The notes beneath the pieces were generated by a model. It saw only the letters and a program-made list of their open reading frames with translations. It searched no databases and had not been told where the DNA came from. The position numbers and the translations under genes were made by a program. From Acidimicrobiales bacterium (GTDB lineage Bacteria; Actinomycetota; Acidimicrobiia; Acidimicrobiales; Bin134), in the NCBI GenBank assembly GCA_965115985.1, contig OZ220474.1, positions 2,974,707 through 3,038,706 on the forward strand: a DNA stretch of 64,000 nucleotides, written 5' to 3'. Shown piece after piece: positions 1-64,000 of the stretch; positions within the stretch are counted from its first letter, which is position 1, and every line of letters starts with the position of its first letter.

Positions 1-182
1 AGGCCGAATCCGATGAGGTCGTGGCCGGCACCAAGGTGCTGGCCGTGCTGGAGTCCCTTCCCGGTCTGGGAAAGGTTCGGGCCCGCAGGATGATGGAGGA
101 GGTCGGTATTGCCGACAACCGCCGCGTTCGCGGGTTGGGGGATCAGCAGCGGGCCGAACTGCTCGAACGCTGCGGCGACTAG
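1..182 (+). CDS. mihF: integration host factor mIHF, 3' partial
   Basis: The frame ending at TAG 180-182 reads ...LESLPGLGKVRARRMMEEVGIADNRRVRGLGDQQRAELLERCGD, the C-terminal region of actinobacterial mIHF. It sits at the head of the conserved mihF-gmk-rpoZ-coaBC-metK order. Confidence 0.8.
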   Translation, partial: AESDEVVAGTKVLAVLESLPGLGKVRARRMMEEVGIADNRRVRGLGDQQRAELLERCGD

Positions 183-202
183 ATCAGCCGCTGATAATCG
201 TC

Positions 203-754
203 TTGTCCGGCCCCGGCGGGGTCGGTAAGGGAACTCTCGCGGCTGCTCTGGTGGCGGCCGACCCCAAATTGTGGCTCAGCCGATCGTGGACCACCCGACC
301 TCGTCGCCCGGGGGAGGCCGAGACCGCTTACGTGTTCGCCGACGAGGCTGCTTTTGAGCGAACGGTGGCCGAGGGCGGCTTCGTGGAGTGGGCCGAGGTC
401 GCCGGCAACCTGTACGGCACCCCATGGCCCGATCCGCCCGAGGACAGCGATGTTCTGCTGGAGATAGACGTTCAGGGCGCGATCCAGGTCCGGGCCCGCC
501 ATCCCGACGCCCTGTGCATCTTCGTGGAGGCCCCGTCGGTCGCGGAGCAGGAGTCCCGCCTGCGGGGTCGGGGCGATTCCGAGGCCCACATTGCCCGAAG
601 GCTGGCCATGTCCGATGCCGAGCGGTCCCTGGCTCGCGATCTCGATGCCGTCCTGGTGGTCAACGACCGCTTCGACGAGGCGGTGGCCGAGATCGCCTCG
701 ATTATCGATGAGGCCCGCCGGGGACGGGGGGACGACCCGAGGACCGCAGGATGA
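203..754 (+). CDS. gmk: guanylate kinase
   Basis: 183-aa ORF with P-loop SGPGGVGKGT and the guanylate kinase core (SRSWTTRPRRPGE, FVEWAEVAGNLYGTP). The start is uncertain: TTG 203, or an upstream CTG near 191 that would give LIIVLSGPGG. Confidence 0.9.
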   Translation: MSGPGGVGKGTLAAALVAADPKLWLSRSWTTRPRRPGEAETAYVFADEAAFERTVAEGGFVEWAEVAGNLYGTPWPDPPEDSDVLLEIDVQGAIQVRARHPDALCIFVEAPSVAEQESRLRGRGDSEAHIARRLAMSDAERSLARDLDAVLVVNDRFDEAVAEIASIIDEARRGRGDDPRTAG

Positions 755-880
755 AGTCGGGAACGACGACGAATCGGAGTGATGGCTGAATAACGGATCC
801 GTCGGTCGGCCTTGTTATCATCTACCTGCTCTCCCGGTACCGCCAGGAGGAGGGCTGCTCATCGGAAGAAGGCCGTACAG

Positions 881-1252
881 ATGACCGAACAGCACGACAC
901 CATGATGTATCCGACCATCGAGGAGCTTCTGGGACGTACCGGTTCCAAGTTTCGCCTGGTCACCCTGGGGGCGCTGCGGGCCTGCCAGATCAACTCGTAC
1001 TTCGGCCAGCTCGGCGACGGCCTGGGAGCCATGGTTCCACCCCAGGTGATGACCACGTCCCGCAAGCCCTTGTCCATCGCCTTCGAGGAGGTCGCGGCCG
1101 ACAAGATCGTCGCGGCCGATCCGGTGGAGGCGTCGGAGCCGGAAGAGGCAATCCTGCCCGGTGCCATGATTCCCACCGGTGAGGCCGTTCTCGGCGGCGA
1201 TGCTTCCGACACCGCCGATGAGGACGGATCCGGCCTCGACCCTGCATCCTGA
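881..1252 (+). CDS. rpoZ: DNA-directed RNA polymerase subunit omega
   Basis: From the internal ATG at 881 the ORF 812-1252 reads MTEQHDTMMYPTIEELLGRTGSKFRLVTLGALRACQI, a typical omega N-terminus. It has an acidic C-terminal tail and lies between gmk and coaBC. Confidence 0.85.
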   Translation: MTEQHDTMMYPTIEELLGRTGSKFRLVTLGALRACQINSYFGQLGDGLGAMVPPQVMTTSRKPLSIAFEEVAADKIVAADPVEASEPEEAILPGAMIPTGEAVLGGDASDTADEDGSGLDPAS

Positions 1253-1260
1253 CCGAAGCC

Positions 1261-2580
1261 ATGTCCGCGGTTGCCGGCAAGCGCATCGTGCTCGGTGTGA
1301 GCGGGGGCATCGCGGCTTACAAGGCGATAGAGATCTGCCGGCTGCTGATGGACGGCGGGGCCCACGTGATTCCGGTGCTGACCAGGGGAGCCACCCGGTT
1401 CGTGGGCCGGACCACGTTCGACGCCCTGGCCTCCGAGCCGGCCCGCACCAGCCTGTTCGACGAGGACGATCCCATTCCCCACACCACCCTGGGGCAAACC
1501 GCGGACTGCATGGTGGTGGCTCCCGCCACGGCCAGGGTGATCGGTGCCCACGCCGCCGGCATCAGCTCCGATCTGTTGACCGCCACTCTTTTGGCCACCC
1601 GGGCTCCGGTGGTGATCTGCCCGGCCATGCACGCCGAGATGTGGGAGCACCCGGCGGTGGTCGCCAACGTGGCCACGCTGGTGGAGCGGGGCGTCCACAT
1701 CGTCGGACCGGAATCGGGCCTGCTGGCCGGTGGCGACGAGGGGGTCGGGCGCCTGAGTTCCCCGGAGGAGGTCGTGGCCGCGGTTGGTCGAGTTCTGTCT
1801 CGGGCCGAGGGCCCGGGCCCCGGGGCTCGCGATCGTGATGCCGAGGGCCCGGGCCCCGGGGCTCGCGATCGTGATGCCGAGGGCCCGGGCCCCGGAGCCC
1901 GCGATCGCGATATGGCCGGACTGTCGGTGGTGGTGACCGCCGGTGGCACCCGGGAACCCATTGATCCGATCCGCTACATCGGGAACCGGTCCTCGGGCAA
2001 GCAGGGTCATGCCTTCGCCGACGAGGCCGCCGGTCGGGGAGCCGAGGTGACCATCGTCACCACCGTGGCCCGTCCCGGGCCTCCGGGCGCGACCGTGGTC
2101 GTGGTGGACACCGCCGCGGAGATGGCCGCCGCCACCGCCGGGGCCGCCGCCGATGCCGACGTGGTGATAATGGCGGCCGCGGTGGCCGATTTTCGCCCGG
2201 TCGATCCGGCCGGCGTGAAGCTCAAAAAGCGCGATGGAATGCCGACCATCGAGCTGGAACCCACTCCCGACATCCTGGCCTCGCTGGGGGCGTCGAAGCC
2301 GGAGGGACAGATTCTGGTGGGTTTCGCGGCCGAGACCTGCGACCTGGCCGCCAATGCCGTCGCGAAACTCAGCGGCAAGGGGGCCGACTACATCGTGGCC
2401 AACGACGTGACCGCCGAGAACGCCGGTTTCGCCGGTGACACCAACGAAGTCCTGGTGCTGGCCTCCGACGGTCGCAGGCACCCGGTAGGTTTGCGCTCCA
2501 AGCGGGAGGTGGCCCGAGCCGTCCTCGACCTGGTGGTGGCCGACCGGAGTGGCCGGGGCGGATCCAATACTGGTAGCTAG
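1261..2580 (+). CDS. coaBC: bifunctional phosphopantothenoylcysteine decarboxylase / phosphopantothenate-cysteine ligase
   Basis: 439 aa. The N-terminal flavoprotein domain reads [23 protein letters not shown]. The C-terminal CoaB domain reads [27 protein letters not shown] and ANDV. Confidence 0.93.
1804..1911 (+). repeat. 36-bp x3 in-frame tandem repeat inside coaBC, encoding ([12 protein letters not shown])x3
   Basis: Copies at 1804-1839 and 1840-1875 are identical. The third copy (1876-1911) has 3 substitutions. The array falls in the CoaC-CoaB interdomain linker. Confidence 0.95.
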
Positions 2581-2588
2581 GAGATTCA

Positions 2589-3767
2589 ATGAGCCGAGGT
2601 TCCGACAGCCGGTACCGTTTCACGTCCGAATCGGTGACCGGCGGCCATCCCGACAAGATCGCCGATCAGATCTCCGACGGGGTGCTGGATGCCCTGATGG
2701 AGGCGGACCCCACCAGCCGGGTGGCGTGCGAGACCCTGGTCACCACCGGTTTGGTGGTGGTGGCCGGGGAGATCACCACCGAGGCCTACATCGACATCTC
2801 CCGGGTGGTGCGCGACACCATCACCGGGATCGGCTACGACCGGGAGGACTTCGGTTTCGACGGCAACACCTGCGGGGTCATGCTGTCCATCGACGACCAG
2901 TCCCCCGACATCGCCCAGGGGGTGGACCGGCCCGACCCGGGAGAGCAGGGGGCCGGCGACCAGGGCATGATGTTCGGCTTCGCCTGTGACGAGACCCCGG
3001 AGCTGATGCCCCTTCCCATCCACGTCGCCCACCGGATGGTGGAACGCCTCACCGAGGTTCGCCGCTCGGGGTCGGTGCCCTACCTGCGGCCCGACGGCAA
3101 GAGCCAGGTGACGTTCGAGTACGAGGGAAACCGGCCGGTGGCCCTCGGCACCGTGGTGATGTCGGCCCACCACCGCGACGGGATCACCATGGAGGAGATG
3201 AGGGACGACCTGAGGGAGCAGGTGGTCGATCCGGCGGTGCCCGAGCGGTTCCGGGGGGACGGCTACGAGGTTCTGATCAATCCCACCGGCAAGTTCGTCA
3301 GGGGCGGGCCGGTGGCCGATGCCGGGCTCACCGGGCGCAAGATCATCGTGGACACCTACGGGGGCATGGCCCGTCACGGCGGGGGGGCCTTCTCGGGCAA
3401 GGACCCCAGCAAGGTGGATCGCTCCGGGGCCTACGCCGCCCGCTGGGTGGCCAAGAACGTGGTGGCCTCGGGGGCGGCCACCCGGTGCGAGGTTCAGGTG
3501 TCCTACGCCATAGGCGTCGCCGACCCGGTGTCGGTGATGGTGGAGACCTTCGGGACCGAGACGGTGGATCCGGCCAGGATCGGCCACCAGGTACACGAGA
3601 TCTTCGACCTTCGACCCGCGGCCATCATCCGGGACCTGGATCTGCTGCGGCCCATCTACCGGCCGACCGCGGCCTACGGCCACTTCGGGCGCAGCCCCGA
3701 GAGCACGTTCACCTGGGAACGCACCAACCGGGTGGACGATCTCCGCGCCGCGTTGGGGTTGTCCTAA
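2589..3767 (+). CDS. metK: S-adenosylmethionine synthetase
   Basis: 392 aa with canonical MetK motifs: [48 protein letters not shown]. Confidence 0.97.
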
Positions 3768-3782
3768 CCGCTCACCGGAAAA

Positions 3783-5495
3783 TTGCATGTCCGGGTCCTG
3801 CCCGATGTCGTCGCCATAGATCGCGAGTTCACCTACACGGTTCCCGAGGGCTGGGACGACGACCCCCGCTTCGGGGTGGGATCCATGGTCCGGGTGATGC
3901 TGGGCGGTCGCCGGACGGGGGGGTGGATCACCGCGGTGGACGTGGAACCGCCCGAGGGGGTGGAGCCGGTGCCGCTGGCCCGGTTGAGCGGGTTGGGGCC
4001 CGACGGGGGGTTGATCGATCTGAGCGGGTGGGCGGCTTGGCGCTGGGCCGGCCGTCGGGCCCACTTCCTGCGCACCGCCTCGCCCTCCCGCATGGTGGCT
4101 GCCCGTCCCCGCCCTCGGCGCTCCCGGTTGGTGGCCTCCGACGACCATGCCGACCTGTTCGCCGGCGAGGGTTGTGTTCTGCGGTCGGGGCCCTCGACCG
4201 ATCTTCTGCCCATCGCCGTGGCCGCGGCGGCTCGGGGCCAGGCGTTGATCCTGGTGCCCGACCACGAGCGGGCCGATCACCTGGTGCGGGGTCTGCGTCG
4301 GGCCGGGGCGTGGGCCGTGCGCCACCCCGAGGGTTGGGCCTCGGCCTCGGCCGGGGCCACCGTGGTGGGTACCTTGTCGGCGGCGTGGGCTCCCGCTCCC
4401 GAGTTGGCCGCGGTGCTGGTGGTCGACGAGCACGACGAGTCGTACCGCTCGGAGTCCGCCCCCACCTGGAGCGGCCGGGACGTGGCCCTGGAGCGGGCCC
4501 GCCGGGCCGGTGCTCCCTGCGTCATGTTGTCGCCGGTGCCCAGCCTGGAGGCGCTCCGGTCCCGCCGTCTGCTGCGGCCGGCTCGGGGCGTCGAGCGCGA
4601 CGGTTGGCCGCGGGTGGAGGTGGTGGATCGTCGCGGCGAGGATCCGGTGCGGGCCGGTCTCTATTCCCCGACGTTGGTTCGGGCGCTGCGGGAGGGCACC
4701 CGGGTGGCGTGCGTGTTGAACCGGCTGGGACGTTCGGTGCTGCTGGCCTGCCGGGTGTGCGGCGAGCTGGCGGTATGCACCGAATGCCGGTCGTCCATGC
4801 GTCAGACCGACGACGGGCGGTTGCGGTGCCGGACGGGGGATCACACTCGCCCCCAGATTTGTGCCGACTGCGGCAGCACCGGGATGCGTAACCTTCGGGC
4901 CGGGGTGAACCGGGTCCGTGAGGAGGTGGAGGCGCTGGTGCGCTCCCCGGTGGCGGAGGTCACCGGTAGGGGCTACGACGGCGCGCCCACTGCTCGGGTG
5001 GTGGTGGGCACCGAGGCGGTTCTGCATCTGGGCCGCCCGTTCGACCTGGTGGCTTTTTTAGAGTTCGACCAGGAGCTGCTGGCCCCCCGGTTCCGGGCTC
5101 GGGAGCAGGCGCTGGCCCTCATGGCCCGGGCGGCCCGGGTGACCGGCCCCCGTGCCACCGGCGGGCGCATCCTGGCGCAGACCCGGCTCCCCGACGACCC
5201 CGTGGTGGTGGCCGCGTTCCGAGCCGATCCGGCGATCCTGGCCCGTTACGAGCGGGACCACCGCCAGGAACTCCGTCTGCCTCCCTACGGGGCCATGGCC
5301 GTGGTGTCCGGCCCGGCCGCCGGGGAGTACATGGAGCGCCTCGGCAACCCACCGGGCCTCCGCACGGCCCCCGGCCCGGACGACCGTTTCTTTCTGCGAG
5401 CCCCCGACCACGACGTCCTGTGCGACGCCCTGGCCTCGGTGGAGCGCCCTTCCGGCCGTCTCCGCATCGATGTGGATCCCGTCAGGGCCATCTAG
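3783..5495 (+). CDS. priA: primosomal protein N' (PriA), actinobacterial type
   Basis: 570 aa with a TTG start. It has the Cys-rich zinc-binding insert CRVCGELAVCTECRSSMRQ...CADCGS and keeps the conserved position after metK. Confidence 0.8.
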   Translation: MHVRVLPDVVAIDREFTYTVPEGWDDDPRFGVGSMVRVMLGGRRTGGWITAVDVEPPEGVEPVPLARLSGLGPDGGLIDLSGWAAWRWAGRRAHFLRTASPSRMVAARPRPRRSRLVASDDHADLFAGEGCVLRSGPSTDLLPIAVAAAARGQALILVPDHERADHLVRGLRRAGAWAVRHPEGWASASAGATVVGTLSAAWAPAPELAAVLVVDEHDESYRSESAPTWSGRDVALERARRAGAPCVMLSPVPSLEALRSRRLLRPARGVERDGWPRVEVVDRRGEDPVRAGLYSPTLVRALREGTRVACVLNRLGRSVLLACRVCGELAVCTECRSSMRQTDDGRLRCRTGDHTRPQICADCGSTGMRNLRAGVNRVREEVEALVRSPVAEVTGRGYDGAPTARVVVGTEAVLHLGRPFDLVAFLEFDQELLAPRFRAREQALALMARAARVTGPRATGGRILAQTRLPDDPVVVAAFRADPAILARYERDHRQELRLPPYGAMAVVSGPAAGEYMERLGNPPGLRTAPGPDDRFFLRAPDHDVLCDALASVERPSGRLRIDVDPVRAI

Positions 5496-5567
5496 CTGGT
5501 CGGTACCGTCCCGCTCGGAGTCGGTGCGGATGTCGGCATCGATGTGGATCCGGTCAGGACCATCTAG
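5464..5567 (+). repeat. Direct repeat of the priA 3' end including its TAG (period 72 bp, 2 copies of a 32-bp core)
   Basis: gcatcgatgtggatcccgtcagggccatctag at 5464-5495 recurs as gcatcgatgtggatccggtcaggaccatctag at 5536-5567. Confidence 0.9.
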
Positions 5568-5598
5568 GTATCGGGGTTGAGGGGTGTTTTGGGATGTG

Positions 5599-5630
5599 TT
5601 GTGCCCCCCGGGGGGACCCGGGGGGCACAA
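5599..5630. terminator. Bidirectional stem-loop between convergent priA and the FN3 gene
   Basis: Perfect 14-bp stem ttgtgccccccggg / cccggggggcacaa with loop ggga. It is followed on the + strand by a T/G-rich tract (ctgtttgggtttgggttttggg). Confidence 0.6.
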
Positions 5631-5658
5631 CTGTTTGGGTTTGGGTTTTGGGATCTTG

Positions 5659-8600
5659 TTATGGGCCGCAGACGTCGGCGGCTAGGTCTGCGGGGGTGTC
5701 GCCGTAGTTGGTTCCTTTGAGGCGGCGGCATTCCTCGGTGAGTGCGGTTTTGAACTCGTCGTGGTGGATGGCGGCGAGGGCGTCGCCTGCTTTTTGGCGG
5801 GCTATGGCTTCGCGGCGGGTGTAGGGCAGCGAGCAGACGTCGGCCACTCCGTCGCGGTCCGAGTCGAGGGGGTAGGTGGTGGGCCCGCCCAGGGAGCGGT
5901 TGGTGCAGTAGCCGGGGCCGGTGATGGTGCCCGAGTAGTAGGGGCCGCCGTCGTTGATGGGCGCGTATCCCGGAGCGGCCAGCGTGTCGCCGCCGCAGGC
6001 CTGGTCGCCGTCGGGTTCGGCGGCGCAGGCGGCGTTGACCAGTGCTCGGTATTGGTCGGGGTAACGGTTGGCCAGGGTGATTACCGCGTTTTGGCGGGCT
6101 ATGGCTTCGCGGCGGGTATAGGGCAGCGAGCAGGTGTCGGCCACGCCGTTGCCGTCGCCGTCGAGGGCGAACAGGCGGGCTCCGCCCAGGGATCGGTCGG
6201 TGCAGAAGTCGGGGCCGTCGACCACGCCTGAGTAGTAGTCGTCGTTCACCGGTGGGGCCGAAGTGGGTGTCACCGGGTCGGAGGTGGTGACCGCGCCGTC
6301 GCCGATGGCGTTGGTGGCTCTGACCTCGAATGTGTAGGCCACTGCGCCGGTGCCGGTGTCCAAACCGGTCAGGCTCGCCCCTTCTGCGTCGGCGGCCATC
6401 ATGGTCCACTCGCCGTAGTCGCCGACCCCAACTCGCATGCGGTAGTGCCAGCCGGTGATTTGTGAGCCGCCGTCGCCGGTCGAGGCCCATGACAGGGTGA
6501 TTTCCCCGTCGCCGCCGGTAACGGTCACCGTCGGCGCCGACGGTACCGTCGCCGGGGTGGCCGATTCGGTGGTTACCGCGCCGTCGCCCATGGCGTTGGT
6601 GGCTCGTACTCCGAAGGTGTAGGCGGTTCCGTTGGTCAAGTCGGAAACGACATGGCTAGTGGCATCGGCGGCGAGGTCGGCCCATTCGCCGTCGCCGGTT
6701 CGCACGTGCCATCCGGTGATCGCCGAACCGTTGTCGCCGTTGGAGGTCCACGACAACATCACCATCATGTCGCCGGCCTCGGCGGTCAGCGTCGGCGCCG
6801 GGGGTGTTCCTGCGGGGGTGGCCGACGCGGTGGCGGCCTCGCCGGCACCGACCGCGTTCACCGCCCGCACTCCGAAGGTGTATGCGGTTCCGTTGTCCAG
6901 GTTGGATATCGACACGGTGTTGGTCGCGGAGGTGGTCAGATCGGCCCATTCGCCGTCACCGGTTCGAGACTGCCAGCCGGTGATGACCGAACCGCCATCA
7001 CCGTTGGGGGTCCACGACAGAGTGACCGCCATATCACCGGCTTCGGCGGTCAGCGTCGGCGCGGGAGGCACCACCGCGGGCGTGGCCGAATCAGACCCGG
7101 CTTCGCTGGCTCCCATGGGGTTTATCGCCCGCACCTCGAACGTGTAGGGAACACCGTTGGTCAGATCGGTGATGGTGTGGCCGGTGGTGGTGGCGTCGCT
7201 GTCGGCGATGTCGGTCCACGTCGCGAAGGCGCCGTCGCCGGTTCTCGTGCGGTATTGCCAGCTCGTGGTGGGCGACGCCCAGGTGGGCTCGCCGGGTGTA
7301 CCGGGGGTGCCCGCGGTCCATGTCAGTATTACTTGGCGGTCGCCGCGAGAAGCGGTCACCTGGGCCGGTTGGGGCGGTGTGGTGGACGGGGTGACGGTGT
7401 TTGACTCGAACTCGAATCCTTTGACCTGCTGGTTGTTGGTCACTGCTCGTACTGCGAATCGGTAGCCGATCCCGTTGGACAAACCGGTCACGGTATGAGA
7501 GGTGGTGGCGGGGCCGCTGTTTTCTATGTCGGTCCATGCTGCGTAGCCGCCGTCGTCTTGGCGTTGGCGGTATTGCCAGGCGGTGATGGTGCTGCCGGCG
7601 GAGGCGGCTCCGGCCCATGACAGCATGACCTGGGTGTCGCCGGCTCGGGCGTTGAGTGTTCCTGCGGTGGGGGCGCCGATGGGTATCACCGCGGAGGTCT
7701 CCAGGTGGGGGCCTGGCCCGTAGGTGTTCACTGCTCGTACTTGGAAGGTGTAGCTGACGCCGTTTTCCAGGTTGCGTATCACCGCACCGGTTTCTGCCGA
7801 GGGGCGGTCCGTTTTGAAGTTCGCGGTCTTCGGTATCGTGGTGCCCAGAGTTTCCCAGGCCTCCCAGGGTTCGCCGACGCGTTTTTTGCGAACCTGGTAT
7901 CCGGTCACTCGGTCGCCGCGAACGGTCGCCGATTCGTCCGAAAGCGCAAGCAGCGATGGTTTGGTGACCCTGAACGTGACCTGGGCGTCGCCGGCCTCCA
8001 CCAGTGCTCGTACCGGTGGGTTGGGTACTCGGCCCGGGGTGACGGGCAACGTCTGGGCGGCGGCTCCGGCGCCGATGGCGTTTATCGCTCTGATCCTGTA
8101 GGTGTAGGCGGTGCCGTTGGTCAACCCCGACACGATCGCGGAGGCGGCGGCGGGGTTGCGGCCGGGCACGTCGGTCCAGTCGTCCGCGGCGTCGCAGTCG
8201 GTGGAGAAGTCGCAGTACTGCCACTTGGTGATCGCCGGGCCACCGCTGCCGGCCGACGTCCAGGTGAGGGTCACCTGTCGGTCGCCGCCGGTCGCGGTCA
8301 ACCCCTCGGGGGCCGGAGGAGGGACTCCGGGGGTGACTGGTTTGGATTCCATGGTTATGCCGGGCAACGAGCCCAGTACGGCGCGGATTCTGAATTGGTG
8401 GGCCACGCCGTTGCCGAGGCCGTCGATTTCGAGTTCTTGGCTGTTGTTGAACTGCAAGCCGTTGTTGACGAACGTCCACTCTCCCCAGTCGCCGTCGGCG
8501 ATCTTGTAGGAGTACTCCCAACCGATGGTGCCGCCGAGGTTTTCCATCTGGCTCCTGGTCGAGATCGCGGAGTTGGCCGCGGCGGTGTCCCTGAGGCTCA

Positions 8601-10854
8601 GGATCGCTTTGCTGGTCCCCGCCTTGGCATGAAGAACCGGAAGAACGAAGGTGCCGGCGCCGGTGGAGCCGCCGGCCGAGCCGAGCATCGCGCCGCCGCC
8701 GGGCAGGGGTGGCCCGCCGTAGACGAACGCGGGACCCTCGGTGGCCAGACTGGGACCGTTGTCGTTGTAGTGGCGCACTCTCACTTGGTAGGTCTCGCCT
8801 ATTTTGAAATCGGTGATTGTCGTGCGTTGGTCCAAGGTGCTGGCCACGGTCCACGGACCCCAGGGACCGTCCCCAACCTTCCAGGAAACCTCGTCCCCAA
8901 CCTTGCCTGGTCCACTTCCTCTGAAAACTCGAGGTTTGCCGCCGTTGCTGGGAGAGTCCACATAATAAGCTATGGTCACCCATTTAGGTGCCCCCGGTGG
9001 CCGCTCGTCGCCATGGCCTTTTACTTTGACGACCGCGGACGAGAAACCTTTGCCGAAACTGTTTTCCGCTCGCAAAACCAGGTAACGATCGGAAATATAA
9101 CCTAAAGTAATGCCATCGGGGGCTTGCCCGTTCGCCAGGATGCGGGGCAAAGTGATAGTGTTCAACCCGGCGCACTCCTGTGGGTCGGTGATGTCCACCT
9201 GGTCGTCGCTCGCGTCCTGCGTGCTGTCGCACAACGGAATCCATTTGGTCTCGGCCGCCAAATCCTCCACGGAACCGTCATGCTTGTACTCCCAGGCGGT
9301 GATCGGAGAACCACCATCGCTGCCAGGGGTCCACGACAAAGTAATCCTCGCCGACCCATTGCGCGCTATCCAGTCGGCCTCCCCGGAGAAGTCCAACGGG
9401 GCCGCAGGCACCGTACCCGGGTAAAGATCCTTGGGGGTCTCCACATAGGGGCCGGGGCCGATACGGTTCACCGCCCGAATCCTGAACCGGTAGGGTGTGC
9501 CCGCAGCCAAACCGGGGACCTTGTACGCCCTGGACCCTGTCTTATCCACCTTGGCCAACTCGGTTAAAATTTCTCCGGCTGTCCCGTTGGTTAGGAATGT
9601 TTGGTCGGCGGGGATGGTCATCCACTGGCCCCACTCGCCATCACCGGTCTTTTGCTGGTACTCGTAACGAATCAAAGGGGAATCCCCATCGTTCATGCGC
9701 GTAACACCTCGAGGTTCTGCCCACTTCAAGGTGATCGAGTCCTCTCCCGGATCCTGCCGGAACCAAGTGGTGTCCCCAGCGGGCGCACCGGTGGGTACGG
9801 CACCGGGAACGCTGCCGGGATCGACAACGGGGGTCACGGAGGACTCGGTGCCCGCACCGTTGATGTTCACCGCCCGAACCTGGAAGCGGTAATTCTTGGT
9901 GTTGTCCAAACCGGTCACCACATAAGAAGTGGTGCCCGCGCCGCTGCCGGGGATCCTGGTCCATGGTGTGTCGGAGGGAATCCTCCCTCGGTACTCCCAT
10001 CCGGTGATCGGCGAACCCCCGTCGCTGCTCGCCACCCACGACAAGGTGACCGACTTGTCTCCCGGTGTGGTTCTGAGGTTCTGGGGGCGGCCCGGTTTGC
10101 CCGAGGCCACCACCGGTCCCACCTCGGCGGCGGGACCCGCACCGTTGGCGTTCACGGCTCGAAGCCTGAACCGATAGGTCACCCCGTTGGTCAAACCCGT
10201 GACCTCGAAATCACCGGAATACTGGTCGGAGCCGGGAACGATGTTCCAGGAGGTCCAATCCCCATCACCGGTCTTCTGCTGATACTCGTAGCGCACCGGG
10301 TCAGTCCACCCGGTCTCCACGCTGTCGAACTGGGGCAACGTCCAGTTCAGGGTGATCTTCGAATCATCTGGAGTGGCTCTCAACCCGCCGGGAGCCTGCG
10401 GCAAGCCAGTGATAGTGACCCGTTCGATCCTGGTCGCCAGGTTGCTGTCGCCCTTTTGGCCCGCGGCGTTCACCGCGCGGAGCTTGAAAGTGTAGGAGTA
10501 ACCATTGCGCAGGCCGGTGACGGTGTAGGAAGTGGTGGAGCCGGTGCTTCCCGGGATCGGGTACCACACTCCCTTGTCGGTTTGGGTGGATCCAAAAGGG
10601 CCTACCAAATAGGTGTACTCGTATCCCACGATCGGACTGCCACCGTTGTCGGTCGGGGCACTCCACGTCAATGTCGCCTGCCTGAAACCGGCCACCGCAA
10701 CCGGCTTACTCCTATCACCACCACTGGGCCCCAGAACTATCGACGGCCCCACCTGCTGCTGCGCACCAACACTACCAACCGGCACCAAAACCGCAGCCAA
10801 CAACACCCCGACAGCGGCCCACCCACCAACAGATCGCCCGGTGGAACCGCCCAT
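5659..10854 (-). CDS. Giant secreted protein: signal peptide, about 14 fibronectin type III domains, duplicated Cys-rich DxDxDG-containing C-terminal module
   Basis: The ORF runs 5659-10965. The ATG at 10854 is preceded by AGGA at 5-nt spacing and gives a signal peptide MGGSTGRSVGGWAAVGVLLAAVLVPVGSVGA/QQ. There are about 14 units with the FN3 signature (xTLxW...GGSPITGWEY...TGLxNGxxYxFxVRAVNxxG). The C-terminus carries two roughly 95-aa repeats with LDGDGNGVADTCSLPYTRREAIARQ and LDSDRDGVADVCSLPYTRREAIARQ. Alternative starts are 10917 (ATG) and 10965 (TTG). Confidence 0.85.
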   Translation of the reverse strand: MGGSTGRSVGGWAAVGVLLAAVLVPVGSVGAQQQVGPSIVLGPSGGDRSKPVAVAGFRQATLTWSAPTDNGGSPIVGYEYTYLVGPFGSTQTDKGVWYPIPGSTGSTTSYTVTGLRNGYSYTFKLRAVNAAGQKGDSNLATRIERVTITGLPQAPGGLRATPDDSKITLNWTLPQFDSVETGWTDPVRYEYQQKTGDGDWTSWNIVPGSDQYSGDFEVTGLTNGVTYRFRLRAVNANGAGPAAEVGPVVASGKPGRPQNLRTTPGDKSVTLSWVASSDGGSPITGWEYRGRIPSDTPWTRIPGSGAGTTSYVVTGLDNTKNYRFQVRAVNINGAGTESSVTPVVDPGSVPGAVPTGAPAGDTTWFRQDPGEDSITLKWAEPRGVTRMNDGDSPLIRYEYQQKTGDGEWGQWMTIPADQTFLTNGTAGEILTELAKVDKTGSRAYKVPGLAAGTPYRFRIRAVNRIGPGPYVETPKDLYPGTVPAAPLDFSGEADWIARNGSARITLSWTPGSDGGSPITAWEYKHDGSVEDLAAETKWIPLCDSTQDASDDQVDITDPQECAGLNTITLPRILANGQAPDGITLGYISDRYLVLRAENSFGKGFSSAVVKVKGHGDERPPGAPKWVTIAYYVDSPSNGGKPRVFRGSGPGKVGDEVSWKVGDGPWGPWTVASTLDQRTTITDFKIGETYQVRVRHYNDNGPSLATEGPAFVYGGPPLPGGGAMLGSAGGSTGAGTFVLPVLHAKAGTSKAILSLRDTAAANSAISTRSQMENLGGTIGWEYSYKIADGDWGEWTFVNNGLQFNNSQELEIDGLGNGVAHQFRIRAVLGSLPGITMESKPVTPGVPPPAPEGLTATGGDRQVTLTWTSAGSGGPAITKWQYCDFSTDCDAADDWTDVPGRNPAAASAIVSGLTNGTAYTYRIRAINAIGAGAAAQTLPVTPGRVPNPPVRALVEAGDAQVTFRVTKPSLLALSDESATVRGDRVTGYQVRKKRVGEPWEAWETLGTTIPKTANFKTDRPSAETGAVIRNLENGVSYTFQVRAVNTYGPGPHLETSAVIPIGAPTAGTLNARAGDTQVMLSWAGAASAGSTITAWQYRQRQDDGGYAAWTDIENSGPATTSHTVTGLSNGIGYRFAVRAVTNNQQVKGFEFESNTVTPSTTPPQPAQVTASRGDRQVILTWTAGTPGTPGEPTWASPTTSWQYRTRTGDGAFATWTDIADSDATTTGHTITDLTNGVPYTFEVRAINPMGASEAGSDSATPAVVPPAPTLTAEAGDMAVTLSWTPNGDGGSVITGWQSRTGDGEWADLTTSATNTVSISNLDNGTAYTFGVRAVNAVGAGEAATASATPAGTPPAPTLTAEAGDMMVMLSWTSNGDNGSAITGWHVRTGDGEWADLAADATSHVVSDLTNGTAYTFGVRATNAMGDGAVTTESATPATVPSAPTVTVTGGDGEITLSWASTGDGGSQITGWHYRMRVGVGDYGEWTMMAADAEGASLTGLDTGTGAVAYTFEVRATNAIGDGAVTTSDPVTPTSAPPVNDDYYSGVVDGPDFCTDRSLGGARLFALDGDGNGVADTCSLPYTRREAIARQNAVITLANRYPDQYRALVNAACAAEPDGDQACGGDTLAAPGYAPINDGGPYYSGTITGPGYCTNRSLGGPTTYPLDSDRDGVADVCSLPYTRREAIARQKAGDALAAIHHDEFKTALTEECRRLKGTNYGDTPADLAADVCGP

Positions 10855-10931
10855 CGAAGTCCTAGCAACCCGCCGGACACGGCCGACGGCACGGCCCCAA
10901 AACCTGGATTCAATCATAGGGGCGAGTATCG

Positions 10932-10948
10932 CCCCCCCCCCCCCCCCC
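10932..10948 (-). repeat. Homopolymer G17 (C17 on + strand) upstream of, or at the extreme 5' end of, the FN3 gene
   Basis: Counted directly: 17 consecutive C at 10932-10948. This is 78-94 nt upstream of the preferred ATG 10854, or codons 7-11 (GGGGG) if TTG 10965 were used. Confidence 0.9.
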
Positions 10949-11090
10949 GTCAAGTCTCTGGGCAAAAAGTTCTAGGGTTTAGAGTGTTGCCCCCGGCGGG
11001 CCCGGAGGCGACAAAGGTCCAGATACCCGAGCCAAGAAACGCTTCAGGAAGTGGAGTCGCCCCGGGAGGGCTGGAAGCCCACCCGGCTGG

Positions 11091-11723
11091 CTAACGTACC
11101 TCCAGGATTCGGTAGCCCCGGCGGGATCCGAGCCGGGTGGTGGGGTGGCCCTGCTCCTCCAGCCATCGGGCCAGCGAGTCCGAGCCCAGGTTCTTGTTGA
11201 CCACTAGGTAGGCCCGCCCTCCGTCGTCCAGCCTTCCCAGCCAGGTGGTCAGCATCCGGTGGAGGGCGACCTTGCCGATACGGATGGGAGGGTTGGAGTA
11301 GATGGCGGCGAAGCGAACATCGGGAGGAACCTCGTCGGGCAGGCATGCGGTGGCGGTTCCACCGGCGTGGCGATCCAGGTTGGCCCGGCACAACTCCAGC
11401 GCTCGAGGGTTGACGTCCACGGCCCACAGCGGTACCTGGGGGGCCCACCGGCTCAGTGCCACCGCGATCGGCCCGTACCCGCAGCCCAGATCCAGCAGCG
11501 GTCCGGTTCGGGGTGGGCGAGGGCCCTCGGCCAGCAAGTACCGGGTTCCCCAGTCCACCTCGTCGGCCGCGAACACTCCCCGGTCGGTAGCCAGCTCGAC
11601 GTCCAGATCACCCACCCGCAACTCGACCGTCCCCGCCCGCCGCCCGCTCTCCGGCCCGGTGCTGAAGTAGTGGGAGTTGCTCACACCTCGACGGTACCCC
11701 GTCCGGCGGTCCTGCCCGCCCAT
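11091..11723 (-). CDS. Class I SAM-dependent methyltransferase, small-domain (RsmC/RsmD-like) type
   Basis: LLDLGCGYGPIAVALS (motif I) and IYSNPPIRIGK (NPPxR catalytic motif). The start is uncertain (ATG 11723 or GTG 11684). Confidence 0.8.
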   Translation of the reverse strand: MGGQDRRTGYRRGVSNSHYFSTGPESGRRAGTVELRVGDLDVELATDRGVFAADEVDWGTRYLLAEGPRPPRTGPLLDLGCGYGPIAVALSRWAPQVPLWAVDVNPRALELCRANLDRHAGGTATACLPDEVPPDVRFAAIYSNPPIRIGKVALHRMLTTWLGRLDDGGRAYLVVNKNLGSDSLARWLEEQGHPTTRLGSRRGYRILEVR

Positions 11724-11830
11724 CCGGCTCGGAGGCCTGCTGGGTGGTTCCGCCCGCCCATCCGGCTCGGAGGCTCCGTCCGGTGGTCCCGTCCGCTCAT
11801 CCGGCTCGGCTGCTTGGGTGCGGGCCTTCC
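11714..11830. repeat. 38-39 bp x3 tandem repeat at the methyltransferase 5' end / def upstream region
   Basis: gcccgcccatccggctcggaggc occurs at 11714 and 11752. A degenerate third copy (gtccgctcatccggctcggctgc) lies at 11791. Confidence 0.85.
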
Positions 11831-11854
11831 ATCGGTTGGCGGTAACCTGCGGCC

Positions 11855-12379
11855 ATGGCTCCGCTGCGGATACGAGTGTACGGCGACCCGGTGCTGCGGC
11901 GGGTGGCGGCGGACGTCACCGACATCGACGGGGCGATGGCCGATCTGTGCGGTCAAATGTTCACCGCCATGTACGAGGCCCCGGGCATCGGTCTGGCCGC
12001 GCCCCAGGTGGGGGTGTCCCAGCGGTTCTTCGTGTACGACATGGGTGAGGGGCCCGAGGTTCTGGTCAATCCCGAGATCGCCGACCGTGACGGCGAATGG
12101 GTCTACAACGAGGGCTGCCTGTCGGTGCCCGAACTGTCGTGGGAGATCGTCCGGCCCCGCCGCATCCACCTGAGGGCCCACGATCTGGACGGCAACGAGG
12201 TGTCCATCGAGGCCGAGGACCTCCAGGCCCGTCTCTTCCAGCACGAACTCGACCACCTCGATGGCAGGATCCTGCTCGACTATCTGGACGAGGATCAGCG
12301 TCGGGAGGCCAAGCGCATCCTGCGGCACCGGACGATGGGCGACCGCAGCCGTCCCCCTGGCCGCGGATTGTCGTTGTAG
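11855..12379 (+). CDS. def: peptide deformylase
   Basis: 174 aa with the three Def motifs: GIGLAAPQVG, EGCLSVP, QHELDHLDG. Confidence 0.95.
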   Translation: MAPLRIRVYGDPVLRRVAADVTDIDGAMADLCGQMFTAMYEAPGIGLAAPQVGVSQRFFVYDMGEGPEVLVNPEIADRDGEWVYNEGCLSVPELSWEIVRPRRIHLRAHDLDGNEVSIEAEDLQARLFQHELDHLDGRILLDYLDEDQRREAKRILRHRTMGDRSRPPGRGLSL

Positions 12380-13260
12380 TGATCGACCCGCCGGTCGAGG
12401 TCCACCGGCTCGTATACCTCGGCACCCCGGTGGAATCGGTGCCGTTCCTGGAAGCGCTGGTCGAGGCCGGTTTCGACGTGGTCCTGGTGGTCACCCGGCC
12501 CGACAAGCGCCGGGGACGGCGGACTGCTCCCACCCCCAGCCCGGTGAAGGCCGCCGCCCGGAGGTTGGGGGTTCCCACCACTTCCGAGGTGGACGACGTG
12601 CTCGACGTCGATGCCGACCTCGGCGTGGTGGTGGCCTTCGGGCGGATCATCAAACCCCATGTGCTCGACCGGTTGGCCATGGTCAACGTCCACTTTTCGC
12701 TACTGCCCCGTTGGCGGGGCGCGGCCCCGGTGGAGCGGGCCATCCTGGCCGGTGACCGGGTGACCGGGGTGGGCCTGATGGAGGTGGACGAGGGACTCGA
12801 CACCGGCCGGGTGTATCGCCAGGTCGAAGTGCCCGTGGCCCCCGATGCCACCGCGGCGTCGCTGCGGGCCGACATGGTGGAAGCCGCCGTTCCCATGCTG
12901 ATCGGGGCCCTCCAGGATGGCCTGGGCAGGCCCGAGCCCCAGCGGGGGGAGCCGGTGTACGCGGCCAGGATCACCCGTGACGAGCTTCGCCTCGACTGGG
13001 AGCAGCCGGCAGCGTTTTTGTGCCGGCAGGTCCGGGTCGGTGGGGCGTGGACGACCTGGCGAGGGAAAACCCTGAAAATCTGGTCGGCCCTCTCGGTCGG
13101 GGGGTCGCAACCGGTCGGCCGGATCGACGGCGATCTGGTCGGCACCGGCGAGGGACGGTTGCGGCTGCTGGAGGTTCAGGCCGAGGGCGGCCGCCGCCAG
13201 GCCGCCGGGGACTGGTACCGGGGGGCCCGCCCGACCCCCGACGACCGCCTCGGGCCGTGA
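12379..13260 (+). CDS. fmt: methionyl-tRNA formyltransferase
   Basis: Within ORF 12097-13260 the homology begins at VYLGTPVESVPFLEALVEAG. It continues with HFSLLPRWRGAAPVERAILAGD. The proposed GTG 12379 overlaps the def TAG by 1 nt. Confidence 0.85.
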   Translation: MIDPPVEVHRLVYLGTPVESVPFLEALVEAGFDVVLVVTRPDKRRGRRTAPTPSPVKAAARRLGVPTTSEVDDVLDVDADLGVVVAFGRIIKPHVLDRLAMVNVHFSLLPRWRGAAPVERAILAGDRVTGVGLMEVDEGLDTGRVYRQVEVPVAPDATAASLRADMVEAAVPMLIGALQDGLGRPEPQRGEPVYAARITRDELRLDWEQPAAFLCRQVRVGGAWTTWRGKTLKIWSALSVGGSQPVGRIDGDLVGTGEGRLRLLEVQAEGGRRQAAGDWYRGARPTPDDRLGP

Positions 13261-13400
13261 ACCCCGCCGGCGGAGGGCGAAACGCTCGGGCCGTGAACCC
13301 TACCGGCGGAGAGCGAAACGCTCGGGCCGTGAATCCTGCCGGCGGGGAGCGAAACGCTCGGGCCGTGAATCCTGCCGGCGGGGAGCGAAACGCTCGGGCC
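13249..13400 (+). repeat. 36-bp x4.2 tandem repeat of the fmt-stop / rsmB-start GTGA junction
   Basis: ctcgggccGTGAa recurs with TGA at 13258, 13294, 13330 and 13366 (period exactly 36). A fifth partial copy reads GTTG instead of GTGA. Confidence 0.95.
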
Positions 13401-14756
13401 GTTGCCGCCTCGCTTTTGAACCGAATCGAGGGCGATGGGGCCTACGCCAACCTGGTGCTGGCCTCGGCCGACCTGCCCGAGCGTGACGCGCCTTTCATCA
13501 CCGAGCTGGTCTACGGGGTTACCCGCATGCGCCGGGCCCTGGATTACCTGATCGACGGTTTCGTGGCCGACCCTCCCGACCTCGGCACCCGCAACCTGCT
13601 GCGGATCGGGGCCTACCAGCTCCACATGATGGCCACCCCGGCGTATGCCGCGGTGAGCGAGACCGTCCAAGCCTGCCCTCGTCGCCGCCGGGGATTCGTC
13701 AACGCCGTCCTGCGCCGGGTGGCCGAGATGGACCCGGTATGGCCTTCAGATGCGGTCCGATTGAGCTACCCGGATTGGATGTTGGAGCAACTGGAGGGCG
13801 ACCTCGGACCGGCTGATGCCCACGCCGCGCTGGAGCGGATGAACCAGCCGACCGCGGTCGCCACCCGATCCGACGGCTATGTCCAGGATCGGGCGTCGCA
13901 GTGGGTGGCCGAGCTGGTCGATCCCCAGCCGGGGAATCTGGTTCTGGACATGTGCGCCGGTCCGGGAGGAAAGGCCACGGCCATGGCCGGGAGATCGGTG
14001 ATTTCGGAGAGCCCAGCCGAAGCCGGGAGATCGGCAACGGCAAAGAGCCCAGCCGAAGCCGGGAGATCGGCAACGGCAAAGAGCCCAGCCGAAGCCGGGA
14101 GATCGGCAACGGCAAAGAGCCCAGCCGAAGCCGGGAGATCGGCAACGGCGGAGAGCCCAGCCGGAGCCGGGAGATCGGCAACGGCGGAGAGCCCAGGAAC
14201 GGCCAAAAGTCCGCCCATCGTGGTGGCTGCCGATCACCGCCGTCATCGAGCATTGCTGGTGGCGAACAACTCCATCCGCTCCGGTGTCCCCCTGGCCGGT
14301 GTGGTGGTCGCCGACGGCCGTCAACCGCCGTTTCGCTCCGGTTCTTTCGACCGGGTGCTGGTGGATGCCCCCTGCTCTGGTCTGGGGGTGCTGGGGCGTC
14401 GGGCCGATGCCCGCTGGCGGGTGGGTCCCGACGACGTGGAGGAGCTGGCCCGTCTCCAGTCCGAGTTGGTTCGGACCGCATTTCGTTTGGTCCGTCCCGC
14501 GGGAGTGGTGGTGTACAGCGTCTGCACCATGACCGTGGCCGAGACGGTGGCCATCGACGACATGGTGGCCCGGGAGCACCCGGATGCCGTGCCGGTGGTC
14601 ATCGACGACATGGTGGCTCGGGAGCACCCGGACACCGTGCCGGTGACCATCGACGACACCCGCTGGCGGCCCTGGGGCCGTGGAGCCCTCGTCCTCCCCC
14701 AGGACCACGACACCGACGGGATGTTCGTCGCCATCTACATGACTCCCGCAGGCTGA
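13257..14756 (+). CDS. rsmB: 16S rRNA (cytosine967-C5)-methyltransferase RsmB/Sun
   Basis: NusB-like N-domain (ARAVAASLLNRIEGDGAYANLVL), SAM motif DMCAGPGGKA, and catalytic region DRVLVDAPCSGLGVLGRRADARWR. The start can be any of four in-frame GTGs (13257, 13293, 13329, 13365). Confidence 0.85.
   Translation: MNPAGGGRNARAVNPTGGERNARAVNPAGGERNARAVNPAGGERNARAVAASLLNRIEGDGAYANLVLASADLPERDAPFITELVYGVTRMRRALDYLIDGFVADPPDLGTRNLLRIGAYQLHMMATPAYAAVSETVQACPRRRRGFVNAVLRRVAEMDPVWPSDAVRLSYPDWMLEQLEGDLGPADAHAALERMNQPTAVATRSDGYVQDRASQWVAELVDPQPGNLVLDMCAGPGGKATAMAGRSVISESPAEAGRSATAKSPAEAGRSATAKSPAEAGRSATAKSPAEAGRSATAESPAGAGRSATAESPGTAKSPPIVVAADHRRHRALLVANNSIRSGVPLAGVVVADGRQPPFRSGSFDRVLVDAPCSGLGVLGRRADARWRVGPDDVEELARLQSELVRTAFRLVRPAGVVVYSVCTMTVAETVAIDDMVAREHPDAVPVVIDDMVAREHPDTVPVTIDDTRWRPWGRGALVLPQDHDTDGMFVAIYMTPAG
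13986..14207 (+). repeat. 36-bp x~6 in-frame tandem repeat inside rsmB, encoding (SPAEAGRSATAK)n
   Basis: Units begin at 14009, 14045, 14081, 14117 and 14153, with partial copies at both edges. The array sits immediately after the GPGGKATAMAG SAM-binding motif. Confidence 0.93.
14553..14660 (+). repeat. 48-bp x2.2 in-frame tandem repeat near the rsmB C-terminus, encoding IDDMVAREHPD(A/T)VPV(V/T)
   Basis: atcgacgacatggtggc occurs at 14553 and 14601, with a partial copy at 14649. Confidence 0.92.
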
Positions 14757-14855
14757 TTGTCCTTGCATCGGTCGGGTGGGTGGGCCGGTACCCCGGTTGT
14801 CGAGTCGGCCGGCCCACTCGCCCCCCAGCCGGTCGGGTGGGTAATCTGGGCGGCG

Positions 14856-15344
14856 ATGACGGATCGGGACACCGCCGGATTGGTGGCCAGAGTCCTAACG
14901 GTGTCCGACGGGGTGATCGCCGGTACCCGAAAGGACGAATCGGGTGATGCTCTGGTGGAGCTGCTGGTTCGCGAGGGATACCGGGTGGACGATCGCCGAG
15001 CGATCGAGGACGGGGTCGAGTCGGTGCGTGATGCCCTGGTGGACCTGTCCAGCGGCTTCGCCGGGCTCGTCGTCACCACCGGAGGGACCGGTTTCGGGCC
15101 TCGGGATCTGACTCCCGAAGGCACTGCCGCGGTGGTGGAGCGGCGGGCCGACGGCCTGGCCGAGGCCACTCGGTTGGTGACCCCGTTCGGTCGTCTGTCC
15201 CGAGCCATCGCCGGCACCAGGGGCACCGCGCTGATCGTGAACCTCCCCGGATCACCGAAGGGGGCGGTGGAGTGTCTGGAAGCGGTGCTCGACGTCATCC
15301 CCCACGCACTGCGCCTGCTGGCCGACCAACCGACCGAGCATTGA
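14856..15344 (+). CDS. mog: Molybdenum cofactor biosynthesis protein MogA/MoaB family
   Basis: VLTVSDGV...GDALVELL...VVTTGGTGFGPRD.TPE...PGSPKGAVECL, the MoaB/Mog fold signature. The ATG at 14856 lies inside ORF 14757-15344. Confidence 0.85.
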   Translation: MTDRDTAGLVARVLTVSDGVIAGTRKDESGDALVELLVREGYRVDDRRAIEDGVESVRDALVDLSSGFAGLVVTTGGTGFGPRDLTPEGTAAVVERRADGLAEATRLVTPFGRLSRAIAGTRGTALIVNLPGSPKGAVECLEAVLDVIPHALRLLADQPTEH

Positions 15345-15345
15345 C

Positions 15346-15490
15346 GTCGCCCCCCGGTGGTGAGGAAGGGGGCCGGGGCTGATGGGGCGGCGGGGTGCCT
15401 CCCGGCCCGAGTCGCCCCCCGGTGGTGAGGAAGGGGGCCGGGGCTGATGGGGCGGCGGGATATCTCCCGGCCCGAATCGCCCCCCGGAGA
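15346..15490 (+). repeat. 65-bp x2.2 tandem repeat between mog and ribD, including the ribD start region
   Basis: gtcgccccccggtggtgaggaagggggccggggctgatggggcggcggg occurs at 15346 and 15411, with a partial third copy from about 15476. The ATGs at 15382 and 15447 are 65 nt apart and so in different frames. Confidence 0.92.
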
Positions 15491-16496
15491 TCAACGGGGC
15501 CGGGACGACCGGATGATGGATCTGGCGCTGGAGGCGGCTCGCTCCTGTCGGCTCGTCACCTCGCCCAATCCGTGGGTGGGAGCGGTGGTGGACGCCGGCG
15601 GGAAGCAGTTCACCGGGGCCACCTCGCCGCCGGGCGGCAACCATGCGGAGATCAACGCTCTCGGAGCCGCGGGGCCGAGAGCCGAGGGGGCCGATCTCTA
15701 CACCACCCTGGAACCTTGCGATCACCGAAGTCGCACCGGACCCTGCACCGAGGCCATCATCGCCGCGGGGGTTGCTCGGGTGGTGGTGGCGGTCGAGGAT
15801 CCCGACCCGGCGGTCCGGGGGCGGGGCATCTCCGCCCTGCAAAGAGCGGGTATTACCGTAAAGATGGGGGTGCGAGCCACCGATGCCGCCGAGCTGCTCG
15901 CCCCCTACCTCAAGCACCGTCGTACCGGACTTCCCTGGGTGGTGCTGAAGCTGGCCGCATCGCTGGACGGCCGCATCGCTGCTCCCGACACCACCAGCCG
16001 CTGGATCACCGGACCGCAGGCCCGGGCCGACAGCCACCGGTTGCGGGCCGAGAGCGATGCCGTGCTGGTGGGGGCGGGTACCGTGAGAGCCGACGATCCG
16101 GCACTCACCGTGCGTCGCTGGCAACCACCCCCGGGCGTGACCCCCGGCATCGACCAGCCCCTCAGGGTGGTTCTGGGCGTCGCTCCCCCCGGTGCCCGTG
16201 TTCACCCGGCATTGGAGATGGACGGCCCGCTCGAACAGGTGCTTCGGGAGCTGGGGGAGCGGGGCGTGATCCAACTCCTGGTGGAGGGGGGCGCGACCAC
16301 CGCCGCCTCCTTCCACCGAGCCGGCTTGGTGGATCACTACGCCGTCTACCTGGCTCCCGCCCTGTTCGGGGGCGACGACGGCCTTCCCCTGTTCTCCGGT
16401 CCGGGGGTGGCCACCATCTCCGATCTGTGGCGGGGAGAGATCGCCGATGTGTGCCGACTGGGCCCCGACCTGCGCATCGATCTCCGTCCTGGCTGA
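15447..16496 (+). CDS. ribD: Bifunctional riboflavin biosynthesis deaminase/reductase RibD
   Basis: Deaminase zinc motifs HAEINAL and PCDHRSRTGPC. Reductase domain LKLAASLDGRIA...SR.ITG. The start may instead be the MMDLALEAA methionine at 15513. Confidence 0.9.
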   Translation: MGRRDISRPESPPGDQRGRDDRMMDLALEAARSCRLVTSPNPWVGAVVDAGGKQFTGATSPPGGNHAEINALGAAGPRAEGADLYTTLEPCDHRSRTGPCTEAIIAAGVARVVVAVEDPDPAVRGRGISALQRAGITVKMGVRATDAAELLAPYLKHRRTGLPWVVLKLAASLDGRIAAPDTTSRWITGPQARADSHRLRAESDAVLVGAGTVRADDPALTVRRWQPPPGVTPGIDQPLRVVLGVAPPGARVHPALEMDGPLEQVLRELGERGVIQLLVEGGATTAASFHRAGLVDHYAVYLAPALFGGDDGLPLFSGPGVATISDLWRGEIADVCRLGPDLRIDLRPG

Positions 16497-16665
16497 ACCC
16501 GGGTATGGGCTCGACACCGACGAGGACGCGCACCTCGTCGTCACGTCGCATTGATCTCCGTCCCGGCTGAACCCGGGTATGGGTCGCATTGCCCCCAGTC
16601 CCGGCTGAACCCGGGTATGGGTCGCATTGCCCCCAGTCCCGGCTGAACCCGGGTATGGGTCGCAG
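16470..16665 (+). repeat. Repeat array (38-bp unit, 4 copies; first interval 74 bp) copying the ribD stop region
   Basis: ggctgaacccgggtatggg occurs at 16491 (containing the ribD TGA), 16565, 16603 and 16641. The first spacer contains an 8-bp-stem hairpin, cgacgagg-acgcgca-cctcgtcg. Confidence 0.92.
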
Positions 16666-16696
16666 CCCTGAACCGTTGATTCGGTAGCGTGGGGGC

Positions 16697-17572
16697 ATGC
16701 TCTCGTTGGTGCTGCCCAAGGGGTCGTTGGAGAAGGCGACCATGGATCTCTTCGCTGCCGCCGACATTCCGGTAAACCGCAGTTCGGATGTGGCCTACAA
16801 GGGGACGATCGACGACCCCCGGGTTGACCAGGTTCGCATCCTTCGACCCCAGGAGATCCCCCGGTACGTGGCCGATGGGCTGTTCGATCTGGGTATCACC
16901 GGGCGGGACTGGGTGGTGGAGACCGGCAGCGAGGTGGTGTCGTTGGGCGAACTCCGGTACTCGAAGAACACCTCCCGGCCGGTCCGGGTGGTGCTGGCCG
17001 TCCCCGCCGATTCGCCGTGGGACGCCGCCGAGGACCTGCCCCAGGGGGTGAGGATCTCCAGCGAGTATCCCGCCCTGACCAAGCAGTTCTTCGACGGCCT
17101 GGGCATCGAGGCCGACGTCGCCCTGTCCTACGGGGCCACCGAGGCCAAGGCCCCCGACATCGTGGACGCGGTGGTGGACGTCACCGAGACCGGTCGGGCG
17201 TTGCGGGCGGCCGGGCTCAGGATAATCCACACCATCCTCACGTCCTACACCGAGTTGGTGGCCAATCCGATCAGTCACGCCGACTCCGAGCGTCGCCACG
17301 CCATGGAGCAGATCCGAACCCTGTTGAGCGGGGTGCTGGAGGCCAGGGGCAAGGTGCTGGTGAAGATGAACGTGTCGGCCGGCAGTCTGGACAAGGTCAT
17401 CGACCTGCTGCCGTCCATGAAGGCCCCCACGGTGAACGAGCTGTTCGGGGGTCACGGCTACGCGGTGGAGACCGTCGTGCCCAAGACCGACATCAACATC
17501 TTGATTCCCGACCTGCGCGACGCCGGGGCCGGCGACATCATCGAGCTGCCCCTGGCCAAGATCGTCCATTGA
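16697..17572 (+). CDS. hisG: ATP phosphoribosyltransferase, long form
   Basis: 291 aa: LVLPKGSLEKATMDLF, DLGITGRDW, GATEAKAPDIVDAVVDVTETGRALRAAGL. It has the C-terminal regulatory domain. Confidence 0.95.
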   Translation: MLSLVLPKGSLEKATMDLFAAADIPVNRSSDVAYKGTIDDPRVDQVRILRPQEIPRYVADGLFDLGITGRDWVVETGSEVVSLGELRYSKNTSRPVRVVLAVPADSPWDAAEDLPQGVRISSEYPALTKQFFDGLGIEADVALSYGATEAKAPDIVDAVVDVTETGRALRAAGLRIIHTILTSYTELVANPISHADSERRHAMEQIRTLLSGVLEARGKVLVKMNVSAGSLDKVIDLLPSMKAPTVNELFGGHGYAVETVVPKTDINILIPDLRDAGAGDIIELPLAKIVH

Positions 17573-17793
17573 TCCCCACCGGCCCCGGCGTTCTGCTCAC
17601 CGGCAGCGTGACCGGTTTCGACGACGCGACCGGCTGGGGGTGGATCACCATCGGCGACGGCACCGGCTACCCGTTCCACTGCACGGCCATCGCCGGTGGG
17701 ACCCGCACGATCGAGGTCGGCACCGCGGTGGCGTTTTGGCCGTCGCCCGGTCACCGGGGCGCGTGGGAGGCGGCCGGGGTTACTCCTCGCTAG
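17569..17793 (+). CDS. Small cold-shock-domain-like protein
   Basis: The TTG at 17569 overlaps the hisG TGA (TTGA). GSVTGFDDATGWGWITIGDGTGYPFHCTAIAGG...IEVGTAVAF...GHRGAWEAAGV parallels the CspA pattern GxVKWFNxxKGFGFI...FxHxSAI. Confidence 0.55.
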   Translation: MIPTGPGVLLTGSVTGFDDATGWGWITIGDGTGYPFHCTAIAGGTRTIEVGTAVAFWPSPGHRGAWEAAGVTPR

Positions 17794-18220
17794 GTTCCTC
17801 GACGGCCCTGGATACCTGCACGAACACCATGCGGATCTGGTGGAGGGCTTCCTTCAGGGTGGCTTCGTGCTCGCCGAGGCGACCCTCCAGTTCCCCCACC
17901 AGCGCTCCGAGGGCGTCTATGGCCAGCCGGGCCTCCTCCAGGTTGGGCGGCTGCCGGCTGAGGTGGATCGCCCCCAGTTCGTACAGACCCATGGCATGGT
18001 TGCCCACCACCACCGAGGCCGGGGTGCCGGCGATCGCCTCCCGGGCCTCGGCCAACTGCTGGGCCATCTCCTCGGCCTGGGCCCGCTCCTCGTCGCTCAG
18101 CCCGGCCAGGGGATCCTCGGGGGTCTCGGGTTGGGCCCGCGGTGGAGGGGGTGCCGGTTGCTCGCGGCCGCTTCCCACCGGCACTTCGCCTCCTGGTGTC
18201 CACAGTGTGCTTCCCGTCAT
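17780..18220 (-). CDS. Conserved hypothetical protein, DUF1844-like (recalled, not verified)
   Basis: 146 aa with a Pro-rich N-terminus, followed by VVVGNHAMGLYELGAIHL...PPNLEEARLAIDALGALVGELEGRLG. This kind of gene is typically found upstream of infC in actinobacteria. Confidence 0.6.
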   Translation of the reverse strand: MTGSTLWTPGGEVPVGSGREQPAPPPPRAQPETPEDPLAGLSDEERAQAEEMAQQLAEAREAIAGTPASVVVGNHAMGLYELGAIHLSRQPPNLEEARLAIDALGALVGELEGRLGEHEATLKEALHQIRMVFVQVSRAVEEPSEE

Positions 18221-18376
18221 CGTCGGCTCCCTTTTGCCTCGTCTGGCGTGTTTGTCCCCGAACGCTGATATTGTTACCCCGCAACTTCGGTACGCAAGTG
18301 GGGGTGATCCATCCCCGCGTGCCGGCCCCCGTAATCGAGAGAGAGGAACATGCGCATTGCAGAGCGGTGATCAGCC

Positions 18377-18982
18377 ATAGCCTCGGCGGACGCCGAGCCC
18401 CGGATCAACGACCGGATCAGGGCCCGAGAGGTGCGTCTCGTGGCTCAGGACGGACAGCAGGTGGGCATTCGCCTACTGACCGAGGCGTTGGCCATGGCCA
18501 GTGAAGCCGGCCTGGACCTGGTGGAGGTTGCCGAAAAGGCAAACCCGCCCGTGTGCCGGATCATGGACTACGGGAAGTACAAGTACGAGGCCGCCCAGAG
18601 AGCCAAGGAATCCCGAAGAAACAGCACCAACATCATCGTCAAGGAGATGAAGTACCGGCCCAAGATCAGTTCCGGTGACTTCGAGACCAAGACGCGCAAG
18701 GTTCGGAGTTTTCTGGAGGAAGGGCACAAGGTCAAGGTCACGATCATGTTCCGCGGCCGTGAGGTTCAGCATCCCGAGTTGGGTCGTCGCATCCTCGACG
18801 GCATTGAGGAGGAGGTGACCGACGTGGCCAAGGTCGAGGTCTATCCGAGACTGGACGGTCGCAACATGGTCATGGTGCTGGGACCGGCCAAGCGGAAGTC
18901 CCGCAAGCAGGCTGCTCGGTCGGCCCGTCCTCCCGAGGAGGCGGCGGAGGCCGAGGCTGCTCCCCAGAGCGCAGGTAATTGA
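18377..18982 (+). CDS. infC: Translation initiation factor IF-3, probable non-canonical (ATA) start
   Basis: The frame is open only from the stop at 18368-18370. The conserved N-terminus [13 protein letters not shown] lies upstream of the first canonical start (GTG 18431). In-frame ATA 18377 or ATC 18404 is the only way to include it. The rest matches IF-3 ([26 protein letters not shown]). Confidence 0.8.
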
Positions 18983-18983
18983 A

Positions 18984-19178
18984 ATGCCCAAGATGAAAAC
19001 CCACCGAGGCGCGGCCAAACGGTTCAGAACCACCGGTTCCGGCAAGATCCGTCGCCGGCGCGCCTACAAGAACCATATCCTTGAGAAGAAGGCCCCCAAG
19101 CGCAAGCGTCAGCTACGCGGTTCCGCCCAGGTGTCGGACGCCGATGCCCCGGCGGTCAAGCGCCAGTTGGGCCTCTAG
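18984..19178 (+). CDS. rpmI: 50S ribosomal protein L35
   Basis: [36 protein letters not shown]. Confidence 0.97.
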
Positions 19179-19208
19179 TCACGGATTCGAGTCCAGGGAG
19201 AAGACACG

Positions 19209-19679
19209 ATGGCCAGGATCAAGCGCTCCGTTCCCGCCCGTAAGCGCCGCAAGGCGGTTCTCAAGCGGGCCAAGGGGTACTACGGCAACAAGAGCCGGAC
19301 CTTTCGAGCCGCCAACGAGCAGTTGCTGCACAGCGGGCAGTACGCCTTTCGGGATCGCCGGGCTCGCAAGGGTCAGTTCCGCCGCCTGTGGATCCAGCGC
19401 ATCAACGCCGCCTGCCGCCAGAACGGCACCACTTACAGCCGGTTCATCAACGGCCTCAAGCAGGCCGATGTGGAGGTGGACCGCAAGATCCTGGCCGAGT
19501 TGGCGGTCAGCGACCCCGCGGCCTTCGCCGCGCTGGTGGAGGTTGCCCGGGCCGGGGTCGGAGAGGGAACCGGTGCCGAGGCGGCAGTGGCCGAGGAGTC
19601 CGGCCCCGAGGCGGCAGTGGTCGATGAGGCCGACGTTGTAGAAGTCCCCGACGGGGAAGAAACCGTCCCGGTGGGGTAG
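19209..19679 (+). CDS. rplT: 50S ribosomal protein L20 with acidic C-terminal extension
   Basis: [26 protein letters not shown]...[21 protein letters not shown]. It carries roughly 35 extra Ala/Glu/Val-rich residues containing a 30-bp direct repeat (19576 and 19606). Confidence 0.93.
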
Positions 19680-19708
19680 CCGAGCTGCTCGGCGCGCGCA
19701 ACCCCCGG

Positions 19709-20407
19709 GTGGCGGAACTGCGCCGCCTGGTGAACCGACATCGTGACCGGGCGGCAACCGGAAAGTTCGTCGTGGACGGCCCCCGGCTTTTGGCCGAGGC
19801 GGTGGACGCGGGGATCGAGCTGGTCGATGTATTCGTCGAGCCGGGGGTCGATCCCGGTGTCACGGTCGACGTCCCCGTCCGGACGGTGGGCCACGGCGTT
19901 CTGGCCAGGGTGGGCTCGGTGGTCACTTCCCAGGGGGTCATGGCCACCGCCCGGATCCCCCGGTTGCCCCCTCCGAAGGACGGCGATTTCGTGGTCGAGC
20001 TGGCTGGGGTGGCCGATCCCGGTAACGCCGGCACCATCGTTCGCAGCGCGGTGGCGGCCGGTGCTCAGGCGGTGGTTTTCGGTCCCGGTTCGGTGGATCC
20101 GTGGAACCCCAAGACGGTGCGGGCCGCGGCCGGTGCCCTGTTCCGAATCCCCCTGACCGTGGCGGCTCCCGTGGGGTGCCGTGTCGGTGCCGACCCCCAT
20201 CGGGGCGATCCCTGCGATCAGGTCGATCTCACCGGCCCCCTCACCCTGGTGGTGGGCAACGAGTCCCACGGCCTCGACCCATCGGCCGCCGATCGCTGGG
20301 TGTCCATTCCCATGTCGGCCTCGGTCGAGTCCCTCAACGTGGCCTCCGCCGCCGCGGTGCTCTGCTTCGAGATCGCCCGCCAGCGCCGCCCATCCATACT
20401 CGATTGA
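19709..20407 (+). CDS. TrmH/SpoU family RNA 2'-O-methyltransferase
   Basis: SpoU motifs: DPGNAGTIVRSA, LVVGNESHGL, IPMSASVESLNVASAAAVLCFE. The upstream in-frame sequence ELLGARNPRVAELRRL suggests the true start may be a non-standard codon before 19709. Confidence 0.88.
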   Translation: MAELRRLVNRHRDRAATGKFVVDGPRLLAEAVDAGIELVDVFVEPGVDPGVTVDVPVRTVGHGVLARVGSVVTSQGVMATARIPRLPPPKDGDFVVELAGVADPGNAGTIVRSAVAAGAQAVVFGPGSVDPWNPKTVRAAAGALFRIPLTVAAPVGCRVGADPHRGDPCDQVDLTGPLTLVVGNESHGLDPSAADRWVSIPMSASVESLNVASAAAVLCFEIARQRRPSILD

Positions 20408-20410
20408 ACC

Positions 20411-20467
20411 GAGTACTGAATACTCCATTCAATGGAGTACTGAATACTCCATTCAATGGAGTCATAC
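20411..20467. repeat. 24-bp x2.3 low-GC tandem repeat, each unit carrying two short dyads
   Basis: gagtactgaatactccattcaatg occurs at 20411 and 20435, with a partial copy at 20459. The dyads are GAGTA-ctgaa-TACTC and CCATT-c-AATGG. It lies between convergent trmH and the Rieske gene. Confidence 0.9.
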
Positions 20468-20500
20468 CCGAGGGGCTCTCGCCGATGGAACCCGGGGGGC

Positions 20501-21892
20501 TCAGCCGACCGCCGGGCCGATGGCGGGGGGTTGGGCTCGGAGGGCTTCGAGTTCGGCGGTGGCTTCGGGGGAGAGTTCGTTGATGCCGATGAACTCCTCC
20601 AGGTTGTAGTGGAGGTTGATGATTCGCATCTCCTCCCGGCTCAGAACGATGTGGTCCAGACCGGGCTGGTGCAGGCCCCGCTGGGCCCGCTGGAGGTTGG
20701 AAAGATCCTGGTCGAACACCAGGTTCAGCGAGGCGTCCTCGGGGGCGATGGTGGCTTGCACCGGTCGGTCCCGGGCGCTCCCCGGTGGGCGGCGGTCGAG
20801 GTGGAGGACGTCCATGAGGGCGTCGTCGGGGGTGGCACCGGGTCGAGCTCGCAGCACGGTGACGCTGTCGCACATAACGATCACGGTGATGTTGGGGAAC
20901 AGGTTGAACTGGAACAGGTCCAGCACCTGGGACTGGTCGAGACCGTCCAGGTCGAGGCCCTTCTCGGCGGTGTGGGTTCTTAACAAGGTCTCGAGCACGT
21001 CCCGCACGCTGCCCCCCTCGGGGATCGGGGGACACGGCCCCGGGTTGGCGGAGTCCTGGCCGTAGCGGGCCCCCTGGGTGGTGATGATGGAGTCCCAGAT
21101 CTGCTGATCGGTGGCCCCGTCGCGCAGGCGGGGACTGGGCACCCCGTAGGGCTGGTGCAGTGATCCGTGCCGGCCGTACAAGCGGTTCACCGAGTTGACG
21201 TCGTCGCAGCTCGGCAGCATCTCCCGGTGTATGCCCTGCACGTGGTAGGTCTCGCTGAACGCCTCGATGAGCGTCTTCCAGTTGCACGGCAGCGGCACGG
21301 TCAGGTCGTAGGTGCAGGCGTACTCGTCCAGGTGGGCCCATTCCAGCAGGTCGGGGACGGCCTCCAGATATTCGTCCAGCGGCTCGGTGTTCGGGTCGAG
21401 GTTCACGAACACCATCGGCCCCCAGGTGGCCACCTGCACCGGAAAAAGAGGGTAGTCGTCGTTGCGGAGCGCTCCGAAGCCCCGACGCGACGGTACTTCT
21501 CGCAGTCGGCCGTCCAACGTCCACGACCACCGGTGGTAGATGCACCGCAACTCGCTCAGCCCCGATCCCGACCCGGTACACAGCACGTTGCCCCGGTGGC
21601 GGCACACGTTCTGAAATCCCCGCAGGACGCCGTCCTCGTCCCGCACCACCAGCACCGACAGCTTGCCCACCGAGTATTCGAACCAGTCGCCCGGCGAGGG
21701 CACGTGGTCCACGGTGCAGGCCAACTGCCAGACCCGGGGCCACACGTGGGCCATCTCCAACTCGGCCCACTCCGGGGAGATGTACCGGTGGGTGGGCACC
21801 CGAACCGGCGTGCGCCGGGGCGGGACCGCGCCGATGGCGGTACCCACCGGGGCGTCATTGGTCAGCTCGGGTCCGATCTCGACCGTGGTCAT
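20501..21892 (-). CDS. Rieske [2Fe-2S] non-heme iron oxygenase, alpha subunit
   Basis: The exact Rieske motif C-x-H-x17-C-x2-H is present in CRHRGNVLCTGSGSGLSELRCIYHRW. It is followed by a catalytic domain (SETYHVQGIHRE). Confidence 0.9.
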   Translation of the reverse strand: MTTVEIGPELTNDAPVGTAIGAVPPRRTPVRVPTHRYISPEWAELEMAHVWPRVWQLACTVDHVPSPGDWFEYSVGKLSVLVVRDEDGVLRGFQNVCRHRGNVLCTGSGSGLSELRCIYHRWSWTLDGRLREVPSRRGFGALRNDDYPLFPVQVATWGPMVFVNLDPNTEPLDEYLEAVPDLLEWAHLDEYACTYDLTVPLPCNWKTLIEAFSETYHVQGIHREMLPSCDDVNSVNRLYGRHGSLHQPYGVPSPRLRDGATDQQIWDSIITTQGARYGQDSANPGPCPPIPEGGSVRDVLETLLRTHTAEKGLDLDGLDQSQVLDLFQFNLFPNITVIVMCDSVTVLRARPGATPDDALMDVLHLDRRPPGSARDRPVQATIAPEDASLNLVFDQDLSNLQRAQRGLHQPGLDHIVLSREEMRIINLHYNLEEFIGINELSPEATAELEALRAQPPAIGPAVG

Positions 21893-22052
21893 ACCCGGGC
21901 CTCCCCCGGGGCGACGGGCGGAGTCGGCGGGCGGCCCTCCCCCGGGGCCGCGATCAGAGCCGGCGGGGGCTGGGGGTGCGGGGCGGTTTTCATGGCTGAA
22001 CAGTAGTGGTAGCCACCGGCAGGGTGTCGGGGTTACCTAGGCTTGAGCGGGT

Positions 22053-23198
22053 ATGAGCTGGGTGGAGGGGATCGTGTTCACGGTGGGGGCGCTGATCTCC
22101 CTGGGCACGCTGCTGGCCGCGGTCCGAACGGTTGTGGTTCCCCGAGCCGAGCGGAGCCTGCTGATCCGTTTCGTCTACGTCGGCGTGGGGTTGCTGTTCT
22201 CGTTGCTGGCCCGGCACCGCAAGTCCTACGAGTCGCGGGACACGCTTCTGGCCCGCTACGCCTCGACCACGCTGATGATGCTGCCGTTCGTGTGGGCCAC
22301 CGGGATCGTCTACGGGTTCTCGCTCATGTTCTGGGCCAACGGTGTGCGCCCGTACCGGGAGTCCTTGATGTTGAGCGGGTCTTCGCTGGCCACGTTGGGT
22401 TTCCGGGAGAAGAACGACCTGGTGAGCCTGATGCTGGCCATAATCGAGGCGCTCATAGGCCTGGGCATCGTGGCGCTTTTGATCAGCTTTCTTCCCGCCA
22501 TGTACAGCGCGTTCAGTTCTCGGGAGGCCGCGGTCGCCCGACTCGAGGTCAGGGCCGGCACCCCCCCGACGCCGGAGGCCATGATCATTCTGGCTCACAA
22601 GCACGGGGCCCTGGAGTCCATGGGCGATACCTGGACCGAGTGGGAGCACTGGTTCATCCAGATCGAGGAGACCCATCAGATCTTCCCGGCGCTGTCCTTC
22701 TTCCGGTCGGTCCGCTCCGACCGATCGTGGGTCGTCGCCGCCGGTGCCGTCCTGGACACCGCGGCCATCATGTTGTCCACGGTGGCGGTACCTCACTCGC
22801 CGACGGTGCCGTTCATGATCCGGTCGGGTTATATGGCCCTGCGGCACATCGCCGACTTCCTCGGTATCGACTACGACCCCGATCCGCGGCCCACCGACCC
22901 GATCACCGTGCGCCGCCACGAGTTCCACAAAACCTACGAGACGTTGAAAAACGCCGGGGTGCCGGTGGTGGAGGATCGTGACCAGGCGTGGCGTGACTTC
23001 GCCGGTTGGCGGGTCAACTACGACGATTGTCTGGTAGGGCTGGCCTCGATCACCTCGGCCCCACCGGGCAAGTGGAGCAGCGACCGTCCGTCCCCCTACC
23101 ACCGACTGCCATTGCTCCACCGCCCCCGACACCGCCCCCGGACTCCCCTGTTGCGCCAACTCCTGCGCCGATCCGACGATTCGGCGAGGCGGCGGTGA
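22053..23198 (+). CDS. Membrane protein with possible 2-TM pore-loop (ion-channel-like) N-terminal half and cytosolic C-terminal domain
   Basis: The layout is TM - SGSSLATLGFRE - TM (LVSLMLAIIEALIGLGIVALLISFL), which resembles a K+-channel pore helix, filter and inner helix. The function is not established. The stop TGA 23196-23198 lies in the first unit of the downstream 37-bp array. Confidence 0.7.
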   Translation: MSWVEGIVFTVGALISLGTLLAAVRTVVVPRAERSLLIRFVYVGVGLLFSLLARHRKSYESRDTLLARYASTTLMMLPFVWATGIVYGFSLMFWANGVRPYRESLMLSGSSLATLGFREKNDLVSLMLAIIEALIGLGIVALLISFLPAMYSAFSSREAAVARLEVRAGTPPTPEAMIILAHKHGALESMGDTWTEWEHWFIQIEETHQIFPALSFFRSVRSDRSWVVAAGAVLDTAAIMLSTVAVPHSPTVPFMIRSGYMALRHIADFLGIDYDPDPRPTDPITVRRHEFHKTYETLKNAGVPVVEDRDQAWRDFAGWRVNYDDCLVGLASITSAPPGKWSSDRPSPYHRLPLLHRPRHRPRTPLLRQLLRRSDDSARRR

Positions 23199-23393
23199 TT
23201 TCGTGGGAGCGTGCGGTTCGGCGAGGCGGCGGTGATTTCGTGGGAGCGTGCGGTTCGGCGAGGCGGCGGTGATTTCGTGGGAGCGTGCGGTTCGGCGAGG
23301 CGGCGGTGATTTCGTGGGAGCGTGCGGTTCGGCGAGGCGGCGGTGATTTCGTGGGAGCGTGCGGTTCGGCGAGGCGGCGGTGATTTCTTCGGG
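23180..23393. repeat. 37-bp x5.6 tandem repeat starting at the stop codon of the preceding gene
   Basis: ttcggcgaggcggcggtgatttcgtgggagcgtgcgg starts at 23180, 23217, 23254, 23291, 23328 and 23365. The full copies are identical. Confidence 0.95.
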
Positions 23394-23416
23394 ATGTCGG
23401 CACCGATGAAGCTGGC

Positions 23417-24349
23417 GTGATGAAGACTCGGATTACCGAACTCCTGGGCATCGATATACCGGTCGTGCAGGCCCCGATGGGCTATATCGCCCGATCCCGG
23501 TTGGCCTCGGCGGTGTCCAACGCCGGAGGCATGGGCATCATCGAGACCTCCTCGGGCCGGCTCGACGACATCAAGGGGGAGATCGCCCGGATGCGCGACC
23601 TCACCGATCGCCCGTGGGGGGTGAACATTGCCCAGCTCCTGGTGCCCGACGCCACCGTCATCGATTTCGTGATCGAGCACGGTGTGAGGTTCGTGACCAC
23701 CTCGGCGGGCGACCCCGGCCGGTTCACCACCGTGCTGAAGGACGCGGGAATCACCGTCTTCCATGTGGTGCCCACGCTGCGAGGAGCCCGCAAGGCGGTG
23801 GACGCCGGGGTGGACGGCCTCGTCGTCGAGGGGGTGGAGGGGGGTGGGTTCAAGAACCCTCATGGCGCGTCCACCATGGTGCTCGCTCCGCTGGTGCGGG
23901 CCTCGGTGGAGGTGCCGATCATTGCGGCCGGGGGGATATGCGACGGGGTGTCCATGGCGGCCGCTCTGGCACTGGGTGCCGATGGCGTGCAGATGGGCAC
24001 CCGGATGCTCTCGGCCGCGGAGTCGCCGGTACACGACAACTGGAAGCAGGCGGTGGTGGAAGCCGCCGAGACCGACACCGTGGTGCTGAACCGGTTCGGT
24101 CGCCCCGGAATGCGGGCGCTGCGCACCTCGCTGACCTCCGAGATGGAGCACCAGGATCAGGTATCGATGCCCGGTCTGGACCGGCTCATGGATCAGTATT
24201 TCGGCGGACGGATGGACGTGGCCGTTCCCTTCGGGGGCCAGGTGATGGGGCGCATAGACGAGGTACGTCCGGTGGCCGACATCCTGGGGGAGGCCTGGGA
24301 GGAATGTCGCCGTCGCCTGTACCGACTGGGCCGGGCTGCTTCGGGATAA
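23417..24349 (+). CDS. Nitronate monooxygenase (NMO / 2-nitropropane dioxygenase family, FMN-dependent)
   Basis: ITELLGIDIPVVQAPMGYIA...LASAVSNAGGMGII...GVDGLVVEGVEGGG...IAAGGI.DG. The start is GTG 23417 or ATG 23420. Confidence 0.9.
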   Translation: MMKTRITELLGIDIPVVQAPMGYIARSRLASAVSNAGGMGIIETSSGRLDDIKGEIARMRDLTDRPWGVNIAQLLVPDATVIDFVIEHGVRFVTTSAGDPGRFTTVLKDAGITVFHVVPTLRGARKAVDAGVDGLVVEGVEGGGFKNPHGASTMVLAPLVRASVEVPIIAAGGICDGVSMAAALALGADGVQMGTRMLSAAESPVHDNWKQAVVEAAETDTVVLNRFGRPGMRALRTSLTSEMEHQDQVSMPGLDRLMDQYFGGRMDVAVPFGGQVMGRIDEVRPVADILGEAWEECRRRLYRLGRAASG

Positions 24350-24413
24350 TCGGGGCGATGCCGCCACTCGTCCTGCGGTTGCCCGTTCGGGTCTCGGTCG
24401 GGGAACCGGGCTG

Positions 24414-25640
24414 ATGCCGTCCTTCGTCCGGTCGCCCCTGGCCCGGCTGCTCGGTCCCGATCCGAGAGGGGTGATCCAGTCGTTGGGGGCGCTGTGCGCG
24501 CTCGCGGTGACCAGCGTGGTTGCCGGGGTGGTGCTGGGTCGCAGCCACCAGCGACTGGCCGAGCTTCCCGGCCTGCTGCTGCTGGTGCCGGCGGCCATCG
24601 CGCTGCGGGGCAACATCTTCGGGGCGCTGGGCAGCCGGCTGGGAACTGCCATTCATGCCGGCACGTTCCGTCCGTCGCTGCGGTCGTCGAGCGTGGTGGG
24701 TCGAAACGTCTGGGCATCGATGGTGTTGACCCTGGCCCTGTCGCTGGCGCTGGCCCTGCTGGCCTCGGCGGTGGCGTCCGGTACCGGGGTGGAGGGGGCC
24801 ATCGGCGTGGCCGACTATGTGGTGATATCGGTGGTGGGGGGGACGCTGGCCTCGGTGTTCGTGCTGCTGGTGGCGCTGGGAATGGCCACCGGATCGGTGC
24901 GGTGGGGTTTGGATCCCGACAACGTGACCGCGCCGATGGTCACCGCCGCCGGTGACGTGCTGACCGTGCCGGCGCTGTTCTTGGCCTCCTATCTGGTGCG
25001 GCGCGACGTGGTGACCCCGGTGATCGCCGCCGCGGTGGCTGTGATCACGGTGATCTCGCTGGTTGCGGCCGTCCGGTCCGGGGGGCCCCGGTTGCGGGTC
25101 GTCCTACGGGAGTCGATCCCGGTTCTGGTGCTGGCCGGGGTCCTGTCGCTGATGGCCGGGGTCACGGTGGAGAACCGGTTCGAGGTGTTCGTCGCCCACC
25201 CGGTGCTGCTGGTGATGGTGCCCGGTTACCTGGCGGTGGCGGGAGCGTTGGGGGGAATCCTGGCCAACCGACTGTCCAGCAAGCTGCATCTGGGTCTGAT
25301 CGGTCCCTCGCCCCTGCCCCACCGGGGGGCCCGGGCCGACGTGGGGGTGACGTTCGGGTTGGCCGTGCCGGTCCTGGGGTTGGTGGCCCTGGTGTCGCAG
25401 TGGGGTGGGTTCCTGTTCGATCTGGCCGGGCCGGGAACGGGCCGGTTGGTGGCGATTGCCCTTATCGGTGGGGTTCTGTCGGTGGTGGTGGCCGTCACGG
25501 TGGCCTACTACGGGACGATCGCCGCGGTGCGGTTCGGGGTGGATCCCGACACGGTGGGCATTCCGCTGGTGACCGCGGTGCTCGATCTGGTGGGGGCTCT
25601 CACCCTGGTGTTCGCCATAGCCGCGGTAGGGGTGGGATGA
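24414..25640 (+). CDS. MgtE-like divalent cation transporter, tandem membrane domains (SLC41-like), no cytosolic sensor domain
   Basis: 408 aa, polytopic. The MgtE TM-domain signature LPGLLLLVPAAIALRGNIFGALGSRLGTAIHAG is repeated in the second half as VLLVMVPGYLAVAGALGGILANRLSSKLHLG. Confidence 0.75.
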   Translation: MPSFVRSPLARLLGPDPRGVIQSLGALCALAVTSVVAGVVLGRSHQRLAELPGLLLLVPAAIALRGNIFGALGSRLGTAIHAGTFRPSLRSSSVVGRNVWASMVLTLALSLALALLASAVASGTGVEGAIGVADYVVISVVGGTLASVFVLLVALGMATGSVRWGLDPDNVTAPMVTAAGDVLTVPALFLASYLVRRDVVTPVIAAAVAVITVISLVAAVRSGGPRLRVVLRESIPVLVLAGVLSLMAGVTVENRFEVFVAHPVLLVMVPGYLAVAGALGGILANRLSSKLHLGLIGPSPLPHRGARADVGVTFGLAVPVLGLVALVSQWGGFLFDLAGPGTGRLVAIALIGGVLSVVVAVTVAYYGTIAAVRFGVDPDTVGIPLVTAVLDLVGALTLVFAIAAVGVG

Positions 25641-25770
25641 GCCCGGCGGCCGATCGGCTCGGTGGGCCAACCCGAACCGCCCCACCTACACGATTTGGAC
25701 GTAGGGGTGGGATGAGTCCGGCGGCCGGGCCCGACGGCGGCATGAATGACTAACTTGGAGGGACTCCACG

Positions 25771-26997
25771 ATGGACGATAAACCCCGCAATCTCCGGGCC
25801 ATGCTCGCCGAGGCCAAGGATCTCTCCGAGCTCATGGTCGACCTGGCCTATGCCGCCCTGTACTTCGGTGATCCCGATATGGCCACCGAGGTGGACAACC
25901 TCGAGATGCGCATGACCGAGCTGGTCCAGGACATGCGGGCGGTGTGCATCATGGCGGTGCGCCACCCGAGGGAGGCCGAGGGCATGTCGTCGGTGCTCCA
26001 GGTGATCAGCGCCATCGAACGGATCGCCAACGATGCGGTGGACATCTCCCGGATCGTGACCCGTCGGCTGGGAATCCCGGCCGAGCTGGTGGCCGACATG
26101 TCCAGCGCGGAGGAGGTCTCGCACCGGCTGGTGGTGCGGGAGGGGTCCCACATGGCTCGCCGTCCCCTCGGGGATCTGGAGTTGCCGGTGGTGGCCGGGA
26201 TGCGGGTCATGGCAATCCGGCGGGATCGGAGCTGGATCACCGATGTGGGCGGCACCCAGCTCATGATGCCCGGCGATGTTCTCTTCCTGCGGGGTTCGCC
26301 CGCGGGGATCACGCGACTGCACCAACTGGCGGCCGCGCCCGGGTGGGAGGAGCCGGTCGCGCCCGAGGATCCATGGATCTCCGATCTGGATCGGGCGGTG
26401 GACGCCTTGGTGGAGATGAAGGATCTGTCGGAGGCCGCGGTGGGGCTGGCCTACTCGACGCTGGTGCTGAACGACCGGGGTCTGGCCGTGGAAGTGCGGC
26501 ACCTGGAGACCCGGCTGGACGAGATGAAGCACCAGTTGGAACTGTGGGTACTGCGGGCCGCGGCCGACAACATAGATCCCGCCCCCCTGCGAGGACTGCT
26601 GCACCTCGGCCAGGCGGCCGAGGACATCGGGGATCAGGCCCGCCAGATGGTCTCGTTGGTGGAGCAGGGGGAGGACGTGCATCCGATTCTGGAGATCGCC
26701 CTGGGGGACTCCGACGAAGTGGTGGTGGATCTTCCGGTGGCGTCGGGCAGCGAAGCCGATGGCGCCTCGCTGCGGGATTTGGCGCTGAGCATCGAACCGG
26801 GCTTCACCGTTCTGGCCATCCGCAGGGCCGGCCGCTACATCTACCACCCCCGGAGCCGAGCCGTGCTGGCGGCCGACGACCGGATCATCGCCTGCGGCCC
26901 CGACGAGGGCCGCGAGGCCCTGTCCGCCCGCCTCGGTTGGAACCTGGTGCGCGAGGAGGAGGGCCTGGAGGACGAACTCCAGCCCCTGGAATCCTGA
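25771..26997 (+). CDS. Cytosolic regulator with duplicated PhoU-like + TrkA-C (RCK-C) domains
   Basis: Two halves, each a helical PhoU-like segment (DLSELMVDLAYAALYFGD and DLSEAAVGLAYSTLVLND) followed by a TrkA-C-like segment (G..L.DL.LP...G..V.AIRR...). Confidence 0.7.
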   Translation: MDDKPRNLRAMLAEAKDLSELMVDLAYAALYFGDPDMATEVDNLEMRMTELVQDMRAVCIMAVRHPREAEGMSSVLQVISAIERIANDAVDISRIVTRRLGIPAELVADMSSAEEVSHRLVVREGSHMARRPLGDLELPVVAGMRVMAIRRDRSWITDVGGTQLMMPGDVLFLRGSPAGITRLHQLAAAPGWEEPVAPEDPWISDLDRAVDALVEMKDLSEAAVGLAYSTLVLNDRGLAVEVRHLETRLDEMKHQLELWVLRAAADNIDPAPLRGLLHLGQAAEDIGDQARQMVSLVEQGEDVHPILEIALGDSDEVVVDLPVASGSEADGASLRDLALSIEPGFTVLAIRRAGRYIYHPRSRAVLAADDRIIACGPDEGREALSARLGWNLVREEEGLEDELQPLES

Positions 26998-27075
26998 GCC
27001 GACTGCCCAGCAGTAATCTCCATCAGCAGGTCGAGCGGTGCCGCGTCAAAAGTCCGGGGCCGGTAATTTCACGAT

Positions 27076-28347
27076 GTGAGCGACGTCGCCCCTGCCTCCA
27101 CCACCGGGGTGTTCGCGTCGCTGTCCAATCGGAGCTACGCCATGTTGTGGTGGTCGGGGTTGGTGGCGTTCCTCGCGGTGGGCATGCAGATCCTGGCCCG
27201 GGGTTGGTTGGCCATTCAGCTCACCGACAGCAACTCCAGCTTTGCCCTGGTGCTGCTGGCTTTCGGCGTGGGCATGGTCACGGTAACCCCGTTCGGGGGG
27301 GTGGCCGCCGACCGGTTTCCCCGCCGGGCGCTGATACTGGGTTCCCACGTATCGCTGACCCTCAGTGCGGTCGGGATCGGGGTCATGGTGGTGCTGGGGC
27401 AAGAGCAGTTCTGGATGCTGCTGCTGGTGTCGTTCGTCCAGGGGGCGTCGTTCGCGTTCATGGGCCCGGCCCGGGTGGCCATGACCGGAGAGGTGGTGGA
27501 GCGCGAGCTTTTGTCCAACGCGATATCGCTCACCCAGCTCACCGTGGCCAGCACCCAGACGATCGGCCCCGCCCTGGCCGGAGTGCTGGCCGACACGCCC
27601 GGCTTCGGGCTGTCGGGGGTGTATCTGCTGAGCGCGGGCCTCACCGCGGTGGGGACGATCCCGGTCATGCTGCTGCCGGTGTCGCGTCCGAAGCAGCGAG
27701 AGGCTCGCAGCCCCTTCGAGGAGATCGCCGACGGGGTGTCCTATGTCCGACGGAAGCCCTATTTGCGAGTGGTGGTTGTCTCCACCGCGCTGATGATCAT
27801 CGCCGCCCTGCCCTATCTGGCGTTCCTCCCCAAATTCACCGAGAGCGTGTTCGGAGTGGGAGCGCTATGGCTGGGCATCCTCCAGGGGGCCAACGCTCTC
27901 GGGGGCACGGTCACCGCGCTTCAGGTGGCCCGGATGCGGGACAACACCAAGCTCTGGCGACTGCGGGTCACCAGTGGGATCGCGGTGGCCGGCGGCGTGG
28001 CCGTCCTGGCCGTCACCCCCAATCATCTGGTGGCGTTGGTGGTGTTGTTCGTGCTGGGGGGCGCGGCCACCACGTTCCAAACCGCCAACATGTCGATGTC
28101 GCTGCTGCTGTCCGAGCCGGTCTACCACGGCCGGGTGCAGAGCCTGCTGATGATCGCGTTCAGCGCCCAGAGCCTGATCGCGTTTCCGCTCGGCGTTCTG
28201 GCCGATCGGATCGGGTTGCGGGAGATGCACGGATACATGGCCGCGGCCACCGTCCTGGTGGTGCTGTGGTCGGTGGTTGCCGGCCGCACGGCCCGCCGTC
28301 AGACCCGGGCGGCAGCCAGGGACCGGACGACGGGGGCCGGTGGTTAG
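27076..28347 (+). CDS. MFS transporter (EntS/MFS_3-like)
   Basis: 423 aa with about 12 predicted TM segments. N-terminus: LSNRSYAMLWWSGLVAFLAVGMQILARGWL...GGVAADRFPRR. Confidence 0.85.
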   Translation: MSDVAPASTTGVFASLSNRSYAMLWWSGLVAFLAVGMQILARGWLAIQLTDSNSSFALVLLAFGVGMVTVTPFGGVAADRFPRRALILGSHVSLTLSAVGIGVMVVLGQEQFWMLLLVSFVQGASFAFMGPARVAMTGEVVERELLSNAISLTQLTVASTQTIGPALAGVLADTPGFGLSGVYLLSAGLTAVGTIPVMLLPVSRPKQREARSPFEEIADGVSYVRRKPYLRVVVVSTALMIIAALPYLAFLPKFTESVFGVGALWLGILQGANALGGTVTALQVARMRDNTKLWRLRVTSGIAVAGGVAVLAVTPNHLVALVVLFVLGGAATTFQTANMSMSLLLSEPVYHGRVQSLLMIAFSAQSLIAFPLGVLADRIGLREMHGYMAAATVLVVLWSVVAGRTARRQTRAAARDRTTGAGG

Positions 28348-28425
28348 GCTCGGGCGTTGACCGCCGTCAGACCCGAGCAGCCAGGGATCGGACGACGGTA
28401 TCGGGCTCTTAGGCTCGGGCGTTTA
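28293..28425. repeat. 65-68 bp x2 tandem duplication spanning the stops of two convergent genes
   Basis: ccgccgtcagacccg occurs at 28293 and 28361. ttaggctcgggcgtt occurs at 28344 and 28409. Copy 1 carries the MFS TAG (28345-28347) and copy 2 carries the TAA of the minus-strand methyltransferase (28409-28411). Confidence 0.9.
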
Positions 28426-29251
28426 CCAGCCAGGCGGCGGCGCCCATGACGATGCCGTCGGGAGTCCGACGGCGCTCGACCATGGTGCCGAGGGCGGCCT
28501 TGATCCGGTCGATCACGTGAACCTCGGCGTTCTCGGGGATGGTCGTGGCCGGCAGGAGGTCGATGTAGTAGCGAACCAACTCGTCGGTGGTGCCGTCGCC
28601 CACGGTCACCGGAAGGTCGTGGGGGGTGATGTCGATGTCCACCAGCCCGGCCTCGGTGAGGGTCGAGACGATGCGGTCGGCGGAGGCCAGCGAGAACGGC
28701 CCGGGAGCATCGGGATCCATCGGCTCGGGTGGCCCCAGCACCTCGGCCACCACCCGTCCCGGCTCGGTCACCCAGGAGTTCTCGTCGGGCGACCGCCAAC
28801 ATATGAAGCTCAGCCGCCCACCGGGTTGCAGTGCCCGCCTGAGGTTGGTGAATCCCGCCACCGGCTCGGCGAAGAACATGATTCCCATTCGTGAGAAGGC
28901 GGCGTCGTGGCACCGGGGCTCGAACTCGTGGACACTGGCGTCGGCCACCACGAACGACGTGTTGGCCATCCCGGCGGCCTCGGCCCGGCGACGAGCCTCG
29001 GCCACCATGGGTGCCGACACGTCCACCCCGGTCACATGGCCGCCCCCGCCCACCAGACGGGCCAGTTCCAGGCTGGTGGTGCCGGTACCGCAGCCGATGT
29101 CCAGCAGATCCTCGCCCGCACCGGGGTGCAACCGGGCGATGGCGGTCTCCCCCAGGGGGGCGAGCATGGAATCCAGCCTGTTCCGGTGCTCCACCCACAC
29201 CCGTCCCCGATTGTTCCAGTAGTTGCGCAGCGCCTCGGCCTGGTCGGGCAT
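28409..29251 (-). CDS. Class I SAM-dependent methyltransferase
   Basis: LLDIGCGTGTTSLELARLV (motif I) and Methyltransf_11-like spacing of later motifs. Confidence 0.85.
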   Translation of the reverse strand: MPDQAEALRNYWNNRGRVWVEHRNRLDSMLAPLGETAIARLHPGAGEDLLDIGCGTGTTSLELARLVGGGGHVTGVDVSAPMVAEARRRAEAAGMANTSFVVADASVHEFEPRCHDAAFSRMGIMFFAEPVAGFTNLRRALQPGGRLSFICWRSPDENSWVTEPGRVVAEVLGPPEPMDPDAPGPFSLASADRIVSTLTEAGLVDIDITPHDLPVTVGDGTTDELVRYYIDLLPATTIPENAEVHVIDRIKAALGTMVERRRTPDGIVMGAAAWLVNARA

Positions 29252-29279
29252 CCCCCCAGTCTGTCAGACCACCGGTATG

Positions 29280-29412
29280 GGTGGGTACGTGTACCGATGC
29301 TCCAACACCGGGGCCGGTGGGTACATGTACTGGGTACTCCAGGACCGGGACAAGTGGGTGCGTGTACCGATACCCTGTAGCGGGATTGGTGGGTGCGTGT
29401 ACCGATACTCCT
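29280..29412. repeat. Four direct repeats (period 35-37 bp) with GTAC-rich palindromic cores in a divergent promoter region
   Basis: The copies are ggtgggtacgtgtaccgat (29280), ggtgggtacatgtactggg (29316; GTACATGTAC is a perfect palindrome), agtgggtgcgtgtaccgat (29353) and ggtgggtgcgtgtaccgat (29388). Confidence 0.9.
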
Positions 29413-29425
29413 GCGAACCCGAGGG

Positions 29426-30334
29426 ATGGTCGGGCTACAGTCGCTCCCAGTGAAACCTGCTTCTTTTGAATACCACGCTCCCGAGACGGTGGCCGATGCC
29501 GTCTCCCTGCTGGCCGAGCACGGTGACGAAGCCAAGCCTCTGGCCGGCGGCCAGAGCCTGGTGCCCATGCTGGCCATGCGCCTCACCCGCTTCGAGCATC
29601 TGGTGGACCTGAACCGGGTGGACGAGCTGTTCGGGGTTGCATCGGTGGACGGCGGCGTGCGCATCGCGGCCATGACCCGCCAGGCCGACGTCGGAACCGA
29701 TCCCGTGGTGGCCGAGCGGGTGCCGCTGCTGCGTCTGGCCACCCCCCACATCGGTCATTTCCAGATTCGCAACCGGGGCACCATCGGCGGCTCGCTGGCC
29801 CACGCCGACCCGGTGTCGGAGTATCCCGCAGTGATGCTGGCGCTGGACGGCACCGCGGAGATCGCATCGGCGTCGGGCACCCGGGAGGTGCCGGCGGTCG
29901 AGTTCTTCGAGTCCACGTTCGCCACCGCGGTGGCCGCCGACGAGCTGCTGGTGGCCGTCCGGTTCCCGGCCTGGGACCAGCCGGCCGGGTTCGCGTTCGA
30001 CGAGATCGCCCGCCGCAGCGGCGACTTCGCGTTGGCCGGTGCCGCGGTGGCCATGGGTCTGGACAGCACCGGCCGCATCGACCGGGCCGCGGTGGGCATG
30101 CTGGGGGTTGGTCCCACCCCGCTGAGAGCCCCGACGGTGGAGGCGGCGTTGATCGGCCTGACCGTGGCCGATGCCGACCCCGCCGAGATCGGGTCCCTGG
30201 CAGCCGACGACATGGAACCGGTGGGTGATGTGCATGCCGGGGCCGACTACCGCCGCCGGGCCGGGTCCACCCTGGTGGGCCGGATCCTGGCCGACGCTCT
30301 CGCCCAGCTATCCCAGGAGGCAAACGGTGGCTGA
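29426..30334 (+). CDS. Molybdenum hydroxylase FAD-binding (medium, CoxM/XdhB-like) subunit
   Basis: KPASFEYHAPETVADAVSLLAEHGDEAKPLAGGQSLVPMLAMRL...IRNRGTIGGSLAHADP. The start is ATG 29426 or GTG 29450. Confidence 0.88.
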   Translation: MVGLQSLPVKPASFEYHAPETVADAVSLLAEHGDEAKPLAGGQSLVPMLAMRLTRFEHLVDLNRVDELFGVASVDGGVRIAAMTRQADVGTDPVVAERVPLLRLATPHIGHFQIRNRGTIGGSLAHADPVSEYPAVMLALDGTAEIASASGTREVPAVEFFESTFATAVAADELLVAVRFPAWDQPAGFAFDEIARRSGDFALAGAAVAMGLDSTGRIDRAAVGMLGVGPTPLRAPTVEAALIGLTVADADPAEIGSLAADDMEPVGDVHAGADYRRRAGSTLVGRILADALAQLSQEANGG

Positions 30335-30818
30335 TCCCGTCCCCCTTTCCATGACCGTCAACGGTCGAACCCGGCGAGGGTCGGCCGAGCCCCGGTTGAC
30401 ACTGGCCGACTTCCTGCGGGAACAGGCCCTGTGTACCGGGGTCCACCTGGGCTGCGAGCACGGGGTGTGCGGCTCTTGTACCGTGCTGGTGGACGGCCGG
30501 GCGGTGCGCTCCTGTCTGCTGTTCGCGGTGCAGGCCGACGGGGCCGACGTCACCACCGTGGAAGGGCTCGCTCCCGACGAGGAGACGCTCCATCCGGTGC
30601 AGGAGGCGTTTCGTGACTGCCACGGCCTCCAGTGCGGGTTCTGCACCCCGGGTTTCGTGATGTCGGTGACCGCCTTCCTCCGGGCCAATCCCGACCCCTC
30701 CGACGAGGAGATCCGCCACGGCATCGCCGGCAACCTCTGCCGCTGCACCGGTTACCAGGGCATCGTGGCCGCCACCCGCCAGGCGGCCGCGACCATGAGG
30801 GGAGACAGCCATGAGTAG
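30327..30818 (+). CDS. Molybdenum hydroxylase [2Fe-2S] (small, CoxS-like) subunit
   Basis: The GTG at 30327 follows a CAGGAGG Shine-Dalgarno and overlaps the upstream stop. Cluster motifs are CEHGVCGSCTV and GLQCGFCTPG...CRCTGY. Confidence 0.92.
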   Translation: MADPVPLSMTVNGRTRRGSAEPRLTLADFLREQALCTGVHLGCEHGVCGSCTVLVDGRAVRSCLLFAVQADGADVTTVEGLAPDEETLHPVQEAFRDCHGLQCGFCTPGFVMSVTAFLRANPDPSDEEIRHGIAGNLCRCTGYQGIVAATRQAAATMRGDSHE

Positions 30819-30911
30819 GGGAGACAGCCATGAGGCCAGGCGGCCGCGACCATGAGGGGAGACAGCCATGAGGCCAGGCGGCCGCGACCATGAGGGGAGA
30901 CAGCCATGAGT
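30779..30911 (+). repeat. Complex 19/38/57-bp tandem repeat of the small-subunit stop / large-subunit start junction (ATGAGTAG)
   Basis: ccaggcggccgcgaccatgaggggagacagccatgag occurs at 30779, 30836 and 30874. gggagacagccATGAGTAG occurs at the first copy (stop used at 30816-30818) and at the last copy (ATG used at 30906). Confidence 0.92.
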
Positions 30912-33224
30912 AGGACGGCCGCGGCCCGCTATGTGGGGCAGTCGGTCAAGCGCATCGAGGATCCCCGGCTGGTCACCGGGCACGGCCGGTACGTGGACGA
31001 CGTCGTTCTGCCCGGCATGGTCCACGCCGCCTTCGGGCGCAGCGACCTGGCCCGGGCGACCATCACCCGCCTCGACACCTCTGCGGCCGAGGCCCTGGAG
31101 GGGGTCCGCGCCGTCTTCGTCGGCACCGACCTGAACCCCCACAACGACTCGCTGCGGGCGTCGCTGCATCCACCGGAGTCGCCCGCCCCACCGGCCAACA
31201 TGCTGGCCGACGGCGATGTCCGTTTCGTGGGCGACCCCTACGTGATGGTGCTGGCCGAGAGTCGCTACATCGCCGAGGACGCCCTCGATCTGGTCGAGGT
31301 CGAGTTCGAGCCGTTGGCCCCGGTGGTGGATTACGAGGTCGCCGCCGACGCCGACGATCACGTTCACCCCGAACTGGGCGGCAACCTGGCCCATGATTTG
31401 GTCGTGCCCAACCCGGCCCTGGAGGAGGCCTTTGCCTTGGCCGCTCATGTCGTGACCGAGACCTGGCACCAGCACCGCCAGACCAACGTGCCCATGGAGA
31501 CCCGGGGGATCGTGGCGTCCTGGCAGCCCCATGGCGGGGTGATGGAGGTATGGGCGTCCACCCAGAGTCCCCACGAGATCCAGCACACCGGGGCCCGGGT
31601 GCTGGGCATCGGCGAGCACAAGATGGTGGTCCACTTCGGCGATGTGGGGGGCGGGTTCGGCCAGAAGATGTTCCTGGGGCGCGAGGACATGGCGGTGCTG
31701 GTGGCCGCCCGGCTCCTGGGCAGCCCGGTGAAGTGGATCGAGGATCGCAGGGAGAACCTGCTGGCCTCCAACCATGCTCGCATCGAGCAGGTCACCGTCA
31801 AGATGGCGGTGGGGGAGGATGGTGGTTTCCTGGCCGCCGATCTGGACCAGCTCGAGGACGACGGGGCCTACCCCCTGGGCGGGCCGGCCACGCCGGGGGC
31901 CATGACCGCGATGCAATTCCCCGGGCCCTACCGGATGGGGCCGGTGAGCTGGCGGGCCCGCACGGTGTACACCAACACCTGCGGCCGGGGGGCCTACCGG
32001 GGGCCGTGGCAGATGGAGAGCGTGGCCCGGGAGCAGATGATCGACCGGGTGGCTCGGGAGATCGGCATGGATCCGCTGGAGCTGCGCCGTCGCAACGTGC
32101 TGACCCCCGACGACCTGCCCTACCAGGGGCCCACCGGCCTGGCCTACGAGACCACCATCTCCCCCGATCAAACCCTGGAACAGGCGGCCGAGATGATCGG
32201 CTACGAGCGGTTCCGGGTCGAGCAGGCCCAGGCCCGGGAGCAGGGCCGCTACCTGGGGTTGGGCATCGCTCTGTACATCGAGCCCACATCCATGGGAATG
32301 GGGCCGTTGGGTACGGAATCGGCCATGCTCCGGGTGGAGGTGGACGGCCATGTCAACGTGTTCATGGGCACCGGCTCGCACGGCCAGAGCCTGGAGACCA
32401 CCATGGCCCAACTGGTGGCCGACGAGCTCGGGGTGCGCCCCGAGGACGTCACCCTCCATCAGGGTCACGGCTCGGGCTACGGGTTCGGTACCGGGGGCAG
32501 TCGCTCGGCGGTGATTGCCGGCAGCGCGGCCCGGGCCGCGGCCGCAGGGGTGAAGGAGAAGGTGGTCGCCATTGCCGCCCACCTGATGGAAGCCTCCGCC
32601 GACGACTTGGAGGTGGCCGACGGGGTGATCTCGGTCCGGGGCACACCGGCGGCCTCGACGACGCTGGCCCGGGTGGCGGCCACCGCTTATCAGAACTCCG
32701 ACGCCCTTCCCCCCGGCATGGAGGCCGGACTGGAGCACACCGCCCGTTACAAGGCCCCGCCGACCACCCACTCCAACGCCTGCCACATATGCACCTGCGA
32801 GGTGGATCCGGGAACCGGCAAGGTCACCCTCCTTCGTTACGTGGTCAGTGAGGACTGCGGGGTATTGATCAACCCCATGGTGGTGGACGGCCAGATCGCC
32901 GGAGGAGTGGCCCAGGGCATCGGCGGTGTGCTCTACGAGCATGCGGTGTACGACGAGAGCGGCAATCCACTGGCCTCCACCTTCCTCGACTACCTGGTGC
33001 CCACCGCGGCCGAGGTGCCCGAACTGGAGTGCGGCCACGTGGTGGTGCCCTCCGACACCCCCGGTGGGCACAAGGGGACCGGGGAGGGCGGTGCCATCGG
33101 GGCCCCTCCGGCGGTGTTCAACGCGGTGGCCGACGCTCTGGCCCCCTTCGGGGTGCATCCCAACCGTCAACCGCTCGACCCCGATGCCGTACTCGATCTG
33201 ATCGCTTCGTCCACCAACTCCTAG
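30906..33224 (+). CDS. Molybdopterin-binding large subunit, xanthine dehydrogenase / aldehyde oxidase family
   Basis: 772 aa: VGQSVKRIEDPRLVTGHGRYVDD, GGGFGQK, and a C-terminal GTGEGGAIGAPPAV motif. The active-site loop reads GAYRGPW, which is not the form-I CODH signature. Confidence 0.92.
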   Translation: MSRTAAARYVGQSVKRIEDPRLVTGHGRYVDDVVLPGMVHAAFGRSDLARATITRLDTSAAEALEGVRAVFVGTDLNPHNDSLRASLHPPESPAPPANMLADGDVRFVGDPYVMVLAESRYIAEDALDLVEVEFEPLAPVVDYEVAADADDHVHPELGGNLAHDLVVPNPALEEAFALAAHVVTETWHQHRQTNVPMETRGIVASWQPHGGVMEVWASTQSPHEIQHTGARVLGIGEHKMVVHFGDVGGGFGQKMFLGREDMAVLVAARLLGSPVKWIEDRRENLLASNHARIEQVTVKMAVGEDGGFLAADLDQLEDDGAYPLGGPATPGAMTAMQFPGPYRMGPVSWRARTVYTNTCGRGAYRGPWQMESVAREQMIDRVAREIGMDPLELRRRNVLTPDDLPYQGPTGLAYETTISPDQTLEQAAEMIGYERFRVEQAQAREQGRYLGLGIALYIEPTSMGMGPLGTESAMLRVEVDGHVNVFMGTGSHGQSLETTMAQLVADELGVRPEDVTLHQGHGSGYGFGTGGSRSAVIAGSAARAAAAGVKEKVVAIAAHLMEASADDLEVADGVISVRGTPAASTTLARVAATAYQNSDALPPGMEAGLEHTARYKAPPTTHSNACHICTCEVDPGTGKVTLLRYVVSEDCGVLINPMVVDGQIAGGVAQGIGGVLYEHAVYDESGNPLASTFLDYLVPTAAEVPELECGHVVVPSDTPGGHKGTGEGGAIGAPPAVFNAVADALAPFGVHPNRQPLDPDAVLDLIASSTNS

Positions 33225-33324
33225 AAGCCTCCCCACCATCATCAGTTCGCCATCTTCGGGAGAGTCCGAACCAGCAACAGGAGCGACCGGGGCCTCGTCG
33301 CCCGGAGCCGGCCTGGGGCTGGGA

Positions 33325-34155
33325 ATGTGGGCGGCCATTGCCGGCATCTTCCTGTTCAGTTGGGGTCCGATACTGGTTCGCGACAACGAGTTCGGGGCTC
33401 TGCCGTTCGCGTTCTGGCGACTCATCGGCGCGGCCACGTGGGCGGTGGCCGCGCTCCACCTGCGGGGAGGACGTCTCGACCGTCGGGTGTTGCGCCACTC
33501 CCTGGTCGGTGGGGTGGTGTTCACCATCAACGGAGCCACGTTCTTCACCGCCATCAAGACCACCACCATCGCCAACGCCATGGTCATCGGGGCCACCGCT
33601 CCCATCTGCCTGCTGTGGATCGCCGGCCGGGTGTTCGGCGAGCGGATAAGCCCCCGGGTGGTCCTGGCCACCCTGATGGCCATCGCCGGGGTGGCTCTGG
33701 TCTTCCTGGCCCGGCCCGGCGGGATCGGCGGCGGGTCCCGTTCGGGGGATGTGCTGGCGGTGGTGGCCATGCTCTCGTTCGCCGCCTATCTGGGGGCCTC
33801 CCGCATGGCCCGCAACCATCTGAGCGCTCTGGAGTACCAGGCGGGGTGGTCCACGATCGCCGCGGTGCTGATGCTGCCGGTCGCGCTCTTGTCGTTCGAT
33901 CCCCTGGTGGTCGGGGACGGCCGGAGTTGGGCGGTGGCCGCCATTATGGCGGTGACCGCCGGGATGGCTCACCTGATGGTCAACTACAGCCACCGGTTCG
34001 TGCCCCTGCGGGCGATATCGCTGTTGAACATCGCCGCTCCCGCCCTGGCGGTGGTTTGGGCCTGGTTCCTGTTCGACGAGCAGCTCGGCGGCTGGCAGTG
34101 GCTCGGCGTCCCCCTGGTGGTGGTATCGGTGGCGGCGGTCGTACTGGATCAGTGA
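33325..34155 (+). CDS. DMT superfamily (EamA-like) transporter
   Basis: About 10 TM segments in two EamA-like halves. The start may lie upstream of 33325. Confidence 0.8.
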   Translation: MWAAIAGIFLFSWGPILVRDNEFGALPFAFWRLIGAATWAVAALHLRGGRLDRRVLRHSLVGGVVFTINGATFFTAIKTTTIANAMVIGATAPICLLWIAGRVFGERISPRVVLATLMAIAGVALVFLARPGGIGGGSRSGDVLAVVAMLSFAAYLGASRMARNHLSALEYQAGWSTIAAVLMLPVALLSFDPLVVGDGRSWAVAAIMAVTAGMAHLMVNYSHRFVPLRAISLLNIAAPALAVVWAWFLFDEQLGGWQWLGVPLVVVSVAAVVLDQ

Positions 34156-34305
34156 CCCGACCCGCGGGCGGGGTTGACCGGCGGAGCAAGGACGAGCGTT
34201 TCGACCTGCGCCGCCATGTCTGGCACCGGTACCAGCGTCGAGGGGTGAGCCGGCGGAGTAAAGATGAGTGATCCGACCCGCGGGCAGGGTAAAATTGCCG
34301 GTCGA

Positions 34306-34378
34306 TCCGGGGTAGCTCAACCGGCAGAGCAAGCGGCTGTTAACCGCTAGGTTGTGAGTTCGAGTCTCACCCCCGGAG
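34306..34378 (+). tRNA. tRNA-Asn (anticodon GTT)
   Basis: I folded a full cloverleaf by hand. Acceptor TCCGGGG/CCCCGGA, D-stem GCTC/GAGC, anticodon arm AGCGG-CTGTTAA-CCGCT, T-arm GTGAG-TTCGAGT-CTCAC, discriminator G. No encoded CCA. Confidence 0.93.
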
Positions 34379-34422
34379 CCCACATCCAAAACGGTGCCCA
34401 TCCCCGGAACGCAACGACCGGG

Positions 34423-34592
34423 CTGTTGGCCGATTGGATCGGCCGACGGGATAGGCCGTTGGGATATCGGGTGGTTGACCGATTGGGTAGGCCGTTGGGA
34501 TATCGGACGGCTGGCCGATTGGGTAGGCCGTTGGGATATCGGACGGCTGGCCGATTGGGTAGGCCGTTGGGATATCGGACGGCATGCCAACA
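34423..34592. repeat. 36-bp x~4.5 tandem repeat filling the spacer between two tRNA genes
   Basis: taggccgttgggatatcggacggctggccgattggg starts at 34452, 34488, 34524 and 34560, with a partial copy from 34423. Confidence 0.93.
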
Positions 34593-34606
34593 GGGCCGGC
34601 CAATAA

Positions 34607-34682
34607 GATGTGGCCGGGCCCGTAGCTCAGTGGTCAGAGCAGGCGACTCATAATCGCTCGGTCGCGGGTTCGATCCCCGCCG
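34607..34682 (+). tRNA. tRNA with CAT anticodon, probably tRNA-Ile2 (lysidine) rather than elongator Met; CCA encoded
   Basis: Cloverleaf GGGCCCG/CGGGCCC, anticodon arm GGCGA-CTCATAA-TCGCT, T-arm GCGGG-TTCGATC-CCCGC. G1-C72 excludes an initiator. C4-G69/C5-G68 and an anticodon arm nearly identical to my recollection of E. coli ileX favour Ile2. Confidence 0.9.
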
Positions 34683-34904
34683 GGCCCACCACGCACCACC
34701 AGGGTGCCCATGCACCGCTGGGGGGGATGGCCGGAGATAATCCGGCGGGTTCTGCTATTAGTGACGGGCACCATAAGGGTGCCCATGCACCGCTGGGGGG
34801 AGGGGGGGATGGTGCCAGGGGGCTGTTCGGTTGAGGACCGGTCCGGTGTCCCGGCTACGGTGACGACGGGGGCGCACCCTCGGGGTTGCACCTTCGGGGT
34901 TGTT

Positions 34905-36026
34905 ATGAGCCAAACCGAACTAGATGCCCGCATCCACCAGGTTCTCTCCGAGTTCCGGTTGGTCGGGCCCTTCTCCGCCGGGTACCCCGTCAACCAGAGG
35001 TTCGACTACTCCGCGCTCTACCCGCTCCTGGACTTCGCCGCCAACAATGTGGGTGACCCGTTCGGCTATTCCCGCTACCAGGCCAATACCCACGAGACCG
35101 AGCGCGAAGTGGTACGCATGGTCGCCGAACTCCTGAAGCTGCCCGCCGACCAGGCCTGGGGTTACGTCACCGCCGGCGGCACCGAGGGCAACATGTATGG
35201 TATCTACGTGGGGCGGGAGATGCTTCACGAGCCCATCGCCTACTTCTCCCAGGACACCCACTACTCGGTACTCAAGATCCTCCACATTCTCAAGATTCGC
35301 AACATCATGATCCGCAGTCAGGACAACGGCGAGATCGACTACGACGACCTCCGCGAATCGATCAGCATCAACCGCGACACCCCGGCCCTCATCATCGCCA
35401 ACATCGGGACGACGATGAAGGGTGCGGTCGATGACCTGGACCGCATCCGCGGCATCATCGACGACCTCGCGCTCACCCGTTACTACATCCACGCCGACGA
35501 GGCCCTCAGCGGCATGATCCTGCCCTTCGTCGACGACCCTCAGCCGTTCGGATTCGACCGCGGCATCGACAGCGCCGCCGTCTCCGGGCACAAGATGTTC
35601 GGCTCCCCGGTGCCCAGCGGGGTGGTGGTGACCAAGCGCGAGCACACTGCTCAGATAGGTCGGGCCATCGAATACGTCGGAGCTCTCGACACCACCCTTC
35701 TCGGTTCCCGGAGCGCCATAGCCCCGGTGATTCTCTGGTACTCCCTGACCAAGCACGGCCGTGACGGCTTCCGCGAGATGGTGGCCAACATGCTCGACAC
35801 GGCCGAGTACGCCGTGCAACGGTTCAACGCCAACGGCATTCCGGCCTGGCGGAACAAGAACAGCCCCACCGTGGTCATCCCTCGTCCTTCCCCATACGTT
35901 CTCTTCCAGTGGCAGCTCGCCCCCCTCGACGACCTCGCCCACCTCATCACCATGCCGCAGGTCACCCGAGAGATGATCGACGCCATCGTTGCCGACTGCG
36001 TGGAAAGGCCGCCAACCGCCCAATGA
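34905..36026 (+). CDS. hdc: PLP-dependent histidine decarboxylase (group II decarboxylase)
   Basis: Colinear with the Gram-negative HDC family as recalled: GYP.N..FDYS.L...L.F..NN.GDP; WGYVT.GGTEGNM.G; SQDTHYSV.KI; NGEIDYDDL; ANIGTT.KGA.DD; HADEALSGMILPFVDDPQPF.F; PLP-lysine motif VSGHKMFGSPVPSGVVV; AWRNKNS.TVV.P. The ATG at 34905 lies inside ORF 34704-36026. Confidence 0.92.
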   Translation: MSQTELDARIHQVLSEFRLVGPFSAGYPVNQRFDYSALYPLLDFAANNVGDPFGYSRYQANTHETEREVVRMVAELLKLPADQAWGYVTAGGTEGNMYGIYVGREMLHEPIAYFSQDTHYSVLKILHILKIRNIMIRSQDNGEIDYDDLRESISINRDTPALIIANIGTTMKGAVDDLDRIRGIIDDLALTRYYIHADEALSGMILPFVDDPQPFGFDRGIDSAAVSGHKMFGSPVPSGVVVTKREHTAQIGRAIEYVGALDTTLLGSRSAIAPVILWYSLTKHGRDGFREMVANMLDTAEYAVQRFNANGIPAWRNKNSPTVVIPRPSPYVLFQWQLAPLDDLAHLITMPQVTREMIDAIVADCVERPPTAQ

Positions 36027-36463
36027 GCCAGACCCCCCCATCCAACCGAACCGACGGCCAGGAAGCACCCGACTCCCGTCTGATCGTCGTCGTGCCCCAT
36101 GAGCCCGGGCAGCTCGCCCACGTCGCCGGCCTGTTGGCCGAGGAGAACATCGACGTCGAGGCCATGGACGGGCACCTCGTCGGAGAGCTCGGTGTCCTCA
36201 TGCTCAGCACCAGCGACGACGACACCGCACTCCATGTCCTGCTCAAGGCCAACCTTCGGGCCGTGACCTCCGACGCTCTCGTCTTCCACATGCTCGACCG
36301 TCCCGGTGCCCTGGCCGGCGTTGTGCAGTTGTTCGAGCAGAACGGCCTCAACGTCCGTACCATCCATATCATCCACCGCCATGCCGGCTCTGCCGTGGTC
36401 GCCGTCTCCACCGACAACGACGACCTCGCGCTCACCCTGCTCGACCGCGATTCCCTCCTCTAG
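36023..36463 (+). CDS. Tandem ACT-domain protein, translationally coupled to hdc
   Basis: The ATG at 36023 overlaps the hdc TGA (ATGA). Two ACT-like units are present (LIVVVPHEPGQLAHVAGLLAEENIDVEAM and LVFHMLDRPGALAGVVQLFEQNGLNVRTI). Confidence 0.75.
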   Translation: MSQTPPSNRTDGQEAPDSRLIVVVPHEPGQLAHVAGLLAEENIDVEAMDGHLVGELGVLMLSTSDDDTALHVLLKANLRAVTSDALVFHMLDRPGALAGVVQLFEQNGLNVRTIHIIHRHAGSAVVAVSTDNDDLALTLLDRDSLL

Positions 36464-36590
36464 TGGTTCCTGCCGGTAGCCGCAGCCAAAGCTGCTCGAC
36501 CGCGATTCCCTCCTCTAGTGGTTCCTGCCGGTAGCCGCAGCCAAAGCTGCTCGACCGCGGCTCTCTGCTCTGTCTGTTCCTCCCAGCAAC
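36437..36590. repeat. 55-bp x2 (+ degenerate third) tandem repeat copying the ACT-gene stop region
   Basis: ctgctcgaccgcgattccctcctctagtggttcctgccggtagccgcagccaaag occurs at 36437 and 36492, with a diverged copy from 36547. The first copy contains the TAG at 36461-36463. Confidence 0.92.
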
Positions 36591-36639
36591 TGCCGGGATC
36601 TCCTCACCCGGTGATGGAACCACCGGGAGTTCGCTCAGG

Positions 36640-37443
36640 TCAGGAAGTGGTCGGTTCGGGGGCCAACGGAGCCTGGTTGCCCTCGGCCGGTGCATCTTGC
36701 GGCTCTCGCCAACTGCGGGTGAGCCAGCCCAGCCGGTGGGCGGCGTAGAGGCCGATCAGGGCCAGCGCGGTGCCCACAAAACCGTCGACCACCCAGTGAT
36801 TGCCGGTGAGCACCACCGCGATCGACATCAGTATCGGGGATGTGACCGCGAACACCCGAACGACGACCGACCGGGTGCTGCGGAACAGCACGACCCCGGC
36901 GAGCACGTTCCACCCCACGTGGAAGCTGGGCAGAGCGGCGTATTTGTTGATCACCGACGGGGGTTGAAGGTACTTGTAGGAGGTGGACAGCTCGGTGACC
37001 GTGTCGGTGAAGCCGTCCAGGAAGCGGGGCGGGGCCACCGGAAAGAAGGCGAAGAACAGCAGCCCCAGCGCCCCGGATATGAGCATGGCGTTGCGCATCA
37101 GCGTGTAGCGGTGCCGGTTGTAGAAGTACAGCAGAAGCAGGGCCCCGATGATCATCGGCCAGTGCAACCAGATGTACACCCAGTTGAAGAAGGTCACCAC
37201 CCAGCGGTAGTCGAGCACTGCCGATTGGGACCAGGCTTCGAAGTCCAGTCCCAGGGAGGCCTCGAAGGTCAGCAGGTCGTAGGCGTTGCTGAACGCGACG
37301 GCCTCGGCTCCCTCGGTCAACATCCGCACCCCGAAGTAGACGAGTGCAGCCAACGTTATGATGCCGATCTGGCCCGGGAAGCCGCGCCATCCCCGGCTGC
37401 CGAAGATATCCGGTGCCAGTACCTGCTTCAGCCGTCGACCCAT
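36640..37443 (-). CDS. PAP2-superfamily membrane phosphatase/phosphotransferase (PAP2_3 / IPC-synthase-like)
   Basis: Polytopic, with motifs AALPSFHVGW and TGNHWVVDG (the PSxH and HxxxD pattern of PAP2 C2/C3). Confidence 0.75.
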   Translation of the reverse strand: MGRRLKQVLAPDIFGSRGWRGFPGQIGIITLAALVYFGVRMLTEGAEAVAFSNAYDLLTFEASLGLDFEAWSQSAVLDYRWVVTFFNWVYIWLHWPMIIGALLLLYFYNRHRYTLMRNAMLISGALGLLFFAFFPVAPPRFLDGFTDTVTELSTSYKYLQPPSVINKYAALPSFHVGWNVLAGVVLFRSTRSVVVRVFAVTSPILMSIAVVLTGNHWVVDGFVGTALALIGLYAAHRLGWLTRSWREPQDAPAEGNQAPLAPEPTTS

Positions 37444-37453
37444 GAGGTTCGCA

Positions 37454-37636
37454 TTCTACCGGGGGTTTGTCGGTCCGTCGTTGCGGGTTGACCGGGCCGG
37501 GATCGTGGAACGGGTTCTACCGGGGGTTTGTCGGTCCGTCGTTGCGGGTTGACCGGGCCGGGATCGTGGAACGGGTTCTACCGGGGGGTTGCCGGTCTGT
37601 CGTCGCGGGTTGACCGGGCCGGGATCGTGGATCGGG
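37454..37636. repeat. 61-bp x3 tandem repeat between two co-directional genes (5' region of the PAP2 gene)
   Basis: ttctaccgggggtttgtcggtccgtcgttgcgggttgaccgggccgggatcgtggaacggg starts at 37454, 37515 and 37576. Confidence 0.93.
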
Positions 37637-37640
37637 TGGG

Positions 37641-38210
37641 TTAGGCCAGGCCCTCCCCGAGCCAGGCCGGAGCCCGGTCCAGGAGGAACTCGCTGATTTC
37701 CGCCACCTTGGGCAAGGCTCCGCCCAGGCATTCCTCGCCGGTGAACATGCCGCTGATCGAAACCTCCACCCGGGCCGAGATGGTGATGCTCCGCTGGGGA
37801 GCGTCGGTAACCGCGGCATAGGCGTCCATGGCCGATACGTCCAGGGGCAGGTCCATGCCCCCGATGCCCGCCAGTTCGGTGGCCAGCAGCAGAAGATCGG
37901 GGCCGTCGGTCAACGGGGGAAGGCTCCACGACACCACCATCGGCAGCTTGAAGTCCTCGGTGGGGTCCGCTCCTTCGGGCAGTTCCATCACGTGGTCCTC
38001 GAAGCTCAGCATCACCCGGGGATCGACCTCCAGCGCGATGTGTACGTCCAGAGGTCCGCCGCAGGCGTTGGCGGGGTGCAGATCCACCTCCCAGGCCTGG
38101 CGCATGGAGTAGGTCTCGACGAAGTGGCGGTCGTCGTGGATGTGGAAGCCGAGGTCGGCGGCATGATCCTTGAGGTCGGCGATGAAGGTTGAGATATCGA
38201 CGATGGCCAA
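37641..38210 (-). CDS. Hypothetical protein (no family recognised)
   Basis: 189-aa ORF with protein-like, non-repetitive, acidic composition, flanked by clean intergenic arrays. It has no recognisable motifs. Confidence 0.6.
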   Translation of the reverse strand: MAIVDISTFIADLKDHAADLGFHIHDDRHFVETYSMRQAWEVDLHPANACGGPLDVHIALEVDPRVMLSFEDHVMELPEGADPTEDFKLPMVVSWSLPPLTDGPDLLLLATELAGIGGMDLPLDVSAMDAYAAVTDAPQRSITISARVEVSISGMFTGEECLGGALPKVAEISEFLLDRAPAWLGEGLA

Positions 38211-38243
38211 GAGCCCTACACTGCCACGCCGGAGCCGGTCATT

Positions 38244-38378
38244 GCTATCCGCGGGGTGTGGCTATCCGTGAGTTCTGGCTATGGGCGGGTTCTGGTTATC
38301 CGCGGGTCTCGTGGCTATCGGCGGGTTCTTGCTATCGGCGGGTTCTGGCTCGCGGTTAGGGCTATCCGGTGGAGGTCG
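38244..38378. repeat. 17-bp x~8 direct-repeat array in a divergent promoter region
   Basis: Units starting gctat/gttat occur at 38244, 38261, 38278, 38295, 38314, 38331, 38348 and 38361. The consensus is roughly GCTATCSGCGGGTTCTG. Confidence 0.88.
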
Positions 38379-38417
38379 GCAGCGGGTAGTTTCGCCTCGG
38401 TGGATGGTGACCAGATC

Positions 38418-39332
38418 ATGGCGGTTCTCGACCGGGCGGCCGGGGCGGTGGCCGCGGCGGTCGCCCGGACCAAGGGTGGGGAAACGACCGGGATGCGGGA
38501 GGGCCAGTACGACTTCGACGTGGCCGCCGACGAGGCGGCCCTGGCGGTACTGACCGGGGCCGGCTTCGGGGTGTACAGCGAGGAGTCGGGGTGGCACGAC
38601 GCCGACCGGGAGATGGTGGTGGTGCTCGATCCGGTGGATGGCTCCACCAACGCGGCGCGCGGTCTCCCCTGGGTCTCCACCAGCCTGTGCGTGGTGGACT
38701 CGGAGGGAATGCTGGCCGCGCTGGTGCAGAACCTGGTGAACGGCCGGGCCTACCGGGCGATCAGGGGCCGGGGTTCCACCGTGGACGGCCGACCGCTGGT
38801 GTCTTCGGCCGGACCGGGTAATCCCTGGGGCTCGGGCCCGTCCGCCCAGGTGTCTTCGGCCGGACCGGGTAATCCCTGGGGCTCGGGCCCGTCGGCCCAG
38901 GTGTCTTCGGCCGGACCGGGTAATCCCTGGGGCTCGGGCCCGTCGGCCCAGGTGTCTTCGGCCGGACCGGGTAATCCCTGGGGCTCGGGCCCGTCGGCCC
39001 AGGAGTCGTTGGCCGCGGCCACCGTGGGGTTGACCGGCCTGCCACCCCGGAACCTGGGGTGGGGGCAGTACCGATCCATGGGATCCATCGCCCTGGATCT
39101 GTGCGCCGTGGCCGAGGGAGTGCTGGACGCCTACATCGACTGCACCCCCGAAGGTCATGCCACATGGGACTATCTGGGCGGCATCCTGGTGTGTGACGAG
39201 GCCGGGGTGGCGGTGGACGAGGCCCGGGGGTGCTCCCTGCTGCCCGACGACCTGGCGGAGCGCCGCCTCCCCGTGGCGGCCGCCACCGACCCACTGCTCT
39301 TCGAGGTTCTGGTTCAGCGCCGCAAGTTCTAA
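38418..39332 (+). CDS. Inositol monophosphatase family protein (SuhB/ImpA/CysQ-like)
   Basis: Metal-binding motifs are EESG, VVLDPVDGSTNAARG and WDYLGGILVCDEAG. The ATG at 38418 lies inside ORF 38256-39332. Confidence 0.85.
   Translation: MAVLDRAAGAVAAAVARTKGGETTGMREGQYDFDVAADEAALAVLTGAGFGVYSEESGWHDADREMVVVLDPVDGSTNAARGLPWVSTSLCVVDSEGMLAALVQNLVNGRAYRAIRGRGSTVDGRPLVSSAGPGNPWGSGPSAQVSSAGPGNPWGSGPSAQVSSAGPGNPWGSGPSAQVSSAGPGNPWGSGPSAQESLAAATVGLTGLPPRNLGWGQYRSMGSIALDLCAVAEGVLDAYIDCTPEGHATWDYLGGILVCDEAGVAVDEARGCSLLPDDLAERRLPVAAATDPLLFEVLVQRRKF
38799..39002 (+). repeat. 51-bp x4 in-frame tandem repeat inside the IMPase gene, encoding (VSSAGPGNPWGSGPSAQ)x4
   Basis: gtgtcttcggccggaccgggtaatccctggggctcgggcccgtcSgcccag starts at 38799, 38850, 38901 and 38952. 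Confidence 0.95.
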
Positions 39333-39348
39333 ACTCCGGTTTCGGTCG

Positions 39349-39422
39349 GGGCGCGTAGCTCAGATGGCAAGAGCGCTTCCCTTACAAGGAAGAGGCCGGG
39401 GGTTCAAGTCCCTCCGCGCCCA
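39349..39422 (+). tRNA. tRNA-Val (anticodon TAC)
   Basis: Acceptor GGGCGCG/CGCGCCC, anticodon arm CTTCC-CTTACAA-GGAAG, T-arm GGGGG-TTCAAGT-CCCTC, discriminator A. Confidence 0.92.
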
Positions 39423-39430
39423 CCTCTCCG

Positions 39431-39540
39431 GGCGGAATACGCCTCGATGGAATGTCCGCTTTCGGGCGGGATACGCTCGTAGGCAATGGGGTACGCCTCG
39501 ATGGAATGTCCGCTTTCGGGCGGGATACGCTCGTAGGCAC
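39431..39540. repeat. 54-bp x2 tandem repeat immediately 3' of tRNA-Val
   Basis: tacgcctcgatggaatgtccgctttcgggcgggatacgctcgtaggca occurs at 39438 and 39492. Confidence 0.92.
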
Positions 39541-39566
39541 GCCGGATATCGAGGGGGAACCGACCC

Positions 39567-40856
39567 ATGCCCAGCCCAATGGTAGACGTTGACCGGAGCA
39601 ACTCTCCCTACGTCATCGTTTCGTCCGATACCCACGCCGGATTGTTCGTCGAGGATTACCGGGAGTACCTCGAGTCGTCGGTCCATCCCGAGTTCGACGA
39701 GTGGCTGGTCACCCGCCATCGGCACCGGGCAATGGTGGAGGAGGTCAACGGCGAGTACGTGGAGCAGTGGGAGCGCGACAACGAGATCGGTCTGAAGGGG
39801 GCCTACGATCCCGAGATTCGTGACAAGACCCTTGACGCCGATGGGGTCGCGGGCGAGATCATCTTTGCCGACGGCGACGCGGTCACCGGTATGGAGTCCC
39901 CGCCGTTCGGAGCCGGTCTGTCCGCCGGGCAGATAACCGATTCCCGGCTCGCCTGGGCCGGAGCCCGGGCCCACAACCGTTGGCTGGAGGAGTTCTGCGC
40001 CACCAACCCGCCGCGCCGGGCCGGTGTCGCCCTGGTGCCGGTGACCCACGGGGTGGAGGAGTCGGTGAGGGAGATCGAAGCACTGGCCGGCAAGCCCGGC
40101 ATCAGGGGCATCATGATCCCGACCATGTGGCACGAACACCCGTCCTACGGTCACCAAAGCTATGAGCCGGTGTGGGCCGCCTGCGCCGAGGCCGGTCTGG
40201 TGGTCCACACTCACTCGGGCGAGGCCGACACCCCGTCGTACAACGAGAACATGGCCCAGTACATGCTCGAGGTTGCGTTCTGGACCCACCGCCCCTTGTG
40301 GCAACTGTTGTTCTCCGGTGCCTTCGACCGTCACCCCGGCCTGCGGTACGTGCCGGTGGAGTGCGGTTCATGGTGGCTCGGTGATCTGCTGTTCAAGGCC
40401 GACGCCATGTTCGGGGGACGCAACTGGAAGGTGAAGAAGATGAGCTCGCGCACCCGGGGCCTCATCCGGCGTCTGCCGTCGGAGTACATCGGCACCAACG
40501 TGTTCATCGGAGCCTCCACCATGAGCAAGGTGGAGCTGCGGAGGCGCTACGCCAACGGTGTGGATGCGCTGATGTGGGGTACCGACTACCCCCATCCCGA
40601 GGGAAGCTGGCCCAACACGGTCGAGCGTCTCGAGACCGACTTCCAGCAAATCCCGGTCGAGGAGACCCGCCTCTTGCTCGGACTCAACGCCGTGCGCTGC
40701 TACAACCTGGATATCGACGGTTTGTCGATCATCGCCGACCAGATCGGCCCGACCCCCGAACAGCTCAACCAGAACCTCGATCTGCGAACCGACCCCAACG
40801 CCATCCGCGAGGCCCGGTTCTGGTTCGACGACTACAACATCGACTGGCCCGGCTGA
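39567..40856 (+). CDS. Amidohydrolase-family (Amidohydro_2-like) metal-dependent hydrolase/decarboxylase
   Basis: 429 aa: VIVSSDTHAG at the N-terminus, HTHSGE, and WGTDYPHPEG near the C-terminus, matching the TIM-barrel amidohydrolase_2 pattern. Confidence 0.65.
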   Translation: MPSPMVDVDRSNSPYVIVSSDTHAGLFVEDYREYLESSVHPEFDEWLVTRHRHRAMVEEVNGEYVEQWERDNEIGLKGAYDPEIRDKTLDADGVAGEIIFADGDAVTGMESPPFGAGLSAGQITDSRLAWAGARAHNRWLEEFCATNPPRRAGVALVPVTHGVEESVREIEALAGKPGIRGIMIPTMWHEHPSYGHQSYEPVWAACAEAGLVVHTHSGEADTPSYNENMAQYMLEVAFWTHRPLWQLLFSGAFDRHPGLRYVPVECGSWWLGDLLFKADAMFGGRNWKVKKMSSRTRGLIRRLPSEYIGTNVFIGASTMSKVELRRRYANGVDALMWGTDYPHPEGSWPNTVERLETDFQQIPVEETRLLLGLNAVRCYNLDIDGLSIIADQIGPTPEQLNQNLDLRTDPNAIREARFWFDDYNIDWPG

Positions 40857-40900
40857 GCATCGACTGGCCCGGCTGAGGGTCGGTTGGTTCGGCTGAGCAT
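40838..40900. repeat. 20-bp x2-3 tandem repeat containing the amidohydrolase stop codon
   Basis: catcgactggcccggctgag occurs at 40838 (TGA 40854-40856) and 40858, with a degenerate ggttcggctgagcat at about 40886. Confidence 0.85.
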
Positions 40901-40942
40901 TGCACGGGACTGGCCTGCGGTAGTGCCTGATACATTCTGGTT

Positions 40943-41737
40943 GTGGAGATTCGGCGATTGGGCGGAGCGCTGGGTGCGGAGGTGGTGGGGCTCGATACGG
41001 CTCGGGAAGTGGACGGCGATGGGTTCGATGCGGTACGCGACGCTCTCCATCAGAATGGTGTGATCTGCATCCGGGATCAGGGGGCGATGACCCCCGAGGA
41101 ACAGCTTGCCTTTGCCGCCCGATGGGGGCCGATCTCCATCCACCCCTACGTGCCGTCGATCGAGGGGCATCCCGGGATCATGAGGATCTACGACCCGAAC
41201 CCCATCACCCAGACCTGGCATTCCGATTCGACCCACATGCGCGAACCTCACGCCTACACCCTGTTGCTGGCCCGGACTCTGCCCGAGGTGGGGGGCGATA
41301 CGATGTTCGCCAGCGCCACCAAGGCGTTCGAGTCGCTTTCGTCCGGGCTCCGGTCGATGTTGCGCTCCCTCTCGGCCGTTCACGAGGGCACCGATCGAGC
41401 CGCTGATGCCGGGTTGGACCACGATTCGGTGGTGGCGATCCATCCGGTGGTGATAACCCACCCGAGTACCGGGGCCGAGGCGCTGTTCGTCAACGACAAC
41501 TACGTGACCCGCATTGATGGGTGGACCCCCGAGGAAAGTCGCCCGCTTCTGGAGTACCTCTATTCGGTGGTGGGGCGTTACGAGAACACCTACCGGCATC
41601 GCTGGCGCGAGGGCGATCTGGTTGTCTGGGACAACCGATCCACCCAGCACGCCGTGGTCGGTGACGTCGGTGGAGCCGAGCGGGTGCTTCATCGGGTCAC
41701 GATTGCCGGGAGTGCTCCTGTTCGATCCGCTGCCTGA
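40943..41737 (+). CDS. TauD/TfdA-family Fe(II)/2-oxoglutarate dioxygenase
   Basis: The WHSDSTH (HxD) iron motif, ARTLPEVGGDTMFAS, and a C-terminal WDNRSTQHAVV...R.LHRVTI. Confidence 0.9.
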   Translation: MEIRRLGGALGAEVVGLDTAREVDGDGFDAVRDALHQNGVICIRDQGAMTPEEQLAFAARWGPISIHPYVPSIEGHPGIMRIYDPNPITQTWHSDSTHMREPHAYTLLLARTLPEVGGDTMFASATKAFESLSSGLRSMLRSLSAVHEGTDRAADAGLDHDSVVAIHPVVITHPSTGAEALFVNDNYVTRIDGWTPEESRPLLEYLYSVVGRYENTYRHRWREGDLVVWDNRSTQHAVVGDVGGAERVLHRVTIAGSAPVRSAA

Positions 41738-41813
41738 TCGGTCCGATCGGTTCATCGGGTCACGATTGCCGGGAGCGCTCCTGTTCGATCAGCAGCCTGA
41801 TCGGCCCGATCAG
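41688..41813. repeat. 63-bp x2 tandem duplication spanning the stops of convergent TauD and acyl-CoA dehydrogenase genes
   Basis: ttcatcgggtcacgattgccgggag occurs at 41688 and 41751. The TauD TGA (41735-41737) is in copy 1 and the ACAD stop (41810-41812, minus strand) is at the end of copy 2. Confidence 0.92.
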
Positions 41814-43393
41814 GTGGTCAGGTCGGCCAAACGCTCCAGGTGCTCGGCGGTTGTCCCGGCCCTGCTCTGGGCGGCCCACGCCCATTGGGCATAGGACGCA
41901 AGGACGTGGTCGGCGTAGTAGCCGTCCGCGCCGTGCAACTGGTGAGCGTCGGCCACGATGTTCAGCAAGTGTTCGTTGGCAACCACCTTGGCCCCTGATG
42001 CCAGGTAATCGTGCTGGGGTCCGGGAGGGGTTCTCGCGGCCTCCATGGCGGTGAGCTCCATGGCTTCGACCGCTATCGCCATATCCACGAATCGGTGGCG
42101 AGCAGCCTGAAAGTCCCCCACCGTCCTCCCGTACAACGGGCGCTGAAGGGCGTGGCGGGCGGTAACGGCCAGGATCCGCCGGGCGTGCTCCGCCATTGCC
42201 GCGCACTCAGCGACAACCGGGTCGTCACCCGGCGCGGTTGGGGCAGTGGCGGTCGATGGGTCGGCATCGGGGTCGAGCAGGGCAGTGGCGATCATGTCGC
42301 GGTGGGTCTCGTTGGCACCGACGGAGATGGTGGGGTGGATGGCCTCGAGGGCGTTGTACAAGTAAGGCGGGCCATCGCCGAACATCGGCGCCCACTCGGA
42401 TTCGCCGGCCCCGACCGCCGAGAGCGCACTCCGAGCGATGGTTTGGAGCAGCTCGGTGACGGTCACCTTGACCACCGAAGCCTCGTAGCCCACCGGTCGC
42501 CCGGTCTCCTCGAGGTCGATCAACCGTTGGCAGAAGGCCCGGACGCAAACCGCGTGCGCGTGCAGACGGGCCCGGTCCCGGGCCGGCAGGCCGGGGGGAA
42601 GCCTCTCCAACCAGCGCTCGGCCCACCCGTAGTGGGCCAGCGACCCCCTCTCGGTGGCCACCGCGGCCATTACCTGGGACCATCCCTCGCCCACCCGGCC
42701 CAGCACGCAACCATCATCCAGGCGTACCTGGTGGAAGGTGATCTCGTCCAGGGTCCACCGGTTTATGGTCGGCCTCCGGCGGACCCGCACCCCCGGTGCA
42801 TCCAGCGGGACCAAAAACATGGTCATCGACGAGCGGGGACTTCCCCCCGGGTCGGTCACCGCCAGCACCACGGCCACCTCGGCCTTGTGGGCTCCGGTCA
42901 CATGGGCCTTGGTGCCGGACAGTTCCCACCCGTCGGAGTGGCGCGTCGCGGTGGTCGAGATGGCGGCCAGGCTGTTGCCCGCACCGGCTTCGCTGTAGGC
43001 AATCGCCCCCAGAATGTCCCCCGAAACCATGGGGGCCAGCCACCGGCTCTTCTGGGCCGGGGTGCCGAAGCGGGAGAGCACGGATCCGCACAGGGTCACT
43101 CCGGTGTCGATGGACGGCGCACCGTGGTAGGCGGCTTCCCGATCGAACACGTGTTTCCAGGCCCGTGAACGTCCGCCACCGCCATCGGCGGTCGGCAGCG
43201 ACACCGCCGGCATTCCCCGGCGAGCGGCCTCTTTCTGGTGACGCAATTCGAAGGTTCGATCCAGTCCGGTGAGGTCGGAGGGATCGGTGTGCCCGGCCAC
43301 GTTCCCGGGTTCCATCTCGGTGCCGAGAAAATCACGAACCTCGTCGCGCCACCGGGCCAGTTCCGCCCCCAGTCGGAGTTCAGTGAGTCGCAT
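41810..43393 (-). CDS. Acyl-CoA dehydrogenase family protein (extended, 527 aa)
   Basis: ACAD N and middle domain pattern (GAIAYSEAGAGNSLAAISTTA...DGWELSGTKAHVTGA), plus a second helical C-terminal region ending LHGADGYY. Confidence 0.75.
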   Translation of the reverse strand: MRLTELRLGAELARWRDEVRDFLGTEMEPGNVAGHTDPSDLTGLDRTFELRHQKEAARRGMPAVSLPTADGGGGRSRAWKHVFDREAAYHGAPSIDTGVTLCGSVLSRFGTPAQKSRWLAPMVSGDILGAIAYSEAGAGNSLAAISTTATRHSDGWELSGTKAHVTGAHKAEVAVVLAVTDPGGSPRSSMTMFLVPLDAPGVRVRRRPTINRWTLDEITFHQVRLDDGCVLGRVGEGWSQVMAAVATERGSLAHYGWAERWLERLPPGLPARDRARLHAHAVCVRAFCQRLIDLEETGRPVGYEASVVKVTVTELLQTIARSALSAVGAGESEWAPMFGDGPPYLYNALEAIHPTISVGANETHRDMIATALLDPDADPSTATAPTAPGDDPVVAECAAMAEHARRILAVTARHALQRPLYGRTVGDFQAARHRFVDMAIAVEAMELTAMEAARTPPGPQHDYLASGAKVVANEHLLNIVADAHQLHGADGYYADHVLASYAQWAWAAQSRAGTTAEHLERLADLTT

Positions 43394-43422
43394 CGCCGAC
43401 CAGGGGATCAGGCGGCCACCGC

Positions 43423-43863
43423 TCAGCAGTCGGCGCAGTGGCCGTGGAGGTCAAGGCTGTGGTGGGCGGGGGTGAACCCGGTGCGCTCGGCGATGTCGTC
43501 CAGGCTCCGGTGAACGAGATTCTCAAGATCGTTCTCGAGATGGATGTCCTCGATGGTGCCGCAGCCGATGCAGATCATGTGATGATGGTGCCCCAGCAGG
43601 GGCTCGGCCAGTTCAAAGTGGACCCGATCCCCCCCGGAGACGATACGACGGACGACCCCGCTGCGAACCAGCAGATCCAGATTGCGGTACACCGAACTCG
43701 GGGCCAAATCCGGGTCGGCCGCCACGATGTCGGGCAGGGTCATCGGCTGGTCGGAACCGTGGATCACCTCGATGAGCTTCCTCCGGCCTTTGGTGTAGCG
43801 ATGATCCTGGCGGGCCAGCTTGGCTCCTACCTGTAGGTGAAGTTCGTTCAAATAGCTTCTCAT
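43423..43863 (-). CDS. zur: Fur-family metalloregulator, probably Zur
   Basis: 146 aa from ATG 43863 (alternative 43896). Winged-helix part: RYTKGRRKLIEVI...MTLPDIV. Metal sites: HHHHMICIGCG...HGHCADC. It is divergent from a znuA-type gene. Confidence 0.8.
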   Translation of the reverse strand: MRSYLNELHLQVGAKLARQDHRYTKGRRKLIEVIHGSDQPMTLPDIVAADPDLAPSSVYRNLDLLVRSGVVRRIVSGGDRVHFELAEPLLGHHHHMICIGCGTIEDIHLENDLENLVHRSLDDIAERTGFTPAHHSLDLHGHCADC

Positions 43864-43924
43864 ATGAGGGTATTCGAGGATTTGACCGCCATCCATGCCC
43901 AGTATTTCACCTGGGCCTGGCTGG

Positions 43925-43975
43925 TTGCGTCCATTGTTCGACATTTGTATAATAATGAGAATGATTACTAATATC
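43925..43975. promoter_or_regulatory. AT-rich divergent control region: candidate -35/-10 promoter plus Fur/Zur-box-like dyad overlapping the znuA start
   Basis: This is among the most AT-rich stretches of the window. TTGCGT (43925-43930), then 17 nt, then a perfect TATAAT (43948-43953). The 19-mer aataatgagaatgattact (43951-43969) matches 14/19 positions of the classical Fur box GATAATGATAATCATTATC. An ATG at 43961 lies 7 nt after the -10 box, so the mRNA could be leaderless. Confidence 0.5.
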
Positions 43976-45367
43976 AAAAAGGCGTTGGCCGGTGGCTTTG
44001 CTGCTCTGGCCGTTCTGGCCCTGGTGGCATCGGGTTGCGGTAACGATGACGATGCCGCCGACGGCCAAGTATCGGATGATCGGCCGACGGTGATGGCCAC
44101 CACCTCAATCTGGGCCGATGTGGTGACCAACGTGGCTTGTGACGGGCTGGCCGACGTGGTGACGCTGATTCCCCCGGGCGGGGATCCTCACGCCTTTCAA
44201 CCTTCCTTGCAGGACCGGGGCCGCATGGACGATGCCGTCATGATCGTGGCCAACGGTCTTGACTTGGAGGAGGGTGTGATCGACACCATCGAAGCGGTTG
44301 AGGAGGCCGGCACGCCGGTATTTCACGTAGCCGATCACGTCGAGACCATCGGATTCGCCCCCGGTATGGAGTTGGACCACGACGACGAGGACGATCACGG
44401 CGACGATCACGGCGACGAGGACGATCATGGCGACGAGGACGACCATGGCGAGGAAGATGGTGACCACGGCGAGGAAGAGGCTGACGATCATGGCGACGAG
44501 GACGATCATGGCGACGAAGATGGTGACCACGGCGAGGAAGAGGCTGACGATCATGGCGACGAGGACGATCACGGCGAGGAAGAGGCTGACCACGGCGAGG
44601 AAGAGGCTGACGATCATGGCGACGAGGACGATCACGGCGAGGAAGAGGCTGACGATCATGGCGACGAGGACGATCACGGCGAGGAAGAGGCTGACGATCA
44701 TGGCGACGAGGACGATCACGGCGAGGAAGAGGCTGACGATCATGGCGACGAGGACGATCACGGCGAGGAAGAGGCTGACGATCATGGCGACGAGGACGAT
44801 CACGGCGACGAGGACGACGGCCATGGGCACGACCATGGGGCGGAGGACCCCCATATTTGGTTCGATCCGGTGAAGGTGGCGGGCGCGCTGCCTGCGCTCG
44901 GCGAGGCTCTGGGGTCGGCTGCTGGTCTGGATGCTGATGCACTGGATGCTTGCGTGGCGGCATACCGGGAGGAACTGATGGCCCTCGACGCGGAGGTCGA
45001 GAGAATCCTGGAACCGATTGCCCAGGAGGATCGCCTGATGGTCACCAACCACGATGCCCTGGGATATTTCGCCGACCGCTACGGATTCCGGCTGATCGGG
45101 ACGGTTATCCCCGGCGGCTCATCCATGGGCACGGCCAACCCGGCCAACCTTCAGGAGCTGGTGGAACTGATCGACCAGACCGGAGTGCGGGCCATATTCG
45201 CCGAGTCCACGCACAGTTCCCAGGACGCGGAGGCTCTGGGCCGGGAGGCCGGTGTGCAGGTTGTGGTGCTGGATACCGGGTCGCTGGGTCCCGCGGGCAG
45301 CGATTCGGGCACCTACATAGGCTTCATGCGGGCCAACGCCCATAGGATCGCCATCGGCCTCGGCTGA
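43955..45367 (+). CDS. znuA: Metal (Zn/Mn)-binding lipoprotein of an ABC importer, ZnuA/TroA family, with giant His/Asp/Glu-rich loop
   Basis: Lipoprotein signal MRMITNIKKALAGGFAALAVLALVASGC. Cluster-9 SBP blocks: VMATTSIWADVV, GGDPHAFQPS, DPHIWFDP, VTNHDALGYFADRYGF. Between them lies an acidic/His segment of about 150 residues. Alternative starts are 43961 and 43895. Confidence 0.88.
   Translation: MRMITNIKKALAGGFAALAVLALVASGCGNDDDAADGQVSDDRPTVMATTSIWADVVTNVACDGLADVVTLIPPGGDPHAFQPSLQDRGRMDDAVMIVANGLDLEEGVIDTIEAVEEAGTPVFHVADHVETIGFAPGMELDHDDEDDHGDDHGDEDDHGDEDDHGEEDGDHGEEEADDHGDEDDHGDEDGDHGEEEADDHGDEDDHGEEEADHGEEEADDHGDEDDHGEEEADDHGDEDDHGEEEADDHGDEDDHGEEEADDHGDEDDHGEEEADDHGDEDDHGDEDDGHGHDHGAEDPHIWFDPVKVAGALPALGEALGSAAGLDADALDACVAAYREELMALDAEVERILEPIAQEDRLMVTNHDALGYFADRYGFRLIGTVIPGGSSMGTANPANLQELVELIDQTGVRAIFAESTHSSQDAEALGREAGVQVVVLDTGSLGPAGSDSGTYIGFMRANAHRIAIGLG
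44383..44835 (+). repeat. In-frame repeat region encoding the (DHGDEDDHGEEEAD)n loop; five perfect 42-bp units
   Basis: gaggaagaggctgacgatcatggcgacgaggacgatcacggc occurs at 44597, 44639, 44681, 44723 and 44765. More divergent copies lie upstream from about 44383. Confidence 0.93.
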
Positions 45368-45402
45368 CCGAATTTCCGGGCAAGCTGCGGTAGGTTCGGG
45401 AG

Positions 45403-46266
45403 ATGGAGTTCTTGACCAACCCGGTCGAGTGGTGGGTCGAGCCCTTCATCGACAACATCTTCATGCGCAATGCCCTGTGGTCGGGACTGCTGGCCGTTTT
45501 GACCACCTCGACGGTCGGAACCTGGGTGGTGCTCCGAGGGATGAGCTTCTTGGGCGAAGCTCTGGCTCACGGGGTGCTGCCCGGCCTGGCCATCGCTTTC
45601 ATCATCGGGGGTGATACCACCATTGGTGCGTTGGTGGCCGCCCTGGCCATGGTGGGCGGCATCAATATCGTTCGTAGTCACTCGCCGCTGCCCGACGACA
45701 GCACCATCGGGTTGCTCTATGTGGGATTCCTGGCCACGGCGGTGGTGATCATGTCCACCAGTTCGGGGGCGTACTCCGGTGAGCTCACCCGGTTCCTGTT
45801 CGGTTCGATCACCGGGGTGACGGACAGTGATCTTGTCCGCCAGCTCGTCATTGCCGGGATCGTGATGGTCGGGGTGGTGGTGCTGCACCGGGCGTTTCTG
45901 GTCTTGACCTTCGACATGGTCCAGGCTCGCCTCTTCGGATTCCGCCCCCAGTTGACCCACGCCGCTCTGCTGGCGCTTCTGGCCATCTCGATCGTGGCGT
46001 CGTTCCAAGCCGTCGGAAATCTGCTGGTGTTCGCGTTCTTGGTGGCCCCTCCGTCGGCCGCGGCCATGCTGGTGCGCCGGATCCCGGCAATCATGGTCGT
46101 CGCAGTTGGTCTCGGTGTGGTCTCGGTGGTGGTCGGTCTGCTCATCAGCTACCACCACGACACCGCGGCCGGTGCCACCATGGCGCTGGGGGCGGTGGTG
46201 CTGTTCCTGGTCGCTATTTTGATCCGGGCCTGCTTGGGGTCCTACAACGTCAGGTTGGCCACCTAG
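45403..46266 (+). CDS. znuB: ABC-3 family metal importer permease
   Basis: 287 aa with 8-9 TM segments: FMRNALWSGLLAVLTTSTVGTWVVLRGMSFLGEALAHGVLPG. Confidence 0.9.
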   Translation: MEFLTNPVEWWVEPFIDNIFMRNALWSGLLAVLTTSTVGTWVVLRGMSFLGEALAHGVLPGLAIAFIIGGDTTIGALVAALAMVGGINIVRSHSPLPDDSTIGLLYVGFLATAVVIMSTSSGAYSGELTRFLFGSITGVTDSDLVRQLVIAGIVMVGVVVLHRAFLVLTFDMVQARLFGFRPQLTHAALLALLAISIVASFQAVGNLLVFAFLVAPPSAAAMLVRRIPAIMVVAVGLGVVSVVVGLLISYHHDTAAGATMALGAVVLFLVAILIRACLGSYNVRLAT

Positions 46267-46370
46267 CTCGGGGGTTCGTCACCTGATCAGGGGGATTGGC
46301 CACCTAGTTCGGGGGTTCGTCACCTGATCAGGGGGATTGGCCACCTAGTTCGGGGGTTCGTCACCTGGTT
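46257..46370. repeat. 41-bp x2.7 tandem repeat beginning with the znuB stop codon
   Basis: ggccacctag occurs at 46257 (TAG 46264-46266), 46298 and 46339. Confidence 0.9.
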
Positions 46371-46407
46371 GAGGAACTGGGTGCCGGGCCGTCCAGGGCG
46401 GGGCCCA

Positions 46408-46902
46408 TCACCGGGCAGAGCCCATCGCCAGGGTGGCGGTCCCGGCCAGCACCGGGTGGGTGCCGTCACGAGCCAGCCAGACGTCGCACTCCACCGTGCC
46501 GTCGTCGCCCACCGAGGTGACCGAGCCACCGGCCTCCAGGCGATCACCGGCGAACACGTTGTCCAAGAAACGCACCCGTATCCGCCGGATGTGCTCGGTA
46601 CCACCGGCCCAGTCGGCCAGCATGTTCATCACGTAGGCCATGTTGTTGGGTCCCTGGTTCACGGGTTGATCCCCCATGCCCAGTTCCCGCACCGCCTCGA
46701 CGTCCCAGTGGATGGGGTTGGGGTCGCCGAGCAGGGCGGCCATGGTCTTCATTTTCTCGGCGTCCACCGACTCGATCACCATCCGGGGCAGATCGTCGCC
46801 CACCGACGGTGTCGGCCGCTTCGACGCACCGGGCGCAGGCGACCCGGACGGGGCCGGCCGGGACGGATCCTCGCCCACCGACGGTGTTGATACTGCGCTC
46901 AT
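46408..46902 (-). CDS. MaoC-like (R)-hydratase hotdog-fold protein
   Basis: From ATG 46902 the sequence reads GDPNPIHWDVEAVRELGMGDQPVNQGPNNMAYVMNML (hydratase 2 motif region). The Pro/Ser-rich N-terminus has a 75-bp-spaced direct repeat (46796 and 46871). Confidence 0.82.
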   Translation of the reverse strand: MSAVSTPSVGEDPSRPAPSGSPAPGASKRPTPSVGDDLPRMVIESVDAEKMKTMAALLGDPNPIHWDVEAVRELGMGDQPVNQGPNNMAYVMNMLADWAGGTEHIRRIRVRFLDNVFAGDRLEAGGSVTSVGDDGTVECDVWLARDGTHPVLAGTATLAMGSAR

Positions 46903-47357
46903 GTCGATCTCCGAGGATAGATGAAGGAGTTGGACACCACTCCGGCCACGTCGCCGTCGGGGGCCACCACCTCCAGCCGGAAGGCCACTATGTCGAAGGT
47001 GCCGGTCCGGGTGCCCTGCTTGCGCACCGCGCTGGTGATTTGCCCCCGCACGGTGTAGGTGGTGCCGACCTCCAGGGGGCGGAGTTGGCGGAGGTCGGAT
47101 TCTCCGAACATGGGGCCGTCGTCGGCCGACGCCCGGCACAGGGTGAACAGCTCGTCGATGCTCAGGCCCATGCCGGCCATGGCCGCGTAGTAGCAGAACA
47201 TGGGGTGGGCGATACCGTCGGTGTGCTGGGGCGCACCCACCACGTCGTTGGTCAGCCATACCCGCCAGGGCTCGACGGTGTAGGTACCGCCCGGGAACTG
47301 CCACCCCACCAGGGCCTCCAGTTCCTCGACGGTCGGAATTGCGGGTAGATCGCTCAT
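46899..47357 (-). CDS. Hotdog-fold protein, MaoC N-terminal-like partner subunit (HadA-like arrangement)
   Basis: 152 aa, overlapping the downstream MaoC gene by ATGA. It has the FAS1-DH-N/UPF0336-like pattern (WQFPGGTYTVEPWRVWL...HPMF). Confidence 0.7.
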   Translation of the reverse strand: MSDLPAIPTVEELEALVGWQFPGGTYTVEPWRVWLTNDVVGAPQHTDGIAHPMFCYYAAMAGMGLSIDELFTLCRASADDGPMFGESDLRQLRPLEVGTTYTVRGQITSAVRKQGTRTGTFDIVAFRLEVVAPDGDVAGVVSNSFIYPRRST

Positions 47358-47423
47358 CGGTTCACCACCGGCAGGCCTCGGGGTGGATCGCTCATCGGTT
47401 CACCACCGGCAGGCCTCGGGGAT
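47348..47423. repeat. 38-bp x2 tandem duplication of the LLM-stop / hotdog-start junction
   Basis: gatcgctcatcggttcaccaccggcaggcctcgggg occurs at 47348 and 47386. The start used is in copy 1 (CAT 47355-47357) and the stop used is in copy 2 (TCA 47400-47402). Confidence 0.93.
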
Positions 47424-48482
47424 GGCCGGATGGTCGGGGGCGGGGTACTTGCGGTGCAGAGGTTGTACCACCTCCTCGCCGAATCGCTGGATCTGCTCCC
47501 GGGTGGCCTCGAAAGAGGGGCCGGTGACCATGCGGAACTGCACGGTGAAGTATTGCACCCCCAGATCCTCGTGGTACTGCTCCAAGCGCTCCCGGCACTG
47601 GGCCGGAGAACCCACCACTATGTGCTCGCGGGCCGATTCGGTGGTGATCTTCTCCGGGGAGTCGAACTCGGGATGGTGGGCCAGGATCCCCTGCTCGCAG
47701 TAGAAGCGCATCTCGGGTACGTAGTGGGTGCCGTACTGCTCGGCGGCCTGCTCGAAGCTGTCGGCCACCCACGCCTTGCGCATCAGGACTACGAACGGCT
47801 CCTTGCCATGTTCGATGGCTCTGGCCCGATAGGCCCCGGCCTGTTGGTCCCAGGTCTCCTTCAGGATGGGGAAGTCGTCGCAGGTCCACGACTCGGCGTA
47901 TGCCCCGCACCGCTCTATGGCGGCGGGCAACTGGCCACCGCCCCAGAACGGGAATCGGGGTTGCTGGTAGGAGTTGGGCGACAAAAGGCCGTCGCTCACC
48001 CGGTAGAAGTCCCCGTCCCAGTCGAACCGCTCGCCCTTGGATTGCAGGGCTTTGTCGATGATGGCCACGTTCTCCAGGTAGCGGCCCAGCATTCGCTCGG
48101 GCGGAACCCCGAACTGCCCCCAGTAGCCGGCGTGGAAGCCCCGGCCCCAGGTCATGTACAGCCGACCCCGGGAAAGGTTGTCGATGATGGCGCACTGCTC
48201 GGCCACCTGCATGGGGTGGTAGAGGGTGTTGACCAGGCAGTAGGAGCCGATGGCCACCCGAGTGGTCTCCCGGGCCAGGATCATCAGCAGATTCAGCGGG
48301 GAGCCGAAGTAGGACTCGGTTCGACCGTGGCGGTCGGGCACCTGGATGGAATGAAACCCCGACCGCTCGGCCAGTATGCCCTCCTCCACCATGGCGTCGA
48401 GGACGTCGGCGGCGTTGTCGGGGGTGGGCAGGGGCTGGTCGTAGGACCCGTGGTTGGTGTCGATCAGATAGCCGATGCGCAA
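47400..48482 (-). CDS. LLM-class (luciferase-like) flavin-dependent oxidoreductase
   Basis: 360 aa: ERSGFHSIQVPDRHG, YHPMQVAEQCAIIDNLSRGRLYMTWGRGFH. Confidence 0.85.
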   Translation of the reverse strand: MRIGYLIDTNHGSYDQPLPTPDNAADVLDAMVEEGILAERSGFHSIQVPDRHGRTESYFGSPLNLLMILARETTRVAIGSYCLVNTLYHPMQVAEQCAIIDNLSRGRLYMTWGRGFHAGYWGQFGVPPERMLGRYLENVAIIDKALQSKGERFDWDGDFYRVSDGLLSPNSYQQPRFPFWGGGQLPAAIERCGAYAESWTCDDFPILKETWDQQAGAYRARAIEHGKEPFVVLMRKAWVADSFEQAAEQYGTHYVPEMRFYCEQGILAHHPEFDSPEKITTESAREHIVVGSPAQCRERLEQYHEDLGVQYFTVQFRMVTGPSFEATREQIQRFGEEVVQPLHRKYPAPDHPAIPEACRW

Positions 48483-48644
48483 GAGGTACTCGCTTTCGAT
48501 GGATGGTGGTCGCCGGTCATCCTCCCCACCTTATTGGTCGCCGCCCGTGGATGTCTCCGGCACTCGGCCCAAAAGGCAGTAGCCGCCGCTCCCTGGGCCT
48601 ACGCTGAGCCTCGCGTACAATTCGAGTCGGGCAAAGGAGTACAC

Positions 48645-49412
48645 GTGGCCATTCACACCGAGATCGATGGGCAGGGCATTGCCGTGGTCACCATGGACAA
48701 TCCCCCGGTGAACGCCCTCAACATCGCCGACACCTACAAGCTGGCCGAGGTCTTTCGCGGTTTCAAGCACGATCCCGAGGTGCGGGTTGCGATCCTGACC
48801 GCGGTGGGACGGGGGTTCAACGCCGGGGTGGACATCAAGGAGATGCAGGCCATGGAGGGCTTCGAGGGCGTTCTGGGCACCGGCGACGCCTGTTACGAGG
48901 CCTTCGGCGCGGTGTACGACTGTGCGGTGCCGGTGGTGGCGGCCGTTCAGGACTTCTGTTTGGGTCTGGGCATCGGCTTGGCCGGCAACTGCGACCTGGT
49001 GGTGGCCGCCGAGGGAGTCAAGTTCTCCATGCCCGAGGTGGACAATGGTGCCCTGGGAGCAGCCACCCACACCGCCCGGCTGGTGCCGGAGAAGGTGATG
49101 CGGTGGATGATGTACAGTTGCCAGCCGGTGGCCGCCGAGGACCTGCACCGGTGGGGAACCGTGCTGAGCGTGGTTCCCGGCGACGAGCTCATGGCCGAGG
49201 CCCGGCGAGTGGCCGGGGTGATCGCGTCGAAGCCGCCCGGTGTCATCCGCAAGGCCAAGTGGTCGATCAACGGGATCGACCCGGTGGACGTACACCGCAG
49301 CTATCGCTTCGAGCAGGGGTTCACCTACGAGCTCAACCTCATGGGGGAGGGCGACAAGGCTCGGGAGGCGTTCATCCGGGGAGAACGGGAGTCCAACAAG
49401 GCAGCCGGATAG
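48645..49412 (+). CDS. Enoyl-CoA hydratase/isomerase (crotonase) family protein
   Basis: The GTG at 48645 is preceded by AAGGAG. Sequence: IAVVTMDNPPVNAL, GRGFNAGVDIKE, GLGIGLAGNCDLVVAAE. Confidence 0.88.
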   Translation: MAIHTEIDGQGIAVVTMDNPPVNALNIADTYKLAEVFRGFKHDPEVRVAILTAVGRGFNAGVDIKEMQAMEGFEGVLGTGDACYEAFGAVYDCAVPVVAAVQDFCLGLGIGLAGNCDLVVAAEGVKFSMPEVDNGALGAATHTARLVPEKVMRWMMYSCQPVAAEDLHRWGTVLSVVPGDELMAEARRVAGVIASKPPGVIRKAKWSINGIDPVDVHRSYRFEQGFTYELNLMGEGDKAREAFIRGERESNKAAG

Positions 49413-49426
49413 GGCTTGAGCGCAGA

Positions 49427-49640
49427 CATCGTAATCGTGGGGGCCGGTTCGGGGGTTGGGGCATGAACGGGGCGACGGCCTCCCAGCCGGTCGATACCGT
49501 CGTCGTGGGGGCCGGTTCGGGGGTTGGGGCATGAACGGGGCGACGGCCTCCCAGCCGGTCGATACCGTCGTCGTGGGGGCCGGTTCGGGGGTTGGGGCAT
49601 GAACGGGGCGACGGCCTCCCAGCCGGTCGATACCGTCGTC
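49427..49640 (+). repeat. 68-bp x3.1 tandem repeat of the GMC oxidoreductase 5' end (start codon plus first 22 codons)
   Basis: atgaacggggcgacggcctcccagccggtcgataccgtcgtcgtgggggccggttcgggggttggggc has its ATG at 49463, 49531 and 49599. Confidence 0.95.
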
Positions 49641-51140
49641 GTGGGGGCCGGTTCGGCGGGGTCGGTGCTGGCTGCCCGGTTGTCCGAGGATCCCGCTCGC
49701 CGGGTGGTGCTGCTCGAAGCCGGTCCCGATCATGGTGACCGCCCGCCCCCGGAACTGGCCGACGTCACCGAGTCGTCCCACCCTGATCATGATTGGGGCG
49801 ATGAGGTGCGTCTGCCCGGGGGTCGAACCCAGCACTATCCCCGGGGACGGGTGGTGGGCGGCAGTTCGGCGGTCAACGGCGGCATCGCCGTCCGGGCCAT
49901 GCCCGCCGATTTCGATGCCTGGGGATTTCCCGAATGGCGGTGGGAGGCGATTCTGGATGGCTTCCGGCGACTGGAATCCGATCCTGACGGCGAGGATCGC
50001 TGGCACGGTCGAAACGGCCCGTTGCCCATTGTCCGCACGCCCGAGGCCGATCTCCACCCGGTTCATGTCGCCTTCTACGAGGCGTGCCGGTGGGCCGGTC
50101 ACGGCTTTGTCGCCGATCACAACGCCCCGGATTCCACCGGTGTGGGTCCGCTGCCCCGCAATCGCCGGGGTCGGCAACGGGTATCGGCGGCGGACGCCTA
50201 CCTGACTCCCGAGGTCCGGGGCCGCCCCAACCTGGAGGTTCGAGGCGGTTGCCCGGTTTCGTCGGTGCGGTGGAGCGGCCGCCGGGCCGTGGGGGTAAAC
50301 GTGGCCGGCAGCCACGGGCTGGAGGCCGTCGTCGCCGGGGAGGTGATAGTGGCGGCCGGGGTGGTGCAGTCCCCGCTGCTGTTGTGGCGTTCCGGTATCG
50401 GCCCGGCCTCGGAGCTGGCCGGTTTGGGGCTGGACGTCGTGGTGGACCGCCCCGGGGTGGGGGCGAACCTCTCCGATCACCCCGCGATCTATCAGTTCGC
50501 CGTACCCAAGCCCCGGATGGTGTCCCCGAGCGACGTCACCATCCAGACCCTATTGCGGTTCACCAGCTCGACCGGCCCTACCAACGATCTCCAACTGTTC
50601 CCCGTAGGGGTGATCGACCTGTCGGCCAACCCCCGGCGGCGGGCCGAGGCCGGCGGAGTGGACACCGTCTTCGCGTTGGTGGCGGCCCTGCAACGGGTGG
50701 AGAGCCGGGGGTCGGTGCGACCGGTATCGGCCGATCCCGGGTATCCGCCCGCCATCACCTATCCGTTCATGGCTCACAAGCCCGACCGGGATCGACTGGT
50801 CGAGGCTCTGGAGCTGGGGCTGGAGCTGCTGGGCTCGCCCCCGTATCAAAACGTGGCCGACGGTCCCTTGTTCCTGCCCGACAAGCTCGACCGTGACGAA
50901 CTGTCCGCCCATGTGTTCGCCAATCATGTGGCCTTCTATCACGGAGCGGGCACGTGTGCGATGGGCTCGCCCGACGATTCCGGCGCGGTGGTCGGCCCCC
51001 ACGGGCAGGTGTGGGGCACCGAGGGGCTGCGGGTGTGCGATGCCTCCATCATCCCCGAAACCCCGAGAGCCAACACCAACCTGAACGTCATCGCCATCGC
51101 CGAGCACATGTCCGACCTGCTCCGAAAGGGTGGGCCATAG
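49599..51140 (+). CDS. GMC-family FAD oxidoreductase (choline dehydrogenase-like)
   Basis: MNGATASQPVDTVVVGAGSAGSVLAARLSEDP..VLLEAG (Rossmann GxGxxG). GMC signature regions GG.S.VNG and a C-terminal HGAGTCAMG. Confidence 0.9.
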   Translation: MNGATASQPVDTVVVGAGSAGSVLAARLSEDPARRVVLLEAGPDHGDRPPPELADVTESSHPDHDWGDEVRLPGGRTQHYPRGRVVGGSSAVNGGIAVRAMPADFDAWGFPEWRWEAILDGFRRLESDPDGEDRWHGRNGPLPIVRTPEADLHPVHVAFYEACRWAGHGFVADHNAPDSTGVGPLPRNRRGRQRVSAADAYLTPEVRGRPNLEVRGGCPVSSVRWSGRRAVGVNVAGSHGLEAVVAGEVIVAAGVVQSPLLLWRSGIGPASELAGLGLDVVVDRPGVGANLSDHPAIYQFAVPKPRMVSPSDVTIQTLLRFTSSTGPTNDLQLFPVGVIDLSANPRRRAEAGGVDTVFALVAALQRVESRGSVRPVSADPGYPPAITYPFMAHKPDRDRLVEALELGLELLGSPPYQNVADGPLFLPDKLDRDELSAHVFANHVAFYHGAGTCAMGSPDDSGAVVGPHGQVWGTEGLRVCDASIIPETPRANTNLNVIAIAEHMSDLLRKGGP

Positions 51141-51207
51141 CTGGGCCATATCCACGAGGGTGGCCCAGGCCGGGGAGATTGTCGGTCCGGCGATATAACG
51201 TCGGGGT

Positions 51208-52191
51208 ATGACTGCGGCGGCCCGGCATGCCTACGACACCCATGACGACCTGGTGGAGGACTACTACGAGAGGGGGTGGACCGACGGGTTGCCGGTCGTG
51301 GCTCCCACTCCCGACAAGGTGTCCGCCTTCCTGGAGCACGCCGGATTGCCGGGAGACGAGGTGTTGGGGGCGGTGCCCACCCGAGAGGTGATCTGCACCG
51401 CGGAGCAGGCCGCGGTCAACGCGGTCATGGCCGGCTGTCTGACCGAGTACTTTCCCGCAGTGGTGGCGGCCGTGCGGGCCCACCTCCACCCCAAGGGGAA
51501 CTGCCACTCCACCACGGGCACGTTGTCGGGCGCGGCCCAGGCGGTGATAATCAACGGCCCCGTCCGCAACCGGTTGGGGGTGGTCTCGGGAGCGGGTTGC
51601 TTCGGGCCGGGGTTCCGGGCCAACGCCACCATCGGTCGGGCGCTGCGGCTGGTGATCCGCAACGTGTGCCGAGGCATCCCCGGGTTCTTGGACCGGGCCA
51701 GCTTCTCCACCCCGGCCCGCTACTCCTTCTGCTTCGGGGAGAACGAGGAGGCCTCCGACTGGTTGCCGCTGCACGTGCAGCGGGGGCTGGCTCCCGACCG
51801 GAGCGCGGTGACGGTTCATTCCCTGATGAAGATGGTCGAGGTCACCGATTTCATCAGCCGCACCGCCGAGGGGGTGTGCAACTCCCTGGTGACCCAGATA
51901 CGGGCCAACGGCATTACCGGGGACTCCTGGCTGGGCGAGGACGGCAACGTGGTCGTGGTGGTAGGTCACGAGCACCATCGGTTCTTCATCGAGGAGGGAT
52001 GGTCGAAGGCCGACATCCAGGATTATCTGTGGCCCCGGCTGAACGCCCCCGCCACCAGCGCCACCGACCGCATGGCTCGCATCGGCAAACCGGAGGGCAT
52101 CCTGATCGTGGCCGCCGGGGGAGCGGGCATGGGGGCAAGCTGGCTGTTGCTGCCCCACCTGGCTCTGGCCATCACCGAGCCCATCGTCTGA
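51208..52191 (+). CDS. Conserved hypothetical protein (no family recognised), immediately upstream of the UGSC gene
   Basis: 327-aa ORF with globular, non-repetitive composition (GWTDGLPVVAPTPDKV..., NCHSTTGT...). It has no recognisable motifs. Confidence 0.7.
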   Translation: MTAAARHAYDTHDDLVEDYYERGWTDGLPVVAPTPDKVSAFLEHAGLPGDEVLGAVPTREVICTAEQAAVNAVMAGCLTEYFPAVVAAVRAHLHPKGNCHSTTGTLSGAAQAVIINGPVRNRLGVVSGAGCFGPGFRANATIGRALRLVIRNVCRGIPGFLDRASFSTPARYSFCFGENEEASDWLPLHVQRGLAPDRSAVTVHSLMKMVEVTDFISRTAEGVCNSLVTQIRANGITGDSWLGEDGNVVVVVGHEHHRFFIEEGWSKADIQDYLWPRLNAPATSATDRMARIGKPEGILIVAAGGAGMGASWLLLPHLALAITEPIV

Positions 52192-52211
52192 GCGCCGGCT
52201 AGTATTGCCTC

Positions 52212-52760
52212 ATGTCAGCTCTCATTGGTCTTGATCCCACATCCGGCCCCCTCGACAGGGTCGGCGATCATGATTTCGTCCCCCGACCGGCCAGCCTGGA
52301 TGGGGCGGTGGTCGGTCTGGTGGCCAACGGCCTCGGCGAGGGGGAGATCTTCCTGGATGCCCTCTACGACGAGTTGGCCGGGCTGAGCGACCTGAAGGCC
52401 CCGCTGAAAGTGGTGAAGGGCTCGGTGTCGATCCCGCCCGATCCGGGGGATTGGAGCCGTCTGACCGAGGAGGCCACGGTCGCCATCACCGGCTTCGGCG
52501 GTTGAGGAAGCTGTAGTGCCCGCAGTTTGCGGGACGCAGTGGAGCTGGAGTGGGCCGGTGTACCCAGCGTCGCCATAGTCCACGAGCAGATGAGGGGCTC
52601 GGCCCAGGCCATCGCCCGGGTGAGCGGATGCCCCGACTACGAGTTCCTCGCCGCCGACTATCCCTGGATCCCCACCGCCATCTGGTCCAAGGAGGAATGC
52701 CTGGAACTGGCCGAGATCATGGCCCCCAAAGTTCTGGCCACCCTCACCGGCCGGCACTGA
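52212..52760 (+). CDS. UGSC-motif selenoprotein candidate (in-frame TGA 52503-52505 read as selenocysteine)
   Basis: Track ORFs 52212-52505 and 52527-52760 share one frame and are separated only by TGA. The joined product reads ...ATVAITGFGG-U-GSCSARSLRDAVELEWAGVPSVAIVHE.... The second ORF has no ATG or GTG start and no Shine-Dalgarno, and a hairpin follows the TGA. Confidence 0.7.
52506..52546 (+). promoter_or_regulatory. Candidate bacterial SECIS element
   Basis: A stem cccgca/tgcggg (52519-52524 / 52528-52533) with apical loop GTT begins 13 nt after the UGA. Possible lower helices are agct(52509-52512)/agct(52543-52546) or ctg/cag. Confidence 0.55.
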
Positions 52761-52863
52761 TACTCACCCACCCGGCAGGGAGGCCGCTGCCGCAGGGAAG
52801 CACCAACCGCAAGACAGCCGAAGCATCCTAATTTCGCCTATCTCCACTCTGGTCTATGTCCAC

Positions 52864-54255
52864 TCAGTTGGTGAAGGCCGCGGAGGATGGGCGGACGGCG
52901 AGGGCTCCGAGTACGCCGATGGTGGCGATGGCCATGCCTACCCAGAAGCCGTTGGCGAAGGCGGTGCTGGTGCTCTCCTCTCCTTTGGCCAGTACCAGCA
53001 CCTGAATACCCACCGCGGTGCCCAAGCTGGTTGACATTTGGAACATGCCGGTGGCTGCGCCCAACTCCCGCAGGGGCACCGTACCGGCCAGTGCCACTTG
53101 ATAGGCGGGGCCGGCGGTTCCCAGTCCGGCTCCCGAGAGGCCGAGGCCCAGGATCACCAGGGCCACCGCCGAGGTCAACGCACTGCCCAGGAATGCGGCC
53201 ATGGCCAGTACCACCAAAAGGGTGCCGACCATGACCGGGAAGCGTTCCCCCCGGGTGCGGGCCAGAAATCCGCCCACCGGCGAGGCCAGGGTGAAGCTCA
53301 GCAATCGGGTCACCAGAACCATGGTGGCCGCGGTGAGGGAGTAGCCGTATCGTTCCTGCAACAGCAGCGGGGTCAGCACGAAACCGCCCATGTAGGCGGC
53401 GTTGGAGGCGGCGGAGGCGACGATCGGGCCGCTGAAGTTGGGCAGTCCGAACCATTCCAGCGGGACCATGGGGTGGGCCGAGCGACTCTCCACCGCCACG
53501 AAGGCGGCCACTGCGACCGGAGTGGCCAACAGCAGGCCCAACGGCAGGGGATGGGAGAAGCCCCGGGCCGTCCCCTGCGACAGGCCCAGCATGAGGGCGA
53601 CCACTGCGGTCACCAGGGTGGCCGCGCCGGCCATGTCCAGTGGCTTGGGCTCGCTGCGGGTACCGGGTCGCACCACCAGAACCACTGCCACCAGCCCCAG
53701 GGCGGCAATCGGGGTGTAGACGGCGAAGACGGCCCGCCAGCCGAGGGCGTCCACCAGGGCCCCGCCGGTGAACAACCCGAAGGTCGGGCCTCCCACGGCG
53801 GCGAACTGGAACCACCCCATGGCCCGGGCCCGATCCCGGGGGTTGAACGCGGCCAGCATCAAGGCGTTGCCGTTGGGGAGCATCATCGCCCCGCCGACCC
53901 CCACCAGCAGGCGGAACACGATGAAGCTGACCGCGTTCCAGGCCAGCCCGCTGAGGCCGGTGGCCACGGCGAGCAGTGCCAACCCGATGATGAGCATCCG
54001 CCGGTGGCCGTACATGTCGCCCAGCGATCCCGACAGGGTGGTGCCCGCAGCCAGACCCAGAAACGGAGCGGTGAGCGCCCAGGACAGGGTGGCTTGGGTG
54101 GTGTCCAGCGCCTCGGCGATCTCGGCCAACGAGGCCCCGATGATGGTCATGGTCGAGCCGAACACCACCGAGCCCACCAGCACGATGCGCAGCAGACGCC
54201 ATGCATAGGCGGGGTCGTTCGGGCCGCCCGGCTCTGCCGGGGGTGAGGCGGTCAC
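52864..54255 (-). CDS. MFS transporter, 14-TM DHA2 (EmrB/QacA-like) type
   Basis: 463 aa: LRIVLVGSVVFGSTMTIIGASLAEIA, GSLGDMYGHRRML, about 14 hydrophobic segments. Confidence 0.85.
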   Translation of the reverse strand: MTASPPAEPGGPNDPAYAWRLLRIVLVGSVVFGSTMTIIGASLAEIAEALDTTQATLSWALTAPFLGLAAGTTLSGSLGDMYGHRRMLIIGLALLAVATGLSGLAWNAVSFIVFRLLVGVGGAMMLPNGNALMLAAFNPRDRARAMGWFQFAAVGGPTFGLFTGGALVDALGWRAVFAVYTPIAALGLVAVVLVVRPGTRSEPKPLDMAGAATLVTAVVALMLGLSQGTARGFSHPLPLGLLLATPVAVAAFVAVESRSAHPMVPLEWFGLPNFSGPIVASAASNAAYMGGFVLTPLLLQERYGYSLTAATMVLVTRLLSFTLASPVGGFLARTRGERFPVMVGTLLVVLAMAAFLGSALTSAVALVILGLGLSGAGLGTAGPAYQVALAGTVPLRELGAATGMFQMSTSLGTAVGIQVLVLAKGEESTSTAFANGFWVGMAIATIGVLGALAVRPSSAAFTN

Positions 54256-54305
54256 CGTTGGATCGGGATTGGGGCTGGATCAGGGGATCAGGATTGAGGC
54301 CGAAA

Positions 54306-54626
54306 TCAATCCTTCAGCTCAACGAGAATTTCGTAGTAGGGCTCGGTGCCGGTGTTGACCGCGGTCTCGATGCCGCCGCGGGAGATGAACATCGTCTGGC
54401 CGGGGATCACGTCGCCCTCCACCGAACCGGAGAACTCCCCGGCGGTGTCGGGCTCGAACTCGCCGGTGATCCTGTCGCCGGCCACCTGCACGAGCACGTA
54501 GTCGTGATCATGGCGGTGAAGGTCGGACCGCTGGCCCGGGTCCAGGCGCATCTCCCAGATGCGCACCCGGTCGTTCTCCATCAGCAGCTTGGTGGCCACG
54601 TCTCCCAATGCTCTTTGTGCGCTCAT
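54306..54626 (-). CDS. Cupin-domain protein
   Basis: From ATG 54626: 106 aa, LMENDRVRIWEMRLDPGQRSDLHRHDHDYVLVQV...G....F...G..ETAVNTG. Confidence 0.75.
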   Translation of the reverse strand: MSAQRALGDVATKLLMENDRVRIWEMRLDPGQRSDLHRHDHDYVLVQVAGDRITGEFEPDTAGEFSGSVEGDVIPGQTMFISRGGIETAVNTGTEPYYEILVELKD

Positions 54627-54645
54627 GGCTGCATCGTAGGCGATT

Positions 54646-54750
54646 GCGGGTTGCCACCGGAGCGCCGCCAAAGGACTTGCAGGGCCGCCCCGTCTTTTTG
54701 CTTCTGGCGGCGCGGCGGCGGGTTGCCACCGGAGCGCCGCCAAAGGACTC
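54646..54750. repeat. 32-bp core repeated at 72-bp spacing upstream of the cupin gene
   Basis: gcgggttgccaccggagcgccgccaaaggact occurs at 54646 and 54718. Confidence 0.88.
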
Positions 54751-54765
54751 GCAGCGCTTGTGCGG

Positions 54766-56829
54766 TCAGTCGGGGTTGTTTAGAGCCCTTTGGGCTCCGG
54801 GTGCGGTGATGTGGACGGCGGCGGTCAGCCCGGCGAGCGTGGCCGCGGCGATGGTGGCGGCGGCGATCACCGCCGAAGGGGCGTAGTTGGGAGGGACCGA
54901 CCCGTCCACCAGGGCATAGGCCACGGCGCCGATGGTGCCCACGGCGGTGCCGCCGAGGCCGACGATGGCCACCAGCGCGAACGACTCGGCGGCGGCCAGA
55001 CGGCGAATGGTTGCGAGTTTGGCTCCCAGGGCGATGAGGCGTAGCCGGGTTCTGGCCGATTGCGAAGCGTTGGTGGCAACCGACAACAACAAGGCCGCGA
55101 ACGCACCGACACCGGCGATCTTGAAAGCGGCGAGAATCCAGGGAACCGCCCTGTCCTCCTTCTGCACGCCGTCGGCCGGGCTCCTCACCGAAAGGTCGGG
55201 GCCTGCACGGTTCACCACGAATTTCCGGACGACCCGTTCCGCCCTCAGCTCATCGGGGGCGACCAGGAGGCGGTAAGCGAACCTTGTTGCGGCCGGTGGG
55301 GCGGTGGAGCCGGTTCCATGCTTGGCGAAAGCACCGGCGGCTTCGGGGGCCACCATGATCCCATCCGGCCCGCATTTTTCGAACTCCACGTACCGACCGA
55401 GGCTCGAGCAGTCGCCAACCCAGGTGAAGGTCGGGGCGGCGTTGCCCATGGGTTCGGTTCGGTAGACGTCCAGGAAGTCGCCACCGGCTTCGGTTTCGAG
55501 CCATCTCAGCTCGGAGTTGTCCAGGTCGCCGTTGACTATGATGGCCGCGACGGTCGATTGGGGTGGTTCGTCGTCGCCTTGTCGGGCTACCGCGATGTAG
55601 GACGCGGCGACCGGGATGAGAACGGCGACACCGGCCAGCGCCATGAGCGAACGGGCCGAGGTGGCCGCGTTCCAACTCAACCGCCGACCCACCAGCTTGG
55701 CCAGAGGGGAGGCTCCTTTGGCGATGGCGGCTCCGAGGTGGTTGACAATGACGGGCAGGGCGAAAGTTACGCTCAGCGACGCCGCCAAAAGCCAGGTGAG
55801 CAAAAGACGCACTGCGGCTTCGCCCGATTGGGTGGTGGAGTAGAGGATCAGGCCGATCGAACCGGCCAACGGCAGAGCCCGCCACAGAGCCGGGGATTGC
55901 GGGATTCGAGACGTTGGGCGCGACCCGACTCGGCTGCCGAGATGACGAAGACCGAGCAAACCGGCAAGCACGGTCACAACGGCTGCGGTGACCGCGACGA
56001 CCCACAGAGGAACCGCCATATCACCCCTAAACACTCGCTCGCCCACCAGCGGGACCGATGAGAGCTTCGGCGCGACCCAGTACCAGGCTCCCGCAGCAAG
56101 GACCGCGCCCGGTAACGCCACCACGGCCGTGCTGAGAACAGAGAGGCGAGCCAGCGTCAATCGAGGGGCACCAAGAAGGTGCAGTACCTGGAGTCGGCGC
56201 TCCAGCCCGATGGAGACCGGCCCCAGCGCAGCCCGCAAAAACCCAACACCGATGACAAGGACCAAACCAAAAGTGGCCAGAGCCACGGTCGGGGCCCCAA
56301 CAGCCGACTTGATCCCGGACCACTCCGAACCGCTTTCTGCGGTTCGGCGCGTTCGCAGGGGGACATCGGGGCCGACAATACGATATGCGAGAAGCTCGTC
56401 GGCGGCACCGATACCGGCTTTCGCGATAACACCGGGGTTGTCACCGAAGCGGCCGGTCAACACCGGTTCGGTGCGTATGCGACGGTCAAGCTCGGGGCTG
56501 ACGAACCAATCTCCTACCTTCGCGGTGGGCGGCACCCCCGGAATCAGTGCCCCGGGGGTCTCTATGCGCCAGTAAGTGATGGAGATGGACTCACCGTTGA
56601 CCGAATCGTAGTTGAAATCGGAGCTGAAGGCCGCAGGCTCGCCCTCGACAGCATGCCTAAAAGTGCGGCCGATTGCCCGATCGTCAATCCGTTCGGCGAG
56701 CAGGGTGGCACTGACTCCAGCCAAAGCGACCACGGTCACGACCGTGGTCGCAGCCGCGAGCACCAGGCTCTTGAGCCGGTTTGTCCAGCCCCCGCCCCAA
56801 CCGGCAGCCAAAGCGATGGACCAGATCAC
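54766..56829 (-). CDS. FtsX-like (MacB-type) ABC transporter permease
   Basis: 687 aa, multi-TM, with large extracytoplasmic loops. It overlaps the upstream ATPase gene by 4 nt. Confidence 0.8.
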   Translation of the reverse strand: MIWSIALAAGWGGGWTNRLKSLVLAAATTVVTVVALAGVSATLLAERIDDRAIGRTFRHAVEGEPAAFSSDFNYDSVNGESISITYWRIETPGALIPGVPPTAKVGDWFVSPELDRRIRTEPVLTGRFGDNPGVIAKAGIGAADELLAYRIVGPDVPLRTRRTAESGSEWSGIKSAVGAPTVALATFGLVLVIGVGFLRAALGPVSIGLERRLQVLHLLGAPRLTLARLSVLSTAVVALPGAVLAAGAWYWVAPKLSSVPLVGERVFRGDMAVPLWVVAVTAAVVTVLAGLLGLRHLGSRVGSRPTSRIPQSPALWRALPLAGSIGLILYSTTQSGEAAVRLLLTWLLAASLSVTFALPVIVNHLGAAIAKGASPLAKLVGRRLSWNAATSARSLMALAGVAVLIPVAASYIAVARQGDDEPPQSTVAAIIVNGDLDNSELRWLETEAGGDFLDVYRTEPMGNAAPTFTWVGDCSSLGRYVEFEKCGPDGIMVAPEAAGAFAKHGTGSTAPPAATRFAYRLLVAPDELRAERVVRKFVVNRAGPDLSVRSPADGVQKEDRAVPWILAAFKIAGVGAFAALLLSVATNASQSARTRLRLIALGAKLATIRRLAAAESFALVAIVGLGGTAVGTIGAVAYALVDGSVPPNYAPSAVIAAATIAAATLAGLTAAVHITAPGAQRALNNPD

Positions 56830-57527
56830 CGGCTACGTCGCACCAGACGGCCGTGGGCAAGGTCATATACCTCTCCCATCTGGTCGGCAACCGACTGGTC
56901 ATGGGTGGAAACCACCAGAGTGGCCCCGGAATCGGCAGAGGCAATCCGCAGCACCGACATCACTTGTCGCGAACCGGCCTCGTCGAGCGAACCGGTCGGC
57001 TCGTCGCACAAGATTACTTCGGGGCGAGTAACCAGAGCTCGGGCCATTGCAACCCTTTGGGTCTCACCCCCGGACAACTGAGCCGGCCACGCCCTCGGAT
57101 TGTCGAAACCAACAGCCTCAAGCGCATCATTTACGAGATCGGCCGAGGGCCTATCACCTCTAAGCAACAGCGGAAGCACCAGGTTCTCACCAACCCTTAA
57201 TTCCGGCAACAACTCACCGAACTGGAAAACCATCGAGAGCTTGCTCTGGCGCAGAACTGCCCTGTCTTTTGCATGAGCTCGTAGAAGATCCAAACCGGCA
57301 ACGCTCACCCGACCACCATCGGGAACAATGATCCCCGCCAGAATGTGCAACAAGGTTGTCTTACCCGACCCACTCGGACCCATAACCGCTACCTGACTCC
57401 CCCTCGGAGCATCCCAGCAAAGCCCATTCAACACCCGCCGCTCCCCAAAAGAGAGAACAATGTCCACACACGAAATGGCGGAATTCGGGGTGGCGTTCAT
57501 AGGATTTCTGCTCTCGAGCTTATGCAA
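56826..57527 (-). CDS. ABC transporter ATP-binding protein (MacB/LolD-like)
   Basis: Walker A GPSGSGKTT, signature LSGGETQR, Walker B ILCDEPTGSLD. It is visibly lower in GC than its surroundings. Confidence 0.93.
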   Translation of the reverse strand: MHKLESRNPMNATPNSAISCVDIVLSFGERRVLNGLCWDAPRGSQVAVMGPSGSGKTTLLHILAGIIVPDGGRVSVAGLDLLRAHAKDRAVLRQSKLSMVFQFGELLPELRVGENLVLPLLLRGDRPSADLVNDALEAVGFDNPRAWPAQLSGGETQRVAMARALVTRPEVILCDEPTGSLDEAGSRQVMSVLRIASADSGATLVVSTHDQSVADQMGEVYDLAHGRLVRRSR

Positions 57528-57584
57528 AGACTCGGACTGTCGGTGAACCTACGTCTGCGATCGGGGGTTGTCAACCGAATGGTC

Positions 57585-57621
57585 TTTCAAAAGACGACAA
57601 ATTTTATGTCCACTTTTGAAA
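57585..57621. promoter_or_regulatory. 9-bp inverted repeat (TTTCAAAAG-19 nt-CTTTTGAAA) in the AT-rich region upstream of the ABC operon
   Basis: Read directly at 57585-57593 and 57613-57621. A second small dyad, GGTTG-t-CAACC, lies at 57566-57576. Confidence 0.4.
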
Positions 57622-57622
57622 A

Positions 57623-59311
57623 TCAGCGGGGCACGACATAGCCCGATTGTTCCCGGTCCCAGGTATCGGGGGTGATGCCCTGCTCGCGTAGTTTGAACTT
57701 CTGGACCCGCTCGGAGGGGGTCTTGGGCAGTTCGTTCGCCCAGCGTACGAAGCGGGGTACGGCGAAATGGGCCATGCGGGGCACGCAGAAGTCGAGCAGG
57801 GCGACCTCGGAGAGCTCGTGGTCGGCCTTGAGCACCACCACGGCCATCACCTCCTCCTCGCCCAGCTCGGAGGGCACGCCGATCACCGCCGACTCCAGTA
57901 CCGCTTCGCAGGTGTTGATCACCGCCTCCACCTCGTAGGAGGAGATGTTCTCCCCCCGGCGGCGCACGCAGTCCTTCATACGGTCGATGAACGTCAGATA
58001 GCCGTCGGAGTCCAGGCGGCCCCGGTCGCCGGTATGGAACCACAGGTTGCGAAACGCCTCCACCGTGGCATCGGCCATGTCGAAGTAGTGGTCGAACATG
58101 ACGTAGGGCTTCTTGGGACGCACCACGATCTCGCCCGCGGTGCCGGCGGGAACGGGGCGGTCCTCGGAGTCCACCACCGCCACGTGATAGAGGGCCGATT
58201 CCCGCCCGGCGGTGCCGATCCTGCGCACTCCCCGGCGGTTCTCGGTGGCGATGGCTGCCTCGGTCATGCCGTACACCTCGGTCAGGTGGACCCCGAAGCG
58301 CTCCTCGAACCGCTCCCATATCTCCACCGGGCAGGGGGCCCCGAAGCCGTTGCGCACCGGGTTGTCGGCGTCGTCGGGCCGCTCGGGCTGCTTCCACAGC
58401 ATCATCAGGAGCCCGCCCTGGTAGTTGAACGCGGTGATGCCGTCGGCCCGGCAGCGGTCCCAGAAGCGGCTGGCCGAGAACCGCCGGTCCATCACCAGTC
58501 GGGCGTCGGCCTCCATGGCGCACATCACGCTGGTGTACTTGGCGTTTATGTGGAACAGCGGGAAGGCGGTGTAGAGCACGTCGTCGGCGTGGTAGCCCAC
58601 CAGATCGACGGTGTGGCGGGCCAGGTTCAGATTGGCCTCGTGGCTCAGCATCACCCCCTTGGACGGGCCGGTGGTGCCCGAGGTGTACAGGATCACCGCG
58701 GTGTTCCGGTAGTCGATGGCGGGCTCGGGCGGCGAGGAGCCGAGGTACAGATCGGCCAGCTCGTGGACGGTGACATGGCCGGGAAACTCGGGGGTGCCGG
58801 TGGCGCTTCCCCCACGCCCGTCGGCCCGGGTGGGGGCACCGCCGGTGACATGGCCGGGGAACTCGGGGGTGCCGGTGGCGTTCGGGCCGGGCGGCCGATT
58901 CACCACCACGTGCTCGAGGTCGGGCAGGCTCCTGGCCGCCTCGGCGATGCGGTCCAGGTACTCGGCGTCGCACACCACCGCCCGCGAGCGGGACTGGGCC
59001 ACCAGGTATTCCAGCAGGTGGCCCCGGTAGGCCTGGTTGATGGGCACCTCCACCACTGCGGCCTTGGTCATGGCGAACCAGGCGTCTATGCACTCCAGCG
59101 AGTTCTGCATCATCAAGCACGAACGGTCGCCCGGCTCCAGCCCCAGCGAGACCAGACCGGCCGCCAGCCTGTCCGAGTCCAGATGAACCCCGACGTAGGA
59201 CTTGTCCCGCCCCTCCACGGTCAGCGCCCGCCGCTCGCCGTTCACCTCCGCCTTGTGGCGAATCCAAGCCCCGATGGTGGGGGGATCGTCGGGGGTGCCG
59301 GTCGAACTCAT
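57623..59311 (-). CDS. AMP-dependent acyl-CoA synthetase/ligase
   Basis: YTSGTTGPSKGV (AMP-binding motif), YGMTE, HTGDRG, and a C-terminal K in LPKTPSERVQK. The preferred start is ATG 59311 (the ORF runs to 59362). Confidence 0.9.
   Translation of the reverse strand: MSSTGTPDDPPTIGAWIRHKAEVNGERRALTVEGRDKSYVGVHLDSDRLAAGLVSLGLEPGDRSCLMMQNSLECIDAWFAMTKAAVVEVPINQAYRGHLLEYLVAQSRSRAVVCDAEYLDRIAEAARSLPDLEHVVVNRPPGPNATGTPEFPGHVTGGAPTRADGRGGSATGTPEFPGHVTVHELADLYLGSSPPEPAIDYRNTAVILYTSGTTGPSKGVMLSHEANLNLARHTVDLVGYHADDVLYTAFPLFHINAKYTSVMCAMEADARLVMDRRFSASRFWDRCRADGITAFNYQGGLLMMLWKQPERPDDADNPVRNGFGAPCPVEIWERFEERFGVHLTEVYGMTEAAIATENRRGVRRIGTAGRESALYHVAVVDSEDRPVPAGTAGEIVVRPKKPYVMFDHYFDMADATVEAFRNLWFHTGDRGRLDSDGYLTFIDRMKDCVRRRGENISSYEVEAVINTCEAVLESAVIGVPSELGEEEVMAVVVLKADHELSEVALLDFCVPRMAHFAVPRFVRWANELPKTPSERVQKFKLREQGITPDTWDREQSGYVVPR
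58769..58885 (-). repeat. 75-bp x1.5 in-frame duplication inside the acyl-CoA synthetase, TGTPEFPGHVT...(25 aa)...TGTPEFPGHVT
   Basis: ggtgacatggccgggRaactcgggggtgccggtggcg occurs at 58769 and 58844. Confidence 0.9.
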
Positions 59312-59339
59312 CGAGATTCCCTGCCGCCGCCGACCCGTC

Positions 59340-60122
59340 TCAGCCCAGAACTTCGGGAGCATCGCGCAACAAACGCCGAACAGCCCCCTCCCAGTAGTAC
59401 CGCACGGTCATGTGGTGACTGTTGATGGCCGCCTTGAGCGGGGGGCGCTGCTCGGGAGGCACGGGCACCGGGGTTTGCCCGGCGATCATGGCATCGTGGT
59501 TGAGCCTGCACACCCGCTCGAAGTTCGATGCCCGATAGACGGCCTGCTCGGTGGTCTCGCCGGTGATGAGCACCCCGTGGTTGGCCAGGATCACCGCGGT
59601 GGCCTCTCCAACCGCGTCGGCCAGGTGCCGTCCGCCGGAAGCGTCGTCCACCCCACCGGTATAGGTGCCGAACAGGGCGATGTCGCCGTCGAACATGCAG
59701 GCCTGCTGATCGGTGATCTCCGGCAGTCGGTGCAGGGTGGAGAGCAGGCTCCCGTAGTAGGGGTGGTTGTGGATCACCACCCGGGCATCGGGGCGGGCTC
59801 GGTGCAACTCGGTGTGAATGAACACCGCCGGGGTCACGTCCCAGCGGCCCTCCAACACCTCGCCGTCGGCATCGATCACCAAAATGTCCGATGCGGTGAT
59901 CTCGCCCCACCACAGCCCGTAGGGGGTACACCACATGGAGCCGTCATCGGCCTCGTCGCGGACCACGGTGATGTGGCCGGCCACATCCAGGGCGTATCCC
60001 TCGGCATCGAGAATCCGGGCCGCACAGGCCATCTTCTGCGGCACGGTCAGGGAATGGTCCAGGCCGGGCATCACCCGGGGAAATGCGCTCTGCCCGGCGA
60101 TGGCGGCATCGAGCTTGCCCAT
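59340..60122 (-). CDS. Class II aldolase/adducin-domain protein
   Basis: From ATG 60122: GHITVR, IHTELHRARPD..VVIHNHP, ILANHGVLITGET. Confidence 0.85.
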   Translation of the reverse strand: MGKLDAAIAGQSAFPRVMPGLDHSLTVPQKMACAARILDAEGYALDVAGHITVVRDEADDGSMWCTPYGLWWGEITASDILVIDADGEVLEGRWDVTPAVFIHTELHRARPDARVVIHNHPYYGSLLSTLHRLPEITDQQACMFDGDIALFGTYTGGVDDASGGRHLADAVGEATAVILANHGVLITGETTEQAVYRASNFERVCRLNHDAMIAGQTPVPVPPEQRPPLKAAINSHHMTVRYYWEGAVRRLLRDAPEVLG

Positions 60123-60254
60123 ACCCTGTTGGATAGCACATCGAGCCGATCCCCGAGGAATGTTCGGACACCGGCAGGGTCGGCCGATAGCCTGAAGCGG
60201 GCAGGAGCGAGGAAGGTGGGCAGGCATGAGCAATTCCAACGAGAGGCGTAAGTT

Positions 60255-60611
60255 GTGACAAGCAAGCTGAAGGACAAGCACCGCGAGGCAATTGTCACAA
60301 TAATTTCTGCCAATGACCGAGTGGAAAAAGCGGTGCTGTTCGGATCCAGGGCGACCGGAACGAACACCGTGTCGTCCGACGTGGATATTGCCTTGTTCGG
60401 CAACTGCTTGACTTTCACGGATCAGGCCCGTATAAGCGCCGCTTTGGAAGCGCTCCCGATGGTCCAGTCGGTAGATCTTGTGTTGTACGAATCAATACAA
60501 AAGGAAGCCTTGAAGGGGCACATCCGAAAACAAGGCATCACCTGGTACGAACGACCACCTCACGAACAGAGCTTGGGTGGGCGGGGGTCAGAGGCCGAGT
60601 TCGGCGCGTAG
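60255..60611 (+). CDS. Nucleotidyltransferase-domain protein (MNT-type antitoxin-like), orphan
   Basis: LFGSRATGTNTVSSDVDIALFG is the minimal NTase GS-x9-DxD motif. The gene is low in GC. Its last 24 nt overlap the 3' end of the convergent synthetase gene. No HEPN partner ORF follows. Confidence 0.7.
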   Translation: MTSKLKDKHREAIVTIISANDRVEKAVLFGSRATGTNTVSSDVDIALFGNCLTFTDQARISAALEALPMVQSVDLVLYESIQKEALKGHIRKQGITWYERPPHEQSLGGRGSEAEFGA

Positions 60612-62228
60612 TTTGTCGGCCAGGCGGAACTTCTGGATCTTGGTGGCGGACAGGGGCCATTCGTTGGGGGCGACGAAACGGATGTGGTGGGGGATCTTGA
60701 AACTGGCAATTTCGCCCCGGCAGAACTCGATCAGCTCGTCCTCGCCGACCTCGGTGCCGGGCTTCAGCTCGCAGAAGGCGGCGGGCACCTCCTGGTACTT
60801 TTCGTCGGGCAGGGCCACCACCTGGGCGATGGCCACCGCCGGGTGGGTCTGGAGGTAGCTCTCTATCTCCACCGCGGCCACGTTCTCGCCCCCCACCTTG
60901 AGCATGTCCTTGGTGCGGCCCAGGTAGCTGATGCGCCCTTCGGGGTCGAGCGAACCGATGTCGCCGGTGAAGAACCAGCCCTCGTCGTCGAAGCACTCGG
61001 CGTTCTTGGCGGGATCCTTGTAGTAGCCCTCGAACAGGTTGTAACCCCTAACCCAGATCTCGCCCCGCTGGTGGGGTTCGGTCAGCGTTCGGCGGGTATC
61101 GAGGTCCTTTATCCTGATCTCGATGCCCCGGAACGGGCGGCCCGACGACACCGCCCACGTCTCCGGCGGGTCCTCGGGACCGGAGAAGGCCACCACCCCG
61201 CCGCACTCGGTGAGGCCGTAGGCGTTGATGTGACGAGCCCAGGGCAGCAGGGCGTGTATGGCCCGTAGCGCATCGGGGGGAGCCACGTTGTTCATCAGCC
61301 GAATACGCTGGAACTCGTCGGCGTCCCAGTCGGGGTGATTTATCATCGCCTGGGTCACCGGCGGGAAGGTGGAGAAGCACACCGTGGCCTTCTCCTCACG
61401 CATCTGGGCGATGGCGGCACCCGGATCGAAGTGGGTGAGCGTCACGTACGACGACCCGGCGTCGAGGCAGCCGATGAGCGGCAGGATCGAGCTCATGTGG
61501 AACAGGGGGAGCGGATCCCAGAACACGTCGGTGGCGGTCAGCTCGAACCGGGTCCGACAGGCGGTAACCGCGGTACGCACCAGAGCCTCGTGGTTCAGGG
61601 GACAGCCCTTGGGCTCGGCGGTGGTGCCCGAGGTGTAGATCATGAGCGCCACGTCCCGAATGGCCACCCGGGAACGGAGCAGCTCCACCTCGTCGTCGGT
61701 GACCTGGTCGGCACAAGCCTCGAATCCGGCCCGGTCCACCATACCGGTGGGGGTGGTGCTGCCCAGCAGCACCACCGACTTGAGCTCGGGAGCGACGTCG
61801 AGATCCAGGTCGGCGGGATCGGGGGCATCGGCCAGGCCGGGGAGGCAGTCGTGGAGAATCGCCACGTAGTCGGTGTGCTGGTCGATGATGTCGCTGGTGA
61901 CCAGTACCCTCAGATCGGCGTTCTCGGTGACGTAGGCCAGCTCCCGGCCCTTGAAGCGAGCGTTGATGGGAACCGGGGTGGCACCGATGAGGGCGGCACC
62001 GAACATGACCTCGATGAAGTCCATGCAGTTGGGCATGAGGATCCCCACCCGGTCCTTGGGCCCAACTCCCAGCCCCAGCAGCGACCGGGCCGACCGGCGG
62101 GCCGCCTCCTCCAGCGACTCGAAGCTGTGCCGATCGTCGGGGAACACCACCGCGTCCCCGCCCCCGTACAACGCCGCGGCCCGCACGACCAGGTCGCCGA
62201 ACGTGGTGACGTCAATCCAAGTGCTCAT
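60588..62228 (-). CDS. AMP-dependent acyl-CoA synthetase (fatty-acid-CoA ligase-like)
   Basis: IYTSGTTAEPKGC, YGLTECGG, FFTGDIG, KDMLKVGGENV, and a C-terminal SATKIQKF. The preferred start is ATG 62228. Confidence 0.9.
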   Translation of the reverse strand: MSTWIDVTTFGDLVVRAAALYGGGDAVVFPDDRHSFESLEEAARRSARSLLGLGVGPKDRVGILMPNCMDFIEVMFGAALIGATPVPINARFKGRELAYVTENADLRVLVTSDIIDQHTDYVAILHDCLPGLADAPDPADLDLDVAPELKSVVLLGSTTPTGMVDRAGFEACADQVTDDEVELLRSRVAIRDVALMIYTSGTTAEPKGCPLNHEALVRTAVTACRTRFELTATDVFWDPLPLFHMSSILPLIGCLDAGSSYVTLTHFDPGAAIAQMREEKATVCFSTFPPVTQAMINHPDWDADEFQRIRLMNNVAPPDALRAIHALLPWARHINAYGLTECGGVVAFSGPEDPPETWAVSSGRPFRGIEIRIKDLDTRRTLTEPHQRGEIWVRGYNLFEGYYKDPAKNAECFDDEGWFFTGDIGSLDPEGRISYLGRTKDMLKVGGENVAAVEIESYLQTHPAVAIAQVVALPDEKYQEVPAAFCELKPGTEVGEDELIEFCRGEIASFKIPHHIRFVAPNEWPLSATKIQKFRLADKLRAELGL

Positions 62229-62370
62229 CCCCGTAGCTTCGCGCACCCGAGCGGGGCGATGCCCGACCCGCAGGTGTACCAGTGGGAAACTGCCACTGGA
62301 TGTTCATGCACCGCCCGCCCCCATCGTTTTCGACCAGCCGGTCGGTTCCGGCCCAGTGGGAAATGCCGTT

Positions 62371-63534
62371 CTAGTGGGAGTGGGAGAAGAACTGGAGGAT
62401 CTTGGACTTGTGACGGATTTCCTTCTCGGTGGCCAGGAGATGATCCACATGGTGGTTCTCGTTGCCGCAGTCGTCCACCGAGTGCTCGAGCTGAATGGTG
62501 GAGTGCTGGATTCCGTACCGACTGGCGATCGAGCGAATCCGTTTTAGCTGCGAGTCGGTTCCGCCCTCGTACTCGTAGTCCGGGTCGGCCAGAACGTGGG
62601 CGGTCATCGACAGATACCCGGAGGTGATGGTTCGGACATGTACGTCGTGGACGATGGTTACGCCCTCCACGTCTTCGATTTCGGCGCAGAGCTTGAACAC
62701 GTCCACGTGCTCGGGAGTTCCGTCGATCAGCACGTGGAACACCTCGGTCACCAGATTCCAGGAACTCATGAGGATCAGCAAGCCAATGACCATACTGAGG
62801 ATCGGGTCAACGACGTCCCAGCCCAGGCTGAGCACCACGACCCCGGAAACCACCACGGCCACCGACCCCAGCAGGTCGGCCAATACATGCTGGAAGGCAC
62901 CCTCCACGTTCAGACTGTGCTGGGACTGCCGATGGAGAATCCAGGCCACCAGGACATTGATCAACAGACCGGCGGCACCGACGATGAGCATGAGCGCGCC
63001 CTCGACTTCGGCCTCGTCGCCGATTCGGTGGAAGGCCTCGTAGAAGATCCAGGCCACGATCACCCACAGGGACAAAACGTTGAACAACGCGGCCAGTATC
63101 TCGGTTCGATAGAAGCCGAAGGTCCGGTGGGTCGAGGGCGGCCGGTCGGCGGCCCACATGGCGAACAGCGCCAGCCCGATGGCCGCGCTGTCGGTGAGCA
63201 TGTGCCCGGCATCGGCGATAAGCGCCAAGCTGCCCGAGGCAATACCGCCGATCACCTCGATCACCATGAAGGTGGTGGTCAAGGTAACCGCCAGAATCAG
63301 ACTGCGGCGGCTGGCCTCCCGCAGGTCGTGATGGTGGTGCCCGTGATCGTGGTCATGGTGGTGGTCGTGCCCATGATCGTGGTCATGACTGTGGTCGTGA
63401 CCATGGTGGTGATCGTGCTCATGACTGTGGTCATGCCCGTGATTGTGACCATGGCCACCACCATGATCTTCCTCGTGACCATGGTGGTGATCGTGCCCAT
63501 GCTCATGGTCGTGACCACGATCAGATTTTGCCAC
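62371..63534 (-). CDS. Cation diffusion facilitator (CzcD/ZitB-type) exporter with 65-residue His-rich N-terminus
   Basis: CDF TM core (GSLALIADAGHMLTDSAAIG, HVLADLLGS) and a C-terminal cytosolic domain. The N-terminus reads GHDHEHGHDHHHGH...HDHDHGHHHH. The GTG start shares one base with the upstream TAG (TAGTG). Confidence 0.92.
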   Translation of the reverse strand: MAKSDRGHDHEHGHDHHHGHEEDHGGGHGHNHGHDHSHEHDHHHGHDHSHDHDHGHDHHHDHDHGHHHHDLREASRRSLILAVTLTTTFMVIEVIGGIASGSLALIADAGHMLTDSAAIGLALFAMWAADRPPSTHRTFGFYRTEILAALFNVLSLWVIVAWIFYEAFHRIGDEAEVEGALMLIVGAAGLLINVLVAWILHRQSQHSLNVEGAFQHVLADLLGSVAVVVSGVVVLSLGWDVVDPILSMVIGLLILMSSWNLVTEVFHVLIDGTPEHVDVFKLCAEIEDVEGVTIVHDVHVRTITSGYLSMTAHVLADPDYEYEGGTDSQLKRIRSIASRYGIQHSTIQLEHSVDDCGNENHHVDHLLATEKEIRHKSKILQFFSHSH

Positions 63535-63761
63535 TAGGCCGCTTTACAGCACTCGTCGGTGTGGACGTGTACTGGGATGTTGCAGTGGTCCTCGTGGTCG
63601 GCATGGGTGTGCTCACCGGCATCGCAGTGAGCAGAGTGATCGTGACTGTCGTCACAGTGATCGGCGTGGTTGTGCTCCACCTGATCGCAGTGATCCTCGT
63701 GGTCGGCGTGGGTGTGCTCCGGGTGGTCGTAGCACGAATCGGAGTGGACATGATCTGACAT
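63534..63761 (-). CDS. 75-aa His/Cys/Asp-rich putative metal-binding protein, translationally coupled to the CDF gene
   Basis: The ATG at 63761 is preceded by GAAAGG 7 nt upstream. The product MSDHVHSDSCYDHPEHTHADHEDHCDQVEHNHADHCDDSHDHSAHCDAGEHTHADHEDHCNIPVHVHTDECCKAA has 19 His, 7 Cys and 14 Asp (counted), with an internal repeat EHTHADHEDHC x2. Confidence 0.7.
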   Translation of the reverse strand: MSDHVHSDSCYDHPEHTHADHEDHCDQVEHNHADHCDDSHDHSAHCDAGEHTHADHEDHCNIPVHVHTDECCKAA

Positions 63762-63785
63762 GATCTGGCCTTTCTGATGGTGGCT

Positions 63786-63842
63786 GGCACCCACTTGGTG
63801 CCCGGTATCGCAAACGATAATCACCACTGTCCCCCAAGTCAA
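63786..63842 (-). promoter_or_regulatory. Candidate promoter and two operator-like dyads upstream of the His/Cys-rich gene
   Basis: On the minus strand: TTGACT (63842-63837), then 17 nt, then TATCGT (63819-63814). The dyads are TATCG-caaa-CGATA (63806-63819) and GGCACC-cactt-GGTGCC (63786-63802). Confidence 0.35.
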
Positions 63843-63849
63843 TAGCCTT

Positions 63850-63948
63850 GAGTCAACGGCTTTGGAGCTTGGGTTTTTCGCTACCGCAATCATCCACGGC
63901 GCTGTCAACGGTCTTCGAGTCAACGGCTTTGGAGCTTGGGTTTTTCGC
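63850..63948. repeat. 32-bp core repeated at 67-bp spacing upstream of the metal-export operon
   Basis: gagtcaacggctttggagcttgggtttttcgc occurs at 63850-63881 and 63917-63948. Confidence 0.9.
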
Positions 63949-64000
63949 CTCTTCAGCCGTTGGCGGCGGCCGTACCGGCGGAATGGGCGGCGACGAGGAT

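Follow-up and report, generated by a model that had tools for sequence, protein, structure and literature searches.

Tandem arrays in the window

We analysed a 64-kb window of a 3.37-Mb chromosome belonging to a sponge-symbiont actinobacterium (Acidimicrobiia, genus Candidatus Poriferisocius). Tandem Repeats Finder detected 29 merged arrays in the window (period ≥15, score ≥50), compared with 0–3 in order-4 Markov simulations of it. An independent lag-identity detector (run of ≥20 nt, ≥90% identity, lag 10–200) found 32 loci, amounting to 3,849 nt or 6.0% of the window, and none in ten Markov simulations. All 31 start coordinates in a preliminary description of this DNA match head-to-tail or near-tandem repeats within a few bases; the coordinate 13986 marks a degenerate copy ahead of the 14008 array, and 16470 the founder copy for that at 16545. 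Its figure of 2–7 copies does not hold at eight loci, which have 1.3–1.9, and its 'few or no substitutions' is not general: copies are 100% identical at 17 of the 32 loci, inter-copy identity ranges from 76 to 100%, and point substitutions separate the copies in many arrays (33 transitions, 16 transversions).

The following arrays lie in frame within genes or are coding repeats. The CoaBC repeat sits in the linker between Pfam domains ending at residue 175 and beginning at 218, and the last two entries are ordinary low-complexity coding repeats.

1804..1911: CoaBC interdomain linker, 36 nt × 3.0
13986..14196: RsmB, between NusB and methyltransferase domains, 36 nt × 5.2 plus degenerate leading copy
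14538..14658: RsmB, second array, 48 nt × 2.5
19576..19632: C-terminal tail of ribosomal protein L20, 30 nt × 1.9
38798..39015: inositol-monophosphatase-family protein, 51 nt × 4.3
44378..44839: His/Asp/Glu-rich loop of ZnuA, 42/63 nt, in frame
63328..63523: His-rich coding repeats in a cation-efflux gene, - strand

Others mark gene ends and junctions.

13249..13402: fmt/rsmB junction, 36 nt × 4.3; GTGA overlap (fmt stop plus rsmB start) in each copy, rsmB frame open throughout
15346..15487: 3′ of a MoCF-domain gene, beginning 2 nt past its stop, 65 nt × 2.2
20396..20462: SpoU methylase gene end, 24 nt × 2.8; palindromic unit, stop included
21896..21967: 4 nt from a Rieske oxygenase gene start (- strand), 36 nt × 2.0, 80% identity
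23180..23387: at the stop codon 23196–23198, which lies in copy 1; 37 nt × 5.6, 100% identical
28293..28427: covers two convergent stop codons, 65 nt × 2.0
30779..30910: small/large subunit junction of a xanthine-dehydrogenase-family enzyme, nested 19-nt and 38-nt repeats that include the stop of the small subunit and both RBS and ATG of the large one
36437..36559: ACT-domain gene end, 55 nt × 2.2, 100% identical; stop included
40838..40900: amidohydrolase gene end, 20 nt × 3.2; stop included
41688..41811: covers the convergent stops of TauD and acyl-CoA dehydrogenase genes, 63 nt × 2.0
46255..46367: ABC-3 permease gene end, 41 nt × 2.8; stop included
47343..47421: junction of two - strand genes, one gene's start and the next gene's stop, 38 nt × 2.1

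Further arrays occupy spacers.

11698..11809: divergent methyltransferase/def spacer, 38 nt × 2.9, 79% identity
29281..29411: divergent intergenic, 35 nt × 3.6, 76% identity; unit contains the palindrome GGTACGTGTACC
34428..34583: tRNA-Asn/tRNA-Met spacer, 36 nt × 4.0 plus a 13-nt sub-repeat
37454..37637: fills the spacer from a PAP2 gene start to the next gene's stop, 61 nt × 3.0
38244..38350: divergent intergenic, 17 nt × 6.2
49435..49656: spacer from an enoyl-CoA hydratase stop to a GMC oxidoreductase start, 68 nt × 3.3, 100% identical

Eight loci have an A-B-A structure, in which two 27–48-nt copies (A) stand either side of unique DNA (B).

5461..5567: priA gene end, A 35 nt, B 37 nt, lag 72; priA stop TAG (5493–5495) in first copy
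16471..16664: ribD gene end, 38-nt founder including the ribD stop, unique 36-nt hairpin segment, then 38 nt × 3.2
25626..25727: MgtE-like gene end, A 27 nt, B 48 nt, lag 75; stop included
34693..34800: begins 2 nt past tRNA-Met, A 33 nt, B 42 nt, lag 75
39438..39539: 14 nt past tRNA-Val, 54 nt × 1.9, A 48 nt, B 6 nt
54646..54757: between two - strand genes, A 40 nt, B 32 nt, lag 72
58768..58880: acyl-CoA synthetase loop, in frame, A 38 nt, B 37 nt, lag 75; peptide ATGTPEFPGHVT-GGAPTRADGRGGS-ATGTPEFPGHVT, a region with no counterpart in solved homologues
63850..63948: window end, A 32 nt, B 35 nt, lag 67

All-against-all alignments of the units do not exceed those of shuffles, except between two parts of one locus, and there is no common consensus, as had been noted before. 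This supports reading the arrays as independent local events and not as a dispersed REP/MITE/MIRU family.

Excess over congeners and local origin of the units

We compared the window with 20 syntenic congeners (368 kb in total) and with 58 other Acidimicrobiales loci. The congeners are same-genus MAGs that share the gene order and have chromosomes of 2.9–4.1 Mb; many are closed chromosomes from long reads. Locus density was 5.0 per 10 kb in the window, 0.27 in the syntenic genes of the congeners (18-fold fewer) and 0.47 in the other Acidimicrobiales, which bears out the earlier impression of unusually frequent duplication. For Tandem Repeats Finder arrays with a period of ≥35 nt the counts were 23 in 64 kb and 2 in 368 kb, a rate ratio of about 66 (Poisson P = 8 × 10^-34). 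Since the record names of several congener genomes point to metaMDBG-style long-read contigs, and others were deposited as complete chromosomes, sequencing technology is not the cause of this difference.

Window and congeners align at 75–86% identity across genes, with breaks located at the arrays. The extra DNA consists of whole units at 13249 (+108, or 3 × 36, over 46–55 nt), 14008 (+216 nt, 6 × 36, against 11 of 11 aligned congeners), 14538 (exactly +16 amino acids, +48 nt), 23180 (+184 nt, about 5 × 37, against four congeners), 25626 (+75; A is followed directly by C in 10 of 10 congeners), 28293 (about +65 over 64–80 nt, that is, one unit), 37454 (about +2 × 61) and 38798 (exactly +153 nt, 3 units of 51 nt, against four congeners). 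The 1804 site measures 18–27 nt in congeners, the 15346 spacer about 31–64 nt (<45 in most) and the 11698 spacer 22 nt in most, two congeners having their own insertions there. We conclude that the arrays are specific to one lineage and that the insertions are whole units.

Units are recognisable as copies of congener single-copy sequence at 13249, 14538, 28293, 30779, 37454, 38244 and 38798. The 37454 unit approximates the entire ancestral spacer (68 nt in L169), and the 38244 unit goes back to the palindrome GCTATCCGATAGC, found in congeners within a spacer that falls about 127 nt short of the window's. The 30779 junction is a 4-nt ATGA overlap in L166 and L169, and an ancestral TTGACGGTAAC motif flanks the 11698 insert on both sides. 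At 13249 and 14538 an imperfect ancestral direct repeat, a classic slippage substrate, was already present at the right spacing (10 nt at the former; ETVAIDD / VPVPIDD at the latter). These alignments show a local origin of the unit at most congener-comparable loci.

Coding constraint and the gene-end pattern

The period is divisible by 3 in all eight arrays inside coding sequence (P = 1.5 × 10^-4), all of them in interdomain linkers or loops, compared with 10 of 26 elsewhere, upholding the first of two regularities in the preliminary description. All 16 arrays with periods not divisible by 3 lie outside coding sequence, an outcome with a random-placement probability of about 10^-13.6. This layout argues against artefacts of assembly or polishing, which might be suspected in an uncultured MAG and should be blind to reading frame. 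Point substitutions among copies in many arrays, and the lack of arrays in several congeners assembled by a like long-read pipeline, tell against artefact too, and we give that explanation almost no credence.

The second regularity, that most non-coding arrays start at and include a stop codon, a start codon or a stop/start overlap, is descriptively correct, with a stop present in about 13 of 26 non-internal loci. In a random-placement simulation 86% of events fell in coding sequence, and the expected survivors were 31% with a stop, 25% with a start only and 43% purely intergenic. Stop-containing loci were observed at about 50% (P = 0.03 against 31%) and start-only loci were depleted (P = 0.02); the gene starts used are approximate and true ancestral spacers shorter than modelled, both of which raise the expected end-containing share, so that the mild excess may vanish. 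Coding constraint thus produces most of the gene-end pattern. The preliminary description had left a choice between frequent duplication followed by selection and a process targeted to ORF or transcript ends, to be decided by allowing for coding constraint; on that reckoning the first part stands and targeting is weakened and not needed.

Targeting would make the enrichment at termini mutational rather than selective, with replication possibly stalling at terminating or initiating RNA polymerase, terminator hairpins and coupled stop/start junctions. Besides the mild excess of stops, it can draw on sites that expanded in the window and, independently, in other lineages: the xanthine-dehydrogenase subunit overlap (L170 and L171), the fmt/rsmB GTGA overlap (L050) and the mgtE stop (L007, L019 and L022). 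Some units form strong hairpins, yet across all units the mean hairpin z-score is just -0.6. Moreover, start-only loci are fewer, not more numerous, than expected, eight arrays lie deep within genes, in linkers or loops, and several adjoin tRNA genes or occupy divergent promoter regions. We therefore regard targeting as doubtful.

Purifying selection shaping array survival is supported by these data. An alternative is that such selection has been relaxed by a small effective population or recent bottleneck, so that slightly deleterious duplications pile up at an ordinary mutation rate. This bacterium is a sponge symbiont, the arrays add about 4–6% to the sequence, and in-frame insertions are tolerated in the RsmB methyltransferase domain and the inositol-monophosphatase fold. 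However, congeners of the same genus, with like chromosome size and gene order, carry ≥35-nt arrays at about 1/66 of the rate; the frame filter is fully effective (0 of 16 non-divisible-by-3 arrays in coding sequence); and window genes align full-length to orthologues without frameshifts. Relaxed selection also predicts no lower size limit of the kind described below, and is improbable.

Period gating, A-B-A loci and a proposed origin

The preliminary description lacked three features: the restriction to a single lineage, a size gate and the A-B-A filler DNA. Periods are gated to 35–75 nt, with modes at 35–38, 61–68 and 72–75, and the lower limit is sharp (1 locus at 25–34 nt compared with 12 at 35–44; P = 0.003). 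Pooled loci from outside the window have similar modes. Non-integer remainders of 12–35 nt, at or near 100% identity, occur in nine arrays. We consider this three-mode gating a new feature, as are the A-B-A loci with B DNA that comparable congeners lack. B-type DNA is missing from congeners at 3 of 3 comparable loci: 16471, 25626 and the 23180 unit, which joins 23 nt of ancestral sequence to 14 nt absent from congeners. At 16471 the congener spacer is much shorter and mostly unalignable (aligned blocks lie about 53 nt apart in L001 and 196 nt apart in the window) and bears a promoter-like TTGAC...TAGCGT motif. No template for B-type DNA, at the A-B-A loci or in the 23180 unit, was found in the window on either strand.

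Off-target spacer integration by CRISPR Cas1–Cas2 ('neo-CRISPR') could yield A-B-A loci if a staggered attack across about 36 nt duplicated the target (A) to either side of a captured, roughly 36-nt spacer (B). Actinobacterial type III/I CRISPR systems have 36–37-nt repeats and spacers of about 36–38 nt, whose sum fits the 72–75-nt lag; six loci have that lag, with A of 27–40 nt and B of 32–48 nt, and B is unique and missing from congeners at both comparable A-B-A loci (16471 and 25626). In E. coli, off-target integration has reportedly created new repeat–spacer–repeat units. However, the length of A ranges from 27 to 48 nt, unlike the fixed-length duplication made by integrases; a second distinct spacer is seen at no locus; the window contains neither cas genes nor CRISPR arrays; and three B segments lack an exact match in IMG/VR, a weak test. 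Pure tandem arrays of 35–68 nt would be left unaccounted for, and we judge neo-CRISPR very unlikely.

Simple slippage does not explain the size gate, the non-integer remainders or the unique B DNA of the A-B-A loci and the 23180 unit. The probable explanation is lineage-specific local duplication of 35–75 nt, one to two orders of magnitude above congeners, followed by purifying selection. Such duplications would arise, or persist, at a raised rate in this Ca. Poriferisocius lineage, each an independent event copying DNA already at the site. From two copies onward, whole units could be gained or lost by slippage or by unequal exchange between copies, giving arrays of 2–6 copies, many 100% identical. 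Duplications that damage proteins would be purged. Survivors would be those that span a stop or stop/start overlap (the first copy ending the protein and the last starting the next gene), that duplicate an entire intergenic spacer, or that fall in frame within a linker or loop. Duplication spectra of flap-nuclease and ssDNA-exonuclease mutants may resemble that of the window; from this apparent likeness and the 35-nt lower limit, we conjecture that the likeliest cause is altered handling, at the replication fork, of long 5′ flaps or displaced single strands, or else a lost repeat-collapsing pathway. The lineage would thus offer a natural record of how short tandem duplications arise and are filtered.

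The same process occurs at a low rate in other Acidimicrobiales, where stop-containing tandem duplications are found at low density in L044 (hisG 3′ end, 72 nt × 2.9), L050, L007, L019 and L022. These cases, together with published ones, make the earlier suggestion that the pattern was undescribed too strong. The closest precedents for the window arrays are Ehrlichia ruminantium, in whose non-coding DNA locus-specific tandem repeats abound and actively vary, and microhomology-mediated tandem duplication, for which an in-frame bias is already known.

A lineage-restricted burst of tandem duplications

Tandem Repeats Finder (period ≥15, score ≥50) identified 29 merged arrays in the 64-kb window, compared with 0–3 in sequence simulated under an order-4 Markov model. 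A lag detector, which required a ≥20-nt run at ≥90% identity for any distance between copies from 10 to 200 nt, returned 32 loci covering 3,849 nt (6.0% of the window) and no loci in 10 simulated sequences; the copies were 100% identical in 17 of the 32. All 31 array starts listed in the preliminary description were recovered to within a few bases. Its account of 2–7 copies with few or no substitutions held for only part of the arrays: eight loci (window starts 5461, 16471, 25626, 34693, 39438, 54646, 58768 and 63850) carry fewer than two copies, and identity between copies spans 76–100%. The arrays in ZnuA (44378–44839) and in a cation-efflux gene (63328–63523) are ordinary His/Asp-rich coding repeats. 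We compared 33 units all-against-all by local alignment on both strands and in all rotations. The best inter-locus score, 29, falls inside the range of shuffle maxima (23–35), in agreement with the earlier observation that the units have no common consensus; this rules out a motif common to units at different loci, and with it a dispersed family of the MIRU, REP or MITE type. A search of the window against Rfam found three tRNAs and nothing else.

After the window's own genome, the best MetK matches (85–90% identical) came from Candidatus Poriferisocius or Acidimicrobiia MAGs. A HisG scan with one genome per species yielded 80 loci of ~21 kb, comprising L001–L022 from congeners (other Ca. Poriferisocius; HisG identity 83–91%, many closed chromosomes) and L023–L080 from other Acidimicrobiales. 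The first 27 kb of the window consist of housekeeping genes (coaBC, metK, priA, def, fmt, rsmB, ribD, hisG, infC, rpmI and rplT) and are collinear with congeners at 75–86% nucleotide identity. The stretch from 27 to 39 kb was compared with four further congener loci; for 39–41 kb, an amidohydrolase search for relatives returned non-syntenic contigs only. Exact-protein look-ups with window proteins found no conspecific sequence, and the best HisG match in a metagenome scan was ≤75% identical.

The lag detector gave 5.0 loci per 10 kb in the window, 0.27 in the syntenic genes of 20 congeners (10 loci in 368 kb) and 0.47 in other Acidimicrobiales, the highest single locus outside the window being L044 at 3.0 per 10 kb. 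Tandem Repeats Finder arrays with periods ≥35 nt numbered 23 in the window and 2 in congeners (rate ratio 66, Poisson P = 8e-34). The suspicion that duplications are unusually frequent here is thus borne out against relatives. Score-30 matches with periods <25 nt are mostly noise (1.9, 1.9 and 0.4 per 10 kb in simulated sequence); we dropped the statement that short periods show no excess, as this comparison is low-powered, with counts near the simulated noise floor, and we do not claim equality. Several congener genomes are, by record name, metaMDBG-style long-read contigs and others were deposited as complete chromosomes, so sequencing technology is not the reason for the contrast between window and congeners. 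We conclude that the burst, seen in a 64-kb window, is restricted to one lineage.

The window has several other notable features. A 5.6-kb block (5496–11090; AT skew −0.27) is occupied by one gene, whose product of 1,650–1,770 aa contains 11 or more fibronectin type III domains. The block is absent from 11 of 11 aligned congeners, in which the gap between priA and a methyltransferase gene is mostly a few bases and up to ~290 nt in the rest. Upstream of this giant gene, whose product begins like a signal peptide, a G17 homopolymer (10932–10948, minus strand) lies ~14 nt from the ATG and forms the 17-nt spacer between a −35-like TTGACG and a −10-like GATACT; it is a candidate phase-variable promoter of a surface protein and the only contingency-type candidate noted. 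At ~34200–36600, tRNA-Asn, tRNA-Met, a PLP-dependent decarboxylase gene and an ACT-domain gene lie between the EamA gene and the PAP2 gene, which adjoin each other in the homologous loci L166 and L169, where gene calling placed nothing between them; this segment, which carries three repeat loci, looks like an insertion or deletion beside tRNA genes. The amidohydrolase gene (39567–40856) adjoins tRNA-Val and has no syntenic congener among its matches; the best of them (91%) comes from a TARA Oceans scaffold of 3.4 kb, and those ranked next have unrelated gene neighbourhoods, which suggests horizontal acquisition. A UGSC-family gene (52212–52760) appears as two ORFs, separated by a TGA in frame (52503–52505) whose context, GFGG-TGA-GSC, matches the family's U-G-S-C motif and is followed by a stable hairpin; the gene probably encodes a selenoprotein and is probably not a pseudogene.

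Local duplication and the selection filter

Alignments between the window and congeners break at the arrays, and at the eight loci tabulated the surplus over congeners is a whole number of units.

Surplus of the window over congeners at eight repeat loci (window start: surplus in nt)
13249: +108 = 3 × 36
14008 (array within 13986–14196): +216 = 6 × 36
14538: +48
23180: +184, about 5 × 37
25626: +75
28293: about +65
37454: about 2 × 61
38798: +153 = 3 × 51

The unit is recognizable as single-copy sequence of congeners at 13249, 14538, 28293, 30779, 37454, 38244 and 38798, and at 13249 and 14538 the ancestral sequence, as seen in congeners, already had a correctly spaced imperfect direct repeat. 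The alignment breaks, the whole-unit surplus, and units that are local in origin and unrelated to each other together show independent local duplications, later amplified in register. Between two divergent genes, the congener spacer orthologous to window 38244–38400 (in L166, L169 and L171) holds a short, operator-like palindrome, GCTATCCGATAGC. In the window, six 17-nt units have grown out of one half of this palindrome, and 13 nt interrupt the original copy.

Gene calls came from a codon model that had been trained on the window, and Pfam served as the check. All eight loci wholly inside a CDS have periods divisible by 3 (36, 36, 48, 30, 51, 42, 75 and 78 nt; P = 1.5e-4), as had been noticed by eye, whereas among the 26 of 34 loci that lie outside CDSs or across their ends the proportion is at chance level (10 of 26). 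The internal arrays occupy interdomain linkers of CoaBC and RsmB, the tail of L20, His-rich segments, and loops in two further proteins, one inositol-monophosphatase-like and the other an acyl-CoA synthetase whose loop has no counterpart in solved homologues. In L20 (19209–19679) the 30-nt repeat is held in a C-terminal extension of ~45 aa past the Pfam domain, and the length of this extension varies among congeners. When arrays were collapsed and duplications of the observed lengths placed at random, 86% fell inside CDSs, and the probability that all 16 arrays with periods not divisible by 3 would miss them is 10^-13.6. This avoidance also disposes, for practical purposes, of the most improbable reading, that the arrays are artefacts of assembly.

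Duplications that span a stop codon leave the protein unchanged, and those across a stop/start overlap leave both genes intact but uncoupled, as at the GTGA of fmt/rsmB and the ATGA between xanthine-dehydrogenase small and large subunits. Among tolerated placements the model expects 31% stop-containing, 25% start-only and 43% pure spacer. Stop-containing loci made up ~50% (P = 0.03) and start-only loci were depleted (P = 0.02), but called gene starts are conservative and true ancestral spacers shorter (22–45 nt in congeners), so that even this mild stop excess is uncertain. Coding constraint therefore accounts for most of the enrichment at gene ends. We conclude that a selection filter is present and that most of the layout is set by selection, not targeting. 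The preliminary description had weighed frequent local duplication followed by selection against a process directed to gene ends; the former stands and the latter is not required.

Similar events occur at a low rate in other genomes. In the homologous locus L044, the last 63 nt of hisG and its stop are repeated 2.9 times as a 72-nt unit, and stop-containing repeats of 67 and 59 nt lie at genes near hisG. In L050, repeats of 89 nt lie at the ribD end and at the GTGA overlap of fmt and rsmB, and a TGATG stop/start overlap occurs in repeated copies. These two loci belong to other Acidimicrobiales, a hydrothermal-vent MAG and a Ca. Aldehydirespirator MAG; their gene-3′-end duplications with a stop or stop/start overlap (L044:8679–10624; L050:6734–6884, 9791–9911 and 18551–18760) have periods of 59, 67, 72, 89 and 189 nt. 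Among congeners, L007, L019 and L022 carry 10–12-nt stop-containing duplications at the stop of an mgtE-like gene, and the ATGA overlap of the xanthine-dehydrogenase family was expanded independently in three Poriferisocius genomes.

Expanded xanthine-dehydrogenase junction (location: expansion)
Window 30779–30910: +91 nt
L170:9880–10010: +77 nt
L171:9900–10010: +72 nt

Recurrence at the same junctions in several lineages hints at a site preference, and is also expected from a small set of neutral sites; duplication targeted to gene ends is, in our judgement, unlikely. Relaxed selection as the sole cause appears less probable still: the comparison with congeners, which belong to the same genus, speaks against it, and the filter on reading frame still works.

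Period spectrum, filler DNA and candidate mechanisms

The periods of the 32 loci, His-rich repeats left out, are 17, 20, 24, 30, 35, 36 (five loci), 37, 38 (four), 41, 48, 51, 54, 55, 61, 63, 65, 65, 67, 68, 72, 72, 74 and 75 nt (three), with none above 75 nt. Periods of 35–38 nt account for 11 of the 32 (P = 5e-6; 3e-4 corrected for scanning), and there is 1 locus at 25–34 nt versus 12 at 35–44 nt (P = 0.003). In a pool of 166 non-window loci (2.27 Mb, Acidimicrobiales), periods cluster at 35–36 nt (seven loci), 60–62 nt (five) and 71–76 nt (nine, five of them at 72), with a trough at 46–58 nt. Since modes are similar outside the window, the size gate may belong to the background process of the clade as a whole.

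Eight loci have the structure A-B-A-C, in which two copies of a 27–48-nt segment A (91–100% identity) surround unique DNA, B, and are followed by the right flank, C. B measures 32–48 nt, except at 39438 (6 nt), and in six of the eight the lag is 72–75 nt, about twice the main period mode. At 25626, A is directly followed by C in 10 of 10 congeners; at 23180, a 23-nt A directly meets the right flank in four congeners, which leaves 14 nt of the unit as new sequence. The B segments at 23180, 25626 and 16471, like most of the 14008 unit, are absent from congeners, and at these loci the insert is more than a copy of adjacent DNA. No template for B was found. Neither strand of the window yielded a significant match elsewhere, B resembled its flanks and the reverse-complemented A no more than shuffled sequence did, and 2.2 Mb of retrieved loci contained no match; for three B segments, IMG/VR gave no exact match either. 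Nine arrays end in a partial copy of 12–35 nt at or near 100% identity. These remainders are too long to be chance pre-existing repeats: at such spacing, fewer than one direct repeat of ≥12 nt would arise by chance in the window. Remainders of 3–14 nt occur in about 10 arrays, and microhomology is absent (0–1 nt) at 1804, 21896, 37454 and 41688.

Simple slippage fails to explain the gated periods, the A-B-A loci and the long partial copies. The filler-containing events look more like products of end-joining or of an integrase. Off-target integration by Cas1–Cas2, which would concern the A-B-A subset only, is very improbable: the length of A is not constant (27–48 nt, with B at 6–48 nt), each locus has only two repeats and no second spacer, and none of 50 window proteins scanned against Pfam matched a Cas family. 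Nor do the A-B-A loci have the layout of a CRISPR or neo-CRISPR, which would show at least three constant-length repeats with similar-length unique spacers. A hairpin-driven origin was also rejected, as strongly stable folds were found in only ~6 of 31 units and the control contrast is confounded by coding versus non-coding sequence.

In this lineage, duplications of 35–75 nt are probably born more often or collapse less often. We tentatively propose, as a possible but still doubtful reading, that the lineage is a natural 'minisatellite mutator', in which a distinct, size-gated process inserts quanta of 35–75 nt (modes ~36, ~65 and ~73), either as a copy of adjacent DNA or as a copy plus untemplated or foreign filler, with the size set by a molecular ruler. 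Candidates for the ruler are a staggered cut of the kind that an integrase makes, and a flap or displaced strand that SSB coats and nucleases fail to remove. SSB tetramers have site sizes of 35, 56 and 65 nt; the 35-nt threshold and the modes near 35, 51–55, 61–68 and 72–75 nt recall these values, a likeness that we offer as conjecture and that may be numerology. Should the mutator reading be true, the same ruler would also act, though rarely, in Acidimicrobiales at large, which show similar period modes, and if the window is representative the chromosome carries roughly 1,500–1,700 such loci.

Implications and comparison with known systems

To our knowledge, minisatellites are generally scarce in prokaryotes, and ~5 loci per 10 kb beside 20 syntenic congeners without them therefore provide a clean natural experiment. 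The arrays reveal which positions in a compact genome tolerate insertion (stop-spanning, whole-spacer, and linkers or loops). They also display the uncoupling of overlapping, translationally coupled genes and the birth of intergenic spacers, duplicated promoters or RBSs, and repeat-containing protein linkers. The 35–75-nt gate and the filler-containing A-B-A events would point to a specific DNA-transaction defect or activity. Such genomes are prone to mis-assembly from short reads and to mis-annotation, for example as false N-terminal extensions or spurious small ORFs in arrays.

Our literature search turned up nothing published on tandem repeats for either Poriferisocius or Acidimicrobiia. 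The suggestion that a pattern of this kind had not been described was nevertheless overstated. According to the account in PMC10710844 of Frutos et al. 2006, Ehrlichia ruminantium has many locus-specific tandem repeats, genome-wide and peculiar to one lineage, that share no common consensus, are mostly non-coding, arise and are resized by local duplication and differ in copy number between strains. As far as that account goes, the window is alike in its many unrelated, mainly non-coding and lineage-peculiar repeat loci. E. ruminantium units are reportedly mostly ~150 bp, with intergenic inflation said to lower coding density to ~64%, whereas the window has units of 35–75 nt and a coding density near 88%. 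The hosts also differ, a high-GC Acidimicrobiia sponge symbiont here and an AT-rich Rickettsiales pathogen there.

In microhomology-mediated tandem duplication (MTD; Dan et al., bioRxiv 10.1101/2020.03.03.972455), segments between short direct repeats are duplicated; survivors in coding sequence are frame-biased, and the duplications are mostly subclonal and quick to revert. The window shares the mechanism class, the in-frame bias and, at 13249 and 14538, the ancestral imperfect direct repeats. RecA-independent slipped misalignment, known in E. coli, belongs to the same class. However, the window's duplications are fixed, amplified up to 5.6 copies and in some cases old enough to have diverged, and MTD does not predict 12–35-nt remainders or novel filler. 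Yeast rad27 mutants and E. coli mutants in the polA 5′-exonuclease or recJ/sbcB/xseA reportedly show more duplications of tens of bases and destabilized tandem repeats. The duplications of such flap-endonuclease and ssDNA-exonuclease mutants are often, but not always, flanked by short repeats, and the spectrum in the window appears similar.

Phase-variable contingency SSRs switch expression through units of 1–9 nt in an ORF or promoter and were set aside, the window's units being 17–75 nt and frame-preserving. Mycobacterial MIRU-VNTRs are 40–100-bp minisatellites of variable copy number at operon junctions, often with overlapping stop and start codons; the window's loci resemble them in their junction or intergenic location, but MIRUs are one dispersed family and the units here are unrelated. 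What is distinctive is that the minisatellites are locus-specific, come from a burst that is size-gated and filtered by selection, and sit in a compact, high-GC genome.

Follow-up and report, generated by a model that had tools for sequence, protein, structure and literature searches.

A stop/start junction between fmt and rsmB amplified in place in a minisatellite-rich Acidimicrobiales genome

The stop/start overlap between fmt and rsmB in this Acidimicrobiales bacterium has been amplified in place: a 36-bp unit carrying the end of one gene and the beginning of the next is repeated in tandem at the junction, where close relatives carry it once. We analyzed this array within a 64,000-nucleotide stretch of the genome, here called the window. 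The array is a new form of junction VNTR that has arisen locally and resembles MIRU repeats in layout. We think it probable that this locally born minisatellite is a tolerated by-product with no dedicated regulatory role, and that rsmB is mostly started at the first of its four GTG codons; the roughly two dozen locally born minisatellites found in this sponge-symbiont genome make a tolerated by-product the most likely explanation for this one.

Structure and single-copy ancestry of the junction array

The genes def, fmt and rsmB are co-directional on the forward strand (Table 1). The TAG stop of def (12377-12379) shares one base with the GTG start of fmt (TAGTG, -1 spacing). Read from GTG 12379, Fmt begins VIDPPVEVHRLVYLGTP, in agreement with the 293-residue Fmt of the closest sister species (genome L088) and of another relative (L089), and its last residues, DDRLGP, directly precede the array's first TGA. 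Tandem Repeats Finder describes the array as 4.3 copies with 94% matches, no indels and a score of 259, and a repeat search returned a copy spacing of 36 at the same junction (family D1). A unit spans the last three fmt codons, GTGA and nine codons at the start of the rsmB leader, and the rsmB open reading frame, which ends at 14756, shares its frame with all four GTGs. A sequence-only reading of this DNA had described the 36-bp unit with its four GTGA motifs, the termination of fmt at the first TGA, and a fifth, partial copy reading GTTG; the sequence and Tandem Repeats Finder confirm the unit, and the partial copy is present at the array's downstream edge. The encoded peptide unit is VNPAGG(G/E)RNARA, apart from one A-to-T variant, and the predicted peptides across the repeat-repeat boundaries include RNARAVNPTGGER, NARAVNPTGGER and NARAVNPAGGER.

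Table 1. Features of the fmt/rsmB region and two amplified junctions of the sister genome L088
Feature	Position	Strand	Details
def (peptide deformylase)	11855..12379	+	Pfam Pep_deformylase, E=4.6e-47
fmt (methionyl-tRNA formyltransferase)	12379..13260	+	293 aa; Pfam Formyl_trans_N and Formyl_trans_C
Junction minisatellite, 36 bp x 4.3	13249-13402	+	Four full units and a 10-nt partial unit
Full copies	13249-13284, 13285-13320, 13321-13356, 13357-13392	+
Partial fifth copy, 10 nt	13393-13402	+	CTCGGGCCGT, followed by TGCC, giving GTTG where GTGA is expected
GTGA no. 1	13257-13260	+	fmt stop TGA 13258-13260 over rsmB GTG 13257
GTGA no. 2	13293-13296	+	GTG 13293 in rsmB frame, +32 nt from fmt stop; TGA 13294, a back-up stop in the fmt frame only
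GTGA no. 3	13329-13332	+	GTG 13329 in rsmB frame, +68 nt from fmt stop; TGA 13330
GTGA no. 4	13365-13368	+	GTG 13365 in rsmB frame, +104 nt from fmt stop; TGA 13366
rsmB/fmu (16S rRNA m5C methyltransferase)	13257..14756	+	499 aa from GTG1
NusB-like N-terminal domain of RsmB	13386..13724	+	Pfam, AF2 model
Second in-frame minisatellite in rsmB	14008-14196	+	36 bp x 5.2, 98% match; SPAEAGRSATAK
Third in-frame minisatellite in rsmB	14538-14658	+	48 bp x 2.5; AVPVVIDDMVAREHPD; not in relatives
L088 rpoZ/coaBC array			36 bp x 4.1; four in-frame ATGs, TGA in each unit
L088 coaBC/metK array			ATGA overlap x 4.0

Chance is excluded as the origin of this array: at a period of at least 15 and a score of at least 100, 20 dinucleotide-preserving shuffles of the whole window yielded no arrays, against 23 in the real window. 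Pairwise differences between the copies are 3, 3 and 0, with copies 3 and 4 identical, and the five variable sites follow a graded pattern. The three to four substitutions between copies show that the array is not of very recent origin and has been retained for some time; a selected role would fit such retention as well. Of the five variable sites, three fall on synonymous third positions of the rsmB frame, as expected if the array is translated, but this distribution is not significant. The RNA of 13200-13450 has no special fold compared with shuffles (z = -0.43), an Rfam search of 12000-16000 at E <= 0.1 gave no match, and no promoter- or terminator-like sites were found in 12900-13700.

At the same junction, all 13 distinct close relatives compared (Ca. 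Poriferisocius-like Acidimicrobiia; L002-L007, L009-L011 and L089-L092) carry a single GTGA overlap. It lies in the context ...CTCGG(A/G/T)(T/C)(C/T)GTGA..., where fmt ends in LG[S/L/P]* and rsmB begins at that GTG, and independent gene calls in relatives place fmt at 9123-10004 and rsmB from 10001, an overlap of 4 nt. The 36-bp unit is collinear with the relatives' single-copy fmt 3' end and rsmB leader; the homologous leader reads VSRxQSGxASGNARAVAA in relatives and ..HSGGGRNARTVAV in the sister species, and is poorly conserved among the relatives. These alignments support a single GTGA overlap as the ancestral state, as the sequence-only reading had supposed, and the case it had named against itself, a diverged multi-copy linker shared with relatives, is not what these genomes contain. 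In the sister species, the open reading frame from the old GTGA ends after 11 codons and rsmB has its own Shine-Dalgarno (SD) motif and ATG 41 nt past the fmt stop, showing that uncoupling from fmt is tolerated in the lineage. The sister junction also contains a 32-bp low-GC insert, for which we found no similar sequence in L088 or the window; it might conceivably be an ectopic CRISPR-spacer integration.

Conspecific strains were also sought. After the exact product of the window's rsmB (P0001), the next RsmB match in a 5.8-billion-protein database is P0002, at 83% identity, and that database gave no conspecific RsmB. The exact window Def and P0001 products had no record in a contig index. A metagenome-wide scan with AACGCTCGGGCCGTTGCCGCC, which marks the array/unique boundary in any allele, gave six matches, all unrelated and due to chance, and a literature search on 'Poriferisocius' gave nothing relevant.

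Minisatellites across the window and its lineage

Far from being special to the fmt/rsmB junction, as had first been supposed, the array is one of 23 minisatellites in the window, where other junctions are amplified too: coxS/coxL, a luciferase-like gene and its neighbor, and the start of a GMC oxidoreductase gene. Across a syntenic region of ~21 kb, the window has 8 arrays and the sister genome 10; the five other complete genomes (L089-L093) have none in 105 kb, and distant Acidimicrobiia have 3 in 393 kb. The fmt/rsmB array thus belongs to a burst that runs through the lineage of the window and its sister. Most arrays sit at gene boundaries, as judged from Pfam-verified neighbors in the window and from independent gene calls in L088, where 8 of the 10 arrays lie on gene boundaries or in intergenic DNA. 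A GC3-based gene caller, tried as the basis for a formal test of boundary enrichment in the window, was dropped after it mis-called ribD, the luciferase-like gene and others.

The units of these arrays are no more alike than shuffled controls. In pairwise comparisons of the 23 consensus sequences, covering both strands and every rotation, the mean local score was 8.5 versus 8.0 for the controls, and the most similar pair reached 18 of at least 36 possible. Unit lengths in the window and the sister genome cluster mainly at ~35-38 bp and secondarily near 50-68 bp. Arrays within coding sequence sit in linkers or loops and have periods that are all divisible by 3 (36, 36, 48, 51, 63 and 48 in the window; 36 and 36 in L088), compared with only 3 of the 16 non-coding arrays of the window. 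Another layout is seen in relay arrays (window 49435-49656, 30798-30910 and 47343-47421; L088 4455-4652), in which each copy holds a mini-ORF of 13-23 codons whose TGA overlaps the next ATG. For the eight arrays with a start codon, the period is 0 or 2 mod 3 in every case and never 1 mod 3. This bias is not significant (about 0.11 against the empirical background), since a lean toward 2 mod 3 is also seen among arrays that lack start codons.

A broader reading of these arrays, which we raise tentatively and consider somewhat unlikely, is that the burst in this lineage is recent, possibly still under way, and consists of tandem duplications that arise independently of sequence, and that selection then keeps mainly those boundary arrays with a period that leaves ribosome flow intact. 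Where the period is divisible by 3, an in-frame N-terminal extension would result, as at fmt/rsmB and L088 rpoZ/coaBC; where it is 2 mod 3 and the start is NTGA or TGATG, mini-ORFs would form a relay in which each ends on the start of the next. Were this to hold, it would provide a de novo route to MIRU-like junction repeats and suggest a novel mutational process whose footprint is ~36 bp.

Initiation of rsmB and persistence of the array

By its domains and catalytic cysteines, the predicted rsmB product fits an RsmB/Fmu 16S rRNA m5C methyltransferase. Pfam matches it to NusB (residues 44-156, E=3e-22) and Methyltr_RsmB-F (E=1e-39), and its DAPCSG and YSVCT motifs are intact and invariant in an alignment with homologues. 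Counted from GTG1, the protein has 499 residues versus 376-392 in relatives, and its three arrays together add ~120. The junction array encodes residues 1-48; the second array contributes ~60 residues directly after SAM-binding motif I (GPGGKATA) and is, like the third, not found in relatives. In an AF2 model, pLDDT falls below 50 at residues 1-41, 250-311 and 456-463, stretches that correspond to the three arrays, and the protein is otherwise well folded. Position 1 of the NusB profile falls on residue 44 (RNARAV...), within the last repeat copy, and the first helix begins at residue 46. Downstream of the array, the sole in-frame start candidate is TTG 13416, which lies inside helix 1 of the NusB-like domain; initiation beyond the array, another outcome on which the sequence-only reading would have foundered, can thus be set aside.

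Judging from sequence context, GTG1 is most likely the main RsmB initiation site. It alone combines the ancestral upstream context with a -4 overlap with a stop codon in use, and translation from this codon gives exactly the public gene call P0001 (499 aa). GTG2-4 each have only one SD-like motif (GGAGG/GGAGA/GGGGA), which at ~16 nt upstream is too distant, the usual SD-to-start spacing being 5-10 nt. No SD motif lies within 20 nt before GTG1, in the window and relatives alike, which fits coupling-dependent initiation. Coupling works best at -4 to +3 nt from the stop and is 3-10 fold weaker near +40 nt, and reinitiation prefers the nearest start (PMC12548453).

We propose that the native single GTGA junction first underwent a tandem duplication and later grew to 4.3 copies, the likely mechanism being slippage during replication or unequal exchange across the flanking 10-bp direct repeat CTCGGGCCGT. 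The setting is a lineage, represented by the source genome and its closest sister species, in which tandem duplications of 24-94 bp occur genome-wide. The array would persist because a duplication across a stop/start junction harms neither gene: fmt still stops at the first TGA and keeps its native C-terminus, and rsmB has a start in each copy, all in one frame since 36 bp is 12 codons. RsmB synthesis would then proceed as in the ancestor, by termination-reinitiation at GTG 13257 with its -4 spacing to the fmt stop. The product, predicted to be functional, would carry three extra copies of the 12-residue leader as a 36-residue disordered extension before its NusB-like domain, and minor initiation at GTG2-4 may occur.

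The sequence-only reading had gone further, treating the four GTGs as equivalent starts and copy number as the setting for both coupling distance and N-terminal length. The array would then be a functional tuning device: RsmB would start at any of the four GTGs, giving isoforms with 0-3 extra VNPAGGERNARA units, and copy number would adjust expression along with tail length. A ladder of alternative starts is possible, given that all four in-frame GTGs are intact, that a GGAGG-like motif lies ahead of each internal GTG, and that 3-4 substitutions per copy have gathered with no loss of a GTG or of the frame. The unit is moreover mildly basic (two Arg, one Glu) and precedes an RNA-binding NusB-like domain, and coupling at +32 nt should still be workable, if less efficient (PMC12548453). 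Equivalence of the four starts nevertheless does not follow: context and overlap single out GTG1, the SD-like motifs lie outside the effective spacing, and ribosomes coming from GTG1 would read through GTG2-4 and occlude them. Nor could copy number tune both properties together, since any one initiation event varies only one of them: from GTG1 the distance is fixed at -4 and only length grows, and from the last GTG the ancestral length is fixed and only distance grows. The repeated leader is in any case poorly conserved in relatives and predicted to be disordered, and similar arrays at many unrelated junctions and intergenic sites of the lineage mean that no locus-specific function is needed. 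We therefore view a tuning device as unlikely.

Initiation at the last GTG is a quite improbable account of the locus. It would yield an RsmB of ancestral length, reproducing exactly the architecture of a 12-residue leader followed by the NusB-like domain, and the upstream copies would become a 104-nt spacer, untranslated or only incidentally translated, that uncouples rsmB from fmt, an arrangement for which the SD-ATG of the sister species offers a tolerated precedent. GTG4, however, has no well-spaced SD and lies where coupling to the fmt stop is weak, and GTG1 with its ancestral upstream context should catch terminating ribosomes first. The period, divisible by 3 as in all coding arrays but few non-coding ones, likewise favors a translated array.

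Decay of rsmB in a symbiont, with the three large insertions reflecting relaxed selection on a gene being lost, appears very improbable. The ~120 residues added by three arrays in a single gene, and the placement of one array directly after motif I, might suggest such decay, but the open reading frame is unbroken and each of the three periods is divisible by 3. Conservation extends to the catalytic motifs and almost every invariant column, and the parts of the model outside the inserts fold with high confidence; similar in-frame arrays also occur in clearly essential genes of the lineage (coaBC, metK junction). We give next to no weight to mis-assembly, for which nothing specific speaks beyond tandem repeats being a classic assembly hazard: the copies have diverged at five sites in a graded pattern, the product lies on a 3.37-Mb contig, and equivalent arrays occur in the independently assembled sister and in none of five other genomes that are single Mb-scale contigs, so that diverged copies and similar arrays in two independent complete genomes make an artefact unlikely.

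Junction repeats and known systems

The array illustrates a rule: tandem duplication across a stop/start junction spares both genes. Because such duplications are harmless, a compact genome with a high duplication rate would accumulate minisatellites at its junctions. For annotation, the rsmB start is ambiguous among four GTGs, and the public 499-aa call is ~120 residues longer than any orthologue, a problem likely to recur genome-wide. The window and the sister genome together offer a natural series of amplified junctions, with in-frame ladders, relay mini-ORFs and 2 to 4 copies, which could be used to study the effects of distance and small ORFs on translational coupling. The arrays are also candidate VNTR markers for typing uncultured sponge symbionts.

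The NTGA (-4 nt) stop/start overlap, with coupling by termination-reinitiation, was reviewed by Brown and Wade 2025 (PMC12548453). The first copy of the array is a textbook GTGA of this type between co-directional operon neighbors in def-fmt-rsmB, with no promoter- or terminator-like site between fmt and rsmB. Unlike the textbook case, the motif and its surroundings occur four times in tandem, and only the first TGA would be reached by ribosomes; the other three GTGAs are internal rsmB codons or alternative starts.

As a head-to-tail repeat of a unit in the 10-100-bp range, far beyond chance, the array is a minisatellite, and it shares features with coding and upstream VNTRs, of which VNTR3239 upstream of M. 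tuberculosis fpg1 is an expression-modulating example (PMC2734929). In both, disordered protein segments tolerate repeats with a period that is a multiple of 3, and the repeat may affect downstream expression. The repeat described here differs in spanning the stop/start overlap of two housekeeping genes, rather than lying in a surface protein or a promoter. It is not a phase-variable contingency locus: with a unit of 12 codons, rsmB stays in frame and fmt ends at the first TGA at any copy number.

The closest parallel in layout is with the MIRU-VNTR loci of Mycobacterium tuberculosis, tandem units of 40-100 bp at operon junctions whose small ORFs overlap the stop and start codons of their neighbors (PMC12548453, PMC2734929). 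Here too, tandem units of tens of base pairs sit exactly at actinobacterial gene junctions, with open reading frames that end over the neighbors' stop/start codons and keep ribosomes flowing downstream, and the relay mini-ORFs of the sibling arrays, with TGA over the next ATG, reproduce the MIRU layout. The likeness is one of layout only. MIRUs form a dispersed family whose units are related to one another and are thought to be mobile, inserting at start codons, whereas each array here has its own unit, homologous to the native single-copy junction, which indicates local duplication rather than insertion. A dispersed or mobile MIRU-like family is ruled out in the window, the units being mutually unrelated and native to their loci. 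The arrays of the window and the sister genome suggest that no mobile element is needed for MIRU-like junction repeats to arise.

An amplified junction and its single-copy ancestor

The stop/start overlap between fmt and rsmB lies within a 36-bp minisatellite whose units carry GTGA at 13257, 13293, 13329 and 13365 (GTG1 to GTG4), followed by a fifth, partial copy that reads CTCGGGCCGT and then TGCC, with GTTG replacing GTGA. The gene def lies upstream of both genes, and rsmB, the ORF downstream of fmt, encodes a NusB-like domain and an RsmB/F methyltransferase domain (Pfam). The four GTGs share the reading frame of rsmB, and each unit encodes the peptide VNPAGG(G/E)RNARA; copies 1, 2 and 3 are 3-4 substitutions apart, and copies 3 and 4 are identical. 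Since 20 dinucleotide-preserving shuffles of the window produced no array with a period of at least 15 and a TRF score of at least 100, chance is excluded as the source of the array. The sequence-only reading, which described a fourfold amplification of GTGA with every GTG in the rsmB frame, is thus borne out by TRF, the ORF frames and these shuffles.

The product from GTG1 exactly matches a 499-aa database protein (P0001) encoded on a 3.37-Mb contig, whose nearest homologues are the RsmB proteins of Candidatus Poriferisocius and related sponge-associated Acidimicrobiia. These are typically 376-392 aa long and have one leader, MSRxQSGxASGNARAVAA... We compared the junction sequences of 13 distinct close relatives (L002-L007, L009-L011 and L089-L092): in each, fmt ends in ...DRLG followed by S, L or P and the stop, rsmB begins at the same GTG, and GTGA occurs exactly once, which confirms the earlier prediction of a single ancestral GTGA. 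Independent gene calls in relatives place fmt at 9123-10004 and rsmB from 10001, an overlap of 4 nt; in L093, which is more distantly related, the junction reads TAGTG, a 1-nt overlap. The array unit is native, made up of the three terminal fmt codons, the overlap and the nine codons that open the rsmB leader. In the window genome a 10-bp direct repeat without mismatches, CTCGGGCCGT, lies on either side of it, and single-copy relatives have only an imperfect version (6-7 of 10 positions match); such a repeat would be microhomology of the type that favors slipped-strand duplication.

In the closest species, L088, a direct repeat at the same junction flanks a 32-bp insert, TAAGGAAACTCGCCCATGGGAAAAAATACGAA (41% GC), that has no match nearby; it contains a TAA stop and provides rsmB with a new ATG and an SD-like AAGGA. 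The old GTGA ORF is shortened there to 11 codons (VSHSGGGRNAR and a stop), and rsmB has its own start. This rearrangement, different from that in the window, shows the junction to be a repeated target at which uncoupling is tolerated. Nearby in L088 (7687-9956), def is absent between the MTS methyltransferase gene and fmt; it is present in the window (11091-12379) and in L089-L093. Gene calling gives the L088 MTS protein a length of 394 aa, versus ~170-210 aa elsewhere, and the gene contains a 36-bp x 3.7 array.

Coordinates of the junctions, genes and arrays discussed (window positions unless L088 is named)
Feature	Coordinates	Strand	Description
fmt	GTG 12379 to first TGA 13258-13260	+	Formyl_trans_N + Formyl_trans_C; 293 aa, length equal to relatives'
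fmt/rsmB minisatellite	13249-13402	+	36-bp unit, consensus CTCGGGCCGTGAACCCTGCCGGCGGAGAGCGAAACG; 4.3 head-to-tail copies; TRF score 259, 94% matches, 0 indels
fmt/rsmB junction, L088	9958-10045 (= L001 2958-3045)		perfect 28-bp direct repeat CCACTCTGGCGGGGGGCGAAACGCCCGG, period 60
In-frame array in rsmB	14008-14196		36 bp x 5.2, SPAEAGRSATAK; immediately follows SAM-binding motif I
In-frame array in rsmB	14538-14658		48 bp x 2.5
rpoZ/coaBC junction, L088	3055-3202		36 bp x 4.1; TGA per unit, four in-frame ATGs
coaBC/metK junction, L088	4455-4652		ancestral ATGA overlap x 4.0, period 50 bp
coxS(2Fe-2S)/coxL junction	30798-30910		19- and 38-bp units around CCATGAGTAGG
Luciferase-like monooxygenase/downstream gene junction	47343-47421	minus	38 bp x 2.1
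GMC oxidoreductase start	49435-49656		68 bp x 3.3, 100% identical; true ATG 49599
Example arrays	1804-1911, 11698-11809, 15346-15487, 16545-16664, 23180-23387
Further arrays	34441-34583, 37454-37637, 38798-39015, 46255-46367

The RsmB start codon

The array leaves fmt unaffected. For rsmB, only GTG1 has both the ancestral upstream context and a -4 overlap with a stop that ribosomes reach; GTG2, GTG3 and GTG4 lie 32, 68 and 104 nt past the fmt stop, and the only SD-like motif of the unit (GGAGG, GGAGA or GGGGA) is ~16 nt before the next GTG, beyond the usual window. Translational coupling is best at -4 to +3 nt and 3-10 fold weaker near +40 nt, and the nearest start is preferred in reinitiation (PMC12548453). 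From these lines of evidence we infer that GTG1 is the start mainly used; initiation mainly there would be expected, and the public gene call assumes likewise. Because the period equals 12 codons, a GTG1 start would yield an intact enzyme with a 36-residue N-terminal extension.

The N-terminal array encodes RsmB residues 1-48, and the Pfam NusB profile starts at residue 44 (counted from GTG1), within the last array copy. AlphaFold2 modeling with 42 homologues gives pLDDT <50 in three segments, one for each array of the protein (residues 1-41, 250-311 and 456-463); elsewhere the model is of high confidence, with the first helix starting at residue 46, and alignment with relatives shows that the catalytic motifs are conserved. 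Translation of the array is mildly favored because its period is divisible by 3, as are those of all arrays within coding sequence compared with 3 of 16 non-coding window arrays. At three of its five variable sites the changes fall in synonymous third positions of the rsmB frame, a pattern that is suggestive of translation but not significant. Searches of the junction for an Rfam family, unusual RNA fold, promoter or terminator found none.

Against initiation mainly at GTG1 stand two alternatives. RsmB may instead start at GTG4, the GTG of the array farthest from the fmt stop, or, as the sequence-only reading modeled, a ladder of isoforms may arise from several GTGs. That reading also made copy number the determinant of coupling distance and N-terminal length together, a claim that fails for any single initiation event: a copy-number change alters only N-terminal length at GTG1 and only coupling distance at GTG4. 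The collections searched contain no conspecific sequence.

A lineage-specific burst of tandem duplication

Besides the junction array, rsmB contains two more in-frame arrays, which were found in no relative compared. The 64-kb window holds 23 non-overlapping arrays (period at least 15, TRF score at least 100), or ~3.6 per 10 kb. We compared a syntenic ~21-kb region among genomes assembled as single Mb-scale contigs: there are 8 arrays in the window and 10 in L088, whose RsmB is 83% identical to that of the window, and none in 105 kb of syntenic sequence from five related complete genomes (L089-L093). Distant Acidimicrobiia have 3 arrays in 393 kb. Window and L088 arrays differ in both position and unit, and comparing the 23 consensus units with one another shows no greater similarity than among shuffled controls; the arrays are therefore products of local tandem duplication, in a lineage-specific burst, and do not represent a repeat family that has spread. 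Duplication looks to have been recent or to be continuing, because copies are 100% identical in several arrays, including 23180-23387 (37 bp x 5.6) and that at the GMC oxidoreductase start. Periods of 35-38 bp account for 14 of the 33 arrays in the window and L088, with a second group at 50-68 bp; we know of no mechanism that sets a unit of ~36 bp.

Every array wholly within a gene has a period divisible by 3 (36, 36, 48, 51, 63 and 48 in the window; 36 and 36 in L088), and these arrays sit in linkers or loops, as in CoaBC, where the array separates the two domains, and in inositol monophosphatase. By independent gene calls, 8 of 10 L088 arrays overlap gene boundaries or intergenic DNA. Dividing the period by 3 leaves a remainder of 2 for 10 of the 16 non-coding window arrays (post hoc binomial ~0.016), and a remainder of 0 or 2 for all eight arrays that include a start codon.

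Several further stop/start junctions in the window and L088 are amplified like fmt/rsmB, and the L088 rpoZ/coaBC array is its exact analogue. At coaBC/metK, L088 has three relay mini-ORFs of 17 codons (MSRGSNHRYSTVSQEIQ and a stop), each stopping on the next ATGA; in single-copy L089, coaBC (3739-4986) and metK (4983-6158) have a -4 overlap. A relay layout, in which the TGA of a mini-ORF overlaps the next ATG, recurs at three window loci: at coxS/coxL and the luciferase-like gene, a duplicated ATG opens a 13-codon mini-ORF that stops on the true ATG (ATGA), and at the GMC oxidoreductase, ATGs at 49463 and 49531 open 23-codon mini-ORFs (MNGATASQPVDTVVVGAGSGVGA and a stop) whose TGA forms ATGA with the next ATG. 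Immediately upstream of this last array is a partial copy that is older and has diverged (ADIVIVGAGS). The ribD stop region was likewise duplicated and then amplified, because a 38-bp x 3.2 array after ribD (16485-16664 region) holds a copy of the ribD 3' end and stop (CCCGGCTGAACCCGGGTATGG), with the original 3' end ~60 nt upstream. Junction-spanning tandem duplications would be intrinsically harmless and pass selection, because the first copy keeps the upstream gene's 3' end intact and the last the downstream gene's 5' end.

Other features of the window include a minus-strand 1768-aa ORF (5659-10965), between priA and the small methyltransferase gene, in which Pfam fn3 (E=3.5e-97) marks 11 or more fibronectin type III domains. 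The corresponding space is nearly empty in the syntenic regions of six relatives, with only unannotated 58-72-aa ORFs in two, and a eukaryote-like repeat protein seems to have been inserted here specifically in this lineage. The position of the ORF coincides with strong AT skew (-0.27 at 4-8 kb). Two minus-strand tracts look like ordinary metal-binding repeats outside the minisatellite burst: a coding low-complexity repeat at 44378-44818, Asp/Glu/His-rich on the coding strand, in an ORF (44105-45118) with no Pfam match, and a His-rich tract at 63328-63523, at the N-terminus of a cation-efflux (CDF) transporter (62371-63543).

Comparison with known systems

The first array copy is a classical NTGA coupled junction, and the array taken together is a minisatellite located where two operon genes meet. 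A phase-variation switch is rejected, since copy-number changes leave the frame unshifted. In geometry, the 28-bp duplication and 32-bp insert of L088 are similar to an ectopic CRISPR-spacer integration and may have arisen in that way. The fmt/rsmB locus is more interesting as a visible instance of a lineage-wide phenomenon than alone. Identity with MIRUs is rejected, as the units here form no sequence family and are native to their loci; the closest known analogue is the mycobacterial MIRU-VNTR, whose units likewise lie at junctions where stop and start codons overlap (PMC12548453; PMC2734929).

Follow-up and report, generated by a model that had tools for sequence, protein, structure and literature searches.

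Four-base overlaps between convergent genes (CTAA, TTAA, CTAG, and TTAG) constitute the modal class of prokaryotic gene overlap (Lillo & Krakauer 2007, PMC2174442). The papers on overlapping genes consulted here treat both the origin of overlaps and their disruption. In a study of how overlaps decay in Salmonella the word duplication never appears, and our literature search returned no specific earlier account of overlaps resolved by duplication, nor of tandem repeats in Poriferisocius. Short tandem duplications have been described in other settings. MTDs are microhomology-mediated duplications of tens of bases, with examples of 55, 68, and 92 bp (Dan et al. 2021, PMC8639346); they are reported to be favored by G+C-rich microhomology, are reversible through the same slippage, and in that work were for the most part transient and subclonal, and damaging where they fell inside genes. 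MIRU-VNTRs, as far as the summary in PMC3184786 presents them, form a family dispersed over ~40-50 loci that was spread, perhaps, by transposition (Supply et al. 1997).

The locus described here lies in a 64-kb stretch of an Acidimicrobiales genome (hereafter the window), where a plus-strand MFS transporter gene faces a minus-strand gene for a class I SAM-dependent methyltransferase across a short tandem repeat (Table 1). Its inferred ancestral junction, like that of 11 living relatives, matches the four-base overlap class (TTAG or CTAG), whereas the window itself has two relic tetramers 65 nt apart, with one gene using each. The repeat resembles MTDs in being a short local segment duplicated head-to-tail, and several young arrays elsewhere in the window finish, as MTDs do, in partial copies of 3-14 nt; it differs from MTDs in being fixed and old enough for its copies to have diverged, with a border identity of only 2 nt. 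It also recalls MIRU-VNTRs, which the summary in PMC3184786 describes as tandem units of 40-100 bp lying between mycobacterial genes, with ends that overlap flanking termination or initiation codons. Unlike MIRUs, however, each array in the window has its own locus-derived unit.

The head-to-tail duplication consists of one copy of 68 nt and one of 65 nt that abut directly, with zero spacer between them. The copies are ~85% identical with a single 3-nt gap: once this gap is allowed, 55 of 65 positions agree, and seven of the ten mismatches cluster in a 10-nt block directly 5' of TTAG. Small indels account for this block in a gapped alignment, after which three mismatches remain. TRF called the repeat at 28293-28427 (period 65, 2.0 copies, score 177) and a second repeat search agreed; the top score among arrays of period at least 13 in 30 dinucleotide-preserving shuffles of the window was 80. 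The 15-mer TTAGGCTCGGGCGTT has two exact occurrences in the window, and allowing two mismatches revealed no third match in these 64 kb (~0.07 expected by chance). Directly after copy 2 stands CC, which also forms the first bases of the unit; in these diverged copies the identity at the unit borders is limited to these 2 nt, or to CCGCC versus CCAGCC if one indel is admitted. The end of copy 1, GCCGGTGGTTAG, looks ancestral because it resembles the sequences of relatives L014 and L031. An inverted repeat at the unit ends (GTCAGACCCGAGC ... GCTCGGGCGTTGAC, partly complementary) was considered as a driver and rejected: its arms are absent from the relatives, and a 7-nt complement at unit ends, being expected by chance in G+C-rich DNA, was given no weight.

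The duplicated unit takes in ~52 nt from the end of the MFS gene, then TTAG, then ~13 nt from the end of the methyltransferase gene. The MFS product is matched at 100% identity by a public protein (P0001), the source genome's own, which starts at the methionine of MLWWSG. The final ~18 MFS codons (ARRQTRAAARDRTTGAGG and the stop) fall within the unit; this tail lies outside the Pfam match (residues 11-397) and is weakly conserved across relatives. The methyltransferase tail, ...W(L/M)VSARA-stop, is kept in 34 of 34 relatives and occurs in the window as the variant VNARA-stop. Each copy retains a recognizable version of both tails. The methyltransferase relic on the minus strand of copy 1 is ...TAVNARA-stop (...WLVNARA-stop in the working gene), and the MFS relic on the plus strand of copy 2 is RRQTRAARDRTTVSGS-stop (RRQTRAAARDRTTGAGG-stop in the working gene). 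In both copies TAG closes the reading frame of an MFS-type tail, and TTA that of a methyltransferase tail ending in VNARA. Because each copy holds both stops in the right frames, the stops already overlapped before the duplication. The window junction is thus a former member of the four-base convergent stop-overlap class: the overlap is absent today, and the stops in use lie 61 nt apart.

These results uphold an earlier note on this DNA, which had reported the motif TTAGGCTCGGGCGTT twice, at 28344 and 28409, within a 65-68 base duplication (TRF and the exact search agree). It had also assigned the copy 1 TAG at 28345-28347 to the end of the plus-strand MFS gene and the complement of the copy 2 TTA at 28409-28411 to the end of the minus-strand methyltransferase gene, and both assignments hold by ORF (27076-28347 and 28409-29251) and by Pfam match (MFS_3/MFS_1 and Methyltransf_25). 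The methyltransferase-like tail that it saw persisting on the minus strand of copy 1 is the ...TAVNARA-stop given above. Its view that the genes once lay tail-to-tail with stops overlapping in TTAG, and that duplication gave each a private copy of the shared end, is likewise supported: both stops are in frame in each copy, the single-copy overlap occurs in 11 of 33 relatives, and the MFS gene stops in copy 1 and the methyltransferase gene in copy 2.

Table 1. Features of the window and states of the orthologous MFS/methyltransferase junction in relatives
Feature	Position or genomes	Strand	Details
MFS transporter gene	27076-28347	+	ORF; Pfam MFS_3 (4.9e-34), MFS_1 (1.9e-32); stop TAG at 28345-28347, in copy 1
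Class I SAM-dependent methyltransferase gene	28409-29251	-	ORF; Methyltransf_25 (1.6e-21); stop is complement of TTA at 28409-28411, in copy 2
Copy 1	28293-28360		Working MFS tail and stop, then relic methyltransferase tail (minus strand VNARA-stop)
Copy 2	28361-28425		Relic MFS tail (plus strand RRQTRAARDRTTVSGS-stop), then working methyltransferase tail and stop
TTAG tetramer, copy 1	28344-28347		TAG is the MFS stop in use; TTA is an unused methyltransferase stop relic
TTAG tetramer, copy 2	28409-28412		TTA is the methyltransferase stop in use (TAA, minus strand); TAG is an unused MFS stop relic
Intergenic spacer	28348-28408		61 nt (65 - 4); wholly former coding sequence of both gene tails
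CoxS-like small-subunit gene, stop	30816-30818		
CoxL-like large-subunit gene, ATG	30906		
Array, CoxS-like/CoxL-like junction	30817-30910		38 nt x 2.5, perfect; co-directional; 8-nt overlap ATGAGTAG to 87-nt spacer
Array, convergent junction	41688-41811		63 nt x 2; spans both 3' ends; 9-nt spacer to 72-nt spacer
Array, co-directional junction	47343-47421	-	38 nt x 2.1; 4-nt spacer to 42-nt spacer
Relatives, spacer -4	L002, L009, L016, L018, L022, L023, L025, L031, L034		Stops share CTAG/TTAG; single-copy overlap
Metagenome contigs, spacer -4	L048, L049		
Relative, spacer -17	L019		Longer overlap
Relatives, spacer +9	L014, L021, L026, L032		Extra copy of 13-nt unit including TAG
Relatives, spacer +22	L024, L029, L033		About three 13-nt units
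Relatives, spacer +32 to +38	L003, L006, L007, L010-L013		Diverged 42-nt duplication; L013 with an additional perfect 13-nt one
Relatives, spacer 95-104	L005, L017		Unrelated spacer and different MFS tail
Relatives, spacer 780-1108	L004, L008, L020, L028, L030		Inserted DNA

A scan with the methyltransferase, taking one genome per species, yielded 34 close relatives (76-87% identical), which are MAGs of Candidatus Poriferisocius or other Acidimicrobiia belonging to the sponge-associated Sva0996 group. The convergent MFS/methyltransferase pair is kept in 31 of these 34 genomes and on two metagenome contigs, giving 33 junctions for comparison. The earlier note had proposed such a comparison, and it shows that the single-copy TTAG/CTAG overlap exists and is widespread: 11 of the 33 syntenic relatives (nine genomes and both contigs) have the junction in one copy, with stops that overlap by four bases, and the conserved methyltransferase tail comes next. 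The tetramer is CTAG in most of them and TTAG in L016 and L031. In a multiple alignment, the window's 65 nt and the extra DNA of relatives with 9-, 22-, and 38-nt spacers fall at one point, the border between the MFS tail and (C/T)TAG, and the insertions of 13, ~26, 42, and 65 nt repeat adjoining sequence that includes the stop tetramer. On a rough two-protein NJ tree the -4 state occupies the deepest branch and several clades, and the window forms a long lone branch with its unique 61-nt spacer; the number of independent events among the relatives that can be read from this two-gene tree is approximate.

Relatives with an unrelated spacer (L005 and L017) or with inserted genes show either clear insertions or an MFS tail of another kind, and they say nothing about the lineage of the window itself. 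On the junction, the closest genome (L001/L061, MFS 91% identical) gives no information because ~6.5 kb, with an IS30-like transposase first, now separate its two genes. The inserts themselves are varied. That of the closest genome holds the transposase (HTH_38 and rve domains, L061:4283-5227) and then a 1120-aa gene; two small minus-strand ORFs lie at the junction in L004 (4877-5870, with a weak PIN-domain match) and also in L008 and L030; and a gene for an NYN-domain protein is inserted in L020 (5003-5632) and likewise in L028.

Exact-protein look-ups of the MFS transporter and the methyltransferase returned no conspecific genomes, and a metagenome scan for conspecifics produced only two further relatives, at 82% methyltransferase identity. 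Divergence at four-fold sites between the window and the closest genome is 0.25-0.29, and the two copies differ by 5-15%. From these values the duplication is probably specific to the window's lineage and not recent.

Together, these observations argue for a local tandem duplication across the junction, arising through slippage or microhomology and surviving since neither gene was broken, a reading to which we assign a probability of roughly 85%. The unit is of local origin, being single in the 11 relatives and having no other copy in the window. In the proposed sequence of events, the ancestor would have had the two genes tail-to-tail with stops sharing TTAG, and a segment of ~65 nt (the MFS end, TTAG, and the methyltransferase end) would have been duplicated head-to-tail, most likely by replication slippage or a microhomology-mediated template switch. 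A ribosome on the MFS message would then find its unchanged sequence and stop codon in copy 1, and one on the methyltransferase message would do the same in copy 2. A duplication that spans the junction is tolerated because an intact path remains for a reader arriving from each side, in contrast to one within a gene, which is tolerated only when in frame. With neither protein altered, the event at this junction would have been effectively neutral. Its outcome would be a 61-nt spacer of dead tail copies that has drifted since, the relic MFS tail of copy 2 apparently gaining the scrambled 10-nt block and copy 1 one Ala codon. The relic MFS tail in copy 2 is the most drifted part of the repeat, as expected for dead sequence. 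We infer the molecular mechanism and the neutrality of the event, and slippage or microhomology is not demonstrable for this array because the border identity after divergence is CC only.

Could selection for separation have fixed the duplication, by relieving collisions in transcription or translation or by making room for a terminator? The same junction, which looks like a permissive landing site, has been split repeatedly in relatives by duplications of varied length and by insertions, and arrays lie at about 5 of the 8-9 convergent junctions in the window (counted from the gene and array lists). The plus-strand spacer RNA also folds slightly better than shuffled sequences (z = -2.2, 5 of 200 shuffles), with two predicted hairpins, one of which (28348-28378) spans the joint between the copies. 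However, a scan of 27900-28900 found zero terminator-like or promoter-like sites on either strand: hairpins are present without a U-tract and so are not intrinsic terminators. The minus-strand spacer folds no better than shuffles (z = -0.9), and a search of 28150-28600 gave no Rfam match at E <= 1. Moreover, the overlap is retained in 11 relatives, spacer sequence varies between lineages, and arrays are as common at divergent junctions and are present at co-directional ones too. No benefit is needed, because a mutational process acting at permissive sites explains arrays at all junction types, and we regard the selective explanation as quite unlikely. Given the weakly favorable plus-strand fold, the spacer could conceivably have gained some minor function since.

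It is highly improbable that a dispersed intergenic element of the MIRU, REP, or MITE kind inserted here and resembles the gene tails by coincidence. Mycobacterial MIRUs, in the summary of PMC3184786, are indeed of similar size (40-100 bp), intergenic, and overlap flanking codons, yet the unit at this junction shares homology with gene tails that relatives have in a single copy, it has no other copy in the 64 kb, the units of the window's arrays share no sequence with one another as those of a MIRU, REP, or MITE family would, and the repeat search reported no terminal inverted repeats. Chance similarity or an assembly artifact is scarcely credible. Although G+C-rich DNA is rich in short chance repeats (the window holds several families of 10-18 nt) and repeats are sometimes mishandled in MAG assemblies, the TRF score is 177 where the best of 30 shuffles reached 80, the expectation for the exact 15-mer is 0.07, the copies differ by substitutions and indels in a way unlike a product of read collapse or expansion, and the same type of event appears independently in several other assemblies. 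Local tandem duplication remains our preferred reading, and the event was an ordinary, probably neutral one.

A single junction duplication is not a special event in this genome or clade, where there are many. The window contains 30 tandem arrays of period at least 13 (0.47 per kb), as compared to about 0.9 per shuffled window. Twenty of the 30 are intergenic or extend over the end of a gene, although non-genic bases make up only ~12% of the window by codon-usage gene calls, and all ten intragenic arrays have a period divisible by three and so stay in frame. Fourteen are 93-100% identical. Periods of 35-38 nt are found in 11 arrays, and a second group lies at 61-68 nt. Comparison of 26 array units revealed no mutual sequence similarity, which indicates duplication at each locus instead of membership in a repeat family. 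Their location and the in-frame pattern are as expected from a frequent duplication process filtered by selection; frequent slippage or microhomology-mediated duplication with such a filter would account for the location bias, the in-frame rule, and the recurrence at permissive junctions. The window is much richer in high-identity arrays of at least 30 nt than are the orthologous loci of the relatives.

Other junctions in the window, one with an overlap and two with short spacers, appear to have been widened in the same manner (Table 1). The orthologous CoxS-like/CoxL-like junction has kept small overlaps in many relatives (ATGA, 1-nt overlaps, and ATGAGTAA in L030), and two relatives carry duplications of their own at this site: L001 (2349-2483; 68 nt x 2, 100% identical), in which a TAATG stop/start overlap has thereby been separated, and L008 (870-1024; 70 nt x 2.2). 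In the window, the region 30798-30910 combines the perfect 38-nt x 2.5 array with a 19-nt x 1.9 repeat and includes an RBS-like AGGGGAGA and an ATG; reconstruction of the single-copy state gives the 8-nt overlap ATGAGTAG, as in L030, and the repeat places additional ATG codons, in phase, ahead of the real CoxL-like start.

The window holds several other arrays. Those at 36437-36559 (55 nt x 2.2, perfect) and 46255-46367 (41 nt x 2.8) each hold the stop of a plus-strand gene at a convergent junction, and the unit of a 24-nt x 2.8 array at 20396-20462 is a small palindrome, TACTCCATTCAATGGAGTA. An array of 37 nt x 5.6 at 23180-23387 begins inside the 3' end of gene 22053-23198, and one of 68 nt x 3.3 at 49435-49656 lies over the 5' end of gene 49599-51140. 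At 100% identity, each of the two is either very recent or actively homogenized. Upstream of the methyltransferase gene, the divergent promoter region carries a 35-nt x 3.6 array (29281-29411, 76% identical), and the same upstream region is independently arrayed in L016 (3870-3964) and L001 (3850-3992), with 36 nt x 2.6 and 23-nt units. Long in-frame coding repeats occur at 44402-44818 (42/63 nt) and 63328-63523 (18/48 nt), with units of the GACGATCATGGCGACGAG type in which codons for Asp, His, Gly, and Glu seem abundant. This composition suggests that the two regions encode repetitive acidic, His-rich proteins, possibly with a role in metal binding.

One tentative interpretation of the array excess is that short tandem duplications arise in this lineage at a raised rate and with a length bias. 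Under selection, such a process would systematically turn overlaps and tight junctions into spacers and would be a main source of new intergenic DNA in these genomes; we hold this to be possible but rather unlikely. Such a raised rate might be traceable to a peculiarity of replication or repair, for example in flap processing. Flap-endonuclease defects (yeast rad27/FEN1, or the 5'-nuclease of E. coli polA) leave a signature of numerous short duplications with short direct repeats on their flanks, which the duplications across the window resemble; this likeness is a tentative lead on the array excess. If the rate is indeed raised, the array at 28293 may be an older, decayed example.

The single event changed no protein and bears no sign of new function, and it provides a worked example of how an overlap can be lost harmlessly: tandem duplication yields an end of its own for each gene and a spacer made from former coding sequence. 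Because the study of overlap decay is silent on duplication, recurrent cases, verified independently at two junctions within a single clade, make a useful illustration. In annotation, odd ORF ends and short repeats between genes are also explained by relic stops and tails of this kind. More notable than the single event are the high density of junction duplications in the window and their preferred length of 35-38 nt, and the arrays are good candidate strain-typing (VNTR) markers for these uncultured sponge symbionts.
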